Shown here one piece after another: positions 1 to 64,000 of a DNA stretch of 64,000 nucleotides. Below the pieces are notes generated by a model. It saw only the letters and a list, made by a program, of their open reading frames with translations. It was not told where the DNA came from and did not search any database. Numbering within the stretch: the first letter of the stretch is position 1; the number at the start of each line of letters is the position of its first letter. The DNA is from Tubulanus polymorphus. Lineage: Eukaryota > Animalia > Nemertea. The DNA lies in the NCBI RefSeq assembly GCF_964204645.1, contig NC_134031.1, positions 12,464,088 to 12,528,087 on the forward strand, given 5' to 3'. Position numbers and translations under genes: made by a program.

Positions 1-9
1 AATAATTAA

Positions 10-1479
10 TTATTTATTTTTTATTATTTTTTCTTGATATCTTTTTGATATCATATTCACTAACCCAAAAATAATAGCACTTACAACTGTAATTAAAAAT
101 AAAATAATATGTTAAGCAGCAGAGTTAAGAATATTACCTGCAGATTTCAATATAAAACCAACAATTGATGCAATAATTCCTGGTAAAGCTGCAGCAGATT
201 TTTTAGATAGTTCCCATAAATATTTTGCTAATTTCTTTAAACCATCTTTAACTTTATCTTGTATAGAATTATTATCATTCGGGGGTTTATTCGGTTTATT
301 GGGAGTAGGTGTAGATTTCAAAGAATTTGATATTGCTAAACCAATTGTTGTAAATAACATAGTTACAGCTGTTAGAATTGAAAGAATTGTTATTCCTTCT
401 AATTTAAATAATAACTTTATTCTATCTTTTAGTGATATTTCAGAATTTGGTTTAATCAACAAATCTTTAAAAATAACTTTTAATCTATTAATATTATAAT
501 CATATGATTTTAATAATAATTTAATTTCTTCTTTCTGTACTTCTAAATTATCTTTTAAATTATTAATTTCTTTTTCCAATCGTAATTCTTTTTGCCTATA
601 TTCTATTTCATCAATTACTTGATGATCTAAATCAGACTTTAATTGTTCTATTTCTTTATTTCTATCAGTTAATTCTTTTTCTAAAAATCTAATTTTAAAA
701 TCTCTTATACTTTTATTATGTGCAATTTTATCAGCTTCATTTCTTATACTAATAATTTCTCTAATTGCTTTATCAGAAAATATATTTAAATCTTCTAGTT
801 GTTGATCTGTTGCATCAATTAATCCATTCGGTAAAAGCTTTTCAATTGGAACTTTATTTGATTTAAGTTTACTAGTTTTCGAAGTTATATTCTGTTCAGA
901 AGTTGTTTCTGTTTCTGATTTCTTTTTGATTATTTCAAATAATTCATTAATTCTTTGTTTAAATACGTCTATATCATTACCAGTAAATTCTTGTTTTATA
1001 ACATCAGTTAGTACATTACTATTACTAATTCTTTTAATTCTATCTGGATCTAAATTACTCAAAGTTGATTTTGTTAATATTTTATTTTTATTATTTTTAT
1101 AAGTGATATCAATATAATAATCACCTTTCAAATGATAATACCATTTACCATTATCTAAAAATTTTAATTGATCTGCTAAAGGTCTAACGTCTTCATCATT
1201 TATGTTAAGTTTAGAATTTTCAATTATACGTTCTAATTTAGGTATTTAATTTAAATTATCTAAATCATGTTTTACTAAACCTGGGTCTAAATTTTCAGGA
1301 TTTAATTGTGATTCTGCATTTTTAATATAATCAGGCATATTTAAATTATTATTATATTCTGGCTCATTACCGTCATTAAAACTTGTTTCACTAAAATCAT
1401 TATAATCATCATCAATATATCCTTCATTATTATTTTCCATTTCTCCTATTTCATAATCTTCTACACCTTCTAATTCCAT
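10..1479 (-). pseudogene. Coiled-coil protein with hydrophobic/amphipathic C-terminus (conserved Maverick gene upstream of MCP)
   Basis: ORFs 1246..1479 and 112..1131 are in the same frame, split by a TAA. A second TAA at 112-114 replaces the E of AAEHIILFLI seen in copy B. Homologue at 44005..45459. Confidence 0.8.
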
Positions 1480-1496
1480 TTACATAATAAAAAAAA

Positions 1497-2794
1497 TTAA
1501 AATTTAAAATATAATATTCCACCTATAACAATTCCTATACAAGTTAAAGCTAATTTAGCATTTTCATGGGATTTATTATCATCATTTAGTTTAATTATTC
1601 CATGTTGAATATTATCAGTTTTAATATTTTCTGATGTATTATAATCTTTTATTTTAGAATCATTATCCAATTTAATATTCTTAGTTTTAGTTTCTGTTGA
1701 TTGAATATGTTTTTTATTTTTTTCACCTTCCATTAATTTTGGAGCAGTAATAATCTTTTTATTTATATCATTTAATCCAAATGAATTATTTATTGTTGCA
1801 GTTTTAATTAGATTATTATAACCAATTATATTTCCCATCTTTAATACTAAATCATTAGAAATAATTAATAGATTAGGGCCTATACAATAATTTAATCTAA
1901 TATGTGATTTATCTAAATAATTTTGATATCTTACAATGTTTTCTGGAATCGATCTATTTTTATCATTATGAATTGAATCTTCAAATAATACTTTGAATTG
2001 TTTCTGCGCATCAAATGAAGTACTATCATTTCCAACTATTGGTGATCTTGTTTCAACTTGTGCACCTAAAATACAAATTAGATAAGTTCTAATTGATTGA
2101 TTTATTCTTTGTATACCAGGTTTTGTAAAACCTTCACCATTATCTATAATAAAATTATTCCAACCATCATCATTATCGATTTTATAATAAGCTGAAATTC
2201 TATGCATATAATCAATTCTTTTTATTTCATACTCTTCACCGATACCTTGCAATTTACCATGCGCTCTAAAATCGGAATTAATATTTATATTAAATTCATT
2301 ACATATTTTATCAAACTTAGATAGATTAATATTATTATCCAATTCTTTAAAATATTTAGATCCGGGTAAAGGACATTCTAATTCATTTAATATAATTCTA
2401 ATTTGAAAGTATGCATGAAATCTAAATATTGTATGAATGAATTTTAAATCTGAATAAGACAAATTGTTATATAAATTATTCAAGTGATCATTCCAACTTA
2501 TACTACACCCTGTTGTTGCACAATAAACAGCAAAATTTAATTGATTCTGCCAATATTTCATATTAGATTTTATTTTATATATATATTATATTCATCTCGA
2601 GTAAAAGTAACTTCATATGTATTAAATATATTTTCCATTTTAGAAATGAAAAACTTCGTTTCAGTAACATAAATTTCTAAATTAATTAATGAAGGTGAAA
2701 CTACATTTTCATATGTTATAATACTATTAAAATCTATAGGTGGAATTGAATATCTATATGATTTATTATATTGGAAAGCTTTTGGAAACCCCAT
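1497..2794 (-). pseudogene. Conserved ~430-aa Maverick protein (WQNQLNFAVYCATTGC motif, C-terminal TM anchor)
   Basis: The 74-aa and 354-aa ORFs are joined in copy D (...IYKVKSNMKYWQ); here a 2-nt AT slip separates them. C-terminus LALTCIGIVIGGILYFKF is hydrophobic. Confidence 0.8.
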
Positions 2795-2810
2795 TTATAT
2801 AATTAAAAAA

Positions 2811-3245
2811 TTAATAATTTATTAATTCTTTTAATAATTTATCTTGTTCTTCAACTGTTATATTGCCATTTAAACTTGTTATATAATCTAGTGTATTCTT
2901 CAATTTATTAATTTCTTTTATATTAGTTTTAATTTTTTCTTTATTACTTTTTATATTTAATTTTGAACTTTCACCGGTTAATACACTTGATGATAATCCT
3001 AATACGCCAATTGATATAGCTAAAGGTGTTAATGGACTGAATATTGCTAGAAATGTTATTACAGAACTAATTGTGACCGAACCACTAATAATAAAATAAT
3101 ATATAATTTTAGATTTTAAATATTTTTTCTTTTTAACTTTTAAATCATTTTCAAATTCTAATATTTGTTTTTCGAAATATATTTTTAATTTAGTTTTATT
3201 TATATCATGAGGAATAATATCAATATTATCAACTTTATCTTCCAT
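2811..3245 (-). CDS. Two-TM plus coiled-coil membrane protein
   Basis: 144-aa ORF with two hydrophobic segments, TAAATG start, homologues at 25391 and 47227. Confidence 0.8.
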   Translation of the reverse strand: MEDKVDNIDIIPHDINKTKLKIYFEKQILEFENDLKVKKKKYLKSKIIYYFIISGSVTISSVITFLAIFSPLTPLAISIGVLGLSSSVLTGESSKLNIKSNKEKIKTNIKEINKLKNTLDYITSLNGNITVEEQDKLLKELINY

Positions 3246-3264
3246 TTATTTAGAAAAAAAATTA

Positions 3265-3684
3265 CTAATTAGTAAATCTATATGCTACAAATATAACAAT
3301 AACAGTTCCGCCTAAAATCCATATTATTTCATATTTCTGTTCTTTACTTGGGGTATAATAATCTGATATTGTAGGTTTATGTAGATGTAATTTTTCTTTA
3401 TTGGTTACCGCGTTATATAAACTCATTGCATCATCAACTGATTGAAAATCTCTATGTGAAATCTTCTGATCATATAATTCTTTATTGATGTAATCCATAT
3501 AGTTTTGCCTCTTTTCTCTGTATTCTACTGCTGCTTTATTATATTTCTCTAATGCTATGTTATGTCTTTTTTGTTCTTCTAATGAACTATTTTTATCTAT
3601 ATGTCTAAATAAATAACTACCACCAGTAAATGCTAAAGCGTTAACAATTGCTGTTCCTATAATAGTTAGAATTAAAGAAGCCAT
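3265..3684 (-). CDS. Small membrane protein (N- and C-terminal hydrophobic segments, central coiled coil)
   Basis: 139 aa, TAAATG start, intact homologues at 24951 and 47669. Confidence 0.82.
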   Translation of the reverse strand: MASLILTIIGTAIVNALAFTGGSYLFRHIDKNSSLEEQKRHNIALEKYNKAAVEYREKRQNYMDYINKELYDQKISHRDFQSVDDAMSLYNAVTNKEKLHLHKPTISDYYTPSKEQKYEIIWILGGTVIVIFVAYRFTN

Positions 3685-3708
3685 TTATTTAGATAAAAAA
3701 TTATGTAA

Positions 3709-3930
3709 TTATATAGGAGGAATATATTTTTGTTTTTCCAAATAATCAATAGTTAAATTAGATAAAGTAACTGCTAATGTTAATTTTAAAATATCATTTA
3801 TATCAAATCTATCAACATTAACACTTCCCATTTTAAATACTTTTTTTAATACCATTGAATAACCAACAGTTCCAACTGATAGTAATGCTCCATTATATAA
3901 GCCAGTTATTATCCACTTATTATCACTCAT
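3709..3930 (-). CDS. 73-aa hydrophobic protein
   Basis: Identical protein at 24701..24922; split copy at 47693-47770 plus 54866-55008. Confidence 0.8.
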   Translation of the reverse strand: MSDNKWIITGLYNGALLSVGTVGYSMVLKKVFKMGSVNVDRFDINDILKLTLAVTLSNLTIDYLEKQKYIPPI

Positions 3931-4290
3931 TTATTTATCAAAAAAATTACTATCTTCAAAATATTTAGTTGTCTTATTTATGATTAAATCAACATTTATT
4001 TCATTACTACTTTTATGATTATCGTATATTTCAATTATTATTTTTTTAATATCATCGATGATAAAATCTTCATCTAATTCATAAAATCTTAAAGATTCTC
4101 TAATTAAATTAGTAATCTTTTCTACATTTAAAGTTTCTTTATCTATTGTTTTTTCATACTCAAATGTTGTTTCATTAGAAAATGCAATATTTTTGATATG
4201 TATAATTACATCATTAATGTTAAATTTCATTTCTTTCTCGCGTTTAAAATCAAATCCTAAACATATACTCGGTCCAACAGTTATATTCAT
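3931..4290 (-). CDS. 119-aa conserved Maverick protein of unknown function
   Basis: Homologues at 24347 and 55372; its TAA stop abuts the next ATG. Confidence 0.78.
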   Translation of the reverse strand: MNITVGPSICLGFDFKREKEMKFNINDVIIHIKNIAFSNETTFEYEKTIDKETLNVEKITNLIRESLRFYELDEDFIIDDIKKIIIEIYDNHKSSNEINVDLIINKTTKYFEDSNFFDK

Positions 4291-4306
4291 TTATATAATG
4301 AAAAAA

Positions 4307-4367
4307 TTACTCTCTACATCTTATAACTAATTCATAAATTACAGGAAAGTTATTCAAATGAATTAAG
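4307..4367 (-). pseudogene. 3' remnant of the minor capsid (penton) gene
   Basis: Encodes ...LNNFPVIYELVIRCRE*, matching the end of 55389..56144. Confidence 0.75.
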
Positions 4368-7153
4368 ATCCAGGGGCGTCAAACGTCGCCGTATTCCTTA
4401 TATTGTTTCCTCACCGACTCGTAAATATCGCATGCACTTTGGTGGTACTGGTGTCAATTTTGACAACCTGATATCCGTGGACTGCACCAGTGATACTTCT
4501 GTAGAAAGGCATAGTTTGCCGCGTCCTATTCCGGTCAAAGTTACATCACGCGTTTTCAGGGCGTCACCTTCGAATGCTCGAGGAGTTAGTCAAGATAATC
4601 TTTGTAAGATTCCCCGAGTTTCCTTATATGTAGCTAAGAACTCTCTTCAATTTGGACTTTGGAACGCGCGTTCAGTGTCAAGTAAGATTCCCACAATCTG
4701 TGATTCCATACTTGCCAACAACATAGGTGCTTTGGCTTTAACCGAAACCTGGCTTAAATCCAGAACTGAAAAATCCACAATCAGTGAATTCAAATCGTGT
4801 CTCAGCGGCTATCACTTCATTAGCAATCCTCGTATAGGAAAGACGGGCGGCGGTGTAGGAGTCATTGCACTTAAGTCACTTAATATCAAGGTGATTTCAG
4901 GCGGCAGTTTTAGCACCTTTGAACATTTGCTTGTAAAGATTCGGCACAGAAGCCAGCTCATTAATTTAGTAGTTGTTTATCGTCCACCTGCTCAGACCAC
5001 AAAGACATTTCTTGTTGAAATTTCAACGTTCCTTGAGACTTTTTTGATATCGCCGGGTCGTTTGATAATAGTAAGTGATTTCAATTTTCACGTTGACGAT
5101 ACCGTGCGACGCGATGCCCAACAGTTTCTTGATCTATTACGCAGTTTTGGGTTCGTCCAACATTTACAAGGACCGACCCATCAGAAGGGCCACACCCTAG
5201 ACTTAGTGATCACTCGTGAAACCGATAAATGTGTATCAAATTTTATCGTTGATACGTCATTGCCGTCAGATCATAGTCTTATTGTATTTAATTCGTTTTT
5301 ATCTAAACCGTTTCCGTTGACGGTCGAACGTGTGTCGAGGAACCTCCGAGCGGTGGATAAGAACGTGTTACTGGAAACAGTTCGCAACATATCTTTTGAG
5401 AATTCTGAGACCGGGACTGTTAATTCTTTGGCGAATGACTATGATGCTAAGATGAAGTCAGTTTTGGACTATCTAGCGCCAGAAAAGACTGAAACTTTCA
5501 CCGATAAGCCTCGCGCTCCATGGTATGGACCCAATCTCCAGGCTGCTAGGCGTGTTTTACGTAGCCACGAACGGAAGTGGATCTCATCTAAATTAGAGGT
5601 CGATAAACAGATTTATCATGCCAATCGGATTGAGTACCATAGTTTGTTGCAAGAAGCCTCAAGATCCTATCATCGCGGTCGGATAGCAGACTGTACCGAT
5701 CAGAGAAAGTTATTCACCCTTGTCGATGAATGGACAAGTGATAAGAAGTCTGTAATTTCCGCGCTGCCAGAGCACAGCAATCCCAAAGAACTGGCTAATC
5801 GATTTTCTGATTTTTTTGTTGTGAAAATTGGCAAACTATGTGATTCTTTTATTGATGTACCACTCCCTCGGTTTCCTTTTATAGATCTTGGTCATTCCTT
5901 CAATAGTTTTAGTACGGTTACTGAAAAGTCTCTCAACGACATTATCACTTCAATGACCAATAAGTCATGTTCAATTGATCCGATTCCCACTACTTTTCTA
6001 AAACAATGTTTACCTGAAGTTTTACCAAAGTTAGTCGATATTTTTAACTTGTCCCTCACTGAGGGCACAGTTCCTGACTCTTTCAAAATAGCAACAGTCA
6101 GGCCATTGTTGAAAAAGCCAGGTCTTAATTCAAATGTTTTATGTAACTATCGACCTGTCTCTAATCTACCTTTTATCAGTAAAGCTATAGAGCGGCATGT
6201 ATTGAATGATTTGAGTCAGTATTTATCTGATAATAACCTCTTCTCAACGTTTCGGTCTGCCTATAGGAAGTTCCATAGCACCGAAACGGCAGTTTTAAAA
6301 GTACACAATGATATTTTGTTAGCTCTTGATAATCACGATGAAGTAGTGTTCGTCTTATTAGATCTAACTGCGGCTTTTGACACCATAGATCACGGTATTC
6401 TATTGGTTGAATCGGTATGGAGTGAAAGATGTTCCTTTAGAATGGTTTAGGTCATATTTAGAAAATAGGTATCAGCGTGTTGTGATTGACAGATCGTCAT
6501 CTCAAAATGTTAAACTCATGTGTGGTGTACCTCAGGGGAGTGTACTAGGCCCTACACTTCTCAGTTTATATCTTGCACCAATCGAAGAAATTATTATTAA
6601 ACATAAACTCGACTTAATGTTATATGCCGATGATACCCAGATTTATTTCGTCTGCAAGAGTTGTGCAGCTTCTAAATCAAGAGTTGAGAAGTGTGTTGAC
6701 GAAATAAAAGAATGGTTGAAGTGCAATAGACTTGTTTTTAATGATAGTAAGACAGAGGTTATACATTTTACGTCAAAATTTCGTAAGGGAGACAAGCTAT
6801 CAAGTATTAGAATAGGAGATGACAGTATAGCTACTTGTCAGTCAGTCAGAGATCTTGGCTTTTATTTCGATCATAATTTTACCATGTCTTGTCATATATC
6901 TTACGTCTGTAGATCGATTTCTTACTCCCTGCATCGCATTGGTAAAATACGCAAGTTTTTAGATCGCACTAGCACCGAAAGATTGATTCACGCTTTTCTA
7001 ACTTCCAAATTAGATTACTGTAATAGTCTTCTCTACGGTCTTCCGAATTGTTATATTTCTCGCCTACAAATGCTTCAAAATTCTGCCGCACGCTTAGTCA
7101 CTCTAACTAAGAAGCACGAGCATATCACTCCTATACTGTATGAACTACATTGC
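4368..7153 (+). mobile_element. Non-LTR retrotransposon (L2/CR1 group), truncated at both ends
   Basis: GC jump; APE endonuclease motifs (WNARS, LTETWL, GGGVG, VYRPP, DFN, SDH) and RT motifs (NYRPVSNL, DLTAAFDTIDH, GVPQGSVLGP, YADDTQ). Ends inside HITPILYELH. Confidence 0.95.
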
Positions 7154-7159
7154 AATTAA
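4432..7159 (+). pseudogene. LINE ORF2 (endonuclease-reverse transcriptase), frameshifted near 6407 and 3'-truncated
   Basis: ORFs 4432..6450 and 6407..7159 carry consecutive parts of one EN-RT protein. Confidence 0.92.
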
Positions 7160-7765
7160 TGGAAATCCACAGTAAAATGTACCATCTTCAGTTGATAAAT
7201 CATAAACATAATCTGTTGGGTTATATATTTCAAATAAATCTTTAACTTCTTCAGTTAAATCTTTTTCTGTGCAGCTTAAATTAAAGCAATTTGGTTTAGA
7301 TTTAATCAATCCAATATTCATATTGAAGCCTAATTAATTACATAATATATTTAACCCTGATATAGCAACTTTTCCTTTTTGAGCTAAAGATATTGCTGGA
7401 GAACTCGTTAATTTTTTAGCACCATCTGCTGCGTAGAATCCAATGAAGAACCATTTTCTTAAATTATTTTTTGCATTTAATACATAATCAGGAACTATCT
7501 TCTCTTTTGTTGAAGTATTACTTTTCACTATTGCATGAATATAGAATTCATCATTATATTTTATAGCAAAATCTTTAGGATTATTTACAAGTATTCTATA
7601 AACTGCTGATGATTTCATAACATCCATGATTTTAAATGTTTTATTTGGATAAACTTCTTCACAATATTTCTTTATTCTTTCTAATAATATCAAATCTTGA
7701 TTGCATAAATACCAACAATATTTATTACCCCAAACATATTTATACACACCTGCTGAACCATCACT
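7154..7765 (-). mobile_element. Intein remnant with LAGLIDADG homing endonuclease inside pPolB
   Basis: Block C tail SDGSAG, block E FFIGFYAADG and C-terminal splicing block F DYVYDLSTEDGTFYCGFPLI. One in-frame TAA after ILCN. Confidence 0.88.
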
Positions 7766-10700
7766 AAATCATAAAAACTATTATTCATTAATTTGAAATC
7801 TTTTTTCAAAATCTGTTTTTGATATGGTTCTCTGTTGAGTATTGAAATCTATATATTTTTCTAACCACTTCGATTTATTAAATTCAATATATCTATGTAC
7901 TTTCTTTAATTTCATTCCTTGTTTTAGATAAAATTTTAACATTTTATAATGAACAATATAATTGTATTTATTATTTTGAGTAAGTATTAATTTTTCTGTA
8001 AAAACATGATCTTTCGGTTTTATTTTCTTCTGGTATTCACTTAAATAACTATCATCTACAGTTAAATGTTCTGGGCAATAAGGTAAGTTTCTTGTTTTAA
8101 ACTTTATATTTTCAGGATATTCTAAATCAACTACAAAGAAATTACCAATTGGTGCTTCATCTTTTAAACTCGCAATTGCGCTTTCCCAATCAGTTTTATC
8201 ATCATTTTCAACTTCTGTTAATATAAAATTTTTATATGGTTGAGATTGCATCATTGCCCAACCATATAAATTATTGGCGTCAATATATAATAATTTATAT
8301 TCATCATTTGCTTTAAAATACCTATCTCCCATAACACCACTAATTCCACCTCTAATTGATTTTTCAAATAATAAAACCATGTCTGGTTCTTTTAATAAAT
8401 CTAATTCTACATTTGTGTATTTTAAACCACATTGCCAGGTTAAACCAGGACTTGAATAACAATAACAAGGATCAACATTAAAATTATTTAAATTAACTTC
8501 TCTAAATTTTTCAAATATGTCAGCCAATATCATAACATCTGATTTTAAATATAAATCTACTAATTCACCATGATTTTTCATCTTAAAATGGTTCCAAATA
8601 TTTAATGTTCTATTAAACACTTCATCTTTCACATACTCCTCTTTTAATTGATCATAAAATTGATCTTTTAATAATTATGTTACATTAAAATCATCATGTG
8701 TTTTATAAAATGAATAAGGAATTGCACCTTTATATCTCAATAATTTAAAATCTTGTTCATTTGGATAATAATATTGAGTTATAACAAAATCATTATCAAC
8801 TAAACTTTTTGATAAATTATCTAAGGAACTTGCTAGAAATCTATAAGAATCTAAAAATCTAATGCAACCAAATTGAAATGAAATATAATTTTCAGATGTT
8901 TTAGCTAATAGTTTAAAATCATATTTTCTTACATTTACACCATTCATAGCATTATATTCTTCTATTTCTTGATTAATTGTGCCCAATTTCCTTGATAATT
9001 GTTTTATAAATAGATGGGTATCATAGCCTGATAAATTATGAAATAATATTGGTACGAAATTAACTTTCTTAGCCTGTAAATTACAATCTTCATGAGCAGC
9101 TCCATGATATTTTGAATTTAAATGATCATGATCTCTAACTTTTTTATCAAATGAATAAAAACGTTTTTCACAATAACAACAATGAGTTGCATAATTAAAA
9201 TCAATTTCATCTTCTTTTGTCATAACTATTCTTTTATTTTTGTTTAATAATTTTGCAATATCACTTTCTAATTCAATCATTTTGTCATAAAAATCATTAA
9301 CTACATCTTCACCTCTAAAAGAAATATATTGACTTTCATATAATTCGGGATAATTTGATTTGATGTAAATTCCATAAGCAGCAGCTCTTTGATGAACTTT
9401 TTTAATTGTATTTATAATTGGCGGGTCTTGTGTTGTGTCTTCATTTATTTCATTTCCTTTATCCATTGATTTTAATAATTGCTTTTTGTTATATATTTCT
9501 TTTCTTGATCAGTTAATTCTTTTTTCAACGATTCAAAATCCCCGTAAATTACAAATGGAACAATATTCTTAATTTATGATTAGTAAATTTCAATTTATAA
9601 CCTTTTTCTGTTGGCATTATTAATTTACAAAAATCTTTATTATCACATAATTCTTCATCTTTTAGTAACGCATTCTCAGTTCTAAATTTAGATAAACATT
9701 TTCTACATAGATACATTTTATGACTGTTAAAATCACTTTCTGTTCTAAAGAATAAATCAATTTGTTTTAACCACATATAATGTTCATTTTCATCTTTTTT
9801 GTAATATAGCAAATCTATAGCATTTTCATCATCATAATATTCTGTTAAATATAAAGCTTCCAATGTATAATCTTTGATATTTTCACCTTTTGTCTTTGGT
9901 AATTGCATTAATTCGAATACATTTATTTTTAAATTATTAATTTTTTCTATTTGTGGTATCATTTTTATAGTTACTGGATATTGATCAATTTTATATAATG
10001 TTTCATATTTCCGGTAATTTGTTATTCTAAAACTATGCGTAATATCTTCTGTTGGGTGTAAGCAACTAATAATTGACCATAGAAAACATTTATTATCTTC
10101 ATTTTGAACATTTATTACTGTTTTTGTTGAAAATGGTAATTTAATATAAGATGATGCTTTAATATCCTTTTCTGTTGTAAAGTTTGAATCATTTTTAAAC
10201 ATTGTTTTACTTTTTGATGTTTTATTCCTTTTTGTATTATAAACATTTAAATCTAAAAATATAATTTCATTTAATGATAAACCAGAACCCTTAAATATCT
10301 TTCTTCAATATGACGTTTAAATTCATTAAATATTTTTTCTAACTTCTCTTTTATTTGCGTTTTTTAAATTATTTCTTCAGAGAGTGTTTGAATATAATAA
10401 TCCATTTTCTCTTCTGACTTTAAAAAACTTACTTTCCCAGAGATACTAATTTTTGGATATTCAACATCTGTTATCAAATCTAGTATTTTTTCTATTATTT
10501 CATTAAATTTACTATAATCTTCTATTGTTGTACCTTTAAAAAATCTAAATATAATAGCTGCAGGACCAATTTTACTACGTAATGTTTCTAATATTTCAAT
10601 TGTATCTTTTATTTCTAGTGAATCAATATAATTTCTAACATTTTCCATGTAAGGTTTATTTGAAAAGGATTTAGTTTTTGAAGTTGTTTTTTTTTACTTT

Positions 10701-11028
10701 TTGAGGTTTATCATCGAAATAATCTTTTCCTAAAACATTATTACTCAAATTTTGATGGTGTTTTTGTGATTCGAGATGTCTATTATAATTCCTTTTTACT
10801 ATAAATTCATTACAATCTTCACATTTTATTTCATCCACATTCATATTTTCTAATCGTTCTTTTCTTTCATTGGAATTTTCTGAAGTTTCAAAATCTATAA
10901 CATTTTTTATATGATTTGAAGATTTTTCATGACGCGATTTTTGAGATTTATCAATGTATTTTTTACAATATGGACAATAATATTGATTTTCATTAACATC
11001 AATTTGTTCTGTCTTATTCTCTCCAATT
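7154..11028 (-). pseudogene. pPolB: Protein-primed family B DNA polymerase (copy A), fragmented, intein-containing
   Basis: N-terminal zinc fingers, SSYIKLP/NEDNKCFLWS, ExoII FHNLSGYD, FLDSYRFL, ExoIII YLKSDV, motif A YIDANNLYGWAM, motif B KLMNNSFY. The 3' end is lost at the LINE junction. Confidence 0.93.
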
Positions 11029-11089
11029 TATAAGGAAAAAAAATTACTTGTGGTGATGAGTGGGGATTACTTCCCCTTGTATATAACAA

Positions 11090-11300
11090 GCACGCTATTA
11101 ACCGTTCTCACCCAAGCCTCACAGCATCTATTTATCCGGGCACAGTTGACACGCAATCACTGTACTACAGTAATAGCACACGCGTTAATAACCGTTCTCA
11201 GTAGCGACTCACTGTATCTATCTATCCACGCGCAGTTGTTGTTACGCGCACTCACTGTATATGTGTATCACAGAGCAATCGTCCGTTCTCACTAGAGCCT
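11090..11300. repeat. Subterminal ~90-bp degenerate tandem repeats (CCGTTCTCA core, three copies)
   Basis: CCGTTCTCA recurs near 11102, 11192 and 11283 with similar flanks. Confidence 0.55.
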
Positions 11301-11316
11301 AGCTGTGATGAGTGGT

Positions 11317-11364
11317 GTCTCGACCTCTCGACCTCTGGTATGAAAACGCCATTTCCTAATTACT
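11317..11364 (-). repeat. Terminal repeat of copy A
   Basis: Matches the consensus AGTAATAGG-N-TTCA-N-AGGTCGA-N-GGTCGAG found at 13366, 18956, 29183 and 58717. Confidence 0.85.
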
Positions 11365-11974
11365 ATTATTCATACGTACCTTCATGTGCATCTGACAATA
11401 TATATCAGTTAAACGTTTCACAATTAGGTCACACTGATTGTTGCTGTACAGTTGCGATGGTACCTGGTACGTCAAGTTCACTGTAAGAGATCCATTCAAA
11501 CATGAACATATTAGATCAAAATCTACATGTAGTTACAGTGGAACCTGGCTACAACAAACTTAGACACAACAATTCATCACATATAAAGAACTAGCAAATG
11601 ATCCTTCCAAAAATGGGATTTATCATGATTGAATTGAAAATTTTGCTTCTTGTGGGTATTATTTCATCTTAACATTGGCCCATTTTATTCATTTGATTGG
11701 TAGATACAACATGTTTTATTTGGAAATTCACTCGAGAAAGATATCCCTAAACTACTGTGACTTATGCTGTAAGTGCAGCAGAAGTGCTATATTTTTGGGG
11801 TTCATCATGCGTGAGCAACGTAATTGTTTCATTTACCAAGATAACCTTTAGACTATTCAAACAGAAAGTTATCAGCGCGCGAAGATACAAACATCAATAA
11901 AACCTCCACTACTGACTGGCACTGTAGTTTGGTCAAGTGATACATTCAGCAAATATGGCCCAATTCATACTTAC

Positions 11975-12023
11975 ACCTTTTCTTTTCTCCTGCTTTTTGA
12001 TCATCAAGATGTCGACATAAAAT
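11975..12023 (-). other. Possible small host exon
   Basis: tttcag|ATTTTATGT...AAAAGGT|gtaagtatg, open in phase 0 (ILCRHLDDQKAGEKKR). Splice signals only, no homology. Confidence 0.3.
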
Positions 12024-13365
12024 CTGAAATCATAGTTCATATCAAGTTTAATATAATTGCTATCGGCAATGTATACTTAAAACATGCTAAGGTGATCTCT
12101 ACTAATGTGATGTATTATTCAAAGTAATCAACAATTTTTTAAATTTTTGAGATCATAATGGATCAAATCAATCAAACACCAGCCTTTATTCAAAAGGTCC
12201 AAACCTGTCAAAATATGGAGGAACAGAAGAGCAGTACGAAAAAAGGTTGAGAAATAATAATAATACTTAGCTTTGGAAAATGCTGCCTAGATATCCACGA
12301 TTTTTATTTAGCAAATTAACCAAATCATCATCCTTCAACTGCGAAACCTCTCTGCAAGAAAACAGAAGAAAATCAAATATATCTTTTGACTAGGGAGATT
12401 TACTAAGTATGGGCCTGCCATTTTGTGATTTTAAACAAGTACTAGATGACCCGGAGGTAGCGACGCGACTTGGGGTGGATTTGGCACCTGAACGTGTCTG
12501 GATCCACGCCACCCATTGCCAGGAAAAAGCGTCTGAACTACCTGTTTTGGTGAGGTCATCCGAAACTAGATGCTCGCTGAGAAAGGACAGGTCTGTCACA
12601 GTGCGTAAGCCTCCCGAGGCCTTGAGCACTGTAAACAGTCTCGAGTTCCAGCCCAGAGAGGACTCGTCCGGTATCTGCTAACATGTTGTAGTAATAGTGT
12701 ACTTGTTCAATTTGTTAACAATCATTTAATCTCAATTCATTTACTGGTGAAGGGAGCACATTTCTCCAATTTTGCTGTGTAATTTTGAGGTTCTGGACGA
12801 TCTCTTCCCATCGACTTGATTTCCCTAATCAGCGAGGATCTTGCTGCCAGAATCATGTTGATTTGAGCCTTGACAGCCAGTAAAATCACACGAGTCACTA
12901 ACCTAGGAACTAGATAATTCTATTCATACAGGGTCCATAGGATGTTCTTAACCCGTCGATAGGTGGCTCAGCCAGATAGAAACTTTCCCGGCTCGGGGGC
13001 CCGACTCCAGCGGGGGATAGGTAAACCCAGTCGGCCGGTCCTGGACCCGTATTTATCAATACACATCAACTCGGCTGCCACCACAGATGACTCGCCAAGA
13101 GCGTGAGCATCCTCCTTGGAGGCGGTATCTGAAGCCATGCACTCAGCCTGTTCCGCGGACTTACGAGGTTTAGGCATGGTGGCGCCATGTTTGCATAAAA
13201 CCTTTTGAATGAACGTGTAAAACGCCGGTGCTGAAAAGTTGAAACTGGTAGCGAACGAGCCCGAAGGCAGTCGGTCAAATGTTAATGGTGAACAGGAAGT
13301 GGTCAATTCGGATGGTAGAATCCAAGGCGACGACTCACTGGATCCCGGATGCGTGATGGGACCTG

Positions 13366-13510
13366 AGTAATAGGGATAATAGGGGTTCAGGCCAAAGGTC
13401 GAAGGGTCGAGCTCATAAAAAATAAATTCTCGCACACTCGAATTTATTTTTTATTTTTTACTCACTCGCCCCTTCAACCTTTAACCTGAACCCCTATTAT
13501 CCCTATTACT
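13366..13510. repeat. 145-bp terminal fold-back
   Basis: Begins AGTAATAGGGATAATAGGGGTTCAGG and ends with its exact reverse complement; imperfect pairing continues inward. Confidence 0.9.
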
Positions 13511-13765
13511 CTTAAAATATTCATATTTAAAAAGTGTGAGTAAAGTTTTAACATAATAATCTAGAAAAATAAGATCAAATATAGATTTCGAATAATAAAA
13601 AATCAATTTTCAATATAAAAAGTGTGAGTAAAGTGTGAGTAAAGTGTAAACATAAAAAATGTGAGAAAAAGTAACGAGTAATTAACGAGTTGTTAGAATT
13701 AAAATCAATTTTTAAACATAAAAAGTGTGAGTAAAGTGTGATTGAAATAATTCATATTTTAAACA

Positions 13766-14470
13766 TTGAATATTCATATTCATATGCGTTGGATTAATGT
13801 TAATAAAAGTTTTGTTATAAAAATGAAGAAAGAAGAAGAAGAACCCAAATTCAAAATCGAAATCAATGAAACAAATAAATTATTTTCACAGTTTAACATT
13901 AAAAATTATATTTCAGCAACAAATTTAGTGTATGCAAGACAATATAAAATTGATAATATTACTATGATTAATCAAATATTATCAAATGAAGCATATTTAA
14001 TTACTGAACTAGTAGATACTTTTGATAATGGAATTAAAAATACTAAAATATTTAATAATACAGTTTTAAATTTTGAAGGAACTTTAGATGAAAAGATTAA
14101 AAAAATGAATATTCTTAAAATTTCTTTCAATGAAAGAAAAAATGATATAATACTTTCAAAAGATTATAATGATTTGATTAACTTAAGAATTGAAAAAAGA
14201 CAATTATATTATTTCAATTTTGATAATAAACAAATTATCTATAATGTAAATTCATCAAATATTGGAATTCAATGTGAATCAGTTAATAATAATTCTTATA
14301 AAGATATTGCAGTTCAATGTAACTTAGATGATGAATTTAGAAAATTCAATCCTAATGAAAAAGTGTATTGTTATTGTGGTGGCAAATATTTAAAATCACA
14401 TAAATCAAATCATTATCAGACAGTTAAACATATCAATTATGGAAAGAATAATAAGTATATATTGAAATAA
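13766..14470 (+). CDS. Hypothetical protein with C-terminal zinc finger (CYCGG...HKSNHYQTVKH)
   Basis: Long ORF in very AT-rich DNA; true start probably the ATG near 13822. Confidence 0.6.
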   Translation: MNIHIHMRWINVNKSFVIKMKKEEEEPKFKIEINETNKLFSQFNIKNYISATNLVYARQYKIDNITMINQILSNEAYLITELVDTFDNGIKNTKIFNNTVLNFEGTLDEKIKKMNILKISFNERKNDIILSKDYNDLINLRIEKRQLYYFNFDNKQIIYNVNSSNIGIQCESVNNNSYKDIAVQCNLDDEFRKFNPNEKVYCYCGGKYLKSHKSNHYQTVKHINYGKNNKYILK

Positions 14471-14638
14471 GATTAAGCTGTATGTTTCAAATATATAGTA
14501 GTTAAAGCATGGAGAAATTAGTTAATGAATAACTGTTAGGTAGTAATTTTTAATTGTTATTTGATTTGAAACCTATAAGAGTTTAATATTTCTAAGATAT
14601 TAAATATTTATCAATTTAATAATTTTTTTCTTAAATAA

Positions 14639-14851
14639 ATGTATGATTTCAACATACCAACCGGAAGTAGTGATTTGAAACATTATTTAGTTGCTGGAGG
14701 TTTAATATTGGCCGCATTATACTTTTATTATGAAAATATCAGTAAGGATCTAATGAATGAAAATAATAAATTAAGTAAGAAATTAAATGGAAACAATCAC
14801 AGAAAAAATAACAATAAAAAACTTAATTTAGAAAATGATTTGGAGGATTAA
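14639..14851 (+). CDS. Small single-TM protein
   Basis: T-tract plus TAAATG start; hydrophobic YLVAGGLILAALYFYY. Confidence 0.55.
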   Translation: MYDFNIPTGSSDLKHYLVAGGLILAALYFYYENISKDLMNENNKLSKKLNGNNHRKNNNKKLNLENDLED

Positions 14852-14886
14852 AACCGCATCTTTTAATTTAATTTATTTCATATATT

Positions 14887-15099
14887 TTGACTATAAAAAT
14901 GAATGAAAATAAGGTATTAGAAATATTACATCTAATACATAAAAATCAACAGAATATTAAATCAATCATTATGATTTCAGGTTTATTTTCATTCTCAGTT
15001 TATACTATAAAACAGTTGTTAGATTTCTATGATTCTTGTAAAATTAGATACGCTGAATTAAAAGAAAAATATGAATTATCTATCAGATCGAATAAATGA
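14887..15099 (+). CDS. Small putative membrane protein
   Basis: Hydrophobic central segment, tightly packed after the previous ORF. Confidence 0.4.
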   Translation: MTIKMNENKVLEILHLIHKNQQNIKSIIMISGLFSFSVYTIKQLLDFYDSCKIRYAELKEKYELSIRSNK

Positions 15100-15199
15100 T
15101 ATTAAATGCTGTGAAATATGCAATAAAAAATATAAAAATTTAAAGAGTTTGAGGGATCATAGATATATTCATGAATTAGATGATAAACTGTATAATTCA

Positions 15200-15630
15200 A
15201 ATTAAGCAATAGACTGTTAAATTGGCTGAAATACATAAAAATAGATTATATTATAACTATTTCTATATTTAGATTAATAATTTATATTCATAATTTTTAT
15301 AAAAACTAATTTATATATCTATGTACTAGACGTACGAGTAAGAAACCAAGATTCTTGCCAAGAAAGTAAGAATTCTTGGATTCTTACTCGTACCTGTCTT
15401 ACTTAGTTTTATAAAAATGAATAAATTATATGTTTTCACTTAATGAAAGTAAAAGATAGATTATATTTTAACTATTTCTTTACTTAGATTGATAATTTAT
15501 TCATTTTTATATAATCTAAACTAATTTATATATCTAAGTACTAGACGTACGAGTAAGAAAGTAAGAAAGTAAGAATTCTTGGATTCTTGGATTCTTACTC
15601 GTACGTCTAGTACTAAATATCATAAATAGT
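15200..15630. repeat. AT-rich ~220-bp repeats with palindrome TACTAGACGTACGAGTAAGAA...TTCTTACTCGTACGTCTAGTA
   Basis: Two units near 15323 and 15538; same family as 35990-36860 and 41400-41520. Confidence 0.85.
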
Positions 15631-16208
15631 TTTATTAATATATTTCTGTTTCAATATCTATTTATCTCACAGATTTATTATAAATATTTGGAAAAGTATA
15701 AATCATATTCAATTATATATCTACATTTATCATTATTAAAAGAGTATTACAATGAATCCGCTAGATTGTTAAACTGTTTAAGTATTAAATTGTGTAGATT
15801 GTATATTCATAAACTAAATGACAAATCACGAAATAGACTGTTAAATTAGCTGAAATGTATGAAATACTGTATGAAATATTAGTTAATCAAAAACGGGGTT
15901 TTAGGTATCAATGTATTTGATACGTATTAAATACGTATTATGCTTTATTTCTAAAATTTCAGTCTCAGAAGTAATTTATTCATACATGAAATTAAATTTC
16001 TTTACATTTGACTAGGTTTCTTTAACTAATACTAAGTTAGTTGGTTTATTGTTTTTCTAGTTGAATTCTAGTCAAATGTAAAGTAATTTAATATCAATAA
16101 GATATATTAGAAAAACATTAGAAAAACAATACAATTGAATAAGTTATTATTATTTAGTCAGAGAACCTATTATAATTCTTATTTAATCTTTTCAATTCTT
16201 ATTCTCAT

Positions 16209-16400
16209 CGCGTGGATTACCCTTGTACAAAGTGGCTGGGATCGAGGTGCTGTGTGACGCGTGGATTACCCTTAGGCCTATATAAAGTGGCTGGGATCGA
16301 GGTGCTGTGTGTCGCGTGGATTACCCTTATGTAATGTTGCTAGGATTGAGGGACAGGGTTTTTCCCTGGATTACCTGTGGCTGGATCGAGGGGCTATGAG
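16209..16400. repeat. ~50-57-bp tandem repeat (CGCGTGGATTACCCTT...GGGATCGAGG), 3-4 copies
   Basis: Direct reading of the repeated units. Confidence 0.8.
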
Positions 16401-16588
16401 TATGTCGGTTTGTCAGTATGTCAGTAAAAAATGCAAAGTTTGTAGCCAAATAACTCTTTGAAAGATTTTTTTGTCATATGCCAGTTTGTCGGTATGTTGG
16501 TAGAAAGCTGAGTGCACAACAGCTGAATTACTCCTTTTTTTAAATTTACCTTCGAGTGAACTAGTCCACGCTAACCTGGACTTGAACC

Positions 16589-16842
16589 GGTCTTATTAGG
16601 ACCAGAAAGGACTCGAACGTTTCCATGCCTACATACCAAACTTCAGTTGGTAGGCATGGAAACATATTGTTAAACTTTCACATCATGGAGTCTCTTGCCT
16701 CTTTTCAACCCCTTTCAATGCACACATTTTTATCCTTATTTACATGAGGGATATCCTTCAATAAAGTGAAGGGTGGATTTAAACTCGATGTTTTAGGTCA
16801 ACTGCCTGTCCTTTCTGGTTCTAATAAGACCTTTATCAGGTC
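16589..16842. mobile_element. Partial copy of a fold-back MITE
   Basis: Shares GTCTTATTAGGAC ends and the TTTCCATGCCTAC...GTAGGCATGGAAAC centre with 17535..17896. Confidence 0.6.
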
Positions 16843-16917
16843 AAAATTTTTACCAAGACCTTTACCAACACTGACTGAACTAGGCCACCTGATGTACTCT
16901 CAAGTCAAGGTTTTTAA

Positions 16918-17360
16918 ATAGGGCAGGTGATATTTTGCCAATGGCTCGTTCTGATTGGCCGATTGACGCTGCGTATGCGCACTGAGGTGGATGACTTAGA
17001 AAATTGAAGGAAAGTGTGGAGAACAGAGTTACCTAGAGAAAATATGAGCCGGACCAGCGAATTGCGAGCGGAACGTATTCCCACTAGACCCACCGGGGTT
17101 TTCGCAATCCAGCTGTAAGTTTTGACAACATAAAGCCTCACCTTACCCTAAGCCTATCCCTAGGGGTAAAACACAACCCTAATAAAAACCTCACCCTAAC
17201 CTGGACCCTGTAACCCTATCGAAACCCTAACCCTAAACATAGATTATATTTTACGTCGTATATCTTATTATAGGCCTATATCTTATTATATTGAGCCATT
17301 GGCAAAGTAGTGTTTACTAAAATAATACCGCCGCATTGGCAAAATATCCACCTCCAACCA
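16918..17360. mobile_element. MITE-like element with internal CCCTAA-type repeats
   Basis: GATATTTTGCCAATG near 16929 is inverted as CATTGGCAAAATATC near 17334; degenerate ACCCTA repeats at 17140-17240. Confidence 0.45.
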
Positions 17361-17534
17361 TAGTTTTATGCTCCAACCAAAAAACTGACGACGGACTGGA
17401 GTTCGCCGTTGTGTAGTCTAGTACCTAGCCGTCGTTGTAGGGAACCGTAACGACTGGTATTCAGACTAATGTCTATTTCAACTCGACTTGAGAGCATATC
17501 AGGTGGCTTAGCTCAGTCAGTTTTGGTGGTACAT

Positions 17535-17896
17535 ACCTGAAACAAGTCTTATTAGGACAAGAATGCACTGGCAGTGGACCTAAAACATTGATTTTTAATC
17601 CATTCTTCACTTTATTGAAGGATATCCAAAAAGTCATCACTGAAAGGGGTTAAAAAGACAAAATCGCCTCCATGATTTGAAAGTTTAACAATATGTTTCC
17701 ATGCCTACACACCAAACTTCAGTTGGTAAGCATGGAAACATTTTTAAACTTTCAAATCATGGAGTCTCTTTTCTCTCATGAACCCCTTTCAATGAAGAAT
17801 TTTTGGATATCCTTCAATAAAGCGAAGAATGGATTAAAATGAATGTTTAAGGTCCACTGCCAGTACTTTCTGGTCCTAATAAGACTTTTATCAGGT
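17535..17896. mobile_element. ~360-bp fold-back (palindromic) MITE
   Basis: Whole element is an imperfect inverted repeat: ACCTGA..AAGTCTTATTAGGAC ... GTCCTAATAAGACTT..TCAGGT. Confidence 0.75.
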
Positions 17897-18188
17897 GAGA
17901 GAGCAAATTGGCTACTACAACCACAACATTGAATATTTTCCACTCATGTCAAGTTTAAATATAGAATGAATGGTGTGAATTTTAGTTAATTAAAGGGTGA
18001 TTTCATATCGATATGAGCTTACTGTTTTGATCAGTTCAAAAACCTGGTGAAAAAAAGATAAATTCGAGCCTTGACTATTTATGCACCGGTAGCTGCCGCC
18101 ATCTAATTAACTAACACATCAGCGTTTCAGTCGTAGCGGAGTTCGGATTTTAGATGCAACTATATTTCAACTTGGGTTGTATTCTCAC

Positions 18189-18290
18189 CTGGGGCGTAAC
18201 AGACCGGTTGATCCCATCCTCCATTTTACATTTTCGATGCTTGTCAAACATGTCAGGATCGAGATACTTCCGGGTTAAAATGGCGTCTCA
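18189..18290 (-). promoter_or_regulatory. Possible host promoter and first coding exon (MEDGINRSVTPQ)
   Basis: ETS-like ACTTCCGG and YY1-like AAAATGGCG at 18266-18284; on the minus strand aaaATG at 18224 runs to CAG|gtgaga at 18189. Confidence 0.3.
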
Positions 18291-18955
18291 TCGAATAAGC
18301 GAAACTAGGAGTAATATCAGAATCTCACTGGAATGATTGATTACAGTAAATCAGCTGGTAATCTATGAGTCGTAAATATAATCAGCAAATAAAAGGAAAT
18401 TTAAAAACCGAAGAAAAGGCATTAATTGCTGTAAGTATTGAATTAATCCGCTGATATTTACTCAGAATTCAAACAGACAACTTAATTGATACTTTTTCAT
18501 TTTGTAGGTAAGAAAAAGGGCTCAGCTGTGATAGCCATTCTGAAAGAACTTGGCCGAAGGGGGACATGCTTTGTTTATCATCCGTATGTGAAATAGATTC
18601 AGTGAATTGTTGTGTTTATGATGATGTGAAAATGACCAGTCTGAATAAAGTTTACAATAGTTGAACTCCTTGTCAGTGTTTTGTGAGATCAGATATTTGG
18701 ATCCACCGCAACATCTCTACTTATATTCTCAATACAGATAGCAAGTTGGGACAAACTTGGGTAAGACCAGTAATTCAGATCAACTGGATATTCACAATAT
18801 TTTCCTCTCCTCATGGACCAGACATGATTTTTGCTAGAAATGCAGTATAAAATTCATCACGAAAAACTCTTTTTTACTGCTATTTTATATTTATTGTCCA
18901 CTTTTAGTACAAAATCTTATTCAATATACAGACTGCCTGACAAGACGGTGACATA

Positions 18956-19050
18956 AGTAATAGGAAAATGGCGCCTTCAGACCAGAAGGTCGGAGGTCGA
19001 GCTCACTAAACCTCTCTCCCTCTAAAATGAAGCCTAAATTCCCTATTACT
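18956..19050. repeat. 95-bp terminus with short return arm
   Basis: AGTAATAGG ... CCTATTACT followed by CTTAA, as in the other termini. Confidence 0.8.
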
Positions 19051-19301
19051 CTTAATAATTTCATATAAATGAACATTATTTACATGAATTTCATTTATTT
19101 TAAAATCATTTATATGTTGATTACAAAAGTGTGAGTAAAGTGTGAGAAATAATTCATATTCTAACAGATTTCGAATAAAAATATAAGTAAAATAAATGGA
19201 TAATTAAAAGAATATAGAAGTGTGAGTGAAATAACTCATTTCATGTTATATGTAAGGGAAAAATCCCACTCATCACCACAAGTAATTTTTTTTCCTTATA
19301 A

Positions 19302-22192
19302 ATGGAGGAGAATAAGGCAGAACAAATTGATGTTAATGAAAATCAATATTATTGTACATATTGTAAAAAATACATTAATAAATCTCAAAAATCACGCCAT
19401 GAAAACGCTAAAAATCATAGAAAAAATGTTATAGATTTTGAAACTTCAGAAAATTCCAATGAAAGAAAAGAACGATTAGAAAATATGAATGTGGATGAAA
19501 TAAAATGCGAAGTTTGTCATGAATTTATAGTAAAAAGGAATTATAATAGACATCTCGAATCACAAAAACACTATCAAAATTTAAATAAAAATGTTTCAGG
19601 ATCAGAATATTTTGATGATAAACCTCAACAAGTAAAAAAATCAACCTCAAAAACTAAATCCATTTCAAATAAACCTTACATGGAAAATGTTAGAAATTAT
19701 ATCGATTCACTAGAAATAAAAGACACAATTGAAATTTTAGAAACATTATATAGTAAAATTGGTCCTGCAGCTATTATATTTAGATTTTTTAAAGGTAGAA
19801 GATTTTCAATAGAAGATTATAGTAAATTTATTGAATTCATGGAAAAAATACTAGATTTGGTAACAGATGTTGAATATAAAAAAATTAGTATTTCTGGGAA
19901 AGTAAGTTTTTTAAAGTCAGAAGATAAAATGGATTATGATATTCAAACACTCTCTGAAGAAATAATTTAAAAAACGCAAATAAAAGAGAAGTTAGAAAAA
20001 ATATTTAATGAATTTAAACGACATATTGAAGAAAGATATTTTGAGGTTTTTCGTTTAACATTGAATGAAATTATATTTTTAGATTTAAATGTTTATAATA
20101 CAAAAATGATTAAAACATCAAAAAGTAAAACAATGTTTAAAAATGATTCAAACTTTATAACAGAAAAGGATATTAAAGCATCAAGTTATATCAAATTACC
20201 ATTTACAACAAAAGCAGTAATAAATATTCAAAATGAAGATAATAAATGTTTTCTATGGTCAATTATTAGTCGCTTACATCCAACAGAAGATATTACGCAT
20301 AGATTTAGAACAACAAATTACCAGAAATATGAAAAAAAAATATAAAATTGATATCCAGTATATCCAGTAACTATAAAAATGATTCCTAAAATAGAAAATG
20401 ATAATGATTTAAAAATAAATGTATTCGAATTAATACAATTACCAAAGACAAAAGGTGAAAATATTTAAGATTATACATTAGAAGCTGTATATTTAACAAA
20501 ATATTATGATGATGAAAATGTCATGATGATTGTTATATTACAAAAAAGATGAAAATGAACATTATATGTGGTTAAAACAAATTGATTTATTCTTTAGAAC
20601 AAAAAGTGATTTCAACAGTCATCATAAAATTTATCTATCTAGAAAATGTTTATCTAAATTTAAAACTGAGAATACATTATTAAAAGATAAAGAATTATGA
20701 GATAATAAAGATTTTTGCAAATTAATAATGCCAACAGAAAAAGATTATAAATTGAAATTTACTAATCATAAATTTAAAAATATTGTTCCATTTGAAATTT
20801 ATGGGGATTTTGAATCGTTGAATAAAGAATTAACTAATCAAGATAGAAAAGAAATATATAATAAAAAGCAAATTTTAAAATCAATGGATAAAGGAAATGA
20901 ATTAAATGAAGATGTAATTCAAGATCGACCAATTATAAACACAATTAAAAAAGTTCATCAAAGAGCTGCTGCTTATGGAATTTACATAAAATCAAATTAT
21001 CCCGAATTATATCAAAGTCAATATATTCCTTTTAGAGGTGAAGATGTAGTTAATAATTTTTGTAACAAGGAATGAAATTTAAGAAAGTACATAGATATAT
21101 TGAATTTAATAAATCGAAGTGGTTAGAAAAATATATAGATTTCAATACTCAACGGAGAACCATATCAAAAACAGATTTTGAAAAAGATTTCAAATTAATG
21201 AATAATAGTTTTTATGATTTAGTGATGGTTCAGCAGGTGTGTATAAATATGTTTGGGGTAATAAATATTGTTGGTATTTATGCAATCAAGATTTGATATT
21301 ATTAGAAAGAATAAAGAAATATTGTGAAGAAGTTGATCCAAATAAAACATTTAAAATCATGGATGTTATGAAATCATCAGCAGTTTATAGAATACTTGTA
21401 AATAATCCTAAAGATTTTGCTATAAAATATAATGATGAATTCTATATTCATGCAATAGTGAAAAGTAATACTTCAACAAAAGAAAAGATAGTTCCAGATT
21501 ATGTATTAAATGCAAAAAATAATTTAAGAAAATGGTTCTTCATTGGATTCTACGCAGCAGATGGTGCTAAAAAATTAACGAGTTCTCCAGCAATATCTTT
21601 AGCTCAAAAAGGAAAAGTTGCTATATCAGGGTTAAATATATTATGTAATTAATTAGGCTTCAATATGAATATTGGATTGATTAAATCTAAACCAAATTGC
21701 TTTAATTTAAGCTGCACAGAAAAAGATTTAACTGAAGAAGTTAAAGATTTATTTGAAATATATAACCCAACAGATTATGTTTATGATTTATCAACTGAAG
21801 ATGGTACATTATTTTGATTTTAGCAATTATCCCAAAGATCATGAACTATTTAGTAATGATAATGAAAAGATTCCTGGTAAGTTTAAAGATGAATTAGGGG
21901 GTGATGAAATGATTGAATTTGTTGGGATAAGAAGTAAAATGTACAGTTATAGAACAAAAGATCATGAAGCTAAAAAGTTAAAAGGAATAACAAAGCACGT
22001 GGTTGATAAACATATAGAATTTCAAGATTATATTAAGTGTTTATATAACTCAATTGTAATGAAACACAAAATGAATTGTTTAAGATCAGAAGATCACGAG
22101 ATGCACATTAATGAAGTTGAAGTTTGAATCCATTTGATGATAAAAGGCATATTTTAGATGATGGAATAAAAACATTACCTTATGGTTATTAA
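19302..22192 (+). pseudogene. pPolB: Protein-primed PolB (copy B) with stops, frameshifts, internal deletions and intein remnant
   Basis: ExoI IYGDFES, motif B KLMNNSFY and C-terminal PGKFKDE, RSKMYSY, KKLKGI, PFDDKR. About 1.4 kb is deleted near 21062 relative to copy A. Confidence 0.93.
21221..21810 (+). mobile_element. Intein remnant with LAGLIDADG endonuclease (second copy)
   Basis: The 137-aa ORF differs from copy A at one residue and continues to DYVYDLSTEDGT before a deletion jumps to HYFDFSNYP. Confidence 0.88.
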
Positions 22193-23514
22193 AACATAAA
22201 ATCAATATCATCAAACTCGAAATCACTATTGGTTTCTTCTTTTTCATTTAATTGTTCTTGTATAATTTGTTTATGTTCTTCCATTTCATTTTTCTTATTT
22301 AAATAAAGTTCTATCTTGTACCACATTTCATCTCGCTCTCTCTTTGTTTCTTTTTGTTCGTTAATTCATCAAATGGAATCATAATATCGATGTTTAAAAA
22401 ATTTACAATCTTATTTAAAAAGAATTCATAATTAATTAAATCTGTTCTATTATCCACATAATATCTTAATATTTTTTTGAATGTTTCTTTTATATTTTCC
22501 ATATCTTCTTCTGTTAATTTAGGTTTTTTATAATAATCGTTAAATAATAAATATAAATACATTTTCTTTTCTTTTGTGTTACATGTTGATGGAATAATTG
22601 TTTTTATTATATCTTTCTTAGTTATTTAACCATTTTTATTTTATATCATTTTCATTTTTTCAAGCCATTGCTTATATTCTGGTGTATGATCTTCCATAGA
22701 AAATATCTTAAAAATTTCATCTAGATATTTTGATTTTGGTTCTATAAGAATATCTCTAGTTTTTTCATCACCCCATAAATTCTTTTGCCATCCACATTCA
22801 TTACAAAATATCACAGGACCTTCTTGTCTTAAGTACTCATAAATACATTGTGGGCATTTTTTTCTATCATTTCTTGGTTATAGATCTTCATTTAGCTCTT
22901 GGTATTTACTAACGTTTTCTTTATTTTTTATTGTTCTATTATGTAGATTTAAATTATTTGTTGTAATAATCAATTTACAATATTTACAATAATGTTTTTC
23001 TTACTAATTCATTATATTGTTTTTCTAACTTTTCAACTGCTTCTTTATTATCTGGAAACGTTTTCTCATATTTTATTTTTTCTAATAAACTATTTTTTCT
23101 TTCATTGAATTCGGTTTCAAATTAATTAGAAATTTTATCTATATGTACTTTACGAAATTGATGATTCTCCCAATCTTCTATATTTTCAGGGTTATATTTT
23201 ATTCGACAAGGCTCACAGAAATTATCTTTTATATTATCCTTATCATGGAATAAGAAAGGTCTTTTCCAAATAATTTCAGGTTCAACTTCAACAGAATTAC
23301 TATTACTTTCGTTACTATCAACATTAACCGTTGCGTCATTAATTTTACACTTCTCTGAATGTTTTTTAACATAATTTCTTGAGAATAATTTATTACAATT
23401 TGGGCAGTTAAATTTAGGGGGTTTATAATTTTCATCATGTTTTCTCATATGTCGAACCATATTACTTTTTCTGAGAAGTTCGCCGCAAATTTCACATGCT
23501 ATCTTCTCATCCAT
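22189..23514 (-). pseudogene. Multi-C2H2 zinc finger fused to a VLTF3 (poxvirus A2L)-like late transcription factor
   Basis: Manual read-through: C2H2 fingers, zinc ribbon CPQC-x13-CNECG, then RTDLINYEFFLNKIVNFLNID..PF..L...KKQRERDEMWYKIE. Four in-frame stops and two slips. Confidence 0.68.
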
Positions 23515-23583
23515 TTATTTAGGAAAGATTTTATTAAAATTAATTTTTAGTGATGAGCGATAATTTTTTTTATGTTATAAATA

Positions 23584-24330
23584 ATGGTAGAATTAAAAGA
23601 ATACAGAATATTTGTTGATTCTAGAAGACTTACAAATTATAAATCACATAATTTACTAGTACAATTAGATAGAGAATTTAAGAATTGTGTAGATTTGAAA
23701 TTAGTTAATGTAAGTTTATGTAATTCTTTTCATAATATATCGAATAAAAGTCTTGATCATTTAGCTTTTAAGATTCATGTTAGAAATTTGAATCAATGGT
23801 TTCATCTTTATCTAAAACCAGGATTATATAATTTAGAAACATTAGCGCAAGAAATTAATAGAAGAGCTCGTTTAAAAATAGGTGCAGCTGCTAGATTTGA
23901 ATTAAATTTATTAAAAGTGATAGTTCGAATAAAATAAGAATAAAGTTAACTAATGAACAACATAGATTTCTAGTAAGAAAACCTTTAGCTAAACTGTTTG
24001 GAATTCTTCCAGATAGAGATTATTCAAGTATCGAAACTTATACAAATTTAATGACTTTTACACACTTTTATATTTATTGCAATTTAATTGATCCTACAAA
24101 AACATTTGAAGCAACTAAAGATACAATTTGTAATTCTAGTATATTTTACCATTGAAGAATGTTAAACGATTTGGAACTCAAATAAATTATAATTTAGCTG
24201 AGTGTGATTTTAAACCTTGTATTTCACATTTCAATAATTTCAAATTAGAAGTAAGCATCATAATTGATACTTAATTGATTTGAATAACTTTCCTGTAATT
24301 TATGAATTAGTTATAAGATGTAAAGAGTAA
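23584..24330 (+). pseudogene. Minor capsid protein (penton), frameshifted
   Basis: Homologous to the intact ORF 55389..56144. Confidence 0.8.
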
Positions 24331-24346
24331 TTTTTCTGATATATAA

Positions 24347-24696
24347 ATGAATTTAACTGTTGGGTCGAGCATATGTTTTGGATTTGATTGTAAACGTGAG
24401 AAAGAAATGAAATTTAACATTACTGATGTAATAACGCATATTAAAAATATTGTATTTTCTAATGAAACAACATTTGAGTATGAAAAAAACAATAGATAAA
24501 GAAACTTTAAATGTAGAAAAGTTAACTAATTTAATTAGAGAATCTTTAAGATTTTATGAATTAGTTGAAGATTTTATTATCGATGATATTAGAAAAATAA
24601 TAATTGAAATATATACAAATGAAACTATGAAATAAACGTTGAAATATTCATCACTAAGATAACTAAATATTTTGAAGATGGTAATTTTTTTGATTA
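24347..24696 (+). pseudogene. Homologue of the 119-aa protein, frameshifted
   Basis: Starts MNLTVGSSICFGFD with TAAATG. Confidence 0.72.
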
Positions 24697-24700
24697 ATAA

Positions 24701-24922
24701 ATGAGTGATAATAAGTGGATAATAACTGGATTATATAATGGAGCCTTACTATCAGTTGGAACTGTTGGTTATTCAATGGTATTAAAAAAAGTATTTAAAA
24801 TGGGAAGTGTTAATGTTGATAGATTTGATATAAATGATATCTTAAAATTAACATTAGCAGTTACTTTATCTAATTTAACTATTGATTATTTGGAAAAACA
24901 AAAATATATTCCTCCTATATAG
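24701..24922 (+). CDS. 73-aa hydrophobic protein
   Basis: Identical to the 3709..3930 protein. Confidence 0.8.
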   Translation: MSDNKWIITGLYNGALLSVGTVGYSMVLKKVFKMGSVNVDRFDINDILKLTLAVTLSNLTIDYLEKQKYIPPI

Positions 24923-24950
24923 GAAGTGCATATTTTTTTTTACTAAATAA

Positions 24951-25370
24951 ATGGCTTCTGCAATTATAACTATCATAGGATCGGCAATTGTTAACGCTTT
25001 AGCATTTACTGGTGGTGGTTATTTATTCAAGCATATTGATAAAAGTGGTTCATCATCAGAACAAAAAAGACATAACTTAGCATTAGAGAAATATAATAAA
25101 GCTGCAGAAGAATATAGAGAAAAGAGGGAAAACTATATGGATTATATTAACAAAGAATTATATGATCAGAAGATTTCACATAGAGATTTTCAATCAGTTG
25201 ATGATGCAATGAGTTTATATAACGCGGTAACCAATAAAGAAATATTACATCTATATAAACCTAAATTATCAGATTATTATACCCCAAGTAAAGAACAACA
25301 TTTATATGAAATAAGGATTTTAGGTGAAACAGTTATTGTTATATTTGTAGCATATAAATTTACTAATTAG
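24951..25370 (+). CDS. Small membrane protein
   Basis: Homologue of 3265..3684. Confidence 0.8.
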   Translation: MASAIITIIGSAIVNALAFTGGGYLFKHIDKSGSSSEQKRHNLALEKYNKAAEEYREKRENYMDYINKELYDQKISHRDFQSVDDAMSLYNAVTNKEILHLYKPKLSDYYTPSKEQHLYEIRILGETVIVIFVAYKFTN

Positions 25371-25390
25371 TAATTTTTTTTGTTAAATAA

Positions 25391-25843
25391 ATGGATGATA
25401 AAGTTGATAATATTGATATTATTCCTCATGATATAAATAAAACTAAATTAAAAATATATTTAGAAAAACAAATATTAGAATTTGAAAGTGACTTAAAGAT
25501 AAAAAAGAAAAAATATTTAAAAAGTAAAATTATATATTATTTTATTATCAGTGGTTCAGTTACAATTAGTTCTGTAATAACATTTCTATCAATATTCAGT
25601 CCATTAACACCTTTAGCTATATCAATTGGCGTGCTAGGATTATCATCAAGTGTTTTAACTGGTATAAGTTCAAAATTAAATATAAAAAGTAATAAAGAAA
25701 AAATTAAAACTAATATAAAAGAAATTAATAAATTAAAAAATACATTAGATTATATTATAAAATGGCCATATAAATGGCGTTTAAATGGCCATATAACAGT
25801 TGAAGAACAAGATAAATTATTAAAAGAATTAATAAATAATTAA
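25391..25843 (+). CDS. Two-TM plus coiled-coil protein
   Basis: Homologue of 2811..3245 with a short internal duplication. Confidence 0.78.
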   Translation: MDDKVDNIDIIPHDINKTKLKIYLEKQILEFESDLKIKKKKYLKSKIIYYFIISGSVTISSVITFLSIFSPLTPLAISIGVLGLSSSVLTGISSKLNIKSNKEKIKTNIKEINKLKNTLDYIIKWPYKWRLNGHITVEEQDKLLKELINN

Positions 25844-25859
25844 TGTTTTTATTATATAA

Positions 25860-26273
25860 ATGGCAATTAGTTTTCCAAAAGCTTTTCAATGTAATAAATC
25901 AATTAAATATAATATTCCAGCAATAGATTTTAATAAAGATATTTCATATAGAAATGAAGTTTTAGATTCATTAACTAATTTAGAAATTTATGTTACTGAA
26001 TCACAGTTCTTTATTTCTAAAATGGAAAATATATTTAATACATATGAAGTTACTTTTACTTTAAAATATTTATGGGAACTATCTAAAAAATCTGCTGCAG
26101 CATTACCCAGAGTTATTGCATCAATTGTTGGTTTTATATTGAAATCTGCTGGGAATATTCTTAACTTTGCTGCTGAACATATTATTTTATTTTTAATTAC
26201 AGTTGTAAGTGCAATTATTTTTGGGTTAGTGAATATGATATCAAAAATATCAAGTAAACATAATAAAAAATAA
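25860..26273 (+). pseudogene. In-frame chimera made by a ~2.4-kb deletion
   Basis: N-terminus of the ~430-aa gene (..YEVTFT) fused at ~26060 to the C-terminus of the coiled-coil gene (KYLWELSKK..). Confidence 0.85.
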
Positions 26274-26296
26274 ATAATTGATTTTTTGTTAGATAA

Positions 26297-27544
26297 ATGA
26301 GTGGGAGTTATATAAGTCCTTCTAAGAATTCTAGAATATCTAATGCTATTAAAGCAGAAAGATCTCATCATAGAATTACTCATAATCCTTCTAATATTAA
26401 TCCCGATGAAACTTTATACGTTAGAATCCCTAGATAAACACAAAATACTTTTTATGTTCCAAATAGTATTTATTTATCAGCTGATATAAAAGTAACTGGT
26501 AATAATAATAATTATGTTGTTGATAATGTTGGAAGATATTTGATTAAAAAATTAACTATAAAGATTGGTCCAGAAACAGTTTTCTCATTAGATGATTATA
26601 ATTTATTTACGCATTATAAACATTTATGGTTAACTAAAGAAAACAGAAATAATATGATATTTCAAGGCATCCAATCAGAAAACCAAAATAAATTAAGATC
26701 TGAAGCCAATAATGCAGTAGTAACTAATGACGTAGATAATTTGATTAAAAAGATTTATGGAAGCAAATATAAAATTCCATTAGATTTTGAATTGATAAAT
26801 AATAATGCGCCTTTATATAAATACGCAATTCAAGAAGATGTTATATTCGAAATAACATTTGCTCCTGTTAATGAAATTGTAATATCTAGCGTTAATAAAG
26901 ATATGAGTTATAAATTATCGAATATATGTTTAGAATATGATACAGTAACTGATGAAAATATTTCAAGTTTAATTCAAACTAAATACAATCAAGCATTTTC
27001 ATTATTATATGATTATATTGATAAATTTAAAACCGTAACTATTAATGCAAATGATGAAATAATTAATGAGAATATTAACTTCCCAAAAAGATCTATTAAA
27101 GGTATATTGATATTTTTTACCATTGCAACATATTCTAATGGCGTAATTAATGTTGATAATTATTATAATCCTGAAATGACAAAAGTAGAAATAACTATCG
27201 AAGGAATAGCAAATAAAATATTTTGTCAAGGAATGAGAATGATAGATCAATGGCCAGAAATTAGAAAACATTTTATGAATGAAAAAGTAAAATCATCTGA
27301 AAATTGTAATATTAATCAAATTGATTATTATACCGGCAATAAATATGCATTATGGTTAGATTTCAGAACAACTGAAGATAATTTATTACATGGTTCTGGG
27401 AAAAAACTACAGAACACTAAAGATGGAATACAATTATTCATGAAAAAGAAAAAAGGAAGTTTAAATTTCAAAATGCACATTTATATTATATCTGACGCGC
27501 AATTAAATATTGTAAATTCTCAATTAGATAGTATTCAATATTAG
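26297..27544 (+). pseudogene. MCP: Major capsid protein (probable double jelly-roll), one premature stop near 26435
   Basis: 416 codons in one frame, beta-rich pattern (ETLYVRIP, LIKKLTIKIG, YKIPLDF, LSNICLEYD, ALWLDFR), size and position typical of a Polinton-like MCP. Confidence 0.8.
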
Positions 27545-27604
27545 AAATATTAATTAGAAAGTATTCAACATTAGAAGTATAAAGTTAAAATTAACGATAT
27601 ATAA

Positions 27605-28729
27605 ATGGGGGATAAAAAACTCCTAATACTAAAGAACAACATTTAAGAAATCTATATTACAACCCTGAGAGTTCGGTTGCTTATTCTTCTACCAAAAATA
27701 TATGGCGTCAAGTAAAACAAGATAAATTATATAAGACAATCCCACAAAATTTAGTTAAGTATAAAGATATAAATGAATTTATGTTAGAACAACCAACATA
27801 TACAACACATAAAAAAATTGTTAGAAAATATAAAACTCGTAAAACTATCGTAAGTTATGTAGATCAACATTGGCAAGGAGATTTAATTGATATGAAAAAT
27901 TTTAAGAAAGATAATGATGATTATTGGTGGACATTGAATATAATTGATATTTTTAGTCGTTATGTATGGAGCTTCCCACTTTATAGAAAAGATGCTGCAC
28001 AAACATCACATGTTTTAAGAAAATTTCTTTCGGATGATAAACTAAAACCAGAAAAATACAATTTGATGATGGAAAAGAATTTGATAATTCACTTGTTCAT
28101 GAACTCTTAGATAATCATAATATTAAATATTTTTCAACAAAATCGGATATAAAAGCAGCAGTTGTTGAACGATTTAATAGAACATTAAGAACAAGAATGT
28201 GGAAATATTTTACAGCAAATAATACTTTTAAATGGATTGATGTTTTACCAAAATTGATAGAAGGATATAATAATTCTTATCATTCTTCTATTGGAATGAA
28301 ACCTATCGATGCTAGAAAACCTGAAAAGCTGAAATTGTTTGGAATAATTTATATGGGGTATTTCTTGTAGATGATTTTGGTGAACCTAAATTTAAAGTTG
28401 GTCAAAATGTTAGAATTTCTAAATATAAAAAGATATTTGATAAAGGATACGATCGAAATTTTACTAGGGAAATATATAAAATAAAAAAGGTAATAACAAC
28501 AAAACCATATGTCTATAAATTAGAAGATTTAGATGGTGAAGAAGTTGATGGGTATTTTTATGAAGAAGAATTGAGTTTAACTACTGAAAATCTAGAACAA
28601 GAATATAAAATTGAAAAAGTATTAAAAACAAAAACTGTTAAATATAAAAAATATTCTTTAGTAAAATGGGCAAGATGGCCAGATAAATTCAATGAATGGA
28701 TATTATCAAGTAAAATTAAAAATATATAA
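27605..28729 (+). pseudogene. RVE integrase with chromodomain, frameshifted
   Basis: WQGDLIDM, IDIFSRY, VVERFNRTL, C-terminal YKIEKVL...KW...FNEWI. Confidence 0.9.
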
Positions 28730-29182
28730 ATAAATAAGGAATCATTTATATTTGAACCTCATAACATGTTAATTTCTAGCGTAACAAATTGTGGAAAAAC
28801 TTATTTTATATTAAATTTATTAGAAACTATTTATAAAAACTATTTTGATAATATAGTATTATTTTGTCCAGATATGGATTAAATAAAACTTATGATAGAA
28901 ATATTACTAGAAATAATAAATTTATTATATTAGATCCTAAAACAGTTTAAAAAAATTTAAATAATTGTATTAAAATAGCAATTGATATTTATAAAGGATC
29001 AAATACGTTATTCATTATAGATGATTGTGCTAATCTACATGATTCAAAAATTAGAGAGAGTGAGTTATGTTATTTAGCTTTCTCTGGGAGACATTTTGGG
29101 ATAACAACATGGGTTTTAAATCAAAAATTCAATTGTTGAAGATTTTAGGGAGAATATAAGATTTCTAGTTTTATTTTATAAC
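28730..29182 (+). pseudogene. Packaging ATPase, degenerate and truncated
   Basis: VTNCGKT, IIDD and SGRHFG; interrupted by the terminus at 29183. Confidence 0.88.
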
Positions 29183-29584
29183 AGTAATAGGGGTAATGGG
29201 CTTTCAAATCAAAGGTCGAACGGTCGAGTTCATTAAAAAACAAAATATTAAAAGTAATTTAAAACTATAATATATTTTCATAACCGTGTGCATTTCATAT
29301 TATAACTAAATATTTATTCTAAGATATTAATAATTTTAATTTTAAAAGCATATTGTATTAAATCAATTTGTCGCTCCGCTTCGCTACCGCTCCGCGACCA
29401 ATTGATTTATTACAATACACAAATTCATAATCAAATATATTTTAATAATTATTATTATTCTATTATTCAACTGAAATGCACACGGTTATGAAAATATATC
29501 ATAGTTTTAAATTACTTTTAATATTTGTTTTTAATGAACTCGACCATTCAACCTTTAACCTGAAAGCCCATTACCCCTATTACT
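29183..29584. repeat. 402-bp terminal fold-back
   Basis: AGTAATAGGGGTAATGGGCTTTCA ... TGAAAGCCCATTACCCCTATTACT, long imperfect arms, central CGCTCCGCTTCGCTACCGCTCCGCG loop. Confidence 0.92.
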
Positions 29585-29817
29585 CTTAAAATAATCATAT
29601 ACATGAATAACATTTAAATTGACAGATTATTCAATATAAAAGTGTAAGCTCTTATAGAATAGATATATAGATATATTTTAAACATTATTTCAATATTTAT
29701 ATTTGTATGAGTTAGATTTTTATACATTAAAAGTGTTAGTAAAGTGTGATTGAAATAATACATGATATAAATCATTGAACTTCTAAAATCAATTTAGTAA
29801 AAAAATATGTATAATAA

Positions 29818-30485
29818 ATGGAACCAGAACAACCACAAACTATCAATATTACAAATAACACTGGTGTCATAAACATATACTACAAGAAGTGTTCTAAATG
29901 TGAATTAGATAAATTAGCTTTAACAGAATTTAGTAAGCGTAAGATTAGCAAAGATGGTTTTCAATATTGCTGTAAAACTTGTACTAAACTATATACCAAA
30001 CAATACCGAGAAGATAATATAGAACATTATAATTATTATATGGCAGAATATATGAGAGTAAGATATCAAACAGATCTTAATTTTAGATTGAAACAATGCT
30101 TAAGGACTAGATTAACACAATTATTCAACAAAGAAACGCATTCAGAAACACTATCTAATTTATTGGGTTGTTCAGATGAATTTCTCAAATCATGGATAAT
30201 ATATCAATTCGATGATAAAATGAATATAGATAATTATGGTGAATACTTTCATATTGATCACGTGTTGCCGATTTCTAAAATTGACATGAGTGATGATTAT
30301 AATAAAGAACTTATTTGGAATTGGAAGAATCTAAAACCTTTAGAAAAGAAGGAAAACATAATTAAATCTAATAACTAGATTTACAGTTATATTTAAATCT
30401 ACTGGATAAAGCAAAGACATTTGTTGAATTATGGAATAGTATTTCACAGAATCAACCGCATTCTGAGGTTTTAATCAGTGGTTAG
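29818..30485 (+). pseudogene. Zinc-finger HNH endonuclease, premature stop at 30376
   Basis: CSKC...CKTC and HIDHVLP...NWKNLKPLEKKENIIK; tail continues as in 59533..60312. Confidence 0.8.
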
Positions 30486-31022
30486 AAAGCTGGCAATTCT
30501 ATTTGAGCTTTGTATGTCTATAATACATAGCTTTTGCTTACTACTAAAGCATATGTTGCCAAATATATCTTGTTTTCAATTCTAAAGAATTAATTAACTT
30601 CATCATAAAGGAACATCTGTTACAATCCAGGCACACAGAAATAATTAGTTTGGTCGAACGTGTGCCACGTCGGCAGTTAGAAATCAACATTCACATACAT
30701 AGTACGTATTGGATATTCTCTCTCAAAACACAGTTTACAGTTCTAAATCTAAATGTAAGCACATATATTATGAAGTAAGGGAACCTTTAAACATATTTAA
30801 GTACAGTAATTCATTTTCACGACATCTTTTAGATTAAAATGGAATACAAAGATGAACCAGAAATTCTAAGCCAACCATCGGAAAAGGAACTAATGCTGCT
30901 GGATAGTGAAACTCGGGAATCAATAGAAATGGAGGATGAAACTCTCGTAACACACTGAAGGTCTTTGTAATATAGATATCAAAAAATGTAATCTCGATTG
31001 TATATATCTGTTTTAATATTGT

Positions 31023-31375
31023 ATTGTTTACTGTTAACTAAGTATTCCGCAATAACCGGTCCGATTGAACCGCTTTTCTATTGTTCTCCATTGTTCTATT
31101 ATTGATCGTTGTTAATGGCGGCGGTTGTTCTGTATTGATTGTTTACTGTTAACTAAGTATTGCGCAATAACCGGTCCGATTGGACCGCTTTTCTATTGTT
31201 CTCCATTGTTCTATTATTGATCGTTGTTGACTGAAACAGCTGCTCAATATTGATTGGTTACATTTCTATGTTTGAATGTTGTAGTTTACAGAATAAAAAT
31301 ATAACTGTGTATTGCGCAATAACCGGTCCGATTGAACCGCTTTTCGATTGTTCTCCATTGTTCTATTATCGATCG
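31023..31375. repeat. Three ~115-145-bp direct repeats inside a ~1-kb segment absent from copy E
   Basis: GCAATAACCGGTCCGATTG..CCGCTTTTC..TTGTTCTCCATTGTTCTATTA occurs three times. Confidence 0.8.
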
Positions 31376-31784
31376 CTAAAATTTGTATAATAAATATATG
31401 TGTTTATGAAATTGTAATTCCACCAGTCGTTTCTTTGAATTTACTTCAGTTTGAGGATTTATTATCGAGGATCCGAAATGACTTATCTGGACAGTTATAA
31501 TTACTGCTCCTAATAGATAGACAATAGTAGTGAGATATTAAATCCTAATTTAAATAAAATATAATAAAAAAACAATAACTTCAACTAGCTAGTGAATTCT
31601 ATTATATTTTTAATATTTTCTTTTCAAAAAGAGAATACTTTATATTTTGAATAGATTCAAATAGAAATTCTTTAAATTCAAATAGCTAGTATCAGTAGTC
31701 AATACTAGAATTCTATAACTTTAACTATCAAGTATCATTTGAAGAATACTTATAATATTTTTTTGCTTTTTTTCTCTAATATAA

Positions 31785-32393
31785 ATGTCAAAGAAATCTA
31801 ATAAGAATAGTATTGATATTGAAAAAACATTAGATGATTTGGGTATAAGTGAAAATAAAGATACAGTTGTAACTAATTGTGCTCAAGTTAATTGTAATAT
31901 AGATTATGAATACTATTTATATTGTAAGCATCATCTAGAACTATTGATTGCTGGCGGAAAATCTAAAGAGTTTTTAAATAGAATTATTACTTTTCAAGAA
32001 TTAGACTCTATGAAACCAGATAAAGTAATAAAATATTTTAAGATTTATGAAGAGGCAAGATTAGCCCGAATAAATGATTCTATTTCAGATGGTATTGTCA
32101 AATGTTATTCTAAGTTATGTAACCAGTTAATACCAATTGATGATGAAAATAAATTATATAGTGATTTGAAAAATGACTACTTAGTTATGACTGAATTACA
32201 AAAATGGGTTGGATATGCTTCATTTCAATTAGGATCGGTTATGACATTAATTTCTACTGGCGTTATAACATTTTCGAACATCAAGCCTATGGAATATAAA
32301 TCAGGTAAGAACGAAACAGATGACGCTGTACTACAACCAAACGGTGAAACAGAAAATGAATCAGAACAAAAATTAACTAAAATAAATGAGTGA
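31785..32393 (+). CDS. Conserved 202-aa Maverick protein
   Basis: Three intact copies (31785, 33281, 60564), all with TAAATG starts. Confidence 0.82.
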   Translation: MSKKSNKNSIDIEKTLDDLGISENKDTVVTNCAQVNCNIDYEYYLYCKHHLELLIAGGKSKEFLNRIITFQELDSMKPDKVIKYFKIYEEARLARINDSISDGIVKCYSKLCNQLIPIDDENKLYSDLKNDYLVMTELQKWVGYASFQLGSVMTLISTGVITFSNIKPMEYKSGKNETDDAVLQPNGETENESEQKLTKINE

Positions 32394-32754
32394 TAGCGTT
32401 AAGAAAAAGGCTAGATCCGAGAAACAAATTAAATGGGCAAGAGAATTAGGTAAAAGATCTTCAGAATTAAAAAAAGCTAAGGAAAAGAAATTAACTGATA
32501 TAAATGAATCACAGACTTTATCTGATATTGATTCAAATAATAATCCATCTGATTCTTCTAATGCTGGAAGTAATCATAAATCATATATTACAATTGGATT
32601 AGTAACAGTTATTATATTATCCGGTGTAATATATAAATAAAAATTCAAATCTGATGATAAAGATGATTCCAATGACAATAAACCTATCATACCAGAAAAT
32701 AAGTCAAATCATAAAGCCATTGAAACTAAATCTAAATTATTATTAATGGATTAA
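32386..32754 (+). pseudogene. Basic N-terminal, single-TM protein (premature stop)
   Basis: KKARSEKQIKWARELGKR plus TM; different lesions in the copies at 33882 and 61159. Confidence 0.7.
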
Positions 32755-32760
32755 AATAAG

Positions 32761-32938
32761 ATGAAAAAAGAACAATATTTAAGAGATTTATATTATAACC
32801 CAGAGAGTGAAGTATCATATTCTAACGTTTCAGAATTATGGAATAAGATTAAATCTGATAATGAAAATGGTGATATAAAATATAGCGAATTAAAATCATG
32901 GTTACAAAATCAACCAACATATCAAATCCATAAGAAAA
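32761..32938 (+). pseudogene. Integrase N-terminal fragment cut by the duplication junction
   Basis: Matches 34258 up to YQIHKK. Confidence 0.85.
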
Positions 32939-33280
32939 TTTTCAGTTTGAGGATTTATTATCGAGGATCCGAAATGACTTATCTGGACAGTTATGATTAC
33001 TGCTCCTAATAGATAGACAATAGTAGTGAGATATTAAATCCTAATTTAAATAAAATATAATAAAAAACCAATAACTTCAACTAGCTAGTGAATTCTATTA
33101 TATTTTTAATATTTTCTTTTCAAAAAGAGAATACTTTATATTTTGAATAGATTCAAATAGAAATTCTTTAAATTCAAATAGCTAGTATCAGTAGTCAATA
33201 CTAGAATTCTATAACTTTAACTATCAAGTATCGTTTGAAGAATACTTATAATATTTTTTTGCTTTTTTTCTCTAATATAA

Positions 33281-33889
33281 ATGTCAAAGAAATCTAATAA
33301 GAATAGTATTGATATTGAAAAAACATTAGATGATTTGGGTATAAGTGATAATAAAGATACAGTTGTAACTAATTGTGCTCAAGTTAATTGTAATATAGAT
33401 TATGAATACTATTTATATTGTAAGCATAATCTAGAACTATTGATTGCTGGCGGAAAATCTAAAGAGTTTTTAAATAGAATTATTACTTTTCAAGAATTAG
33501 ACTCTATGAAACCAGATAAAGTAATAAAATATTTTAAGATTTATGAAGAGGCAAGATTAGCCCGAATAAATGATTCTATTTCAGATGGTATTGTCAAATG
33601 TTATTCTAAGTTATGTAACCAGTTAATACCAATTGATGATGAAAATAAATTATATAGTGATTTGAAAAATGACTACTTAGTTATGACTGAATTACAAAAA
33701 TGGGTTGGATATGCTTCATTTCAATTAGGATCGGTTATGACATTAATTTCTACTGGCGTTATAACATTTTCGAACATCAAGCCTATGGAATATAAATCAG
33801 GTAAGAACGAAACAGATGACGCTGTACTACAACCAAACGGTGAAACAGAAAATGAATCAGAACAAAAATTAACTAAAATAAATGAGTGA
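33281..33889 (+). CDS. Conserved 202-aa Maverick protein (duplicate)
   Basis: Two amino-acid differences from 31785..32393. Confidence 0.82.
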   Translation: MSKKSNKNSIDIEKTLDDLGISDNKDTVVTNCAQVNCNIDYEYYLYCKHNLELLIAGGKSKEFLNRIITFQELDSMKPDKVIKYFKIYEEARLARINDSISDGIVKCYSKLCNQLIPIDDENKLYSDLKNDYLVMTELQKWVGYASFQLGSVMTLISTGVITFSNIKPMEYKSGKNETDDAVLQPNGETENESEQKLTKINE

Positions 33890-34251
33890 TAGCGTTAAGA
33901 AAAAGGCTAGATCCGAGAAACAAATTAAATGGGCAAGAGAATTAGGTAAAAGATCTTCAGAATTAAAAAAAGCTAAGAAAAAGAAATTAACTGATATAAA
34001 TGAATCACAGACTTTATCTGATATTGATTCAAATAATAATCCATCTGATTCTTCTAATGCTGGAAGTAATCATAAATCATATATTACAATTGGATTAGTA
34101 ACAGTTTATTATATTATCCGGTGTAATATATAAATCAAAATTCAAATCTGATGATAAAGATGATTCCAATGACAATAAACCTATCATACCAGAAAATAAG
34201 TCAAATCATAAAGCCATTGAAACTAAATCTAAATTATTATTAATGGATTAA
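33882..34251 (+). pseudogene. Basic single-TM protein (frameshifted duplicate)
   Basis: Extra T inside the TM codons. Confidence 0.7.
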
Positions 34252-34257
34252 AATAAG

Positions 34258-35350
34258 ATGAAAAAAGAACAATATTTAAGAGATTTATATTATAACCCAG
34301 AGAGTGAAGTATCATATTCTAACGTTTCAGAATTATGGAATAAAATTAAATCTGATAATGAAAATGGTGATATAAAATATAGCGAATTAAAATCATGGTT
34401 ACAAAATCAACCAACATATCAAATCCATAAGAAAATGGATAAAACTTATTTAACAAGAAAAGTTATGGTTTCATATATTGATCAACAATGGCAAGCAGAT
34501 TTAATTGACATGAAGAACTTAGAAGAATACAACAAAGGATATTTCTGGATATTAAATGTTATAGACATATTCAGTAGATACGCATGGTCAATTCCAATCA
34601 AAAATAAAACTGGAATAGAAGTGAGAAATGCTTTTAAATCAATATTTAAAGAAGCTATTCCAGATAAGATACAATTTAATGAAGGTAAAGAATTTTGTAA
34701 CAAACATTTTTAAAAAACTATTATCTGATAACGATGTAGATTATTTTTCAACACACTCAGATAAAAAAGCATCTATTATAGAAAGATTTAATAAAACATT
34801 GAAAACTAGAATGTGGAAATATTTTACTGCTAATGAAACATATAAATATATCGATATATTAGATGATTTAGTGAAAGGTTATAATAATTCTAAACATAGT
34901 TCTATAAATATGACACCTATACAAGCTAGAAAAGAAGATAATTCAGAAATAGTTTGGAATAATTTATATGGAGCATTTGTTACACACGATTTCGGTGAAC
35001 CTAAATTTAAAATTGGACAACATGTCAGAATATCTAAATATAGAAAAACATTTTATAAAGGTTATACCCCTAATTTTACAGAAGAAATATTCAAGATTAA
35101 AAAGATAATATTAACTAAACCATTTGTTTATAAACTAGAAGATCTAAAAGATGAAGAAATATTAGGTTATTTCTATGAACAAGAATTATCACTTGTACCA
35201 AATCCAGATGAAATAGAATACAAAATAGAAAAAGTATTGAAAACAAAAAATCTTAAAGGAAAAAAGTATTCTATGGTGAAATATAAAGGATATGATGATA
35301 CATTTTATGAATGGGTTTTATCTAGTAAAATTAAAAGAATAAATGAATAA
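34258..35350 (+). pseudogene. RVE integrase-chromodomain, frameshifted near 34710, second catalytic D changed to N
   Basis: ORFs 34258..34713 and 34628..35350 compared with intact 61574..62662 (IQFNEG versus IQFDEG). Confidence 0.92.
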
Positions 35351-35954
35351 AGATTTATTTATATTCGAACCGCATAATATGTTAGTTACTGGTGTAACAA
35401 ACTGTGGTAAAACACATTTCATATTAGATTTGTTAGAAACTATTTATAAGAATCATTTTGATAATATAATATTATTCTGCCCTACTTATGAAATGAATAA
35501 AACATATAATAGAGATATAGTTAAGATAAAAAAGTTTATTATATTAGATCCTAAAACAGTAAAAGAAAATTTAGATAATTGTATTAAAATAGCAATTGAT
35601 ACTTATAAAGGATCAAATACATTATTCATTTTAGATGATTGCGCAAATTTACATGATTCAAAAGTGAGAGAAAGTGAGTTATGTTATTTAGCTTTCTCCG
35701 GGAGACATTTCGGGATAACAACATGGGTTTTAAATCAAAAATATAATTCAATTGTTAAAGACTTTAGGGAGAATATAAGATTTCTAGTTTTATTTTATAA
35801 CAAAGATAGAAAATCTATGCAACAATCATTGGAAGAAAATCAAATTATACCTACTGAATTACATGATGAATATATGAATAAATTAAAGAATAATAAAGGT
35901 TCAAAATTATTAATGAGACTTTAATTTCCCTATGAATATAAATTTATAAAATAA
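35343..35954 (+). pseudogene. A32/FtsK-type packaging ATPase, stop ~10 codons early
   Basis: GVTNCGKT, FILDD, SGRHFGI; TAA replaces the Q codon of copy E. Confidence 0.9.
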
Positions 35955-35984
35955 CTATTTATAATTTGGAATATTATAGAAACT

Positions 35985-36862
35985 AATTTATATATCTATG
36001 TACTAGACGTATGAGTAAGAAAGTAAGATTCTTACGAAGAAAGTAAGATTCTCACGTACGTCTAGTATATAGATATACAAATTATTAAATGAATTATATA
36101 AAAATGAATAAATTATATGTTTTCTCTTAATAATAATAAAAATAGATTATATTATAACTATTTCTATACTTAGATTAATAATTTTAGGTTTTTAATTTTT
36201 ATGAAAACTATTATATATATCTATGTACTAGACGTATGAGTAAGAAAGTAAGATTCTTACCAAGAAAGTAAGATTCTTAGATTCTTACGTACGTCTAGTA
36301 CATAGATATATAAATTATTAAATGAATTATATAAAAATGAATAAATTATATGTTTTCTCTTAATAATAATAAAAATAGATTATATTATAACTATTTCTAT
36401 ACTTAGATTAATAATTTTATGTTTTTAATTTTTATGAAAACTATTATATATATCTATGTACTAGACATACGAGTAAGAAAGTAAGGTTCTTACCAAGAAA
36501 GTAAGATTCTTAGATTCTTACGTACGTCTAGTACATAGATATATAAATTATTAAATGAATTATATAAAAAATGAATAAATTATATGTTTTCTCTTAATAA
36601 TAATAAAAATAGATTATATTATAACTATTTCTATACTAAGATTAATAATTTTATGTTTTTAATTTTTATGAAAACTATTATGTATATCTATGTACTAGAC
36701 GTACGAGTAAGAAAGTAAGATTCTTAGATTCTTACGTACGTCTAGTACATAGATATATAAATTATTAAATGAATTATATAAAAATGAATAAATTATATGT
36801 TTTCTCTCAATAATAATAAAAATAGATTATATTATAACTATTTCTATACTTAGATTAATAAT
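35985..36862. repeat. ~225-233-bp tandem array, each unit with a palindrome (ATATATCTATGTACTAGACGTA...TACGTCTAGTACATAGATATAT)
   Basis: Four units near 36001, 36226, 36459 and 36693; the array resumes at 41401-41520. Confidence 0.92.
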
Positions 36863-39800
36863 TAGGGTTTTCTGTTATTTCACAGAAAACCCTATTGATA
36901 TCCGCGTGATTATTATTATTATTATTTTCTTCCACACTATTTTGACCAAAAGAACATAGGCTTTGTTACCTTACCGCTGTTTCATATACAATCCATATAA
37001 TATCGTTCAGCTCACTGAGATCTACAAATAGCCCGCGTGTTTTTTCACGAATCATCGTTACAAAAGCGCTGTCGGGCCGTAAACATCGAAAATTTAGCCC
37101 CATTCAATGGGGCGACATGTTTTTCGAGTCGTCATCCCGAAATCAACCCGCAGGCCGACTGTCACTTCGATAATCAATTCAAGTATAAATGAACTAATTT
37201 ATTGTCGCAGACTTCACATTCAGTCGCGGTCTTCAAACAGTGATTTTAACAATAGCCCATTTTCCTCATAAAATCATATTACCGATACACTGGAAATTTA
37301 TTACTTTAGATTTTAAAAGCACTGTCGAGCCGTAAACGTACATCGACGAATCGACGTGTGTTACTACATCGTCGTTCCGGGGATCAGCTGCGAGTTTCTC
37401 CTCATCATGAACCTACGTGAAGTGAGCCTGTTATTCCAGCCTCGTATTCAGATATAGTGTGTACACACTGTACAGCTGCCTGTAGATACTGGTTGACATG
37501 AAATGCATAACTTAGCATGACGGAGCGATGATAACTAACGTTAACGTTAGTATATAGCATCGGATACTGATACTCAAATTTCTCTGAAACAAAAACTCCA
37601 GGTTTCGTAAAAACTGAGTATATTACTGAGTAGGCTCGATTGTTCAAGTAGATATATAAAGTAAATGTCTGTGCATCGATTTGTTCAGGTATTATTTCAA
37701 CTCACGATTGCATCATTCCGCGACAATTCAATATTTTGGTTTTGTCGCCCGCGACAATTCATTATTTTGGTTTTATCGCCCGCGACAATTCAATATTTTG
37801 GTTTTGTCGCCCGAGACCATTCATTATTTTGGTTTTATCGCCCGCGTCAATTCATTATTTTGGTTTTGTCGCCCGCGTCAATTCATTATTTTGGTTTTGT
37901 CGCCCGCGACGATTCATTATTTTGATTTTGTCAACCGCGACGATTCAATATCTTGTTTTTGTCGCCCGAGACAATTCATTATTTTGGTTTTATCGCCCGC
38001 GACAATTCATTAGTTTGGTTTTGTCGCCCGCGACAATTCATTAGTTTGGTTTTGTCGCCCGCGACAATTCAATATTTTGGTTCTGTCCCCCGCGAAAATT
38101 CAATATTTTGGTTTTATCGCCCGCGACAATTCATTATTTTGGTTTTATCGCTCGCCACAATTCAATATTTTGGTTTTATCGCCCGACAATTCATTATTTT
38201 GGTTTTATATTTTGTTTTTATCGCCCGTGCCAATTTTTTTTTTTTGGTTTTGTCGCCCGCGACAATTCAATATTTTGGTTTTGTTGCCCGTGACAATTCA
38301 TTATTTTGGTTTTATCGCCCGCAACAATTCAATATTTCGTTTTTATCACCCGCGACAATTCATTATTTTGGTTTTGTCGCCCGAGACCATTCATTATTTT
38401 GGTTTTATCGCCCGCGACAATTCATTATTTTGGTTTTGTCGCCCGTGACGATTCAATATTTTGTTTTTGTCGCCCGAGACGATTCATTATTTTGGTTTTA
38501 TCGCCCGCGACGATTCAATATTTTTGTTTTATCGCTCGCGACAATTCATTAGTTAGGTTTTATCGCCGCGACAGTTCATTATTTTGGTTTTGTCGCCGGC
38601 GACAATTCAATATTTTGGTTTTGTCGCCCGCGACAATTAACCATTTTGGTTTTGTCGCCCGCGACAATTCACCATTTTGGTTTTGTCGCCCGCGACAATT
38701 CATTATTTTGGTTTTATCGCCAGCGACAATTCATTAATTTTGATTTATCGTCCGCGACAATTCATTATTTTTGTTTTGTCGCCCCGACAATTCTTTTTTT
38801 GGTTTTGTCGCCCGCAACAATTCAATATTTTGGTTTAGTCGCCCGCGACAATTCAATATTTTGGATTTGTCGCCCGCGATAATTCATTATTTTTGTTTTA
38901 TCGCCCGCGACAATTCAATATTTTGGTTTTATCGCCCGCGATAATTCATTATTTTGGTTTTATCGCCCGCGACAATTCATTATTTTGGTTTTGTCGCCCG
39001 AGACAATTCATTATTTTGGTTTAATCGCCCGCGACAATTCAATATTTTGGTTTTATCGCCCGCGATATTTCATTATTTTGGTTTTATCGCCCGCGACAAT
39101 TCATTATTTTGGTTTTATCGCCCGCGACAATTCATTATTTTGGTTTTATATTTTGTTTTTATCGCCCGTGCCAATTTTTTTTTTGGTTTTGTCGCCCGCG
39201 ACAATTCAATATTTTGGTTTTGTCGCCCGAGACCATTCATTATTTTGGTTTTATCGCCCGCGACAATTCATTGTTTTGGTTTTGTCGCCCGCGATGATTC
39301 AATATTTTGTTTTTGTCGCCCGAGACGATTCATTATTTTGGTTTTATCGCCCGCGACAATTCAATATTTTGGTTTTATCGCCCGCGACAATTCATTAGTT
39401 TGGTTTTATCGCCCGCGACAATTCATTATTTTGGTTTTGTCGCCCGCGACAATTCAATATTTTGGTTTTGTCGCCCGCGACAATTCATTAGTTTGGTTTT
39501 GTCGCCCGCGACAATTCAATAATTTGGTTTTGTCCCCCGCGAAAATTCAATATTTTGGTTTTATCGCCCGCGACAATTCATTACTTTGGTTTTATCGCCA
39601 CCGACAATTCATTATTTTTGTTTTATATTTTGTTTTTGTCGCCCGCGACAATTTTCTTTTTTGGTTTTATCGCCTGCGACAATTCAATATTTTTGTTTTA
39701 TCGCCCGCGATTATTCATTATTTTTGTTTTGTCGCCTGAGACAATTCATTATTTTGGTTTTATCGTCTGCGACAATTCATTATTTTTGTTTTGTCGCCCC

Positions 39801-40179
39801 GACAATTCTTTTTCTGGTTTTGTCGCCCGCGCCAATTCAATATTTTGGTTTAGTCGCCCGCGACAATTCAAAATTTTGGTTTTGTCGCCCGCGATAATTC
39901 ATTATTTTTGTTTTATCGCCCGCGACAATTCAATATTTTGGTTTTATCGCCCGCGATAATTCATTATTTTGGTTTTCTCGCCCGCGCCAATTCATTATTT
40001 TGGTTTTGTCGCCCGAGACAATTCATTATTTTGGTTTGATCGCCCGCGACAATTCAATATTTTGGTTTTATCGCCCGCGACAATTCATTCGTTTGGTTTT
40101 ATCGCCCGCGACAATTCATTATTTTGGTTTTGTCGCCCGCGACAATTCAATATTTTGGTTTTGTCGCCCGCGACAATTA
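36863..40179 (+). mobile_element. Helentron-like non-autonomous element (HINE-type) carrying the 31-bp satellite
   Basis: 5' hairpin TAGGGTTTTCTGT-loop-ACAGAAAACCCTA after T, then (ATT)n, unique body shared with 57092 and 54865, then tandem array. Confidence 0.65.
37719..40178 (+). repeat. 31-bp satellite TTTTGGTTTTRTCGCCCGCGACAATTCAWTA (~80 units)
   Basis: Head-to-tail units with no spacers, internal dyad TGTCGC-CC-GCGACA, higher-order variants recurring at roughly 1 kb. Confidence 0.97.
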
Positions 40180-41400
40180 TTTTTCAGTCCACTTGGGACT
40201 TTAGTCCCAGCGGGCTATTGCGTTCACTTTTCGTCCGTCCGTCCTTTCATAGACGGAATCCAGTTATTTTGGGAAGTTTTGAAGACGCTTCGAGGTAATG
40301 TCTTGATATTTGGTTTATACATGTATCTACCCTAGACACATCGTCAGCCCAAAAACTGTCCTGTCAGATTCAAGATGGCCGACTGGCAGCCATTGTTGTT
40401 TGCCAAAATCAGCACTTTTTAAACATTTTCGAAGTTTTCGTGGGAAATTTTGAAGACGCTTTAAAGACCTTGATCTTTCGTTTATATTTGAATCTACCAA
40501 AGGCCCATCAGCATAAGAAAATTGGGTCGATCTGACTCAAGATGGCCGTCCTATGACCTTTTTAGTGCCCAAAAATGTCAATTTTGGCCAGAATTCTAGG
40601 TCACGTAGCTTCCTACTGGTTTGCCATTTCTCATTGCAATTGCTGATGGGTATTCTTTAGAGAGGGATGTTTTATACCTGGGACAGGTATCTTTGATCAG
40701 CCAATATGACGCAATTGGCGGCCATCTTGGTGTCATCAGTACTCATTCGTAGGTGGGAAAAAGTTTTTCCACATTAAATTGATACCTAAGCATATTGTGT
40801 TACTATATTCAATTGGAAAGTTGTAGCCCATAACGTGTTCTATGATTTTGGTGAGTTTCAAGGTCATTGGTTTTTGTATGTGGCCATCAGGGGGCGTTGA
40901 ATAATACAATAACTTAGTATTGCTATATTTGTACCAAGGCATATTTTGTTACCATGATCAATTGCAAAGTTGTAGTTCATGACATCGTCTATGATTGTGG
41001 TGAGTTTTTAAGGACATTAGTTATTCCATATAGTCACCAGGGGGCGTTGAATAGTAGAATGGCTTAGTATTTCCTTATTAGATTGGTACCTAGGCATATT
41101 TTGTTACTATGATCAATTGCAAAGTTGTATTTCATGACATTTACTACGATTGGGGTGAGTTTTAAGGTCATTGGGTTTTGCATATGGTCACCAGGGGGCG
41201 TTGAATAGTAGAATAACTTAGTATTTCCATATTAAATTGGTAACGAGGCATATTTTGTTATCACAATCGATTACAAAATCATAGCTGCTCACATGTTCTA
41301 TGATTGTGGTGGGTTTCAAGGTCATTGGTTTTTGTATATGGTCACTAGAGGGCGTTATGTATTGAAATTGTTAGATTGTTGAGCATTTGAAACCACTTCT
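40180..41400 (+). mobile_element. Second HINE-like element with ~153-bp internal tandem repeats
   Basis: T-run, GGGACT..AGTCCC stem, (CGTC)n microsatellite; repeats containing AAGGTCATTGG...CAGGGGGCGTTG at 40770-41360. Confidence 0.65.
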
Positions 41401-41522
41401 ATATGAAAACTATTATATATATCTATGTACTAGATGTACGAGTAAGAAAGTAAGATTTCTTGGATTCTTGGATTCTTACTCGTACGTCTAGTATATAGTT
41501 ATATAAATTAGTTTTATAATAA

Positions 41523-42707
41523 TTATTCTAATTTTGTTTCTAATATTTTTATAAAATCATCTGTGTTTATATCTAATTCACCAAAAGTCTTAGGTAGATT
41601 TATTAATTTTAATTGATCCATCTTAACATAATTATTAGTAGGTAAATTAGCTTTTTCTCTTAAATTGTCTAAGTATTCATCAAAATCATCATAATCAAAA
41701 TCAAAATGATGTCCAAAATTATTTATCAGATAACTTAAATCTATTTTTCTAAAATATAATAATTTATATATTTGTTTAGGATTATCTTCTGCATAAGCTA
41801 ATAATTAATCAAATAACAACTTATAGAATATATAATATTGGTTAGTTTTAGGATTAAAATATTTGATATATTTATTTGGGTTATCTAACAATGGTATCAT
41901 ACTCACCATTTTATAAACATTAATTAGATGTAACTTTGATTTATAATGAGTATTTTCATCAACAGGTTCAATTTTCTTATTACAATATTGGCACATTTTA
42001 TTTCTTTCTATTTCTTCTAATTTCTTTTCATGTTCTTCTAACTTCCTTTCATTTTCGATATGCGCTTGAGATTTTTTATGTTTAGAAAAATTACTTTTAG
42101 AAATATCTAAATCACAAATGTTACAATGTTTTTTAGAATCATCAATTGTTTCATTATCATTAGTTTCAATTGTATCAACATTATCTGTTATATTATCTAT
42201 GGTATCATTTGTTTCAATTGTATTAACATTATCTATGATATTATCTATTATATTATTATCAGATATATTATTATCATTATTATTCTTTTCTTTTTCTATA
42301 TGTTTATTTGATTTCTTATGTGATGCCCAATTTTTATATGATATATATTTCTTACATACATCACAATATTTTTCATTTGTCTTTTTGGTTTTGATATCAG
42401 GTTCAATCTTATCATTATTAGATATAGTAGGTATTACATTATTAGATGTAGTAGGTATTACATTATTAGATGTAGAAGGTATTGCATTATTAGATGTAGA
42501 AGGTATAACATTATTATCAATTACATTACTTAAATTATCAACAACACCACTTTTATTATTATCGATTTCTATTAGTTTAGTTTTATACATTTTGAAAATA
42601 GGATCAAATATCAAAGCTATATTACAAGGTATTACATAATATAAACCATCATTATTTTCATGTGTATCGATGTATGGAATAGGTTTATATACTTAACCTC
42701 CTTCCAT
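41523..42707 (-). pseudogene. Multi-zinc-finger (C2H2, U1/matrin-like spacing) protein with 24-bp repeats
   Basis: CDVC...H..SNKH, CNIC...H..SQAH and CQYC...H..SKLH; NNVIPSTS-like repeats. TAAATG start at 42707; reading continues past the stop at 41805. Confidence 0.72.
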
Positions 42708-42739
42708 TTATTATATAAATTTTTATTAAAGTTAAAATT

Positions 42740-43992
42740 CTAATACATAACACTATTTAATTGAGAATTTACAATATTTAATTGCGCGTCAGATATAATA
42801 TAAATGTGCATTTTGAAATTTTTGATTCCTTTATTCTTTGTCATGAATAATTGTATTCCATCTTTAGTGTTCTGTAGTTTTTTTCCAGAACCATGTAATG
42901 AATTATCCTCTGTTGTTCTAAAATCTAACCATAATGCATATTTATTACCGGTATAATAATCAATTTGATTAATATTACAATTTTCAGATGAAAATTTATT
43001 ACATTTTTCATTCATAAAATGTTTTCTAATTTCTGGCCATTGATCAATCATTCTCATTCCTTGACAAAATATTTTATTTGCTATTCCTTCGATAGTTATT
43101 TCTACTTTTGTTATTTCAGGATTATAATAATTATCAACATTTATTGCGCCATTAGTATATGTTGCAATGGTAAAAAATATTAATATACCTTTAATAGATC
43201 TTCTTGGGAAGTTAATATTCTCATTAATAATTTCATCATTTGCATTAATAGTTACAGTTTTAAATTTATCAATATAATCATATAATAATGAAAATCCTTG
43301 ATTGTATTGAGTTTGAATTATACTTGAAATATTTTCATCAGTTACTGTATCATATTCTAAACATATATTCGATAATTTATAACTCATATCTTTAACAACG
43401 CTAGATATTACAATTTCATTTACAGGAGCAAATGTTATTTCGAATATAACATCTTCTTGAATTGCATATTTATATAAAGGTGCATTATTATTTATCGATT
43501 CAAAGTCTAATGGAATTTTATATTTGCTTCCATATATACTTTTTATTAATTTATCTATAGCATTAGTTAATATTGCATTATGCGCTTCTGATCTTAATTT
43601 ATTTTGGTTTTCTGATTGGATGCCTTGAAATATCATATTATTTCTATTTTCTTTAGTTAACCATAAATCTTCATAATGCATAAATAAATTATAATCATCT
43701 AATGAGAAAACTGTTTCTGGACCATCTTTATAGTTAATTTTTTAATCAAATATCTTCCAACATTATCAACAACATAATTATTATCATTACCGATTACTTT
43801 CATATCGGCTGATAAATAAATACTATTTGGAACATAAAAAGTATTTTGTGTTAACCGAGGAATTCTAACATATAAAGTTTCATCGGGATTAATATTAGAA
43901 GGGTTATGAGTAATTATATGATGTGATCTTTCTGCTTTAATAGCATTAGATATTCTATGATTCTTAGAAGGATTGATATAACTCCCACTCAT
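42740..43992 (-). pseudogene. MCP: Major capsid protein, frameshifted near 43720
   Basis: The 97-aa and 313-aa ORFs are homologous to 26297..27544. Confidence 0.8.
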
Positions 43993-44004
43993 TTATTTAA
44001 CAAA

Positions 44005-45459
44005 AAAATTAATTATTTATTTTTTATCATGTTTACTAATCCAAAAATAATTGCACTTACAACTGTAATTAAAAATAAAATAATATGTTCAGCAGCAAAG
44101 TTAATAATGTTTCCTGCAGATTTCAATATAAAACCAACAATTGATGCAATAATTCCTGGTTATGCTGCAGCAGATATTTTAGATAGTTCCCATAAATATT
44201 TTGCTAATTTCTTTAAACCATCTTTAACTTTATCTTGTATAGAATTATTATCTGGGGGCTTATCCGGTTTATTGGGAGTAGTAGTAGATTTCAAAGAATT
44301 TGATATAGCTAAACCAATTGTTGTAAATAACATAGTTACAGCTGTTAGAATTGAAAGAATTGTTATTCCTTCTAACTTAGATAATAATCTTATTCTATCT
44401 TTTAGTGATATGTCAGAATTTGGTTTTATCAACAAATCTTTAAAAATAACTTTTAATCTATTAATATTATAATCATATGATTTTAATAATAATTTAATTT
44501 CTTCTTTTTGTAATTCTATGTTATATTCTAAATCATCTTTTTCTTTTTCTAAATACGCATTTCTTTTTTTAAATTCAATTTCTTCAATAACTTTATTATC
44601 TCTATCTAATTTTAGTTGTTCCGATTCTTTTCTTGATTTAAATAATTCATCTTCTAAAGTTCTAATTTTTAAATCTCTTATACTTTTATCATGCGCAATT
44701 TTATCAGATGCAAGTCTTATACTTTCAATTTCTCTAATTGCTTTATCAGAAAATATATCTAAATCTTCTAATTCTTGTTTTGTTGCATCAATTAATCCAT
44801 TCGGTAAAAGTCTTTCAATTGGAACTTTATTTGATTTAAGTTTACTAGTTTTGGAAGTTTTATTCTGTTCAGAAGTTGTTTCTGTTTCTGATTTCTTTTT
44901 GATTATTTCAAATAATTCATTAATTCTTTGTTTAAATACTCTCCTATTTTTATCAATTAATTCTTGTGTTACATCTTCTATTTCATTACTATTTCTTATT
45001 CTCGTAATTCTAGATAGGTCTAAATTAAGCAAAGTTGATTTTGCTAATATTTTTTCTTCTTTTATATAAGAGATGTTAATATAATAATCATCTTTCAATT
45101 TATAATAATATTCACCATCTAAAAGTTTTAAATTTTCTACTAAACGGTCAGCATCTCTATCACTCATATTATACCCAGATCTTTCAAATACAGGTTTGAA
45201 TTTATAAATATATTCATTATATTCTAATCTTTTTTTACTAAATCTGTATTTTCATTTTCAGGAGGTATTTTCGATCTAGTTTTTCTATCATAATCATCTG
45301 TTGATGTGGCTTTAGAACCACAGAATCTGCTAAATTAGAATTATATGCTGATTCATCATCATTATCAATATTATTTTCTACATCATTATAATCATCATCA
45401 ATATATCCCTCATTATTTCCCATACCCCCCAATGGAATATCTTCTCCACCTTCTGCCAT
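44005..45459 (-). pseudogene. Coiled-coil protein with hydrophobic C-terminus
   Basis: Homologue of 10..1479 with a conserved C-half and divergent N-half. Confidence 0.8.
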
Positions 45460-45474
45460 TTACATAATAAAAAA

Positions 45475-46776
45475 TTAAAATTTAAAATATAATATTCCTC
45501 CGATTACAATTCCTATACAAGTTAAAGCTAATTTAGCATTTTCATGGGATTTATTATCATCATTTAGTTTAATTATATCGTGTTGAATATTATCAGTTTT
45601 TATATCTTCTGATGTATTGAAATCTTTTATTTTAGAATCATTATTTAATTTAATATTATTAGTTTTAGTTTCTGTTGATTGAATGTGTTTTTTATTTTTT
45701 TCACCTACCATTAATTTTGGAGCAGTAATAATCTTTTTATTTATATCATTCAATCCAAATGAATTATTTATTGTTGCAGTTTTAATTAGATTATTATAAC
45801 CAATTATATTTCCCATCTTTAATACTAAATCATTAGAAATAATAAATAGATTAGGGCCTATACAATAATTTAATCTAATATGTGATTGATCTAAATAATT
45901 TTGATATCTTACAATGTTTTCTGGAATCGATCTATTTTTATCATTATGAATCGAATCTTCAAATAATACTTTGAATTGTTTCTGCGCATCGAATGAAGTG
46001 TTATCATTTCCAATTATTGGGGATCTTGTTTCAACTTGCGCACCTAAAATACATATCAAATAAGTTCTAATTGATTGATTTATTCTTTGTATACCAGCTT
46101 TAGTGAAACCTTAACCATTTTCTAAAATGAAATTAACTGAACCATTATTATTATCAATTTTATAATTATGATAAGCTCCAATTCTATGCATATAATCAAT
46201 TCTTTTTATTTCATCCTCTTCATCAACACCTTGCAATTTACCATAAGCTCTAAAATCGGAATTAATATTTATATTAAATTCATTACATATTTTATAAAAC
46301 TTAGATAGATTAATATTATTGTCTAATTCTTTAAAATATTTAGATCCGGGTAAAGGACATTCTAATTCATTTAATATTATTCTGATTTGAAAATATGTGT
46401 GAAATCTAAATATTGTGTGAATTAATTTTAAATCAGAATACTTCAAATTCTTATCTAAGTTATTTAAATGATCATTCCAACTTATTCCACAACCTGTTGT
46501 TGCACAATAAACAGCAAAACTTAATTGGTTCTGCCAATATTTCATATTAGATTTTACTTTATATATATGATATTCATCTCGAGTAAAAGTAACTTCATAT
46601 GTATTAAATATATTTTCCATTTTAGAAATAGAAAAGTGTGATTCAGTAACATAAATTTCTAAATTGGTTAATGAATTTAAAACTACATTTTCATATGTAA
46701 TATTTTTAAAAAAATCTATTGCAGGAATATTATATTTGATTGATTTATTATATTAGAAAGCTTTTGGAAACCCCAT
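45475..46776 (-). pseudogene. Conserved ~430-aa protein with in-frame stops
   Basis: The 169-aa and 194-aa ORFs are homologous to 1497..2794. Confidence 0.8.
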
Positions 46777-46792
46777 TTATATAATTAAAAAA

Positions 46793-47227
46793 TTAATAAT
46801 TTATTAATTCTTTTAATAATTTATCTTGTTCTTCAACTGTTATATGGTCATTTAAACTTATTATATAATCTAGTGTATTCTTTAATTTATTAATTTCTTT
46901 TATATTAGTTTTAATTTTTTCTTTATTACTTTTTAAATTCAATTTTCATTTCATACCAGTTAAAACACTTGAACTTAATCCTAATACACCAATTGATATA
47001 GCTAAAGGTGTTAATGGGCTGAATATTGCTAGAAATGTTATTACAGAACTAATTGTAACTGAACCACTTATAATCAAATAATATATAATTTTACTTTTTA
47101 AATACTTTTTCTTTTTTATCTTTAAGTCACTTTCAAATTCTAATATTTGTTTTTCTAAATATATTTTTTATTTAGTTTTATTTATATCATGAGGAATAAT
47201 ATCAATATTATCAACTTTATCTTCCAT
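46793..47227 (-). pseudogene. Two-TM plus coiled-coil protein, disrupted
   Basis: DNA homology to 2811..3245; no full ORF. Confidence 0.75.
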
Positions 47228-47246
47228 TTATTTAGCAAAAAAATTA

Positions 47247-47669
47247 CTAATTAGTATACTTATAAGCAACAAATATAACAACAACAGTTCCGCCTAAAAT
47301 CCATATTATTTCATATTTCTTCTGTTCATTACTTGGGGTATAATAATCTGATAATTTAGGTTTGTATAGATGTAATTTTTCTTTATTTGTTACCGCGTTA
47401 TATAAACTCATTGCATCATCAACTGATTGAAAATCTCTGTGTGAAATCTTCTGATCATATAATTCTTTGTTAATATAATCCATATAGTTTTGTCTCTTTT
47501 CTCTATATTCTTCTGCTGCTTTATTGTATTTTTCTAATGCTAAGTTATGTCTTTTTTGTTCTGTTAATGATCCATTTTTATCAATATGCTTAAATAAATA
47601 ACCACCACCAGTAAATGCTAAAGCGTTAACAATTGCCGATCCTATAATAGTTATAATTGCAAAAGCCAT
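47247..47669 (-). CDS. Small membrane protein
   Basis: 140-aa homologue of 3265..3684. Confidence 0.82.
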   Translation of the reverse strand: MAFAIITIIGSAIVNALAFTGGGYLFKHIDKNGSLTEQKRHNLALEKYNKAAEEYREKRQNYMDYINKELYDQKISHRDFQSVDDAMSLYNAVTNKEKLHLYKPKLSDYYTPSNEQKKYEIIWILGGTVVVIFVAYKYTN

Positions 47670-47770
47670 TTATTTAGTAAAATAATTACGCATTTATATG
47701 GAAGGAATATATTTTTGTTTTTCTAAATAATCAATAGTTAAATTAGATAAAGTAACTGCTAATGTTAATT

Positions 47771-48030
47771 AGTCTTAGAATCCTGTTCAACGGTGGATTT
47801 CGACGAAGCATTTGATAAGGCACAACATCAGCCATTACTAAACAGGCTATTAGGAAACAGTTTCAATGATAGGTCGCCCAAATGGCTCAGCAGTTATCTC
47901 TGAACGAAAACTTGTAGCCGAAATCAACGGAACGCCTCATCTTGGAATAAGTCGGTCAAACTAGTGGAGTCACGCAAGGTAGTATCCTAAGTTGTCTTCT
48001 GTTTAATGTCCTGACAAATGACATACACAG
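47771..48030 (+). pseudogene. Old non-LTR RT fragment (duplicated at ~50265-50520)
   Basis: Manual translation gives VDFDEAFDKAQHQPLLNRL..KWLSSYL and TSGVTQGSILSCLLFNVLTNDI. Confidence 0.75.
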
Positions 48031-48639
48031 TAATCCAACATATACCGAGTAAATTTCCAAATCGACCTTAACACGAATGTTGAATGAAAACAATTCTGTT
48101 CGATTGAACGAAATACTTCATACTTTCGGTTCGGAGAAAAAACTTTTTTCAATATACTTGTTCGAACGAAAAACTTAATGTTCTGACAAGAGAATTCTGT
48201 TCAAATTAAAAAAGATTCTGTTCAATTGAACGATTGTTCGAACGAAAAACCTTTCGTTTGGACAAAAAAAAATTTGTTCAACTTTGTTCTTACGATTTTT
48301 TCAAATTGGTTCAATCGTATAGAATATTATTGGTTCGAACGAAATAAATTTTGTTCCGACGAAAGAATTTTCATGCGAAAGGTCTTTTGAACGAAAAAAA
48401 AGATATTTCTGGTGCTCCGCAGTAACCTAAAGCCGGATGTAGGTTGGTCTTGTGACACGATGCAATCCTCGCGTTGCATCGCAAGTTTCAGTGCAAGTCG
48501 GTTGCAATACGATTGTGTGCGACTAGTTTCTGCCAGTCGCAAGAGCGCGTCGGTTGGTTGTGACAGTCGTGTCGCGTCGCAGAAAGTAGAACACGTACGA
48601 CTCCATGTGACTGGCGTTGCTGAAAGATGAGGACGCCAG

Positions 48640-49300
48640 TGATATGACGACTGAGTTTCAATTCGTCAAAACGTCACGATGTGTCAACATATTTATGTTG
48701 TATTGATGCGATATATCGCGATATATCGACATAAATATGGCGACTTGTCGAGTTGGAACGCGACAACTCGAGGCCCGTTATCACTTCCGTAGATCTTTCA
48801 TTAAGTAGGATCACTTATGATCGCTTTAATATCACTTAAAAAAAAAGAATCTGCCAAAATGACCTTAATATTCGACACTATATGTACAGAAGCGATAAGG
48901 GGCCTCGAGATGTCGCGTTCCAACTCGACAAGTCACCATATTTATGTCGACATACCGCGATATATCGCGTCAAGTCGACATGAATATGTCGATATATCGT
49001 GACGTTTTGACGACATATTTCGTTTTCTCGACCATTTTCCTCGCGACAAGTCGACATATTCATGACGACTTGAAACTCAGTCGTCATATTACTAGCATCC
49101 TCATCTTACATTTAGACATGTCTTCAAATGACGGCTTGTCCCGTGGAAAATGAGCAAAAAAGCGAAATTTGTTGTGAAAACGTCACGATATGTAGACATA
49201 TTCATGTGGACTTCACGCGATATATCGCGATATATCGACATAAATATGGCGACTTGTCGAGTTTGAACGCGACAACTCGAGGCCCTTTATCGCTTCCGTA
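48640..49300. repeat. Forward-inverted-forward triplet of a ~150-200-bp CpG-rich repeat
   Basis: GCGATATATCGCGATATATCGACATAAATATGGCGACTTGTCGAG at ~48708 and ~49217, reverse complement at ~48925-48970. Confidence 0.8.
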
Positions 49301-49389
49301 CTATATCAGATTAATCGACTTCAAAATAGGCGAAAGCATAAGTCTTTATTACGTTATTGATTGGCCTAATTATTCAAAAGCTAATAAAG

Positions 49390-50045
49390 TGGGCGACAAA
49401 ACCAAAAAAATTAATTGTCGCGGGCGATAAAACCAAAATAATCATTTGTCGCTGGCGATAAAACCAAAATATTGAATTGTCACGGGCAACAAAACCAAAA
49501 AAAACAATTGTCGCGGGCGATAAAACCAAAATCTTGAATGGTCGCCGGCGACAAAACCAAAATATTGAATTGTCGCGGGTGACAAAACCAAACTAATGAA
49601 TTGTCGCGGGCGAAAAAACAAAAATAATGAATTGTCGCTGGCGATAAAACCAAAATATTGAATTGTCGCAGGCGATAAAGCCAAAATATTGAATTGTCGC
49701 GTGGGACAAAACCAAAACATTGAATTGTCGCGGGCGACAAAACCAAAATAATGAATTGTCGCGGGCAATAAAACCAAAATAATGAATTGTCGCGGGCGAT
49801 AAAACCAAAATAATGAATTGTCGCTGGTGATAAAACCAAAATATTGAATTGTCGCAGGCGATAAAACCAAAATATTAAAGTGTCGCAGGCGATAAAACCG
49901 CGACAAAAAAAAAATTGTCGCGGGCGATAAAACCAAAATAATGAATTGTCGCGTGCGACAAAACCAAAACAATGAATTGTCGCGGGCGATAAAACCAAAA
50001 TAATGAATTGTCACGGGCGATAAAACCAAAATAATGAAGTGTCGC
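49390..50045 (-). repeat. 31-bp satellite, reverse orientation
   Basis: AAAACCAAAATAATGAATTGTCGCGGGCGAT units. Confidence 0.95.
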
Positions 50046-51377
50046 TTTTTTGTTCTGTTAATGATCCATTTTTATCAATATGCTTAAATAAATAACCACC
50101 ACCAGTAAATGCTAAAGCGTTAACAATTGCCGATCCTATAATAGTTATAATTGCAAAAGCCATTTATTTAGTAAAATAATTACGCATTTATATGGAAGGA
50201 ATATATTTTTGTTTTTCTAAATAATCAATAGTTAAATTAGATAAAGTAACTGCTAATGTTAATTAGTCTTAGAATCCTGTTCAACGGTGGATTTCGACGA
50301 AGCATTTGATAAGGCACAACATCAGCCATTACTAAACAGGCTATTAGGAAACAGTTTCAATGATAGGTCGCCCAAATGGCTCAGCAGTTATCTCTGAACG
50401 AAAACTTGTAGCCGAAATCAACGGAACGCCTCATCTTGGAATAAGTCGGTCAAACTAGTGGAGTCACGCAAGGTAGTATCCTAAGTTGTCTTCTGTTTAA
50501 TGTCCTGACAAATGACATACACAGTAATCCAACATATACCGAGTAAATTTCCAAATCGACCTTAACACGAATGTTGAATGAAAACAATTCTGTTCGATTG
50601 AACGAAATACTTCATACTTTCGGTTCGGAGAAAAAACTTTTTTCAATATACTTGTTCGAACGAAAAACTTAATGTTCTGACAAGAGAATTCTGTTCAAAT
50701 TAAAAAAGATTCTGTTCAATTGAACGATTGTTCGAACGAAAAACCTTTCGTTTGGACAAAAAAAAATTTGTTCAACTTTGTTCTTACGATTTTTTCAAAT
50801 TGGTTCAATCGTATAGAATATTATTGGTTCGAACGAAATAAATTTTGTTCCGACGAAAGAATTTTCATGCGAAAGGTCTTTTGAACGAAAAAAAAAGATA
50901 TTTCTGGTGCTCCGCAGTAACCTAAAGCCGGATGTAGGTTGGTCTTGTGACACGATGCAATCCTCGCGTTGCATCGCAAGTTTCAGTGCAAGTCGGTTGC
51001 AATACGATTGTGTGCGACTAGTTTCTGCCAGTCGCAAGAGCGCGTCGGTTGGTTGTGACAGTCGTGTCGCGTCGCAGAAAGTAGAACACGTACGACTCCA
51101 TGTGACTGGCGTTGCTGAAAGATGAGGACGCCAGTGATATGACGACTGAGTTTCAATTCGTCAAAACGTCACGATGTGTCAACATATTTATGTTGACTTG
51201 ATGCGATATATCGCGATATATCGACATAAATATGGCGACTTGTCGAGTTGGAACGCGACAACTCGAGGCCCGTTATCGCTTCCGTACTATATCAGATTAA
51301 TCGACTTCAAAATAGGCGAAAGCATAAGTCTTTATTACGTTATTGATTGGCCTAATTATTCAAAAGCTAATAAAGTG

Positions 51378-53490
51378 GGTGACAAAACCAAAAAAATTAA
51401 TTGTCGCGGGCGATAAAACCAAAATAATCATTTGTCGCTGGCGATAAAACCAAAATATTGAATTGTCACGGGCAACAAAACCAAAAAAAACAATTGTCGC
51501 GGGCGATAAAACCAAAATCTTGAATGGTCGCTGGCGACAAAACCAAAATATTGAATTGTCGCGGGTGACAAAACCAAACTAATGAATTGTCGCGGGCGAA
51601 AAAACCAAAATAATGAATTGTCGCTGGCGATAAAACCAAAATATTGAATTGTCGCAGGCGATAAAGCCAAAATATTGAATTGTCGCGTGGGACAAAACCA
51701 AAACATTGAATTGTCGCGGGCGACAAAACCAAAATAATGAATTGTGGCGGGCAATAAAACCAAAATAATGAATTGTCGCGGGCGATAAAACCAAAATAAT
51801 GAATTGTCGCTGGTGATAAAACCAAAATATTGAATTGTCGCAGGCGATAAAACCAAAATATTAAAGTGTCGCAGGCGATAAAACCGCGACAAAAAAAAAA
51901 TTGTCGCGGGCGATTAAACCAAAATAATGAATTGTCGCGTGCGACAAAACCAAAATAATGAATTGTCGCGGGCGATAAAACCAAAATAATGCATTGTCAC
52001 GGGCGATAAAACCAAAATAATGAAGTGTCGCAGGCGATAAAACCAAAATATTGAAGTGTTGCAGGCGATAAAACCGCGACAAAAAAAAAAATTGTCGCGG
52101 GCGATAAAACCAAAATAATGAATTGTCGCGGGCGATAAAACCAAAATAATGAATTGTCGCGGGCGATAAAACCAAAATAATGAATTGTCGCGGGTGATAA
52201 AACCAAAATAATGAATTGTCACTGGTGATAAAACCAAAATATTGAAGTGTCGCAGGCGATAAAACCAAAATATTGAAGTGTTGCAGGCGATAAAACCGCG
52301 ACAAAAAAAAAAAAATTGTCGCGGGCGATAAAACCAAAATAATGAATTGTCGCGGGCGATAAAACCAAAATAATGAATTGTCGCGGGTGATAAAACCAAA
52401 ATAATGAATTGTCGCTGGTGATAAAACCAAAATATTGAATTGTCGCAGGTGATAAAATCAAAATATTGAAGTGTCGCAGGCGATAAAACGGCGAAAAAAA
52501 AAATTGTCGCGGGCGATAAAACCAAAATAATGAATTGTCGCGGGCGATAAAACCAAAATATTGAATTGTCGTGGGCGACAAAACCAAAATATTGAATTGT
52601 CGAGGGTGACAAAACCAAAATATTGAATTGTCGAGGGCGACAAAACCAAAATAATGAATTGTCGCGGGCGATAAAACCAAAATAATGAATTGTCACGGGC
52701 GATAAAACCAAAATAATGAAGTGTCGCAGGCGATAAAACCAAAATATTGAAGTGTTGCAGGCGATAAAACCGCGACAAAAAAAAAAATTGTCGCGGGCGA
52801 TAAAACCAAAATAATGAATTGTCGCGGGCGATAAAACCAAAATAATGAATTGTCGCGGGCGATAAAACCAAAATAATGAATTGTCGCGGGTGATAAAACC
52901 AAAATAATGAATTGTCGCTGGTGATAAAACCAAAATATTGAAGTGTCGCAGGCGATAAAACCAAAATATTGAAGTGTTGCAGGCGATAAAACCGCGACAA
53001 AAAAAAAAAAATTGTCGCGGGCGATAAAACCAAAATAATGAATTGTCGCGGGCGATAAAACCAAAATAATGAATTGTCGCGGGTGATAAAACCAAAATAA
53101 TGAATTGTCGCTGGTGATAAAACCAAAATATTGAATTGTCGCAGGTGATAAAATCAAAATATTGAAGTGTCGCAGGCGATAAAACGGCGAAAAAAAAAAT
53201 TGTCGCGGGCGATAAAACCAAAATAATGAATTGTCGCGGGCGATAAAACCAAAATATTGAATTGTCGTGGGCGACAAAACCAAAATATTGAATTGTCGAG
53301 GGTGACAAAACCAAAATATTGAATTGTCGAGGGCGACAAAACCAAACTAATGAATTGTCGCTGGCGATAAAACCAAAATAATGAATTGTCGCGGGCGATC
53401 AAACCAAAATAATGAATTGTTGCAGGCGATAAAACCAAAATAATGAATCGTCGCGGGCGACAAATCCAAAATTATTGTTTTGTCGCGTTA
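51378..53490 (-). repeat. 31-bp satellite with a 696-bp higher-order duplication
   Basis: ORF-track landmarks recur at +696 (51997/52693, 52430/53126, 52458/53154). Confidence 0.95.
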
Positions 53491-54865
53491 TTTTAGTTTT
53501 GTCGTTTTGTCATAATGTCGCCCTCATTTGCATATACGTGTTTTTTTTACACATGGCCCTTATCAGCCACCATACTTAAGCCTTAAGGTCGCGTAAAACT
53601 CGATAAACACTTCAAGCGACACAGCGAACGATCTCCTTTCCCCCACAGCGAACGCTTAACGCTACTAGCCTATGTAGGCCTATGTATATGCGTAGGCCTA
53701 ACATCCGGACAGATTGGTCGTAGGCCTATTGAATAACAACCCACCTAAATATCGTAAATTTTGTTTTGAAGTTCAATCCAATGAGTCCGTTAATAAACGC
53801 AACAATTATACTGTGTTTGTTTGAGACAGTAAAGCTCAGCACCGGTAGGCCTAAAGCCGCGTCAAACTCGATAACACAAGCGACACAGCGAACGATCCCT
53901 TTCCCCCACAGCGAATGCTTACTCCGAATGTCAAGTGTGAGTCCAGCATACGGAAAGGATTGTGTTATATACTTGTATTTAGTAAATTCCTTGTGCATTT
54001 GACAATGATCGGTATGTACTGTAGGAAATATAGAGTATTAATGGTATTGATATAGAGGTTGAAGCCCGCGGCCGAATAAAGTAATATATTCTTTTATTTT
54101 GATACCTCGTCGACATAACAGCTTTTCTCCGCTATATCACTTCGGCGTGTTTCGTTTAGGCCTACGACTCCCCTGTATACTTATGATTATCTTAGTAAAT
54201 ACACGGTTAATTTGGTTAAGAAAAATAGGTATTGTTAAACTAACTGCTTGAAGTCCGCAACCAAATCACTGGTAGTAATAAATTAATTTGTACTCGATTC
54301 GATTCTCATGATGAGGAGAAACTCGCAGCTGATCCCCGGAACGACGATGTAGTGACACACGTCGATTCGTCGATGTTTACGGCTCGACAATGCTTTTAAA
54401 ATCTAAAGTAGTAAATTTCCTGTATATCGGTAATATGATTTGATGAGGAAAATGGGCTATTGTTAAAATTAGTTTTTAAAAACCGCGACAGACTGTGCAA
54501 TCACTGAGTAATAAATTTGTTAATTTATGCTTGAATTGGTAATCGACGTGACAAGAAACGTGCGGTAGATTTCGTAAAGACGACTTAGAAAAACATGTCG
54601 GCTCTTTGAATGGGGCTCAATTTTCGCTGTTTACGGCCCCGACAGTGCTTTTGTAACGTTGATTATTCAAAATTCGCACGGAGTATTTGTAGATCGAAGT
54701 GAGCTGAATGAAATCAGACGGATTGTATCGGCAACAGCGGTAATGTAAAAAAGCCTATGTACTTTTGACAAAAAAAGTGTGGAAAAAAAAAAAATAATAA
54801 TAATAATAATAATAAGAAACACGCGAATCTCAATAGGGTTTTCTGTGATGTAAAAGAAAACCCTA
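51378..54865 (-). mobile_element. HINE-like element, minus-strand diverged copy
   Basis: TAGGGTTTTCT...AGAAAACCCTA hairpin at 54834-54865 and (AAT)n; body is the reverse complement of 57092-58490. Confidence 0.68.
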
Positions 54866-55372
54866 AATATCATTTATATCAAATCTATCAACATTAACAC
54901 TTCCCATTTTGAATACTTTTTTTAATACCATTGAATAACCAACAGTTCCAACTGATAGTAATGCTCCATTATATATAATCCAGTTATTATCCACTTATTA
55001 TCACTCATTTATTTATCAAAAAAATTACTATCATCAAAATATTTAGTTATCTTATTTATGATTAATTCAACATTTATTTCATTACTAGTTTCATTTGTAT
55101 ATATTTCAATTATTATTTTTTTAATATCATCGATGATAAAATCTTCATCTCATTCATAAAATCTTAAAGATTCTCTATATAAAATTAGTAATTCTACATT
55201 TTTCTACATTTAAAGTTTCTTTATCTATTGTTGTTTCATACTCAAATGTTGTTTCATTAGAAAATGCAATATTTCTAATATGCGTAATTACTTCATTAAC
55301 GTTAAATTTCATTTCTTTCTCATGTTTAAAATCAAACCCAAAACATATACTCGGTCCAACAGTTATATTCAT
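54866..55372 (-). pseudogene. 5' part of the 73-aa gene and frameshifted 119-aa gene
   Basis: Homology to 3790..4290. Confidence 0.75.
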
Positions 55373-55388
55373 TTATATAGTGAAAAAA

Positions 55389-56144
55389 TTACTCTCTACA
55401 TCTTATACCTAATTCATATATCACAGGAAAGTTATTCAAATCAATTAAATAACCATTATGATTTCTTATTTCTAATTTAAAATTATTAAATTTAGGAATG
55501 CAAGGTTTAAAATCACATTCTGTTAAATTATAATTTATTTGAGTTCCAAATTGTTTAACATTTTTTAGCGGTAAAATATTTAGTATACTAGAACTACAAA
55601 TTGTTTCTTTAGTTGCTTCGAAAGTTTTTTTAAGCTCGATTAAATTGCAATAAATGCAAAAGTGTGTAAAAGGTATTATATTTGAGCTGCCTTCTGCGTT
55701 TCCAGTAACTGAAAGCGGTTTAATTCCTAACATTTTAGCCAGTGGTTTGTTTACCATAAATTTATGTTGTTCATTAGATATCTTTAATCTTATTTTATTA
55801 GTACTATCAATTTTATTAAATTTAATTTCAAATACAGAAGTGCCCCCAATTTTCAACCGAGCTCTTCTATTAATTTCTTGCGCTAATGATTCTAAATTAT
55901 ATAATCCTGGTTTTAAAAATATATGAAACCATTTATCTTGATTTCTCATATAAATCATAAACCCTCTATGTTCAAAAGTTTTATCTGATATATTATAAAA
56001 AGAATTACATAAACTTATATTAACTAATTTTAAATCTACACAATTCTTAAATTCTCTATCTAATTGTACTAGTAAATTATGAGATTTATAATTTGTAAGT
56101 TTTCTTGAATCTACAAATATTCTGTATTCTTTTAATTCTACCAT
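55389..56144 (-). CDS. Minor capsid protein (penton, single jelly-roll)
   Basis: IFVDSR, KPGLYNL, LAKMLG, IYCNLIE and LEIRNHNGYLIDLNNFPVIYEL, the usual Polinton/PLV penton pattern. Confidence 0.82.
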   Translation of the reverse strand: MVELKEYRIFVDSRKLTNYKSHNLLVQLDREFKNCVDLKLVNISLCNSFYNISDKTFEHRGFMIYMRNQDKWFHIFLKPGLYNLESLAQEINRRARLKIGGTSVFEIKFNKIDSTNKIRLKISNEQHKFMVNKPLAKMLGIKPLSVTGNAEGSSNIIPFTHFCIYCNLIELKKTFEATKETICSSSILNILPLKNVKQFGTQINYNLTECDFKPCIPKFNNFKLEIRNHNGYLIDLNNFPVIYELGIRCRE

Positions 56145-56161
56145 TTATTTTACATATTTTC

Positions 56162-56515
56162 TTATTCGAAATCTATTTCATGGTGCCCTTTTTCATTCTT
56201 ACCTTCGTATACGAAATAGAAATCACCAGAACATAATTCTTCTAAATCTTCACTTGATAATCTATGAAATCTATCTGGTAAATATGTTCTGAATTTATGT
56301 GTATTTCCTTTTAATCCTTCATATTCTAAGTGTATAACAAATTTATCTCCATAGTTATTAGTAACTGTATCAATATTTGTAATTAGATATTTCTTATGGA
56401 TTATTAATTCTTTTAACTTCCTAAATTTATAATCTACTGATTTGACATTTGAAGTATCTTTTATTCTATCTAGAAATAATTTGTTGTTCTCACTGTTTGC
56501 TTGTTTACTCTCCAT
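56162..56515 (-). CDS. Small protein, possibly an OB-fold ssDNA-binding protein
   Basis: 117 aa, TAAATG start, TNNYGDKFVIHL...TYLPDRF pattern, directly downstream of PolB. The fold is inferred. Confidence 0.55.
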   Translation of the reverse strand: MESKQANSENNKLFLDRIKDTSNVKSVDYKFRKLKELIIHKKYLITNIDTVTNNYGDKFVIHLEYEGLKGNTHKFRTYLPDRFHRLSSEDLEELCSGDFYFVYEGKNEKGHHEIDFE

Positions 56516-56544
56516 TTATAATACATATTTTTATTAAAATTTGA

Positions 56545-57091
56545 TTAACACGTTAGAATTCTTTTCATTATCTCGTTCTCTTTTGTTTCTTCTCTTTTAA
56601 ATTTTAAGTATTCAACTAAATTGCAACCATAAGCAACTGTATGAATTCCATCATCTAAAATATATCTTTTATCATCAAATGGGTTTAGACTTATCTTTTC
56701 AATTTCTTCAATAAACATTTCATGATCTTCAGATCTTAAACATCTCATTTTATGTTTTCTAACTTCTTCATTGAATATACAATTGATGTAATCTTTGAAA
56801 TGAATATTCTTTTCTACTACACTTTTGGTTATTCCTTTTAACTTTTTAGCTTCATGTTCTTTAGTTTTATATGAATACATTTTAGATCTAATACCTATGA
56901 ACTCTATCATTTCTTCACCACCTAATTCATCTTTGAATTTACCAGGAACTTTTTTATTATCATTGCTAAACAATTCATGATTTTTAGGATAGTTACTGAA
57001 ATCAAAATGATGTTTTAATGTTTTTAAATCATCAGTTATGTTATTAGTTTTTATCTTTAATATGTAACTGTCGGTATCAAAATATAATATT
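56545..57091 (-). pseudogene. pPolB: pPolB C-terminal fragment with intact, intein-free motif C (YFDTDS)
   Basis: Reading upstream of the listed ORF gives ILYFDTDSYILKIKT...HFDFSNYP...PGKFKDE; cut by the insertion at 57092. Confidence 0.92.
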
Positions 57092-58716
57092 TAGGGTTTT
57101 CTGTTATTTCACAGAAAACCCTATTGATATCCGCGTGATTATTATTATTATTATTTTCTTCCACACTATTTTTTACCAAAAGAACATAGGCTTTGTTACC
57201 TTACCGCTGTTTCATATACAATCCATATAATATCGTTCAGCTCACTGAGATCTACAAATAGCCCGCGTGTTTTTTCACGAATCATCGTTACAAAAGCGCT
57301 GTCGGGCCGTAAACATCGAAAATTTAGTCCCATTCAATGGGGCGACATGTTTTTCGAGTCGTCATCCCGAAATCAACCCGCAGGCCGACTGTCACTTCGA
57401 TTATCAATTCAAGTATAAATGAACTAATTTATTGCCGCAGACTTCAAATTCAGTCGCGGTCTTCAAACAGTGATTTTAACAATAGCCCATTTTCCTCATC
57501 AAATCATATTACCGATACACTGGAAATTTACTACTTTAGATTTTAAAAGCACTGTCGAGCCGTAAAAATCGACGAATCGACCTGTGTTACTACATCGTCG
57601 TCCCGGGGATCAGCTGCGAGTTTCTCCTCATCATGAGAATCAAATCGAGTACAAATTAATTTATTACTACCAGTGATTTGGCTGCGGGTTTCAAGGAGTT
57701 AGTATAACAATACCTATATTTCTTTACCGAATTAACCGTGTATTTACTAAGATAAATCTTTAGTGTACCGGGGAATCGTAGGCCTAAACTAAACACGCCG
57801 AAGAGATATAGCGGAGAAAAGCTGTTATGTCGACGAGGTATCAAAATAAAAGAATATATTACTTTATTCGGCCGCGGGCTTCAACCTCTATATCAATACC
57901 ATCAATACTCTATATTTCCTACAGTACATACCGATCATTGTCAAATGCACAAGGTATTTACTAAATACAAGTATATAACACACTCCTATCCGTATGCTGG
58001 ACTCACACTTGACATTCGGAGTAAGCGTTCGCTGTGGGGGAAAGGGATCGTTCGCTGTGTCGCTTGAAGTGTTTATCGAGTTTGACGCGGCTTTAGGCCT
58101 ACCGGTACTGAGCTTTACTGTATCAAACAAACACAGTACAATTGTTGCGTTTATTAACGGACTCATTGGATTGAACTTCAAAACAAAATTTACGATATTT
58201 AGGTGGGTTGTTAAATTCAATAGGCCTACGACCAATCTGTCCGGATGTTAGGCCTACGCATATACATAGGCCTACATAGGCTAGTAGCCTCTACTAGGTT
58301 AAGCGTTCGCTGTGGGGGAAAGGAGATCGTTCGCTGTGTCGCTTGAAGTGTTTATCGAGTTTTACGCGACCTTAAGGCTTTAGTATGGTGGCTGATAAGG
58401 GCCATGCGTAAAAACAACATGTATATGCAAATGAGGGCGACATTATGACAAAACGACAAAACTAAAATAACGCGACAAAACAATAATTTTGGTTTTGTCG
58501 CCCGCGACAATTCATTATTTTGGTTTTATCGCCCGCGACAATTCATTATTTGGTTTTATCGCCCGCGACAATTCATTAATTTGGTTTTGTCACCCGCGAC
58601 AATTCAAGATTTTGGTTTTTCTGCCACGACAATTCATTTTTTGGATTTGTCGCCCGCGACAATTCAATATTTTGGTTTTATCGCCAGCGACAATTCATTA
58701 TTTTGGTTTTATCGCC
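57092..58716 (+). mobile_element. HINE-like element with 31-bp satellite (58486-58716), truncated by Maverick E
   Basis: First ~540 bp are nearly identical to 36863-37410. Confidence 0.7.
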
Positions 58717-59122
58717 AGTAATAGGGGTAATAGGCTTTCATACCAAAGGTCGAACGGTCGAGCCCATTAAAAAACAAAATATTAAAAGTAATTAAAAAAC
58801 TATAATATATTTTCATTACCGCGTGCATTTTATATCAAAACTAAATATTTATTCTAAGATATCAATAATATAAAAAGCATATTGTATTAAATCAATTGGT
58901 CGCTCCACTTCGCTACCGCTCCGCTCCGCGACCAATTGATTTAATTACAATACACAAATTCAAATAATCAAATATATTCAAATGATAATAATTATTCTAT
59001 TATTCAACTGAAATGCACGCGGTTATGAAAATATATTATAGTTTTTTAATTACTTTTAATATATGTTATTAATGAACTCGATCATTAAACCTTTGATATG
59101 AAAGCCTATTACCCCTATTACT
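58717..59122. repeat. 406-bp terminal fold-back
   Basis: AGTAATAGGGGTAATAGGCTTTCATA ... TATGAAAGCCTATTACCCCTATTACT with the same CGCT-rich centre as 29183. Confidence 0.92.
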
Positions 59123-59204
59123 CTTAAAATATTCATATATATATGAATAACATTTAAATCATTGAACTTCTAAAATCAATTTTAATAAAAATTTTAGTAT
59201 TAAA

Positions 59205-59456
59205 ATGGAAGCAAATAAGTACTACTGTCTAACATGTAATATCGATATAGATAAATCCCAAAAAGCAAGACACAATAAAACTAGAACACATTTAGAGAAT
59301 AAATTGAAACTAGAATATTTACAGTTATATTCAGAACAGTTAACAAAGGGAAAGAAATTTATTGAATTATGGAATAATGATCCAAATAATGAACAATACG
59401 TTGAGGAATTTATTATCAAGGAATCGAAAGAACTTATCAAAAGCAGCGAGGAATGA
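59205..59456 (+). CDS. Small zinc-finger protein sharing its C-terminus with the HNH protein
   Basis: CLTC...HNKTRTH followed by LQLYSEQLTKGKKFIELWNNDPNNEQYV. Confidence 0.6.
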   Translation: MEANKYYCLTCNIDIDKSQKARHNKTRTHLENKLKLEYLQLYSEQLTKGKKFIELWNNDPNNEQYVEEFIIKESKELIKSSEE

Positions 59457-59532
59457 AAAAGGATGACGTTGATCGAAGAAATGGAAGAGGATTCTAAAAT
59501 ATCAACCAATTTAATAAAAATATATATTTTAA

Positions 59533-60312
59533 ATGGAAAGTACACAAACTATAAATATAAACAATAATGGTGTAATAAATATATGCTATAAGAAATGTAA
59601 TAAGTGTGAATTGAATAAATCATTAACAGAATTTCATAATCATAAAAAAACTAAAGATGGTAAAAGTTGTTATTGCAAAACTTGTTATAAACTATATAAT
59701 AAACAATATCAAGCAAATAATCCAAATTATTCAACACAATATTATATGGATAATATTGAAAAATTCAAAGTTAGAAATAAACAATGGAGAGAAAATCACT
59801 CAGATTATATAACAGAATATATGACAGAATGGAGGGATAATAATAGAGAATATTATAAAGCGTATCAAAATAATTATCAAAATGAAAAATATCAAACAGA
59901 TTTTAATTACAAATTGAAAAAATGTTTAAGATCTAAAGTATCAAAATTATTCAGTAAAGAAAACCACTCAGTTACACTAACACATTTATTGGATTGTTCA
60001 GATAAATTTTTTAAATCATGGATAATATATCAATTCGATGATAAAATGAATATAAATAATTATGGCAATTATTTTCAAATAGACCATGTTTTACCAGTTT
60101 CGAAATTTAACATGAATGATGAATACAATAAAAAGTTAATTTGGAATTGGAAGAATTTAAGACCTCTTGAAAAGAAGGAAAATATGATTAAACATGACAA
60201 ACTAGATTTACAATTATATTTAGAACAGTTAATAAAAGTAAAGAAATTCATTGAATTATGGAACAATAATCCAAATAATGAACAATATGTTGGGTCTTTA
60301 ATGAGTGGTTAA
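59533..60312 (+). CDS. Zinc-finger HNH endonuclease
   Basis: CNKC..CKTC and QIDHVLPVS...NWKNLRPLEKKENMIK. Confidence 0.85.
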   Translation: MESTQTININNNGVINICYKKCNKCELNKSLTEFHNHKKTKDGKSCYCKTCYKLYNKQYQANNPNYSTQYYMDNIEKFKVRNKQWRENHSDYITEYMTEWRDNNREYYKAYQNNYQNEKYQTDFNYKLKKCLRSKVSKLFSKENHSVTLTHLLDCSDKFFKSWIIYQFDDKMNINNYGNYFQIDHVLPVSKFNMNDEYNKKLIWNWKNLRPLEKKENMIKHDKLDLQLYLEQLIKVKKFIELWNNNPNNEQYVGSLMSG

Positions 60313-60563
60313 AGAATAATATATCTCAAATAAAATATATTAAGAAAACAATAACTTCAACTAGCTAATCAATTCTATTATATATTTTTAATATTTTCTT
60401 TTCAAAAGAGAATACTTTATATTTTGAATAGATTCAAATAGAAATTCTTTAAATTCAAATAGCTAGTATCAGTAGTCAATACTAGAGTTCTTTAACTTTA
60501 ACTATCTAGTATCATTTGAAGAATACTTATAATATTTTTTTTTGCTTTTTTTCTCTAATATAA

Positions 60564-61166
60564 ATGTCAAAGAAATCTAATAAGAATAGTATTGATATTG
60601 AAAAAACATTAGATGATTTGGGTATAAGTGATAATAAAGATACAGTTGCAACTAATTGTGCTCAAGTTAATAACAATATAGATTATGAATACTATTTATA
60701 TTGTAAACATCATCTTGAATTATTAATTGCTGGCGGGAAATCTAAGGACTTCTTAGGAAAAATAATAACTTTTCAAGAACTAGACTCTATGAAACCCGAT
60801 AAAGTAATAAAATATTTTAAGATTTATGAAGAGGCAAGATTAGCTAGAATAAATGATTCTATTTCAGATGGTATTGTCAAATGTTATTCTAAGTTATGTA
60901 ACCAGTTAATACCAATTGATGATGAAAATAAATTATATAATGATTTGAAAAATGACTATTTAGTTATGACTGAATTACAAAAATGGGTTGGATATGCTTC
61001 ATTCCAATTAGGATCGGTTATGACGTTGATTTCTACTGGTGTCATAACATTTTCGAACATCAAACCTATGGAATATAAATCAGGTAAGAACGAAACAAAT
61101 ATACTACAACAAAACGTCGAAACAGAAAATGAATCAGAACAAAAATTAACTAAAATAAATGAGTGA
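60564..61166 (+). CDS. Conserved 200-aa Maverick protein
   Basis: Homologue of 31785..32393. Confidence 0.82.
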   Translation: MSKKSNKNSIDIEKTLDDLGISDNKDTVATNCAQVNNNIDYEYYLYCKHHLELLIAGGKSKDFLGKIITFQELDSMKPDKVIKYFKIYEEARLARINDSISDGIVKCYSKLCNQLIPIDDENKLYNDLKNDYLVMTELQKWVGYASFQLGSVMTLISTGVITFSNIKPMEYKSGKNETNILQQNVETENESEQKLTKINE

Positions 61167-61570
61167 TGGAGTTAAGAAAAAGGCTAGATCCGAGAAACAA
61201 ATTAAATGGGCAAGAGAATTAGGTAAAAGATCATCAGAATTAAAAAAAAGCTAAGAAAAAGAAATTAACTGATATAAATGAATCACAGACTTTATCTGAT
61301 GATGCCGTACGGCACCCACACGGTAGTATTGATTCAAATAATAATCCATCTAATTCTTCTAATGCTGGAAGTAATTATAAATTATATATTACAATTGGAT
61401 TAGTAACAGTTATTATATTATCCGGTGTAATATATAAATCAAAATTCAAATCTGATGATAAAGATGATTCCAATGATCGGAAACTTAGTTATCCGTGTAC
61501 AGACAATAAACCTATTATACCAGAAAATAAATCAAATGAAACTAAATCTAAATTATTATTAATGGATTAA
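61159..61570 (+). pseudogene. Basic single-TM protein, frameshifted in an A-run
   Basis: Homology to the 32386 gene; extra A near 61245. Confidence 0.68.
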
Positions 61571-61573
61571 AAT

Positions 61574-62662
61574 ATGATGAAAAAAGAACAATATTTGAGA
61601 GAGTTATATTATAACCCAGAAAGTGAAGTATCATATTCTAACGTTTCAGAATTATGGAATAAAATTAAATCTGATAAAGAAAAAATAAAATATAGTGAAT
61701 TAAAATCATGGTTACAAAATCAACCCACATATCAAATTCATAAAAAGATGGATAAAAAATATTTAACAAGAAAAGTAATGGTTTCATATATTGACCAACA
61801 ATGGCAAGCTGATTTAATTGATATGAAAAACTTAGAAGAATATAACAAAGGATATTTTTGGATACTAAATGTTATAGATATATTCAGTAGATACGCATGG
61901 AGTATCCCGATTAAAAATAAAACCGGTATAGAAGTTACAAATTCTTTCAAATTAATATTTAAAGAAGCTATCCCAGATAAAATACAATTTGATGAAGGTA
62001 AAGAATTTTATAACAAACATTTTAAAAAACTATTAACTGATAACGATGTAGAATATTTTTCAACACATTCAGATAAAAAAGCATCTGTTATAGAAAGATT
62101 TAATAAAACATTGAAAACTAGAATGTGGAAATATTTCACCGCTAATGAAACATATAAATATATCGATGTGTTAGATGATTTAGTTAAAGGTTATAATAAT
62201 TCTAAACATAGTTCTATAAATATGAAACCTATACAAGCTAGAAAAGAAGAAAATTCAGAAATAGTTTGGAATAATTTATATGGAGCATTTGTTACACATG
62301 ATTTTGGAGAACCTAAATTTAAAATAGGACAACATGTTAGAATTTCTAAATATCGAAAAACATTTTATAAAGGTTATACCCCTAATTTTACAGAAGAAAT
62401 ATTTAAAATTAAAAAGATAATATTAACTAAACCATTTGTTTATAAATTGTTTGATTTAAAAGATGAAGAAATATTAGGTTATTTTTATGAACAAGAATTA
62501 TCATTAGTACCAAATCCAGATGAAATAGAATACAAAATAGAAAAGGTATTGAAAACAAAAACTCTTAAAGGAAAAAAGTATTCTTTGGTGAAATATAAAG
62601 GATATGATGATAAATTTAATGAATGGATTTTATCTAGTAAAATTAAAAGAATAAATGAATAA
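61574..62662 (+). CDS. RVE (DDE) integrase with C-terminal chromodomain, intact
   Basis: Catalytic D (WQADLID), D (IQFDEG) and E (VIERFNKTLK); chromodomain YKIEKVL...YSLVKYKGY...NEWI. Confidence 0.95.
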   Translation: MMKKEQYLRELYYNPESEVSYSNVSELWNKIKSDKEKIKYSELKSWLQNQPTYQIHKKMDKKYLTRKVMVSYIDQQWQADLIDMKNLEEYNKGYFWILNVIDIFSRYAWSIPIKNKTGIEVTNSFKLIFKEAIPDKIQFDEGKEFYNKHFKKLLTDNDVEYFSTHSDKKASVIERFNKTLKTRMWKYFTANETYKYIDVLDDLVKGYNNSKHSSINMKPIQARKEENSEIVWNNLYGAFVTHDFGEPKFKIGQHVRISKYRKTFYKGYTPNFTEEIFKIKKIILTKPFVYKLFDLKDEEILGYFYEQELSLVPNPDEIEYKIEKVLKTKTLKGKKYSLVKYKGYDDKFNEWILSSKIKRINE

Positions 62663-63269
62663 AGATTTATTTATATTTGAACCACATAATATGTTAGTTA
62701 CTGGAGTTACAAATTGTGGTAAAACACACTTCATATTAGACTTGTTAGAAACTATTTATAAGAATCATTTTGATAATATAATATTATTCTGCCCAACTTA
62801 TGAAATGAATGAAACGTATAATAGAGATATAGTTTTTAAAGATAAAAAGTTTATTATATTAAATTCTAAAACAGTGAAAGATAATTTAGATAATTGTATA
62901 AAAATTGCATTAGATATTTATAAAGGATCTAATACATTATTTATTATCGATGATTGCGCAAATTTACATGATTCTAAAATTAGAGAAAGTGAGTTATGTT
63001 ATTTAGCTTTCTCTGGGAGACATTTTGGGATAACAACTTGGGTTTTAAATCAGAAATATAATTCAATTGTGAAAGACTTTAGAGAGAATATAAGATTTCT
63101 AGTTTTATTTTATAACAAAGATAGAAAATCTATGCAACAATCATTGGAAGAAAATCAAATTATACCTCCTGAATTACATGATGAATATATGAATAAATTA
63201 AAAAATAATAAAGGTTCCAAATTACTTATGAGATTACAATTTCCATATGAATATAAATTTATAAAATAA
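62655..63269 (+). CDS. A32/FtsK-family DNA packaging ATPase, intact
   Basis: Walker A GVTNCGKT, Walker B FIIDD, SGRHFGI and Q sensor in VLNQKY. Confidence 0.93.
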   Translation: MNKDLFIFEPHNMLVTGVTNCGKTHFILDLLETIYKNHFDNIILFCPTYEMNETYNRDIVFKDKKFIILNSKTVKDNLDNCIKIALDIYKGSNTLFIIDDCANLHDSKIRESELCYLAFSGRHFGITTWVLNQKYNSIVKDFRENIRFLVLFYNKDRKSMQQSLEENQIIPPELHDEYMNKLKNNKGSKLLMRLQFPYEYKFIK

Positions 63270-63286
63270 AATCCTAATTCAAAATA

Positions 63287-63660
63287 TTATAGAATTCATT
63301 GTATACTGATAGATGAGTGGATGAATTGGATGAATTGGATGAATTGGATGAGTGGATGAATGGATGAGTGTAATAATATATAATTTACATATGTTTTTTA
63401 TTTTTAAAACAGTAAGAGTTTGATTTGAAGTTATTTTATCAATTTTATACTATATTTAAATATTATTTTAATAATATATATATTGTGTTAAATTTAATAA
63501 AGAATAAAAATATTATATTTATACTCATACTATTCTTCCAATTTATGTGTTAAAAAGTAAAATATATATATTATTATACTCATCCACTCTTCCACTCATC
63601 CAATTCTTCCAACTCATCCAACTCATCCATTCATCCATCAATATACAGTGAATTCTATAA
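63287..63660. repeat. ~370-bp imperfect inverted repeat between convergent genes
   Basis: TTATAGAATTCA.TGTATA.TGAT(GGATGA[AG]T)n ... (A[CT]TCATCC)n ATCA.TATACA.TGAATTCTATAA. Confidence 0.85.
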
Positions 63661-63665
63661 TCTTT

Positions 63666-64000
63666 TTAATTTTCATTTTCATATTTTTCTTTAAGCTTAT
63701 TGTATTCTAAATATATATCCCTTTGCATTTTCTTTGGTATAATTCCTAAATAATTCTCGAGTTTATATTTCCTAAATGTTTCTCTTGAAAATATTTTTGG
63801 AATATAATTTTCGATTTCAGTTTTAGATGGATGTTTATTTAAAAATTCTCTAAAATCATCATATTTAAGTTCAAATAAGTTCATTGCATAAGTTACATTT
63901 GGTTTAAAGTTATCTAACTTTTTCAATACGGTTACTATATCATTACTCAATAAATAATCTATAAATGTTTTTCTATACCACCGATAATCTAATATATTCT
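63666..64000 (-). CDS. 3' end of a gene converging on the ATPase
   Basis: 94-aa listed ORF, probably starting beyond the window; same position as the ZnF gene of copy D. Confidence 0.55.
   Translation of the reverse strand, partial: NILDYRWYRKTFIDYLLSNDIVTVLKKLDNFKPNVTYAMNLFELKYDDFREFLNKHPSKTEIENYIPKIFSRETFRKYKLENYLGIIPKKMQRDIYLEYNKLKEKYENEN

Follow-up and report, generated by a model that had tools for sequence, protein, structure and literature searches.

The window, the whole 64,000-nucleotide stretch of DNA that was analysed, carries several degraded and partial copies of one low-GC element family, which self-alignment shows to be 76–99% identical (Table 1). The pPolB, rve integrase, double jelly-roll MCP and A32-like ATPase of Maverick/Polinton elements (Polintoviricetes) are all present. 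Both copies of the protein-primed DNA polymerase B are broken, with a Pfam match to PF03175 below the curated cut-off, while the integrase yields an rve match (E 8e-9) together with a chromodomain and the packaging ATPase is 80–83% identical to those of relatives. The MCP of one relative, P0002, which shares 72% identity with the ORF in the window, was modelled (pLDDT 85) as a double jelly-roll; the structures closest to it are the MCPs of iridovirus, PBCV-1, mavirus and Sputnik, with E values to 9e-16. These genes and the many genomic copies are shared with animal Mavericks, most group 1 members of which also have an adenain-type cysteine protease; no Pfam match to a protease was found among 34 ORFs of the window and 19 of relatives, where the longest element extends to 11.5 kb and none is complete. 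Terminal inverted repeats and target-site duplications were also sought in the window and no termini were assigned, the copies being fragmented and interrupted by other repeats. LINE and satellite DNA also occur in the window, and the MCP has a bivalve homolog. As judged from sequence, the host is likely to be an animal. The 442-aa family gave a confident model (pLDDT 88) with no match in BFVD, in a PDB Foldseek search or in a wide VIA search (best Z 3.8), an absence that is not proof of a new fold, and Atlas matches of the 200-aa protein reached at most 0.80 and gave no lead.

Table 1. Features of the window. Signal, T-N8-TAAATG; T-run and A-run denote its upstream class.
Feature	Position	Strand	Remarks
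Signal, T-run, start of conserved 442-aa-family gene, broken here	2792–2806	-	Copies 25860, 46776
Signal, T-run, 144-aa hydrophobic gene	3243–3257	-	Copies 25391, 47227
Signal, T-run, 139-aa hydrophobic gene	3682–3696	-	Copies 24951, 47669, 50163
Signal, 73-aa hydrophobic gene	3928–3942	-	TAA is also the stop of the upstream gene; copies 24701, 55008
Signal, T-run, 119-aa gene	4288–4302	-	Copies 24347, 55372
Fragmented protein-primed DNA polymerase B region	7145–11088	-	DNA_pol_B_2 E 2e-5 (below cut-off), self-alignment; second copy 19302–22187 (+)
Signal, T-run, 70-aa gene	14627–14641	+	
Signal, T-run, zinc-finger ORF heading fragmented polymerase region	19290–19304	+	
Signal, A-run, C2H2 zinc-finger gene	23512–23526	-	
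TAAATG without T at -12, second integrase	27593–27607	+	Divergent and broken
Signal, 84-aa gene	32374–32388	+	In last codons of preceding gene; copies 33882, 61159
About four 233-bp units, internal palindrome in each	35980–36863	.	Just past ATPase stop
Signal, A-run, broken gene after MCP	42705–42719	-	
MCP gene	42740–43992	-	Two ORFs in this copy (broken)
Signal, T-run, MCP start	43990–44004	-	Second copy 26285–26299 (+)
Signal, T-run, acidic/coiled-coil gene	45457–45471	-	Copy 1479
Signal, A-run, start of gene 55389–56144	56142–56156	-	Gene presumably penton-like
Signal, A-run, 117-aa gene	56513–56527	-	
Signal, A-run, endonuclease VII/HNH-like gene 59533–60312	59521–59535	+	Second gene at 29818
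Signal, T-run, 200-aa gene	60552–60566	+	Copies 31785, 33281
rve integrase with chromodomain, full length	61574–62662	+	Start without TAAATG in window copies; TAAATG in relative L003, none in L005
Signal, A-run, ATPase start	62643–62657	+	Within integrase 3' end; copy 35331–35345
A32-like packaging ATPase, full length	62655–63269	+	Pox_A32 E 1.8e-12
Inverted arrays of 9-bp units	63312–63637	.	ATPase to convergent gene

The genes are densely packed in co-directional blocks, and the element DNA is about 77% AT. The initial annotation had listed 30 genes whose start codon lies within TAAATG, and a position check found TAA directly before ATG, on the strand given, at all 30. It had also named the integrases starting at 34258 and 61574 as exceptions, correctly so, as neither is preceded by TAA; none of the three copies of this type A integrase in the window carries the motif. 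The 30 sites represent about 17 gene families. When one start is counted per family, TAAATG occurs at 18 of 22 families, which were assigned by hand, about 13 of them backed by N-terminal homology to intact relatives. Its presence at nearly every Maverick gene, as had been claimed, stands out from the background (binomial p ~8e-19 for the family count), since TAA precedes only 97 of 1601 other ATGs in element DNA (6.1%). The composition-matched null that had been suggested was run on shuffled element DNA and gave TAAATG at 259 of 3732 first-ATG-after-stop starts (6.9%). The companion control, with internal in-frame ATGs, proved unworkable and returned 0 in every locus, because a TAA in that position would itself end the reading frame.

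Twelve metagenomic relatives, with GC contents of 0.20–0.44 and MCPs 52–83% identical to that of relative L001, carry TAAATG at 51 of 59 starts (28/32 and 23/27 ORF starts), and in L001 the motif is found on 13 of 15 ORFs. These relatives bear on a further explanation, that AT richness or the choice of ORF starts produced the motif as a side effect, for which the base composition and the picking of starts in the initial annotation might both speak. The low background and the starts backed by N-terminal homology argue against it, as do three relatives at 36–44% GC (L006–L008) which keep the motif, where only 4/179, 6/121 and 7/83 ATGs follow TAA, and a sister lineage at 29–31% GC with TAAATG at 0 of 13 starts. 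This explanation is refuted by these controls and retains practically no probability. The signal is also absent from an outgroup element (L075). Conservation of the motif across a divergent clade at 20–44% GC is supported by the loci compared. In an MCP tree that included no virophage MCP, a branch (support 83/91, not starred) sets the MCPs that bear TAAATG apart from the others, and the MCP is 39–41% identical to a widespread animal Maverick type, including a bivalve protein. Viral contigs searched with the ATPase, the MCP and two MCP alignments gave no related loci, and genome contigs gave none with query A1 and two outgroup contigs with query A2.

The full signal is longer than TAAATG alone and reads T-N8-TAAATG, with a single T at -12. 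This T is present at 29 of the 30 cited window starts and at 65 of 69 starts overall, compared with 30 of 89 non-start TAAATG sequences in the same DNA (Fisher p 7e-16); at the N9 position a T occurs at 51/69 starts. The core WATAAATG is found in 58 of the 69 clade starts. A T-run had been described as usually lying just upstream, and this holds for 20 of the cited starts, whereas the other 10 have an A-run, the two sets being without overlap; the near-invariant feature is the T at -12. Class membership varies per gene among relatives, the MCP showing a T-run in 8/11. A splice-acceptor reading was dropped, there being no AG before the ATG.

TAA before the start is an in-frame stop by construction, and AATAAATG occurs at 32 of 69 starts in tightly packed co-directional genes. 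The signal could, accordingly, act on translation or RNA processing, with the stop insulating genes on read-through RNAs or with AATAAA as the poly(A) signal of the upstream gene. We give this little credence. Among 51 starts, the triplet at -3 to -1 is TAA in 44 and never TAG or TGA, and the TAA ends the previous gene at only 1/51 relative starts and one window start (3930), which agrees with the earlier statement that it is mostly not the stop of the gene before. Moreover, five divergent gene pairs, with 19–30 bp between their ATGs, carry TAAATG on both sides and have no co-directional gene upstream, while at four relative starts the signal is retained within upstream coding sequence. The fixed T at -12 and the strict 8-base spacer suit a DNA promoter better.

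The results support a uniform signal that overlaps the start of nearly every gene, also of those for replication; in the literature searched, we found no such signal in print for Mavericks. The accounts available of vaccinia late promoters describe a TAAAT(G) that spans the start codon and, among the T's upstream of it, a single conserved T; those of intermediate promoters give an A-rich upstream region (PMC11980589), and the viral polymerase is described as reading TAAA at -1 to +3 directly (PMC12917281). The elements share with vaccinia the TAAATG over the start codon, the conserved upstream T, T-rich and A-rich upstream variants and very short intergenic gaps, but the published late consensus is T-N9-TAAATG (PMC11423596, Table 1), with a spacer one base longer than the N8 found here. 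Equating the A-run class with vaccinia intermediate promoters was dropped on spacing, the A-run being nearer than in the consensus TAAAAA-N14-TAAA of the same table. For virophages, a helper late promoter is reported ahead of all Mavirus genes and 12 Sputnik genes, a pattern from which both were inferred to use the late promoter of the helper (PMC6723459). These Lavidaviridae resemble the present elements in placing a single helper-type late promoter ahead of most or all of their genes, those for replication among them, and Mavirus, which integrates, likewise encodes a pPolB and an rve integrase (PMC6723459, PMC10328495). The present elements depart from them in an MCP that falls among those of animal Mavericks, in a probable animal host and in a motif unlike the mimivirus and CroV late motifs; a protease was not detected, and their helper dependence is a prediction.

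Our preferred reading, with a probability of about 0.6, is that T-N8-TAAATG would serve, as in virophages, as a late promoter used by the polymerase of a Nucleocytoviricota helper; we infer from its sequence features that it probably has a promoter role. The lineage would then be a virophage-like, helper-dependent virus which also integrates in the host genome, and the signal a late-type, post-replicative promoter at which a co-infecting Nucleocytoviricota virus would supply the RNA polymerase. Transcription would initiate on the A-run of TAAAT beside the ATG, slippage probably adding a non-templated 5' poly(A) leader, and the T at -12 would form the core element together with the T- or A-run upstream, at a distance of roughly one helical turn. 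On appearance of the helper late factors, all genes, polymerase included, would be turned on together, after which the element would rely on its own pPolB for replication and on its own MCP and ATPase for packaging. The proposal of a helper polymerase in the initial annotation is thus favoured by a fixed signal on nearly all genes, clade-wide and on both sides of short divergent gaps, and by the lack of a recognised polymerase or transcription factor; its poxvirus component is considered below. RNA polymerase, capping enzyme, TBP and TFIIB gave no Pfam or PHROG match in the proteins scanned, which come from incomplete elements and of which most small ones have no assigned family.

A divergent transcription factor of the element's own may be present among these small proteins, and host RNA polymerase II could then be redirected by an element-encoded TBP/TFIIB-like factor, the virus being autonomous and nuclear. 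TATAAATG, which occurs at 26 of 69 starts, contains a TATA-like hexamer and would fit such a scheme, as would the many element proteins of unassigned family. However, a TATA box acts 25–30 bases upstream of the transcription start, and one abutting the ATG would start RNA inside the gene. Furthermore, with the motif on nearly all genes, as on the L001 ORFs, almost none is left to supply the factor first, and TBP/TFIIB matches are absent from the Pfam scan. We regard redirected host transcription as improbable.

If a helper polymerase is indeed used, the start contexts of large viruses offer some guide to its source. Other large-virus loci also begin genes in TAAATG: poxvirus loci do so at 147/314 (chordopox-like) and 29/69 (insect-pox-like) starts, and those loci which we take, from gene content and genome length, to be invertebrate iridovirus-like (L063–L074) at 55/131. 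The WATAAATG core is present in 26/29 insect-pox-like and 45/147 chordopox-like TAAATG starts, and by comparison with the clade value the insect-poxvirus-like loci are the best match to the core. The T at -12 is not strict in the sampled virus groups (chordopox-like 73/147, insect-pox-like 19/29, iridovirus-like 26/55), although these sets mix promoter classes, and the groups overlap in how well their profiles correlate with that of the clade (insect-pox-like 0.48, chordopox-like 0.42, iridovirus-like 0.36). Iridovirus-like loci carry AATAAATG at 51/55 TAAATG starts and give the weakest upstream profile match (0.19); for IIV-6, the account in PMC5923455 describes an AAAAT motif and not TAAATG at starts. 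The poxvirus-type late promoter of the initial annotation therefore survives in its TAAATG over the start codon, but a poxvirus identity of the helper is not secured because TAAATG is equally common in iridovirus-like loci and the conserved T lies one base closer than in the vaccinia consensus. Given a helper, a poxvirus-lineage virus would have somewhat less than an even chance, another or an unknown lineage is a possible but less favoured source, and an iridovirus-like virus is unlikely.

Yeast virus-like elements are described as having poxvirus-related polymerases and promoters and 5' poly(A) leaders (PMC12722222), and a comparable non-NCLDV cytoplasmic partner, for instance a virus-like element or a larger linear plasmid that encodes a polymerase related to those of poxviruses, might provide the enzyme. 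This is a distant prospect, as none was seen in the window or loci and the elements, unlike yeast plasmids, have capsid genes and an integrase. A hunt for the presumed Nucleocytoviricota helper by DNA pattern yielded 38 loci, of which only one, a 3-ORF locus, had a share of TAAATG starts like that of the clade. The divergent-pair pattern yielded 92 loci (300-base flanks only), and both frames are open in 22 of them; their origin is mixed and large-virus-like, and none was identified as a helper. One sequencing run presumed to be RNA gave a single 45-base partial match, which carries no weight either way, and homologs of the dNK of L001 (27–38% identical) were generic or without names and gave no pointer to a helper.

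The papers searched contain no report of typical animal Mavericks borrowing a helper polymerase. Polinton-like viruses associated with entomopoxviruses are likewise Polinton-related and proposed poxvirus hyperparasites in animals, and two of them have divergent mavpol2-clade MCPs (Barth et al. 2024, PMC11296320). They come from occlusion bodies and in two of them no known integration gene was detected, whereas an rve integrase and many genomic copies are present here; the evidence there is co-occurrence and here a promoter-like signal, the main text of that paper having 0 occurrences of 'promoter', 'TAAAT' and 'motif'. A more far-reaching and doubtful extension is that this clade of integrase-bearing animal Mavericks represents virophages that have become endogenous and whose helper is an invertebrate virus of the poxvirus lineage yet to be described, with a two-class (T-run/A-run) promoter copy on every gene, that the other motifs of sister clades arose from helper switches, and that the genomic copies constitute an infection-triggered antiviral reserve. 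If true, the motif would be a sequence tag predicting the helper virus of any Maverick.

A late-promoter-like signal on every gene would provide a concrete reason for silence in healthy tissue, and it suggests where to look, namely in the RNA of animals with an infection by a large cytoplasmic DNA virus, with the T-N8-TAAATG spacing as a search key for the presumed helper. Start-context motifs may also sort Maverick lineages by transcription strategy, given that the sister lineage is without this one.

The genes of the Maverick element carry a genuine start signal, which runs through the whole clade and has more structure than the initial annotation gave it. All 30 starts listed in the initial annotation lie in TAAATG, and the two integrases named as exceptions do not start in it. 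With one start taken per hand-assigned family, TAAATG occurs in 18 of 22 families; the remaining four are the type A integrase, a 228-aa ORF whose start is uncertain and two TAAAATG genes. As background, TAAATG is found at 97 of 1601 other ATGs in the element DNA and, when that DNA is shuffled, at 259 of 3732 starts. The control first envisaged, internal in-frame ATGs, is void because a TAA ahead of an in-frame ATG is a stop codon. The upstream T-tract that was claimed is present as a T-run at 20 of the 30 starts and is not universal, the other 10 showing an A-run. A T at -12 occurs at 29 of the 30, and T-N8-TAAATG describes the signal best.

Relatives were sought among metagenomic loci by MCP alignment, which retrieved 24 (L001-L024). 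L020-L024, whose matches are weak and broken, were excluded, and so were L002, L012 and L014, each nearly a copy of another locus. TAAATG is found at 28 of 32 ORF starts in a close set (L001, L003-L005) and at 23 of 27 in a far set (L006-L011, L013, L017) whose MCPs are 52-59% identical to that of L001, and contigs of 36-44% GC are among the TAAATG-bearing relatives. When window families and relatives are combined, T stands at -12 in 65 of 69 TAAATG starts versus 30 of 89 non-start TAAATG in the element DNA of the window (p 7e-16), and A stands at -18 in 53 of the 69. The TAA doubles as the stop of the previous gene at 1 of 51 relative starts, which upholds the view that it is mostly not such a stop, and lies within the previous gene at four. 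Conservation of the T-run or A-run class for a given gene is only partial: 8 of 11 relatives have a T-run at the MCP, and 3 of 4 have an A-run at the ATPase. The MCP tree places the 12 TAAATG rows on one side of a branch whose support, 83/91, is not starred. A sister lineage (L015, L016, L018 and L019; MCP about 40-47%) has TAAATG at 0 of 13 starts. By eye, and among few starts, TATAG or TATA-like words lie just 5' of the sister-lineage starts; a TATATA late motif is described for asfarvirus-like viruses (PMC11788076, partial text).

Virus loci were put through the same pipeline as the element; of 37 chordopox-like loci, 17 remained once near-copies and those with at least 36% GC had been dropped. 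The chordopox, insect-pox and iridovirus labels are presumed from gene content and genome length; the metagenomic contig L117 is pox-like by Pfam. TAAATG occurs at 147 of 314 starts in the chordopox-like loci, 29 of 69 in three insect-pox-like loci, 12 of 39 in two metagenomic poxvirus-like loci and 55 of 131 in iridovirus-like loci (8 of 12 used). The core WATAAATG is present at 58 of the 69 starts in the clade; the virus loci have it at 26 of 29 (insect-pox-like), 45 of 147 (chordopox-like) and 53 of 55 (iridovirus-like) TAAATG starts, 51 of the last 53 reading AATAAATG. T at -12 is seen in 19 of 29, 73 of 147 and 26 of 55 insect-pox-like, chordopox-like and iridovirus-like starts, respectively, and is strict in none of these sampled sets. 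Profile correlations with the clade are 0.48, 0.42 and 0.36 in the same order, with overlapping intervals, and 0.39, 0.43 and 0.19 for the upstream part only. Given these counts and correlations, the supposed poxvirus-type signature is not pox-specific in its TAAATG, and its nearest match leans towards poxviruses. TAAATG at iridovirus gene starts is not mentioned in the available text of one review (PMC5923455). Two metagenomic contigs, L088 and L117 (93 kb and 78 kb, respectively), come from poxvirus-like viruses that are divergent, and L117 carries D13-like, I7-like and VLTF3-like genes.

Vaccinia late promoters place TAAAT(G) over the start codon with a conserved upstream T, and the intermediate promoters are A-rich upstream (PMC11980589, PMC5294985, partial texts); TAAA at -1 to +3 is read by the poxviral polymerase (PMC12917281, partial text). 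Against the tabulated consensus sequences, T-N9-TAAATG for late and TAAAAA-N14-TAAA for intermediate promoters (PMC11423596, Table 1), the element spacer is one base shorter than the late one and the signal does not fit the intermediate one.

A start of transcription overlapping the start codon, the build of poxvirus post-replicative genes, would fit, since one signal serves nearly all genes and divergent gaps are too short for a promoter plus a 5' leader; five divergent pairs lie 19-30 bp apart with TAAATG on both sides. That the signal acts in translation or processing seems improbable. For transcription, neither Pfam, in 34 window and 19 relative ORFs, nor PHROGs, in 22 proteins, recognised an RNA polymerase, capping enzyme, TBP or TFIIB. 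An element-encoded factor directing host polymerase II is unlikely, TBP and TFIIB being without a match in that Pfam search. The simplest source of the machinery would be a co-infecting large DNA virus, as has been inferred for Mavirus and Sputnik (PMC6723459, partial text), and we assign this reading a probability of about 0.6; a polymerase from a non-NCLDV partner is very unlikely. Supply by a large DNA virus would make this a new form of the virophage-type arrangement, in a Maverick whose host is probably an animal. The antiviral role that the initial annotation suggested is hypothetical, and the copies in the window are broken. Promoter sharing is already known for protist virophages. Polinton-like viruses are present in entomopoxvirus occlusion bodies (PMC11296320), a paper whose main text, as available in part, leaves promoters unmentioned. 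No publication of a T-N8-TAAATG-type motif in Mavericks was found in the literature searched, where subscription papers are thinly covered, and "promoter" is absent from the available text of recent preprints dealing with the diversity of PLVs and endogenous dsDNA viruses.

In the window, low-GC blocks (about 21-25% GC) are interleaved with DNA of about 38% GC. The blocks represent incomplete copies of a single element family, at 76-99% identity to one another, with genes for an rve-chromo integrase, an A32-like ATPase, an endonuclease VII/HNH-like protein and, in fragments, a protein-primed polymerase B. The capsid family has a double jelly-roll fold, based on a model of the relative P0002, which matches capsids of iridovirus, PBCV-1, mavirus and Sputnik; neither the MCP nor the polymerase has an intact copy in the window. 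Raw DNA reads carrying the same species label (1.93 Gb) covered the integrase-ATPase bins about 560-680-fold, as against 27-37-fold for the two lowest bins, and most of them were 90-99% alike, which shows the family to be multi-copy and diverse. The host is likely an animal.

Coordinates of features in the window and in related metagenomic loci
Feature	Sequence	Position	Remark
LINE reverse transcriptase	window	4432-7159	within ~38% GC DNA
31-bp satellite	window		within ~38% GC DNA
Integrase and ATPase	window	61574-63269	full length
Integrase-ATPase subtypes	window	27605-29183 vs 34408-35802 and 61721-63117	two coexisting, ~76% identical
Recent tandem duplication	window	31445-34436	1496 bp, 99.4% identical, inside one copy; repeats 200-aa gene, 84-aa gene, integrase start
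Nested inverted repeat	window	13364-13512	junction of host-like and element DNA
LAGLIDADG-like segment	window	7334-7627 (-), 21359-21652 (+)	polymerase region; motif by eye; copies 98% identical, flanks ~91%
Palindrome or inverted repeat 3' of ATPase stop	window	35980-36863, 63312-63637
Same	L001	9096-9340
Same	L002	3092-3177
Same	L003	3720-3837
Same	L005	3163-3275
Palindromes of similar kind	window	15265-15620, 41402-41500
442-aa Maverick protein	L001	2996-4324	conserved family
442-aa Maverick protein	window	1497-2794 (-)	broken
Deoxynucleoside kinase	L001	10340-10981 (-)	start T-N8-TAAATG

The post-ATPase palindromes of the window and four relatives are unrelated in sequence and mostly lie where two converging gene blocks meet; they may be terminators, read-through barriers or origins. 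The LAGLIDADG-like segment, possibly an intein or homing endonuclease, has no Pfam or PHROG match. The 442-aa family numbers 1372 representatives with E no higher than 0.001, and its confident model has no structural match in BFVD, PDB Foldseek or a wide structure search. Three close homologs of the L001 deoxynucleoside kinase (60-67%) occur on short contigs.

Follow-up and report, generated by a model that had tools for sequence, protein, structure and literature searches.

A probable homing-intein remnant in a Maverick-like polymerase gene of a nemertean and its predicted self-splicing relatives in protein-primed DNA polymerases

DdDP inteins occur in Phycodnaviridae, Iridoviridae and Mimiviridae (PMC5784728), and the 351 aa intein of Mimivirus R322 occupies the pol-c site YGD/TDS, the slash marking the point of insertion (PMC549080). 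The eukaryotic inteins surveyed previously were located in fungal nuclear DNA, in algal plastids and in NCLDV or unclassified viruses (PMC5784728). Furthermore, DNA polymerases of giant viruses endogenised in algae and labyrinthulids have been found to contain inteins (PMC10710043). These resemble the inteins considered here in being viral DNA polymerase inteins within eukaryotic genome assemblies, but their hosts are algae and protists, their host proteins are called viral-like, and the main text, as available, treats neither Polintons nor animals.

Endonuclease domains of the HNH and VSR types have been reported in the protein-primed PolB (pPolB) of Polintons (PMC10748475), and one sentence in PMC11071308 suggests that endonuclease domains in this polymerase stem from intein invasions. 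Like these domains, the relatives of the window sequence described below carry an endonuclease domain inserted in pPolB; in contrast to the HNH/VSR domains, it is part of a complete Hint and LAGLIDADG intein that interrupts the catalytic motif. The word intein is absent from the available main text of PMC10748475, and inteins are likewise unmentioned in the available main texts of PMC8097293, PMC8502044 and PMC11131425 on Mavericks/Polintons. No description of a Hint-bearing intein in a pPolB was found in the openly accessible main-text literature on inteins and Polintons/Mavericks (including PMC12220804, PMC5718144 and PMC3671162).

The intein remnant and the polymerase genes of the window

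The window, a stretch of 64,000 nt from Tubulanus polymorphus, is AT-rich and contains a LINE, satellites and several degraded Maverick-like copies. An intein remnant (copy 1; 7155..7765, minus strand) was delimited by alignment to relatives and extends from endonuclease block C to splicing block F. All motifs quoted in the initial annotation were recovered on the minus strand in a single frame running from 7765 to 7154, which bears out its recognition of blocks C to E and F. The read-through translation (204 residues, with X at a stop codon) reached scores of 610 with the intein of a pPolB (P0003) and 273 with the intein of an RNA-primed PolB (P0007), far above the maxima of 70 and 59, respectively, obtained with shuffled sequences (n=300), and over 202 columns the identity between copy 1 and the P0003 intein is 59%. 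The surviving end of LAGLIDADG block C (SDG; 7757..7765, minus strand; alignment and motif table) and LAGLIDADG block E (FFIGFYAADG; 7421..7450, minus strand; alignment) both retain the catalytic aspartate. Block F and the start of block G (DYVYDL...GFPL) were aligned at 7157..7213 (minus strand), and an in-frame stop codon (7334..7336, minus strand) falls between the KGK and LGFNMNI motifs. The alignment covers only the end of block C to the start of block G, and the N-terminal Hint half and the last two to three residues are absent, as had been proposed. Block F is the only one of the splicing residues and blocks kept in the window copies, and both splice junctions are deleted.

In a comparison with domain models, as proposed in the initial annotation, the fragment alone produced a weak LAGLIDADG_3 match below the Pfam cut-off (residues 105-152; E=0.011, 16.4 bits versus a cut-off of 22.5) and no Pfam match to a Hint domain; full-length relatives such as P0003 match both. 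A PDB sequence search with the fragment yielded 0 matches at E≤10, and an NCBIfam search found no intein family and one weak match to an archaeal RNA polymerase model.

Comparison with P0003 showed that at 7766..7770 (minus strand) a deletion has joined pPolB motif B to intein block C, the deletion comprising ~243 residues by P0003 numbering (~94 of extein and ~149 of intein). Motif B (KLMNNSFY; 7771..7794, minus strand, from the translation) lies directly upstream, which agrees with the earlier description of an intein following motif B of a pPolB; however, it is read in a different frame from the intein, another frameshift separates it from the upstream pPolB ORF, and the stop codon at 7334-7336 had been overlooked. 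With SFY upstream of the joint, motif B itself was considered as the insertion site and rejected, all relatives using motif C. The frameshifted N-terminal part of the polymerase (N-extein) occupies 7781..11027 (minus strand; identified from ORFs and a PF03175 match below the cut-off, E=2.6e-5), and its ORF at 7781-8674 is 71-72% identical to the intein-free pPolBs P0291, P0294 and P0295. At the 3' end, the frame of copy 1 runs into an oppositely oriented LINE at ~7152-7155, and the last two to three intein residues and the C-extein are therefore missing. This APE-RT LINE (4327..7152, plus strand), identified by Pfam (RVT_1 and Exo_endo_phos), self-comparison and LINE contigs ending at 7152, stands in place of the C-extein and downstream genes.

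Self-comparison revealed a second remnant (copy 2; 21221..21810, plus strand) with the same 5' deletion and stop codon, which is 98.4% identical to copy 1 over 765 nt. Its block F is joined out of frame to a C-extein (21807..22127, plus strand; 72-74% identical to P0291/P0295) that lacks its first residues including the TDS motif; copy 2 is thus flanked by pPolB extein on either side. Both copies in the window are dead: the N-terminal half was lost in a shared ancestor, and neither splicing nor homing is possible. A third pPolB is represented by a 3' fragment (56545..57090, minus strand; ORFs and alignment) with an empty site (YFD/TDS; junction 57076/57075). Taken at the sequence level, these comparisons support an interpretation of copy 1 as the remnant of a Hint and LAGLIDADG intein of the pol-c site family.

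Sequencing reads came from DNA run X5, of which ~12% was read and whose genome shares at most 48% of sampled window words, so that the run may derive from a relative of the source. At position 7770 of the deletion joint, 120 X5 reads depart from the window sequence, and another letter is present at the stop codon in 128 of 134 covering reads; both features are therefore peculiar to the window copies. The empty site of the third pPolB is crossed unbroken by 296 X5 reads that depart only at 57092, while depth across it drops from ~614 to ~464 and three X1 contigs depart within nine bases, which fits filled and empty pPolB families side by side. X5 depth was ~60 over the LINE, 120-230 over the intein and 260-660 over the extein, values that are not a measure of copy number because divergent families map unevenly.

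Hallmarks of Mavericks/Polintons in the window are an integrase (rve and chromo domains; 61571..62662, plus strand; Pfam) and a packaging ATPase (Pox_A32; 35343..35924, plus strand; Pfam, E=1e-12), accompanied by the pPolB fragment with its sub-threshold PF03175 match. Because the copies are rearranged, integrase and ATPase belong to the window as a whole and are not tied to copy 1. Furthermore, a putative major capsid protein (42740..43741, minus strand) was identified by ESM Atlas feature matches of 0.95-0.98 with a low recognition score, some of the matching clusters containing Capsid_NCLDV in 13-18% of their members, and a putative minor capsid (penton) protein (55389..56144, minus strand) by ESM Atlas matches of 0.97-0.98, including a Sputnik V18/19 cluster. 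Pfam matched neither a capsid family nor an adenain-type protease in the 23 ORFs of the window that were scanned, and an inverted-repeat scan of 1-36500 for element ends (TIRs, TSD) gave paired copies and small palindromes without clear ends. The intein-bearing element probably has a metazoan host, for which the LINE and satellites of the window are indirect signs. The window resembles described Mavericks/Polintons (polintoviruses, adintoviruses; PMC8097293, PMC8502044, PMC11131425) in its degraded, clustered copies, its pPolB, its integrase of the rve type and its A32-like ATPase, to which the putative major and minor capsid genes may be added.

Full-length relatives at polymerase motif C

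A phmmer search of 1.84 billion representatives returned 492 matches at E≤0.001, and the 150 listed among these comprised 131 RNA-primed PolBs, two pPolBs and 17 unclassified proteins. A search of longer proteins gave six matches among 699 candidates, the best being P0003, a 1693 aa pPolB (PF03175, Intein_splicing and LAGLIDADG_3) with a 354 aa insert at YGD/S...N/TDS. Two further protein searches (117 matches among 5265 candidates and 831 among 5450; 120 listed) and the membership of protein clusters added the full-length intein-bearing pPolBs P0283, P0284, P0285, P0286, P0287, P0301 and P0402 as well as shorter ones. A metagenome scan contributed one locus (L001), and no relative was found in a viral contig collection scanned with the intein alignment, P0287 and P0402.

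In total, 12 full-length pPolB-type inteins of 333-354 aa were obtained, all inserted exactly at motif C (xxD/S...N/TDS), which agrees with the YGD/TDS site that had previously been inferred for the window copy. A pPolB extein is present on at least one side in 11 of them, while P0005 is an intein-only ORF. The nearest relatives of the window copy are in-frame inteins in pPolBs and not free-standing endonucleases. Ser1, the block B Thr/His, both LAGLIDADG aspartates, the terminal Asn and Thr+1 are retained in 12/12 inteins. The penultimate residue is His in ten, Ser in P0003 and Lys in P0301, and block B of P0173 is shorter by one residue. Pfam Intein_splicing was matched above the cut-off in P0006 and P0284 and below it (E≤1.3e-5) in six other full-length inteins, but was absent at E≤0.001 in P0286; LAGLIDADG_3 was above the cut-off in relatives, and PF03175 in P0003, P0284 and P0301.

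The AlphaFold model of the P0003 intein (pLDDT 93.5, 60-row alignment) retrieved the homing inteins TliVMA, PI-PfuI and PI-SceI as top Foldseek matches in the PDB (E=5e-18), and the predicted fold thus matches those of solved homing inteins. In BFVD, the best named viral folds were NCLDV PolBs, i.e. those of a phycodnavirus (31% identity), Pandoravirus (24%), Megavirus courdo11 (24%) and Marseillevirus (21%). Mimivirus is not supported as the specific donor, the Megavirus courdo11 PolB being 24% and the phycodnavirus PolB 31% identical in this fold search. By site, residues and modelled fold, the relatives qualify as canonical class 1 inteins for which splicing is predicted, and the YGD/TDS site together with their grouping with RNA-primed PolB inteins at the same site assign them to the pol-c allele. 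The pPolB inteins share with NCLDV PolB pol-c inteins this site, a similar length (333-354 versus 351 aa), Ser1/Asn/Thr+1 and the LAGLIDADG blocks. However, the latter sit in an RNA-primed Pol-delta-like enzyme, whereas the former interrupt the PF03175-type polymerase of an integrating Maverick. The cluster of P0284 comprises 136 members on contigs of up to 1 Mb, so these intein-bearing copies are likely located in host chromosomes. The only named pPolB relative, from Mytilus galloprovincialis, is intein-free, and several intein-bearing pPolBs have a separate Endonuclease_7 domain.

Homing, origin and alternative explanations

Among the 15 listed of the 136 members of the P0284 cluster, the 14 others comprise six filled and five empty alleles and three sequences that are too short. 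The nine others in the P0287 cluster comprise two filled alleles, two empty alleles, one with an intein start and four fragments. The exteins of P0287 (filled) and P0427 (empty) are identical at 1253 of 1256 positions (99.8%), and all three differences lie at most five residues from the site. Each of the five empty P0284 members differs from P0284 at eight of the 21 columns that surround the site (hypergeometric p<1e-5 each, assuming an even spread of differences), whereas filled-versus-filled controls from the same cluster (n=6) show no difference within ten residues of it. As the five empty alleles share the same differences, the flank signal amounts to two independent cases. Filled and empty pairs differ mainly around the site, as homing predicts. 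The differences may reflect either co-conversion of flanks or the survival of cleavage-resistant empty alleles, and an active endonuclease would be needed under both; extein adaptation for splicing is an alternative reading.

Intein phylogenies were calculated with FastTree (152 inteins after removal of near-duplicates; 20 pPolB, 123 PolB and 9 unclassified) and IQ-TREE (54 inteins picked from this set; 13 pPolB and 41 PolB). Both place two pPolB groups among giant-virus-type PolB inteins: clade I (support 100/100; ten rows, i.e. the window intein, P0023, P0003, P0301, P0284, P0173, P0006, P0283, P0285 and P0402) and clade II (100/100; P0286, P0287 and P0196). The AU test does not reject a common origin for the pPolB inteins as a whole (p=0.274), their monophyly being neither shown nor rejected. 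Clade I is sister to a PolB group with a support of only 53/93. The two share a G-x-P-L-I/L ending of block F/G, which occurs in 17 of 123 PolB inteins. Identity between the pPolB inteins and the best PolB inteins of giant-virus type is 44-50%, while the best-scoring PolB inteins of the window fragment (39-40%) lie outside the sister group of clade I. In the closest PolB group, P0333 is located on a giant-virus MAG contig and is the only PolB relative tied to such a contig; the others could be endogenised or cellular. Among 50,697 phage records one match was found, with 27% identity, in an uncultured 484-kb phage.

The extein tree (quick mode) contains 41 rows, 11 filled and 30 empty, after seven of 37 empty candidates lacking the motif pattern were dropped. 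Inteins are patchily distributed on it, with six changes of intein status, at least five of which are forced by strong branches, and the window extein is nearest to empty alleles (73%). In the comparison of intein and extein trees called for initially, the branching of clade I mirrors the extein tree except for P0301: the polymerase of P0301 reaches no more than 22% identity with other pPolBs, while its intein falls inside clade I. This topology suggests one jump between distant pPolB classes, although P0301 comes from a single 5.3-kb contig. As the intein trees are unrooted and contain no archaeal or phage pol-c outgroups, the direction of transfer is deduced from the far greater diversity on the PolB side. 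On these sequence comparisons, pPolB inteins were likely acquired from giant viruses, with an old entry from large-DNA-virus PolBs that probably took place twice. The initial annotation envisaged homing between an NCLDV PolB and a Maverick pPolB. The closest non-Maverick relatives are indeed in giant-virus-type RNA-primed PolBs, but a direct or recent jump to the window element is not supported, the window intein belonging to a pPolB-specific clade (100/100); since this clade largely follows the pPolB tree, the NCLDV jump is old and lies upstream of the window element. Homing between distant PolBs has been argued to need a cascade of intermediate targets (PMC549080), and the same caution applies to entry from PolB into pPolB.

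We consider it probable that copy 1 represents what is left of a canonical, now dead homing intein (Hint and two-motif LAGLIDADG) whose intact relatives occupy motif C (xxD/TDS) of Maverick/Polinton pPolBs, are predicted to splice themselves out, likely home and likely originate from giant-virus PolBs. Splicing at this site restores the catalytic motif (PMC549080). A precursor would be translated with the intein inside pPolB, and Ser1, the block B Thr/His and the terminal Asn together with the extein Thr+1 would excise the intein and rejoin the catalytic DTDS, so that the polymerase would survive and precise retention would be enforced. Once released, the endonuclease may cut the empty site of another Maverick genome that is resident in the same cell or has co-infected it; with the filled copy as repair template, the intein and some of the codons next to it would be passed on. 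For the first entry, a Maverick and a large DNA virus would have had to share one cell, with motif C as almost the sole sequence in common; afterwards the intein may have been inherited, lost and, at least once, transferred between distant pPolB classes.

A more far-reaching scenario, which we advance tentatively as a serious possibility, is that active canonical homing inteins reside in animal nuclear genomes, that on at least two occasions the pol-c intein passed from giant viruses into Mavericks, and that it is still homing among Maverick copies (leaving co-conversion tracts or cleavage-resistant empty alleles) and jumping between distant pPolB classes, providing a record of animal cells infected by Mavericks and large DNA viruses together. 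Canonical inteins in protein-primed polymerases would add one class of host protein and one group of viruses to the known range of inteins, which probably entered animal chromosomes as Maverick passengers. A site-specific parasite common to both would physically document an encounter between Mavericks and giant-virus-type genomes in a single cell and thereby bear on the question whether Mavericks behave like virophages. Furthermore, the filled and empty allele pairs would allow homing and the resistance of targets to be tested on natural variants, and the intact inteins could serve as tools for splicing and cutting in eukaryotic cells.

The agreement of clade I with the extein tree apart from P0301 and the AU test, which does not reject one origin, would also suit a single, very old pPolB invasion followed mainly by vertical descent and repeated precise loss, with homing now rare or absent and the flank differences caused by extein adaptation to splicing. 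We regard this history as unlikely, given that both endonuclease aspartates are kept in 12/12 inteins, that the only differences between P0287 and P0427 (3/1256) are all beside the site and that P0301 needs a lateral jump. Transfer in the reverse direction, or a third source (an archaeal, phage or protist PolB) for both virus groups, appears very improbable: although the intein trees lack a root, the pol-c allele family is also found in archaea (PMC549080) and a relative exists in the uncultured phage, this single match among 50,697 records is 27% identical, compared with 44-50% for giant-virus-type PolB inteins, and the PolB side is much more diverse.

It is barely credible that chance or an assembly error joined an endogenised giant-virus fragment, or an endonuclease that stands alone, to a Maverick gene in the window. 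Motif B and the intein are read in different frames, no splice junction survives in the window and no listed contig piece spans the whole stretch, but the full-length relatives largely refute such a fusion, the nearest of them being in-frame inteins in pPolBs; in addition, copy 2 has pPolB extein on both sides, and the intein region is covered at a depth of 120-230 in the DNA run of the related genome.

Further observations on the window and its relatives

Copies 1 and 2 are part of a large inverted head-to-head pair (39-11088 and 19244-26286) with arms ~8 kb apart and several Maverick genes per arm. The 98.4% identical 765-nt tract (7176-7940 versus 21049-21810) adjoins 1853 nt of upstream sequence with an identity of only 91.4%, a contrast that suggests recent gene conversion or recombination between the copies. 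The LINE at 4327-7152 is nearly intact, with one frameshift near 6400 and the 3' end lacking, and its family looks young, as the reads at 6600-7152 differ at few fixed positions. A short inverted repeat next to the third pPolB fragment (57087-57137; read depth ~4000 versus ~700) is likely the end of a MITE that truncated the pPolB gene.

Imperfect palindromes of ~400 nt are located at 29171-29594, 58716-59159, 63268-63679 and 35958-36863 and flank ~5-kb units containing a weakly HNH-like ORF, a 200-aa ORF, the integrase and the ATPase; they are possible hairpin ends or a reduced element. A 1.5-kb tandem duplication (31445-32939 and 32941-34436; 99.4% identity) contains a (nearly) identical 202-aa ORF in each unit. 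Furthermore, ~31-nt satellite arrays with long pseudo-ORFs occur in both orientations at 37717-40184, 49391-50045, 51377-53487 and 58471-58716.

The empty allele P0421 has YTDCDS as motif C instead of xxDTDS and is possibly an endonuclease-resistant or inactive variant. Outside polymerases, P0273 on a JGI contig is an Anp1-family (PF03452) glycosyltransferase-like protein with a related intein-like insert. In the large RNA-primed PolBs P0024, P0025, P0029, P0030, P0033, P0039, P0064, P0115 and P0171 the fragment matches in two to three stretches, which suggests more than one related intein per polymerase.
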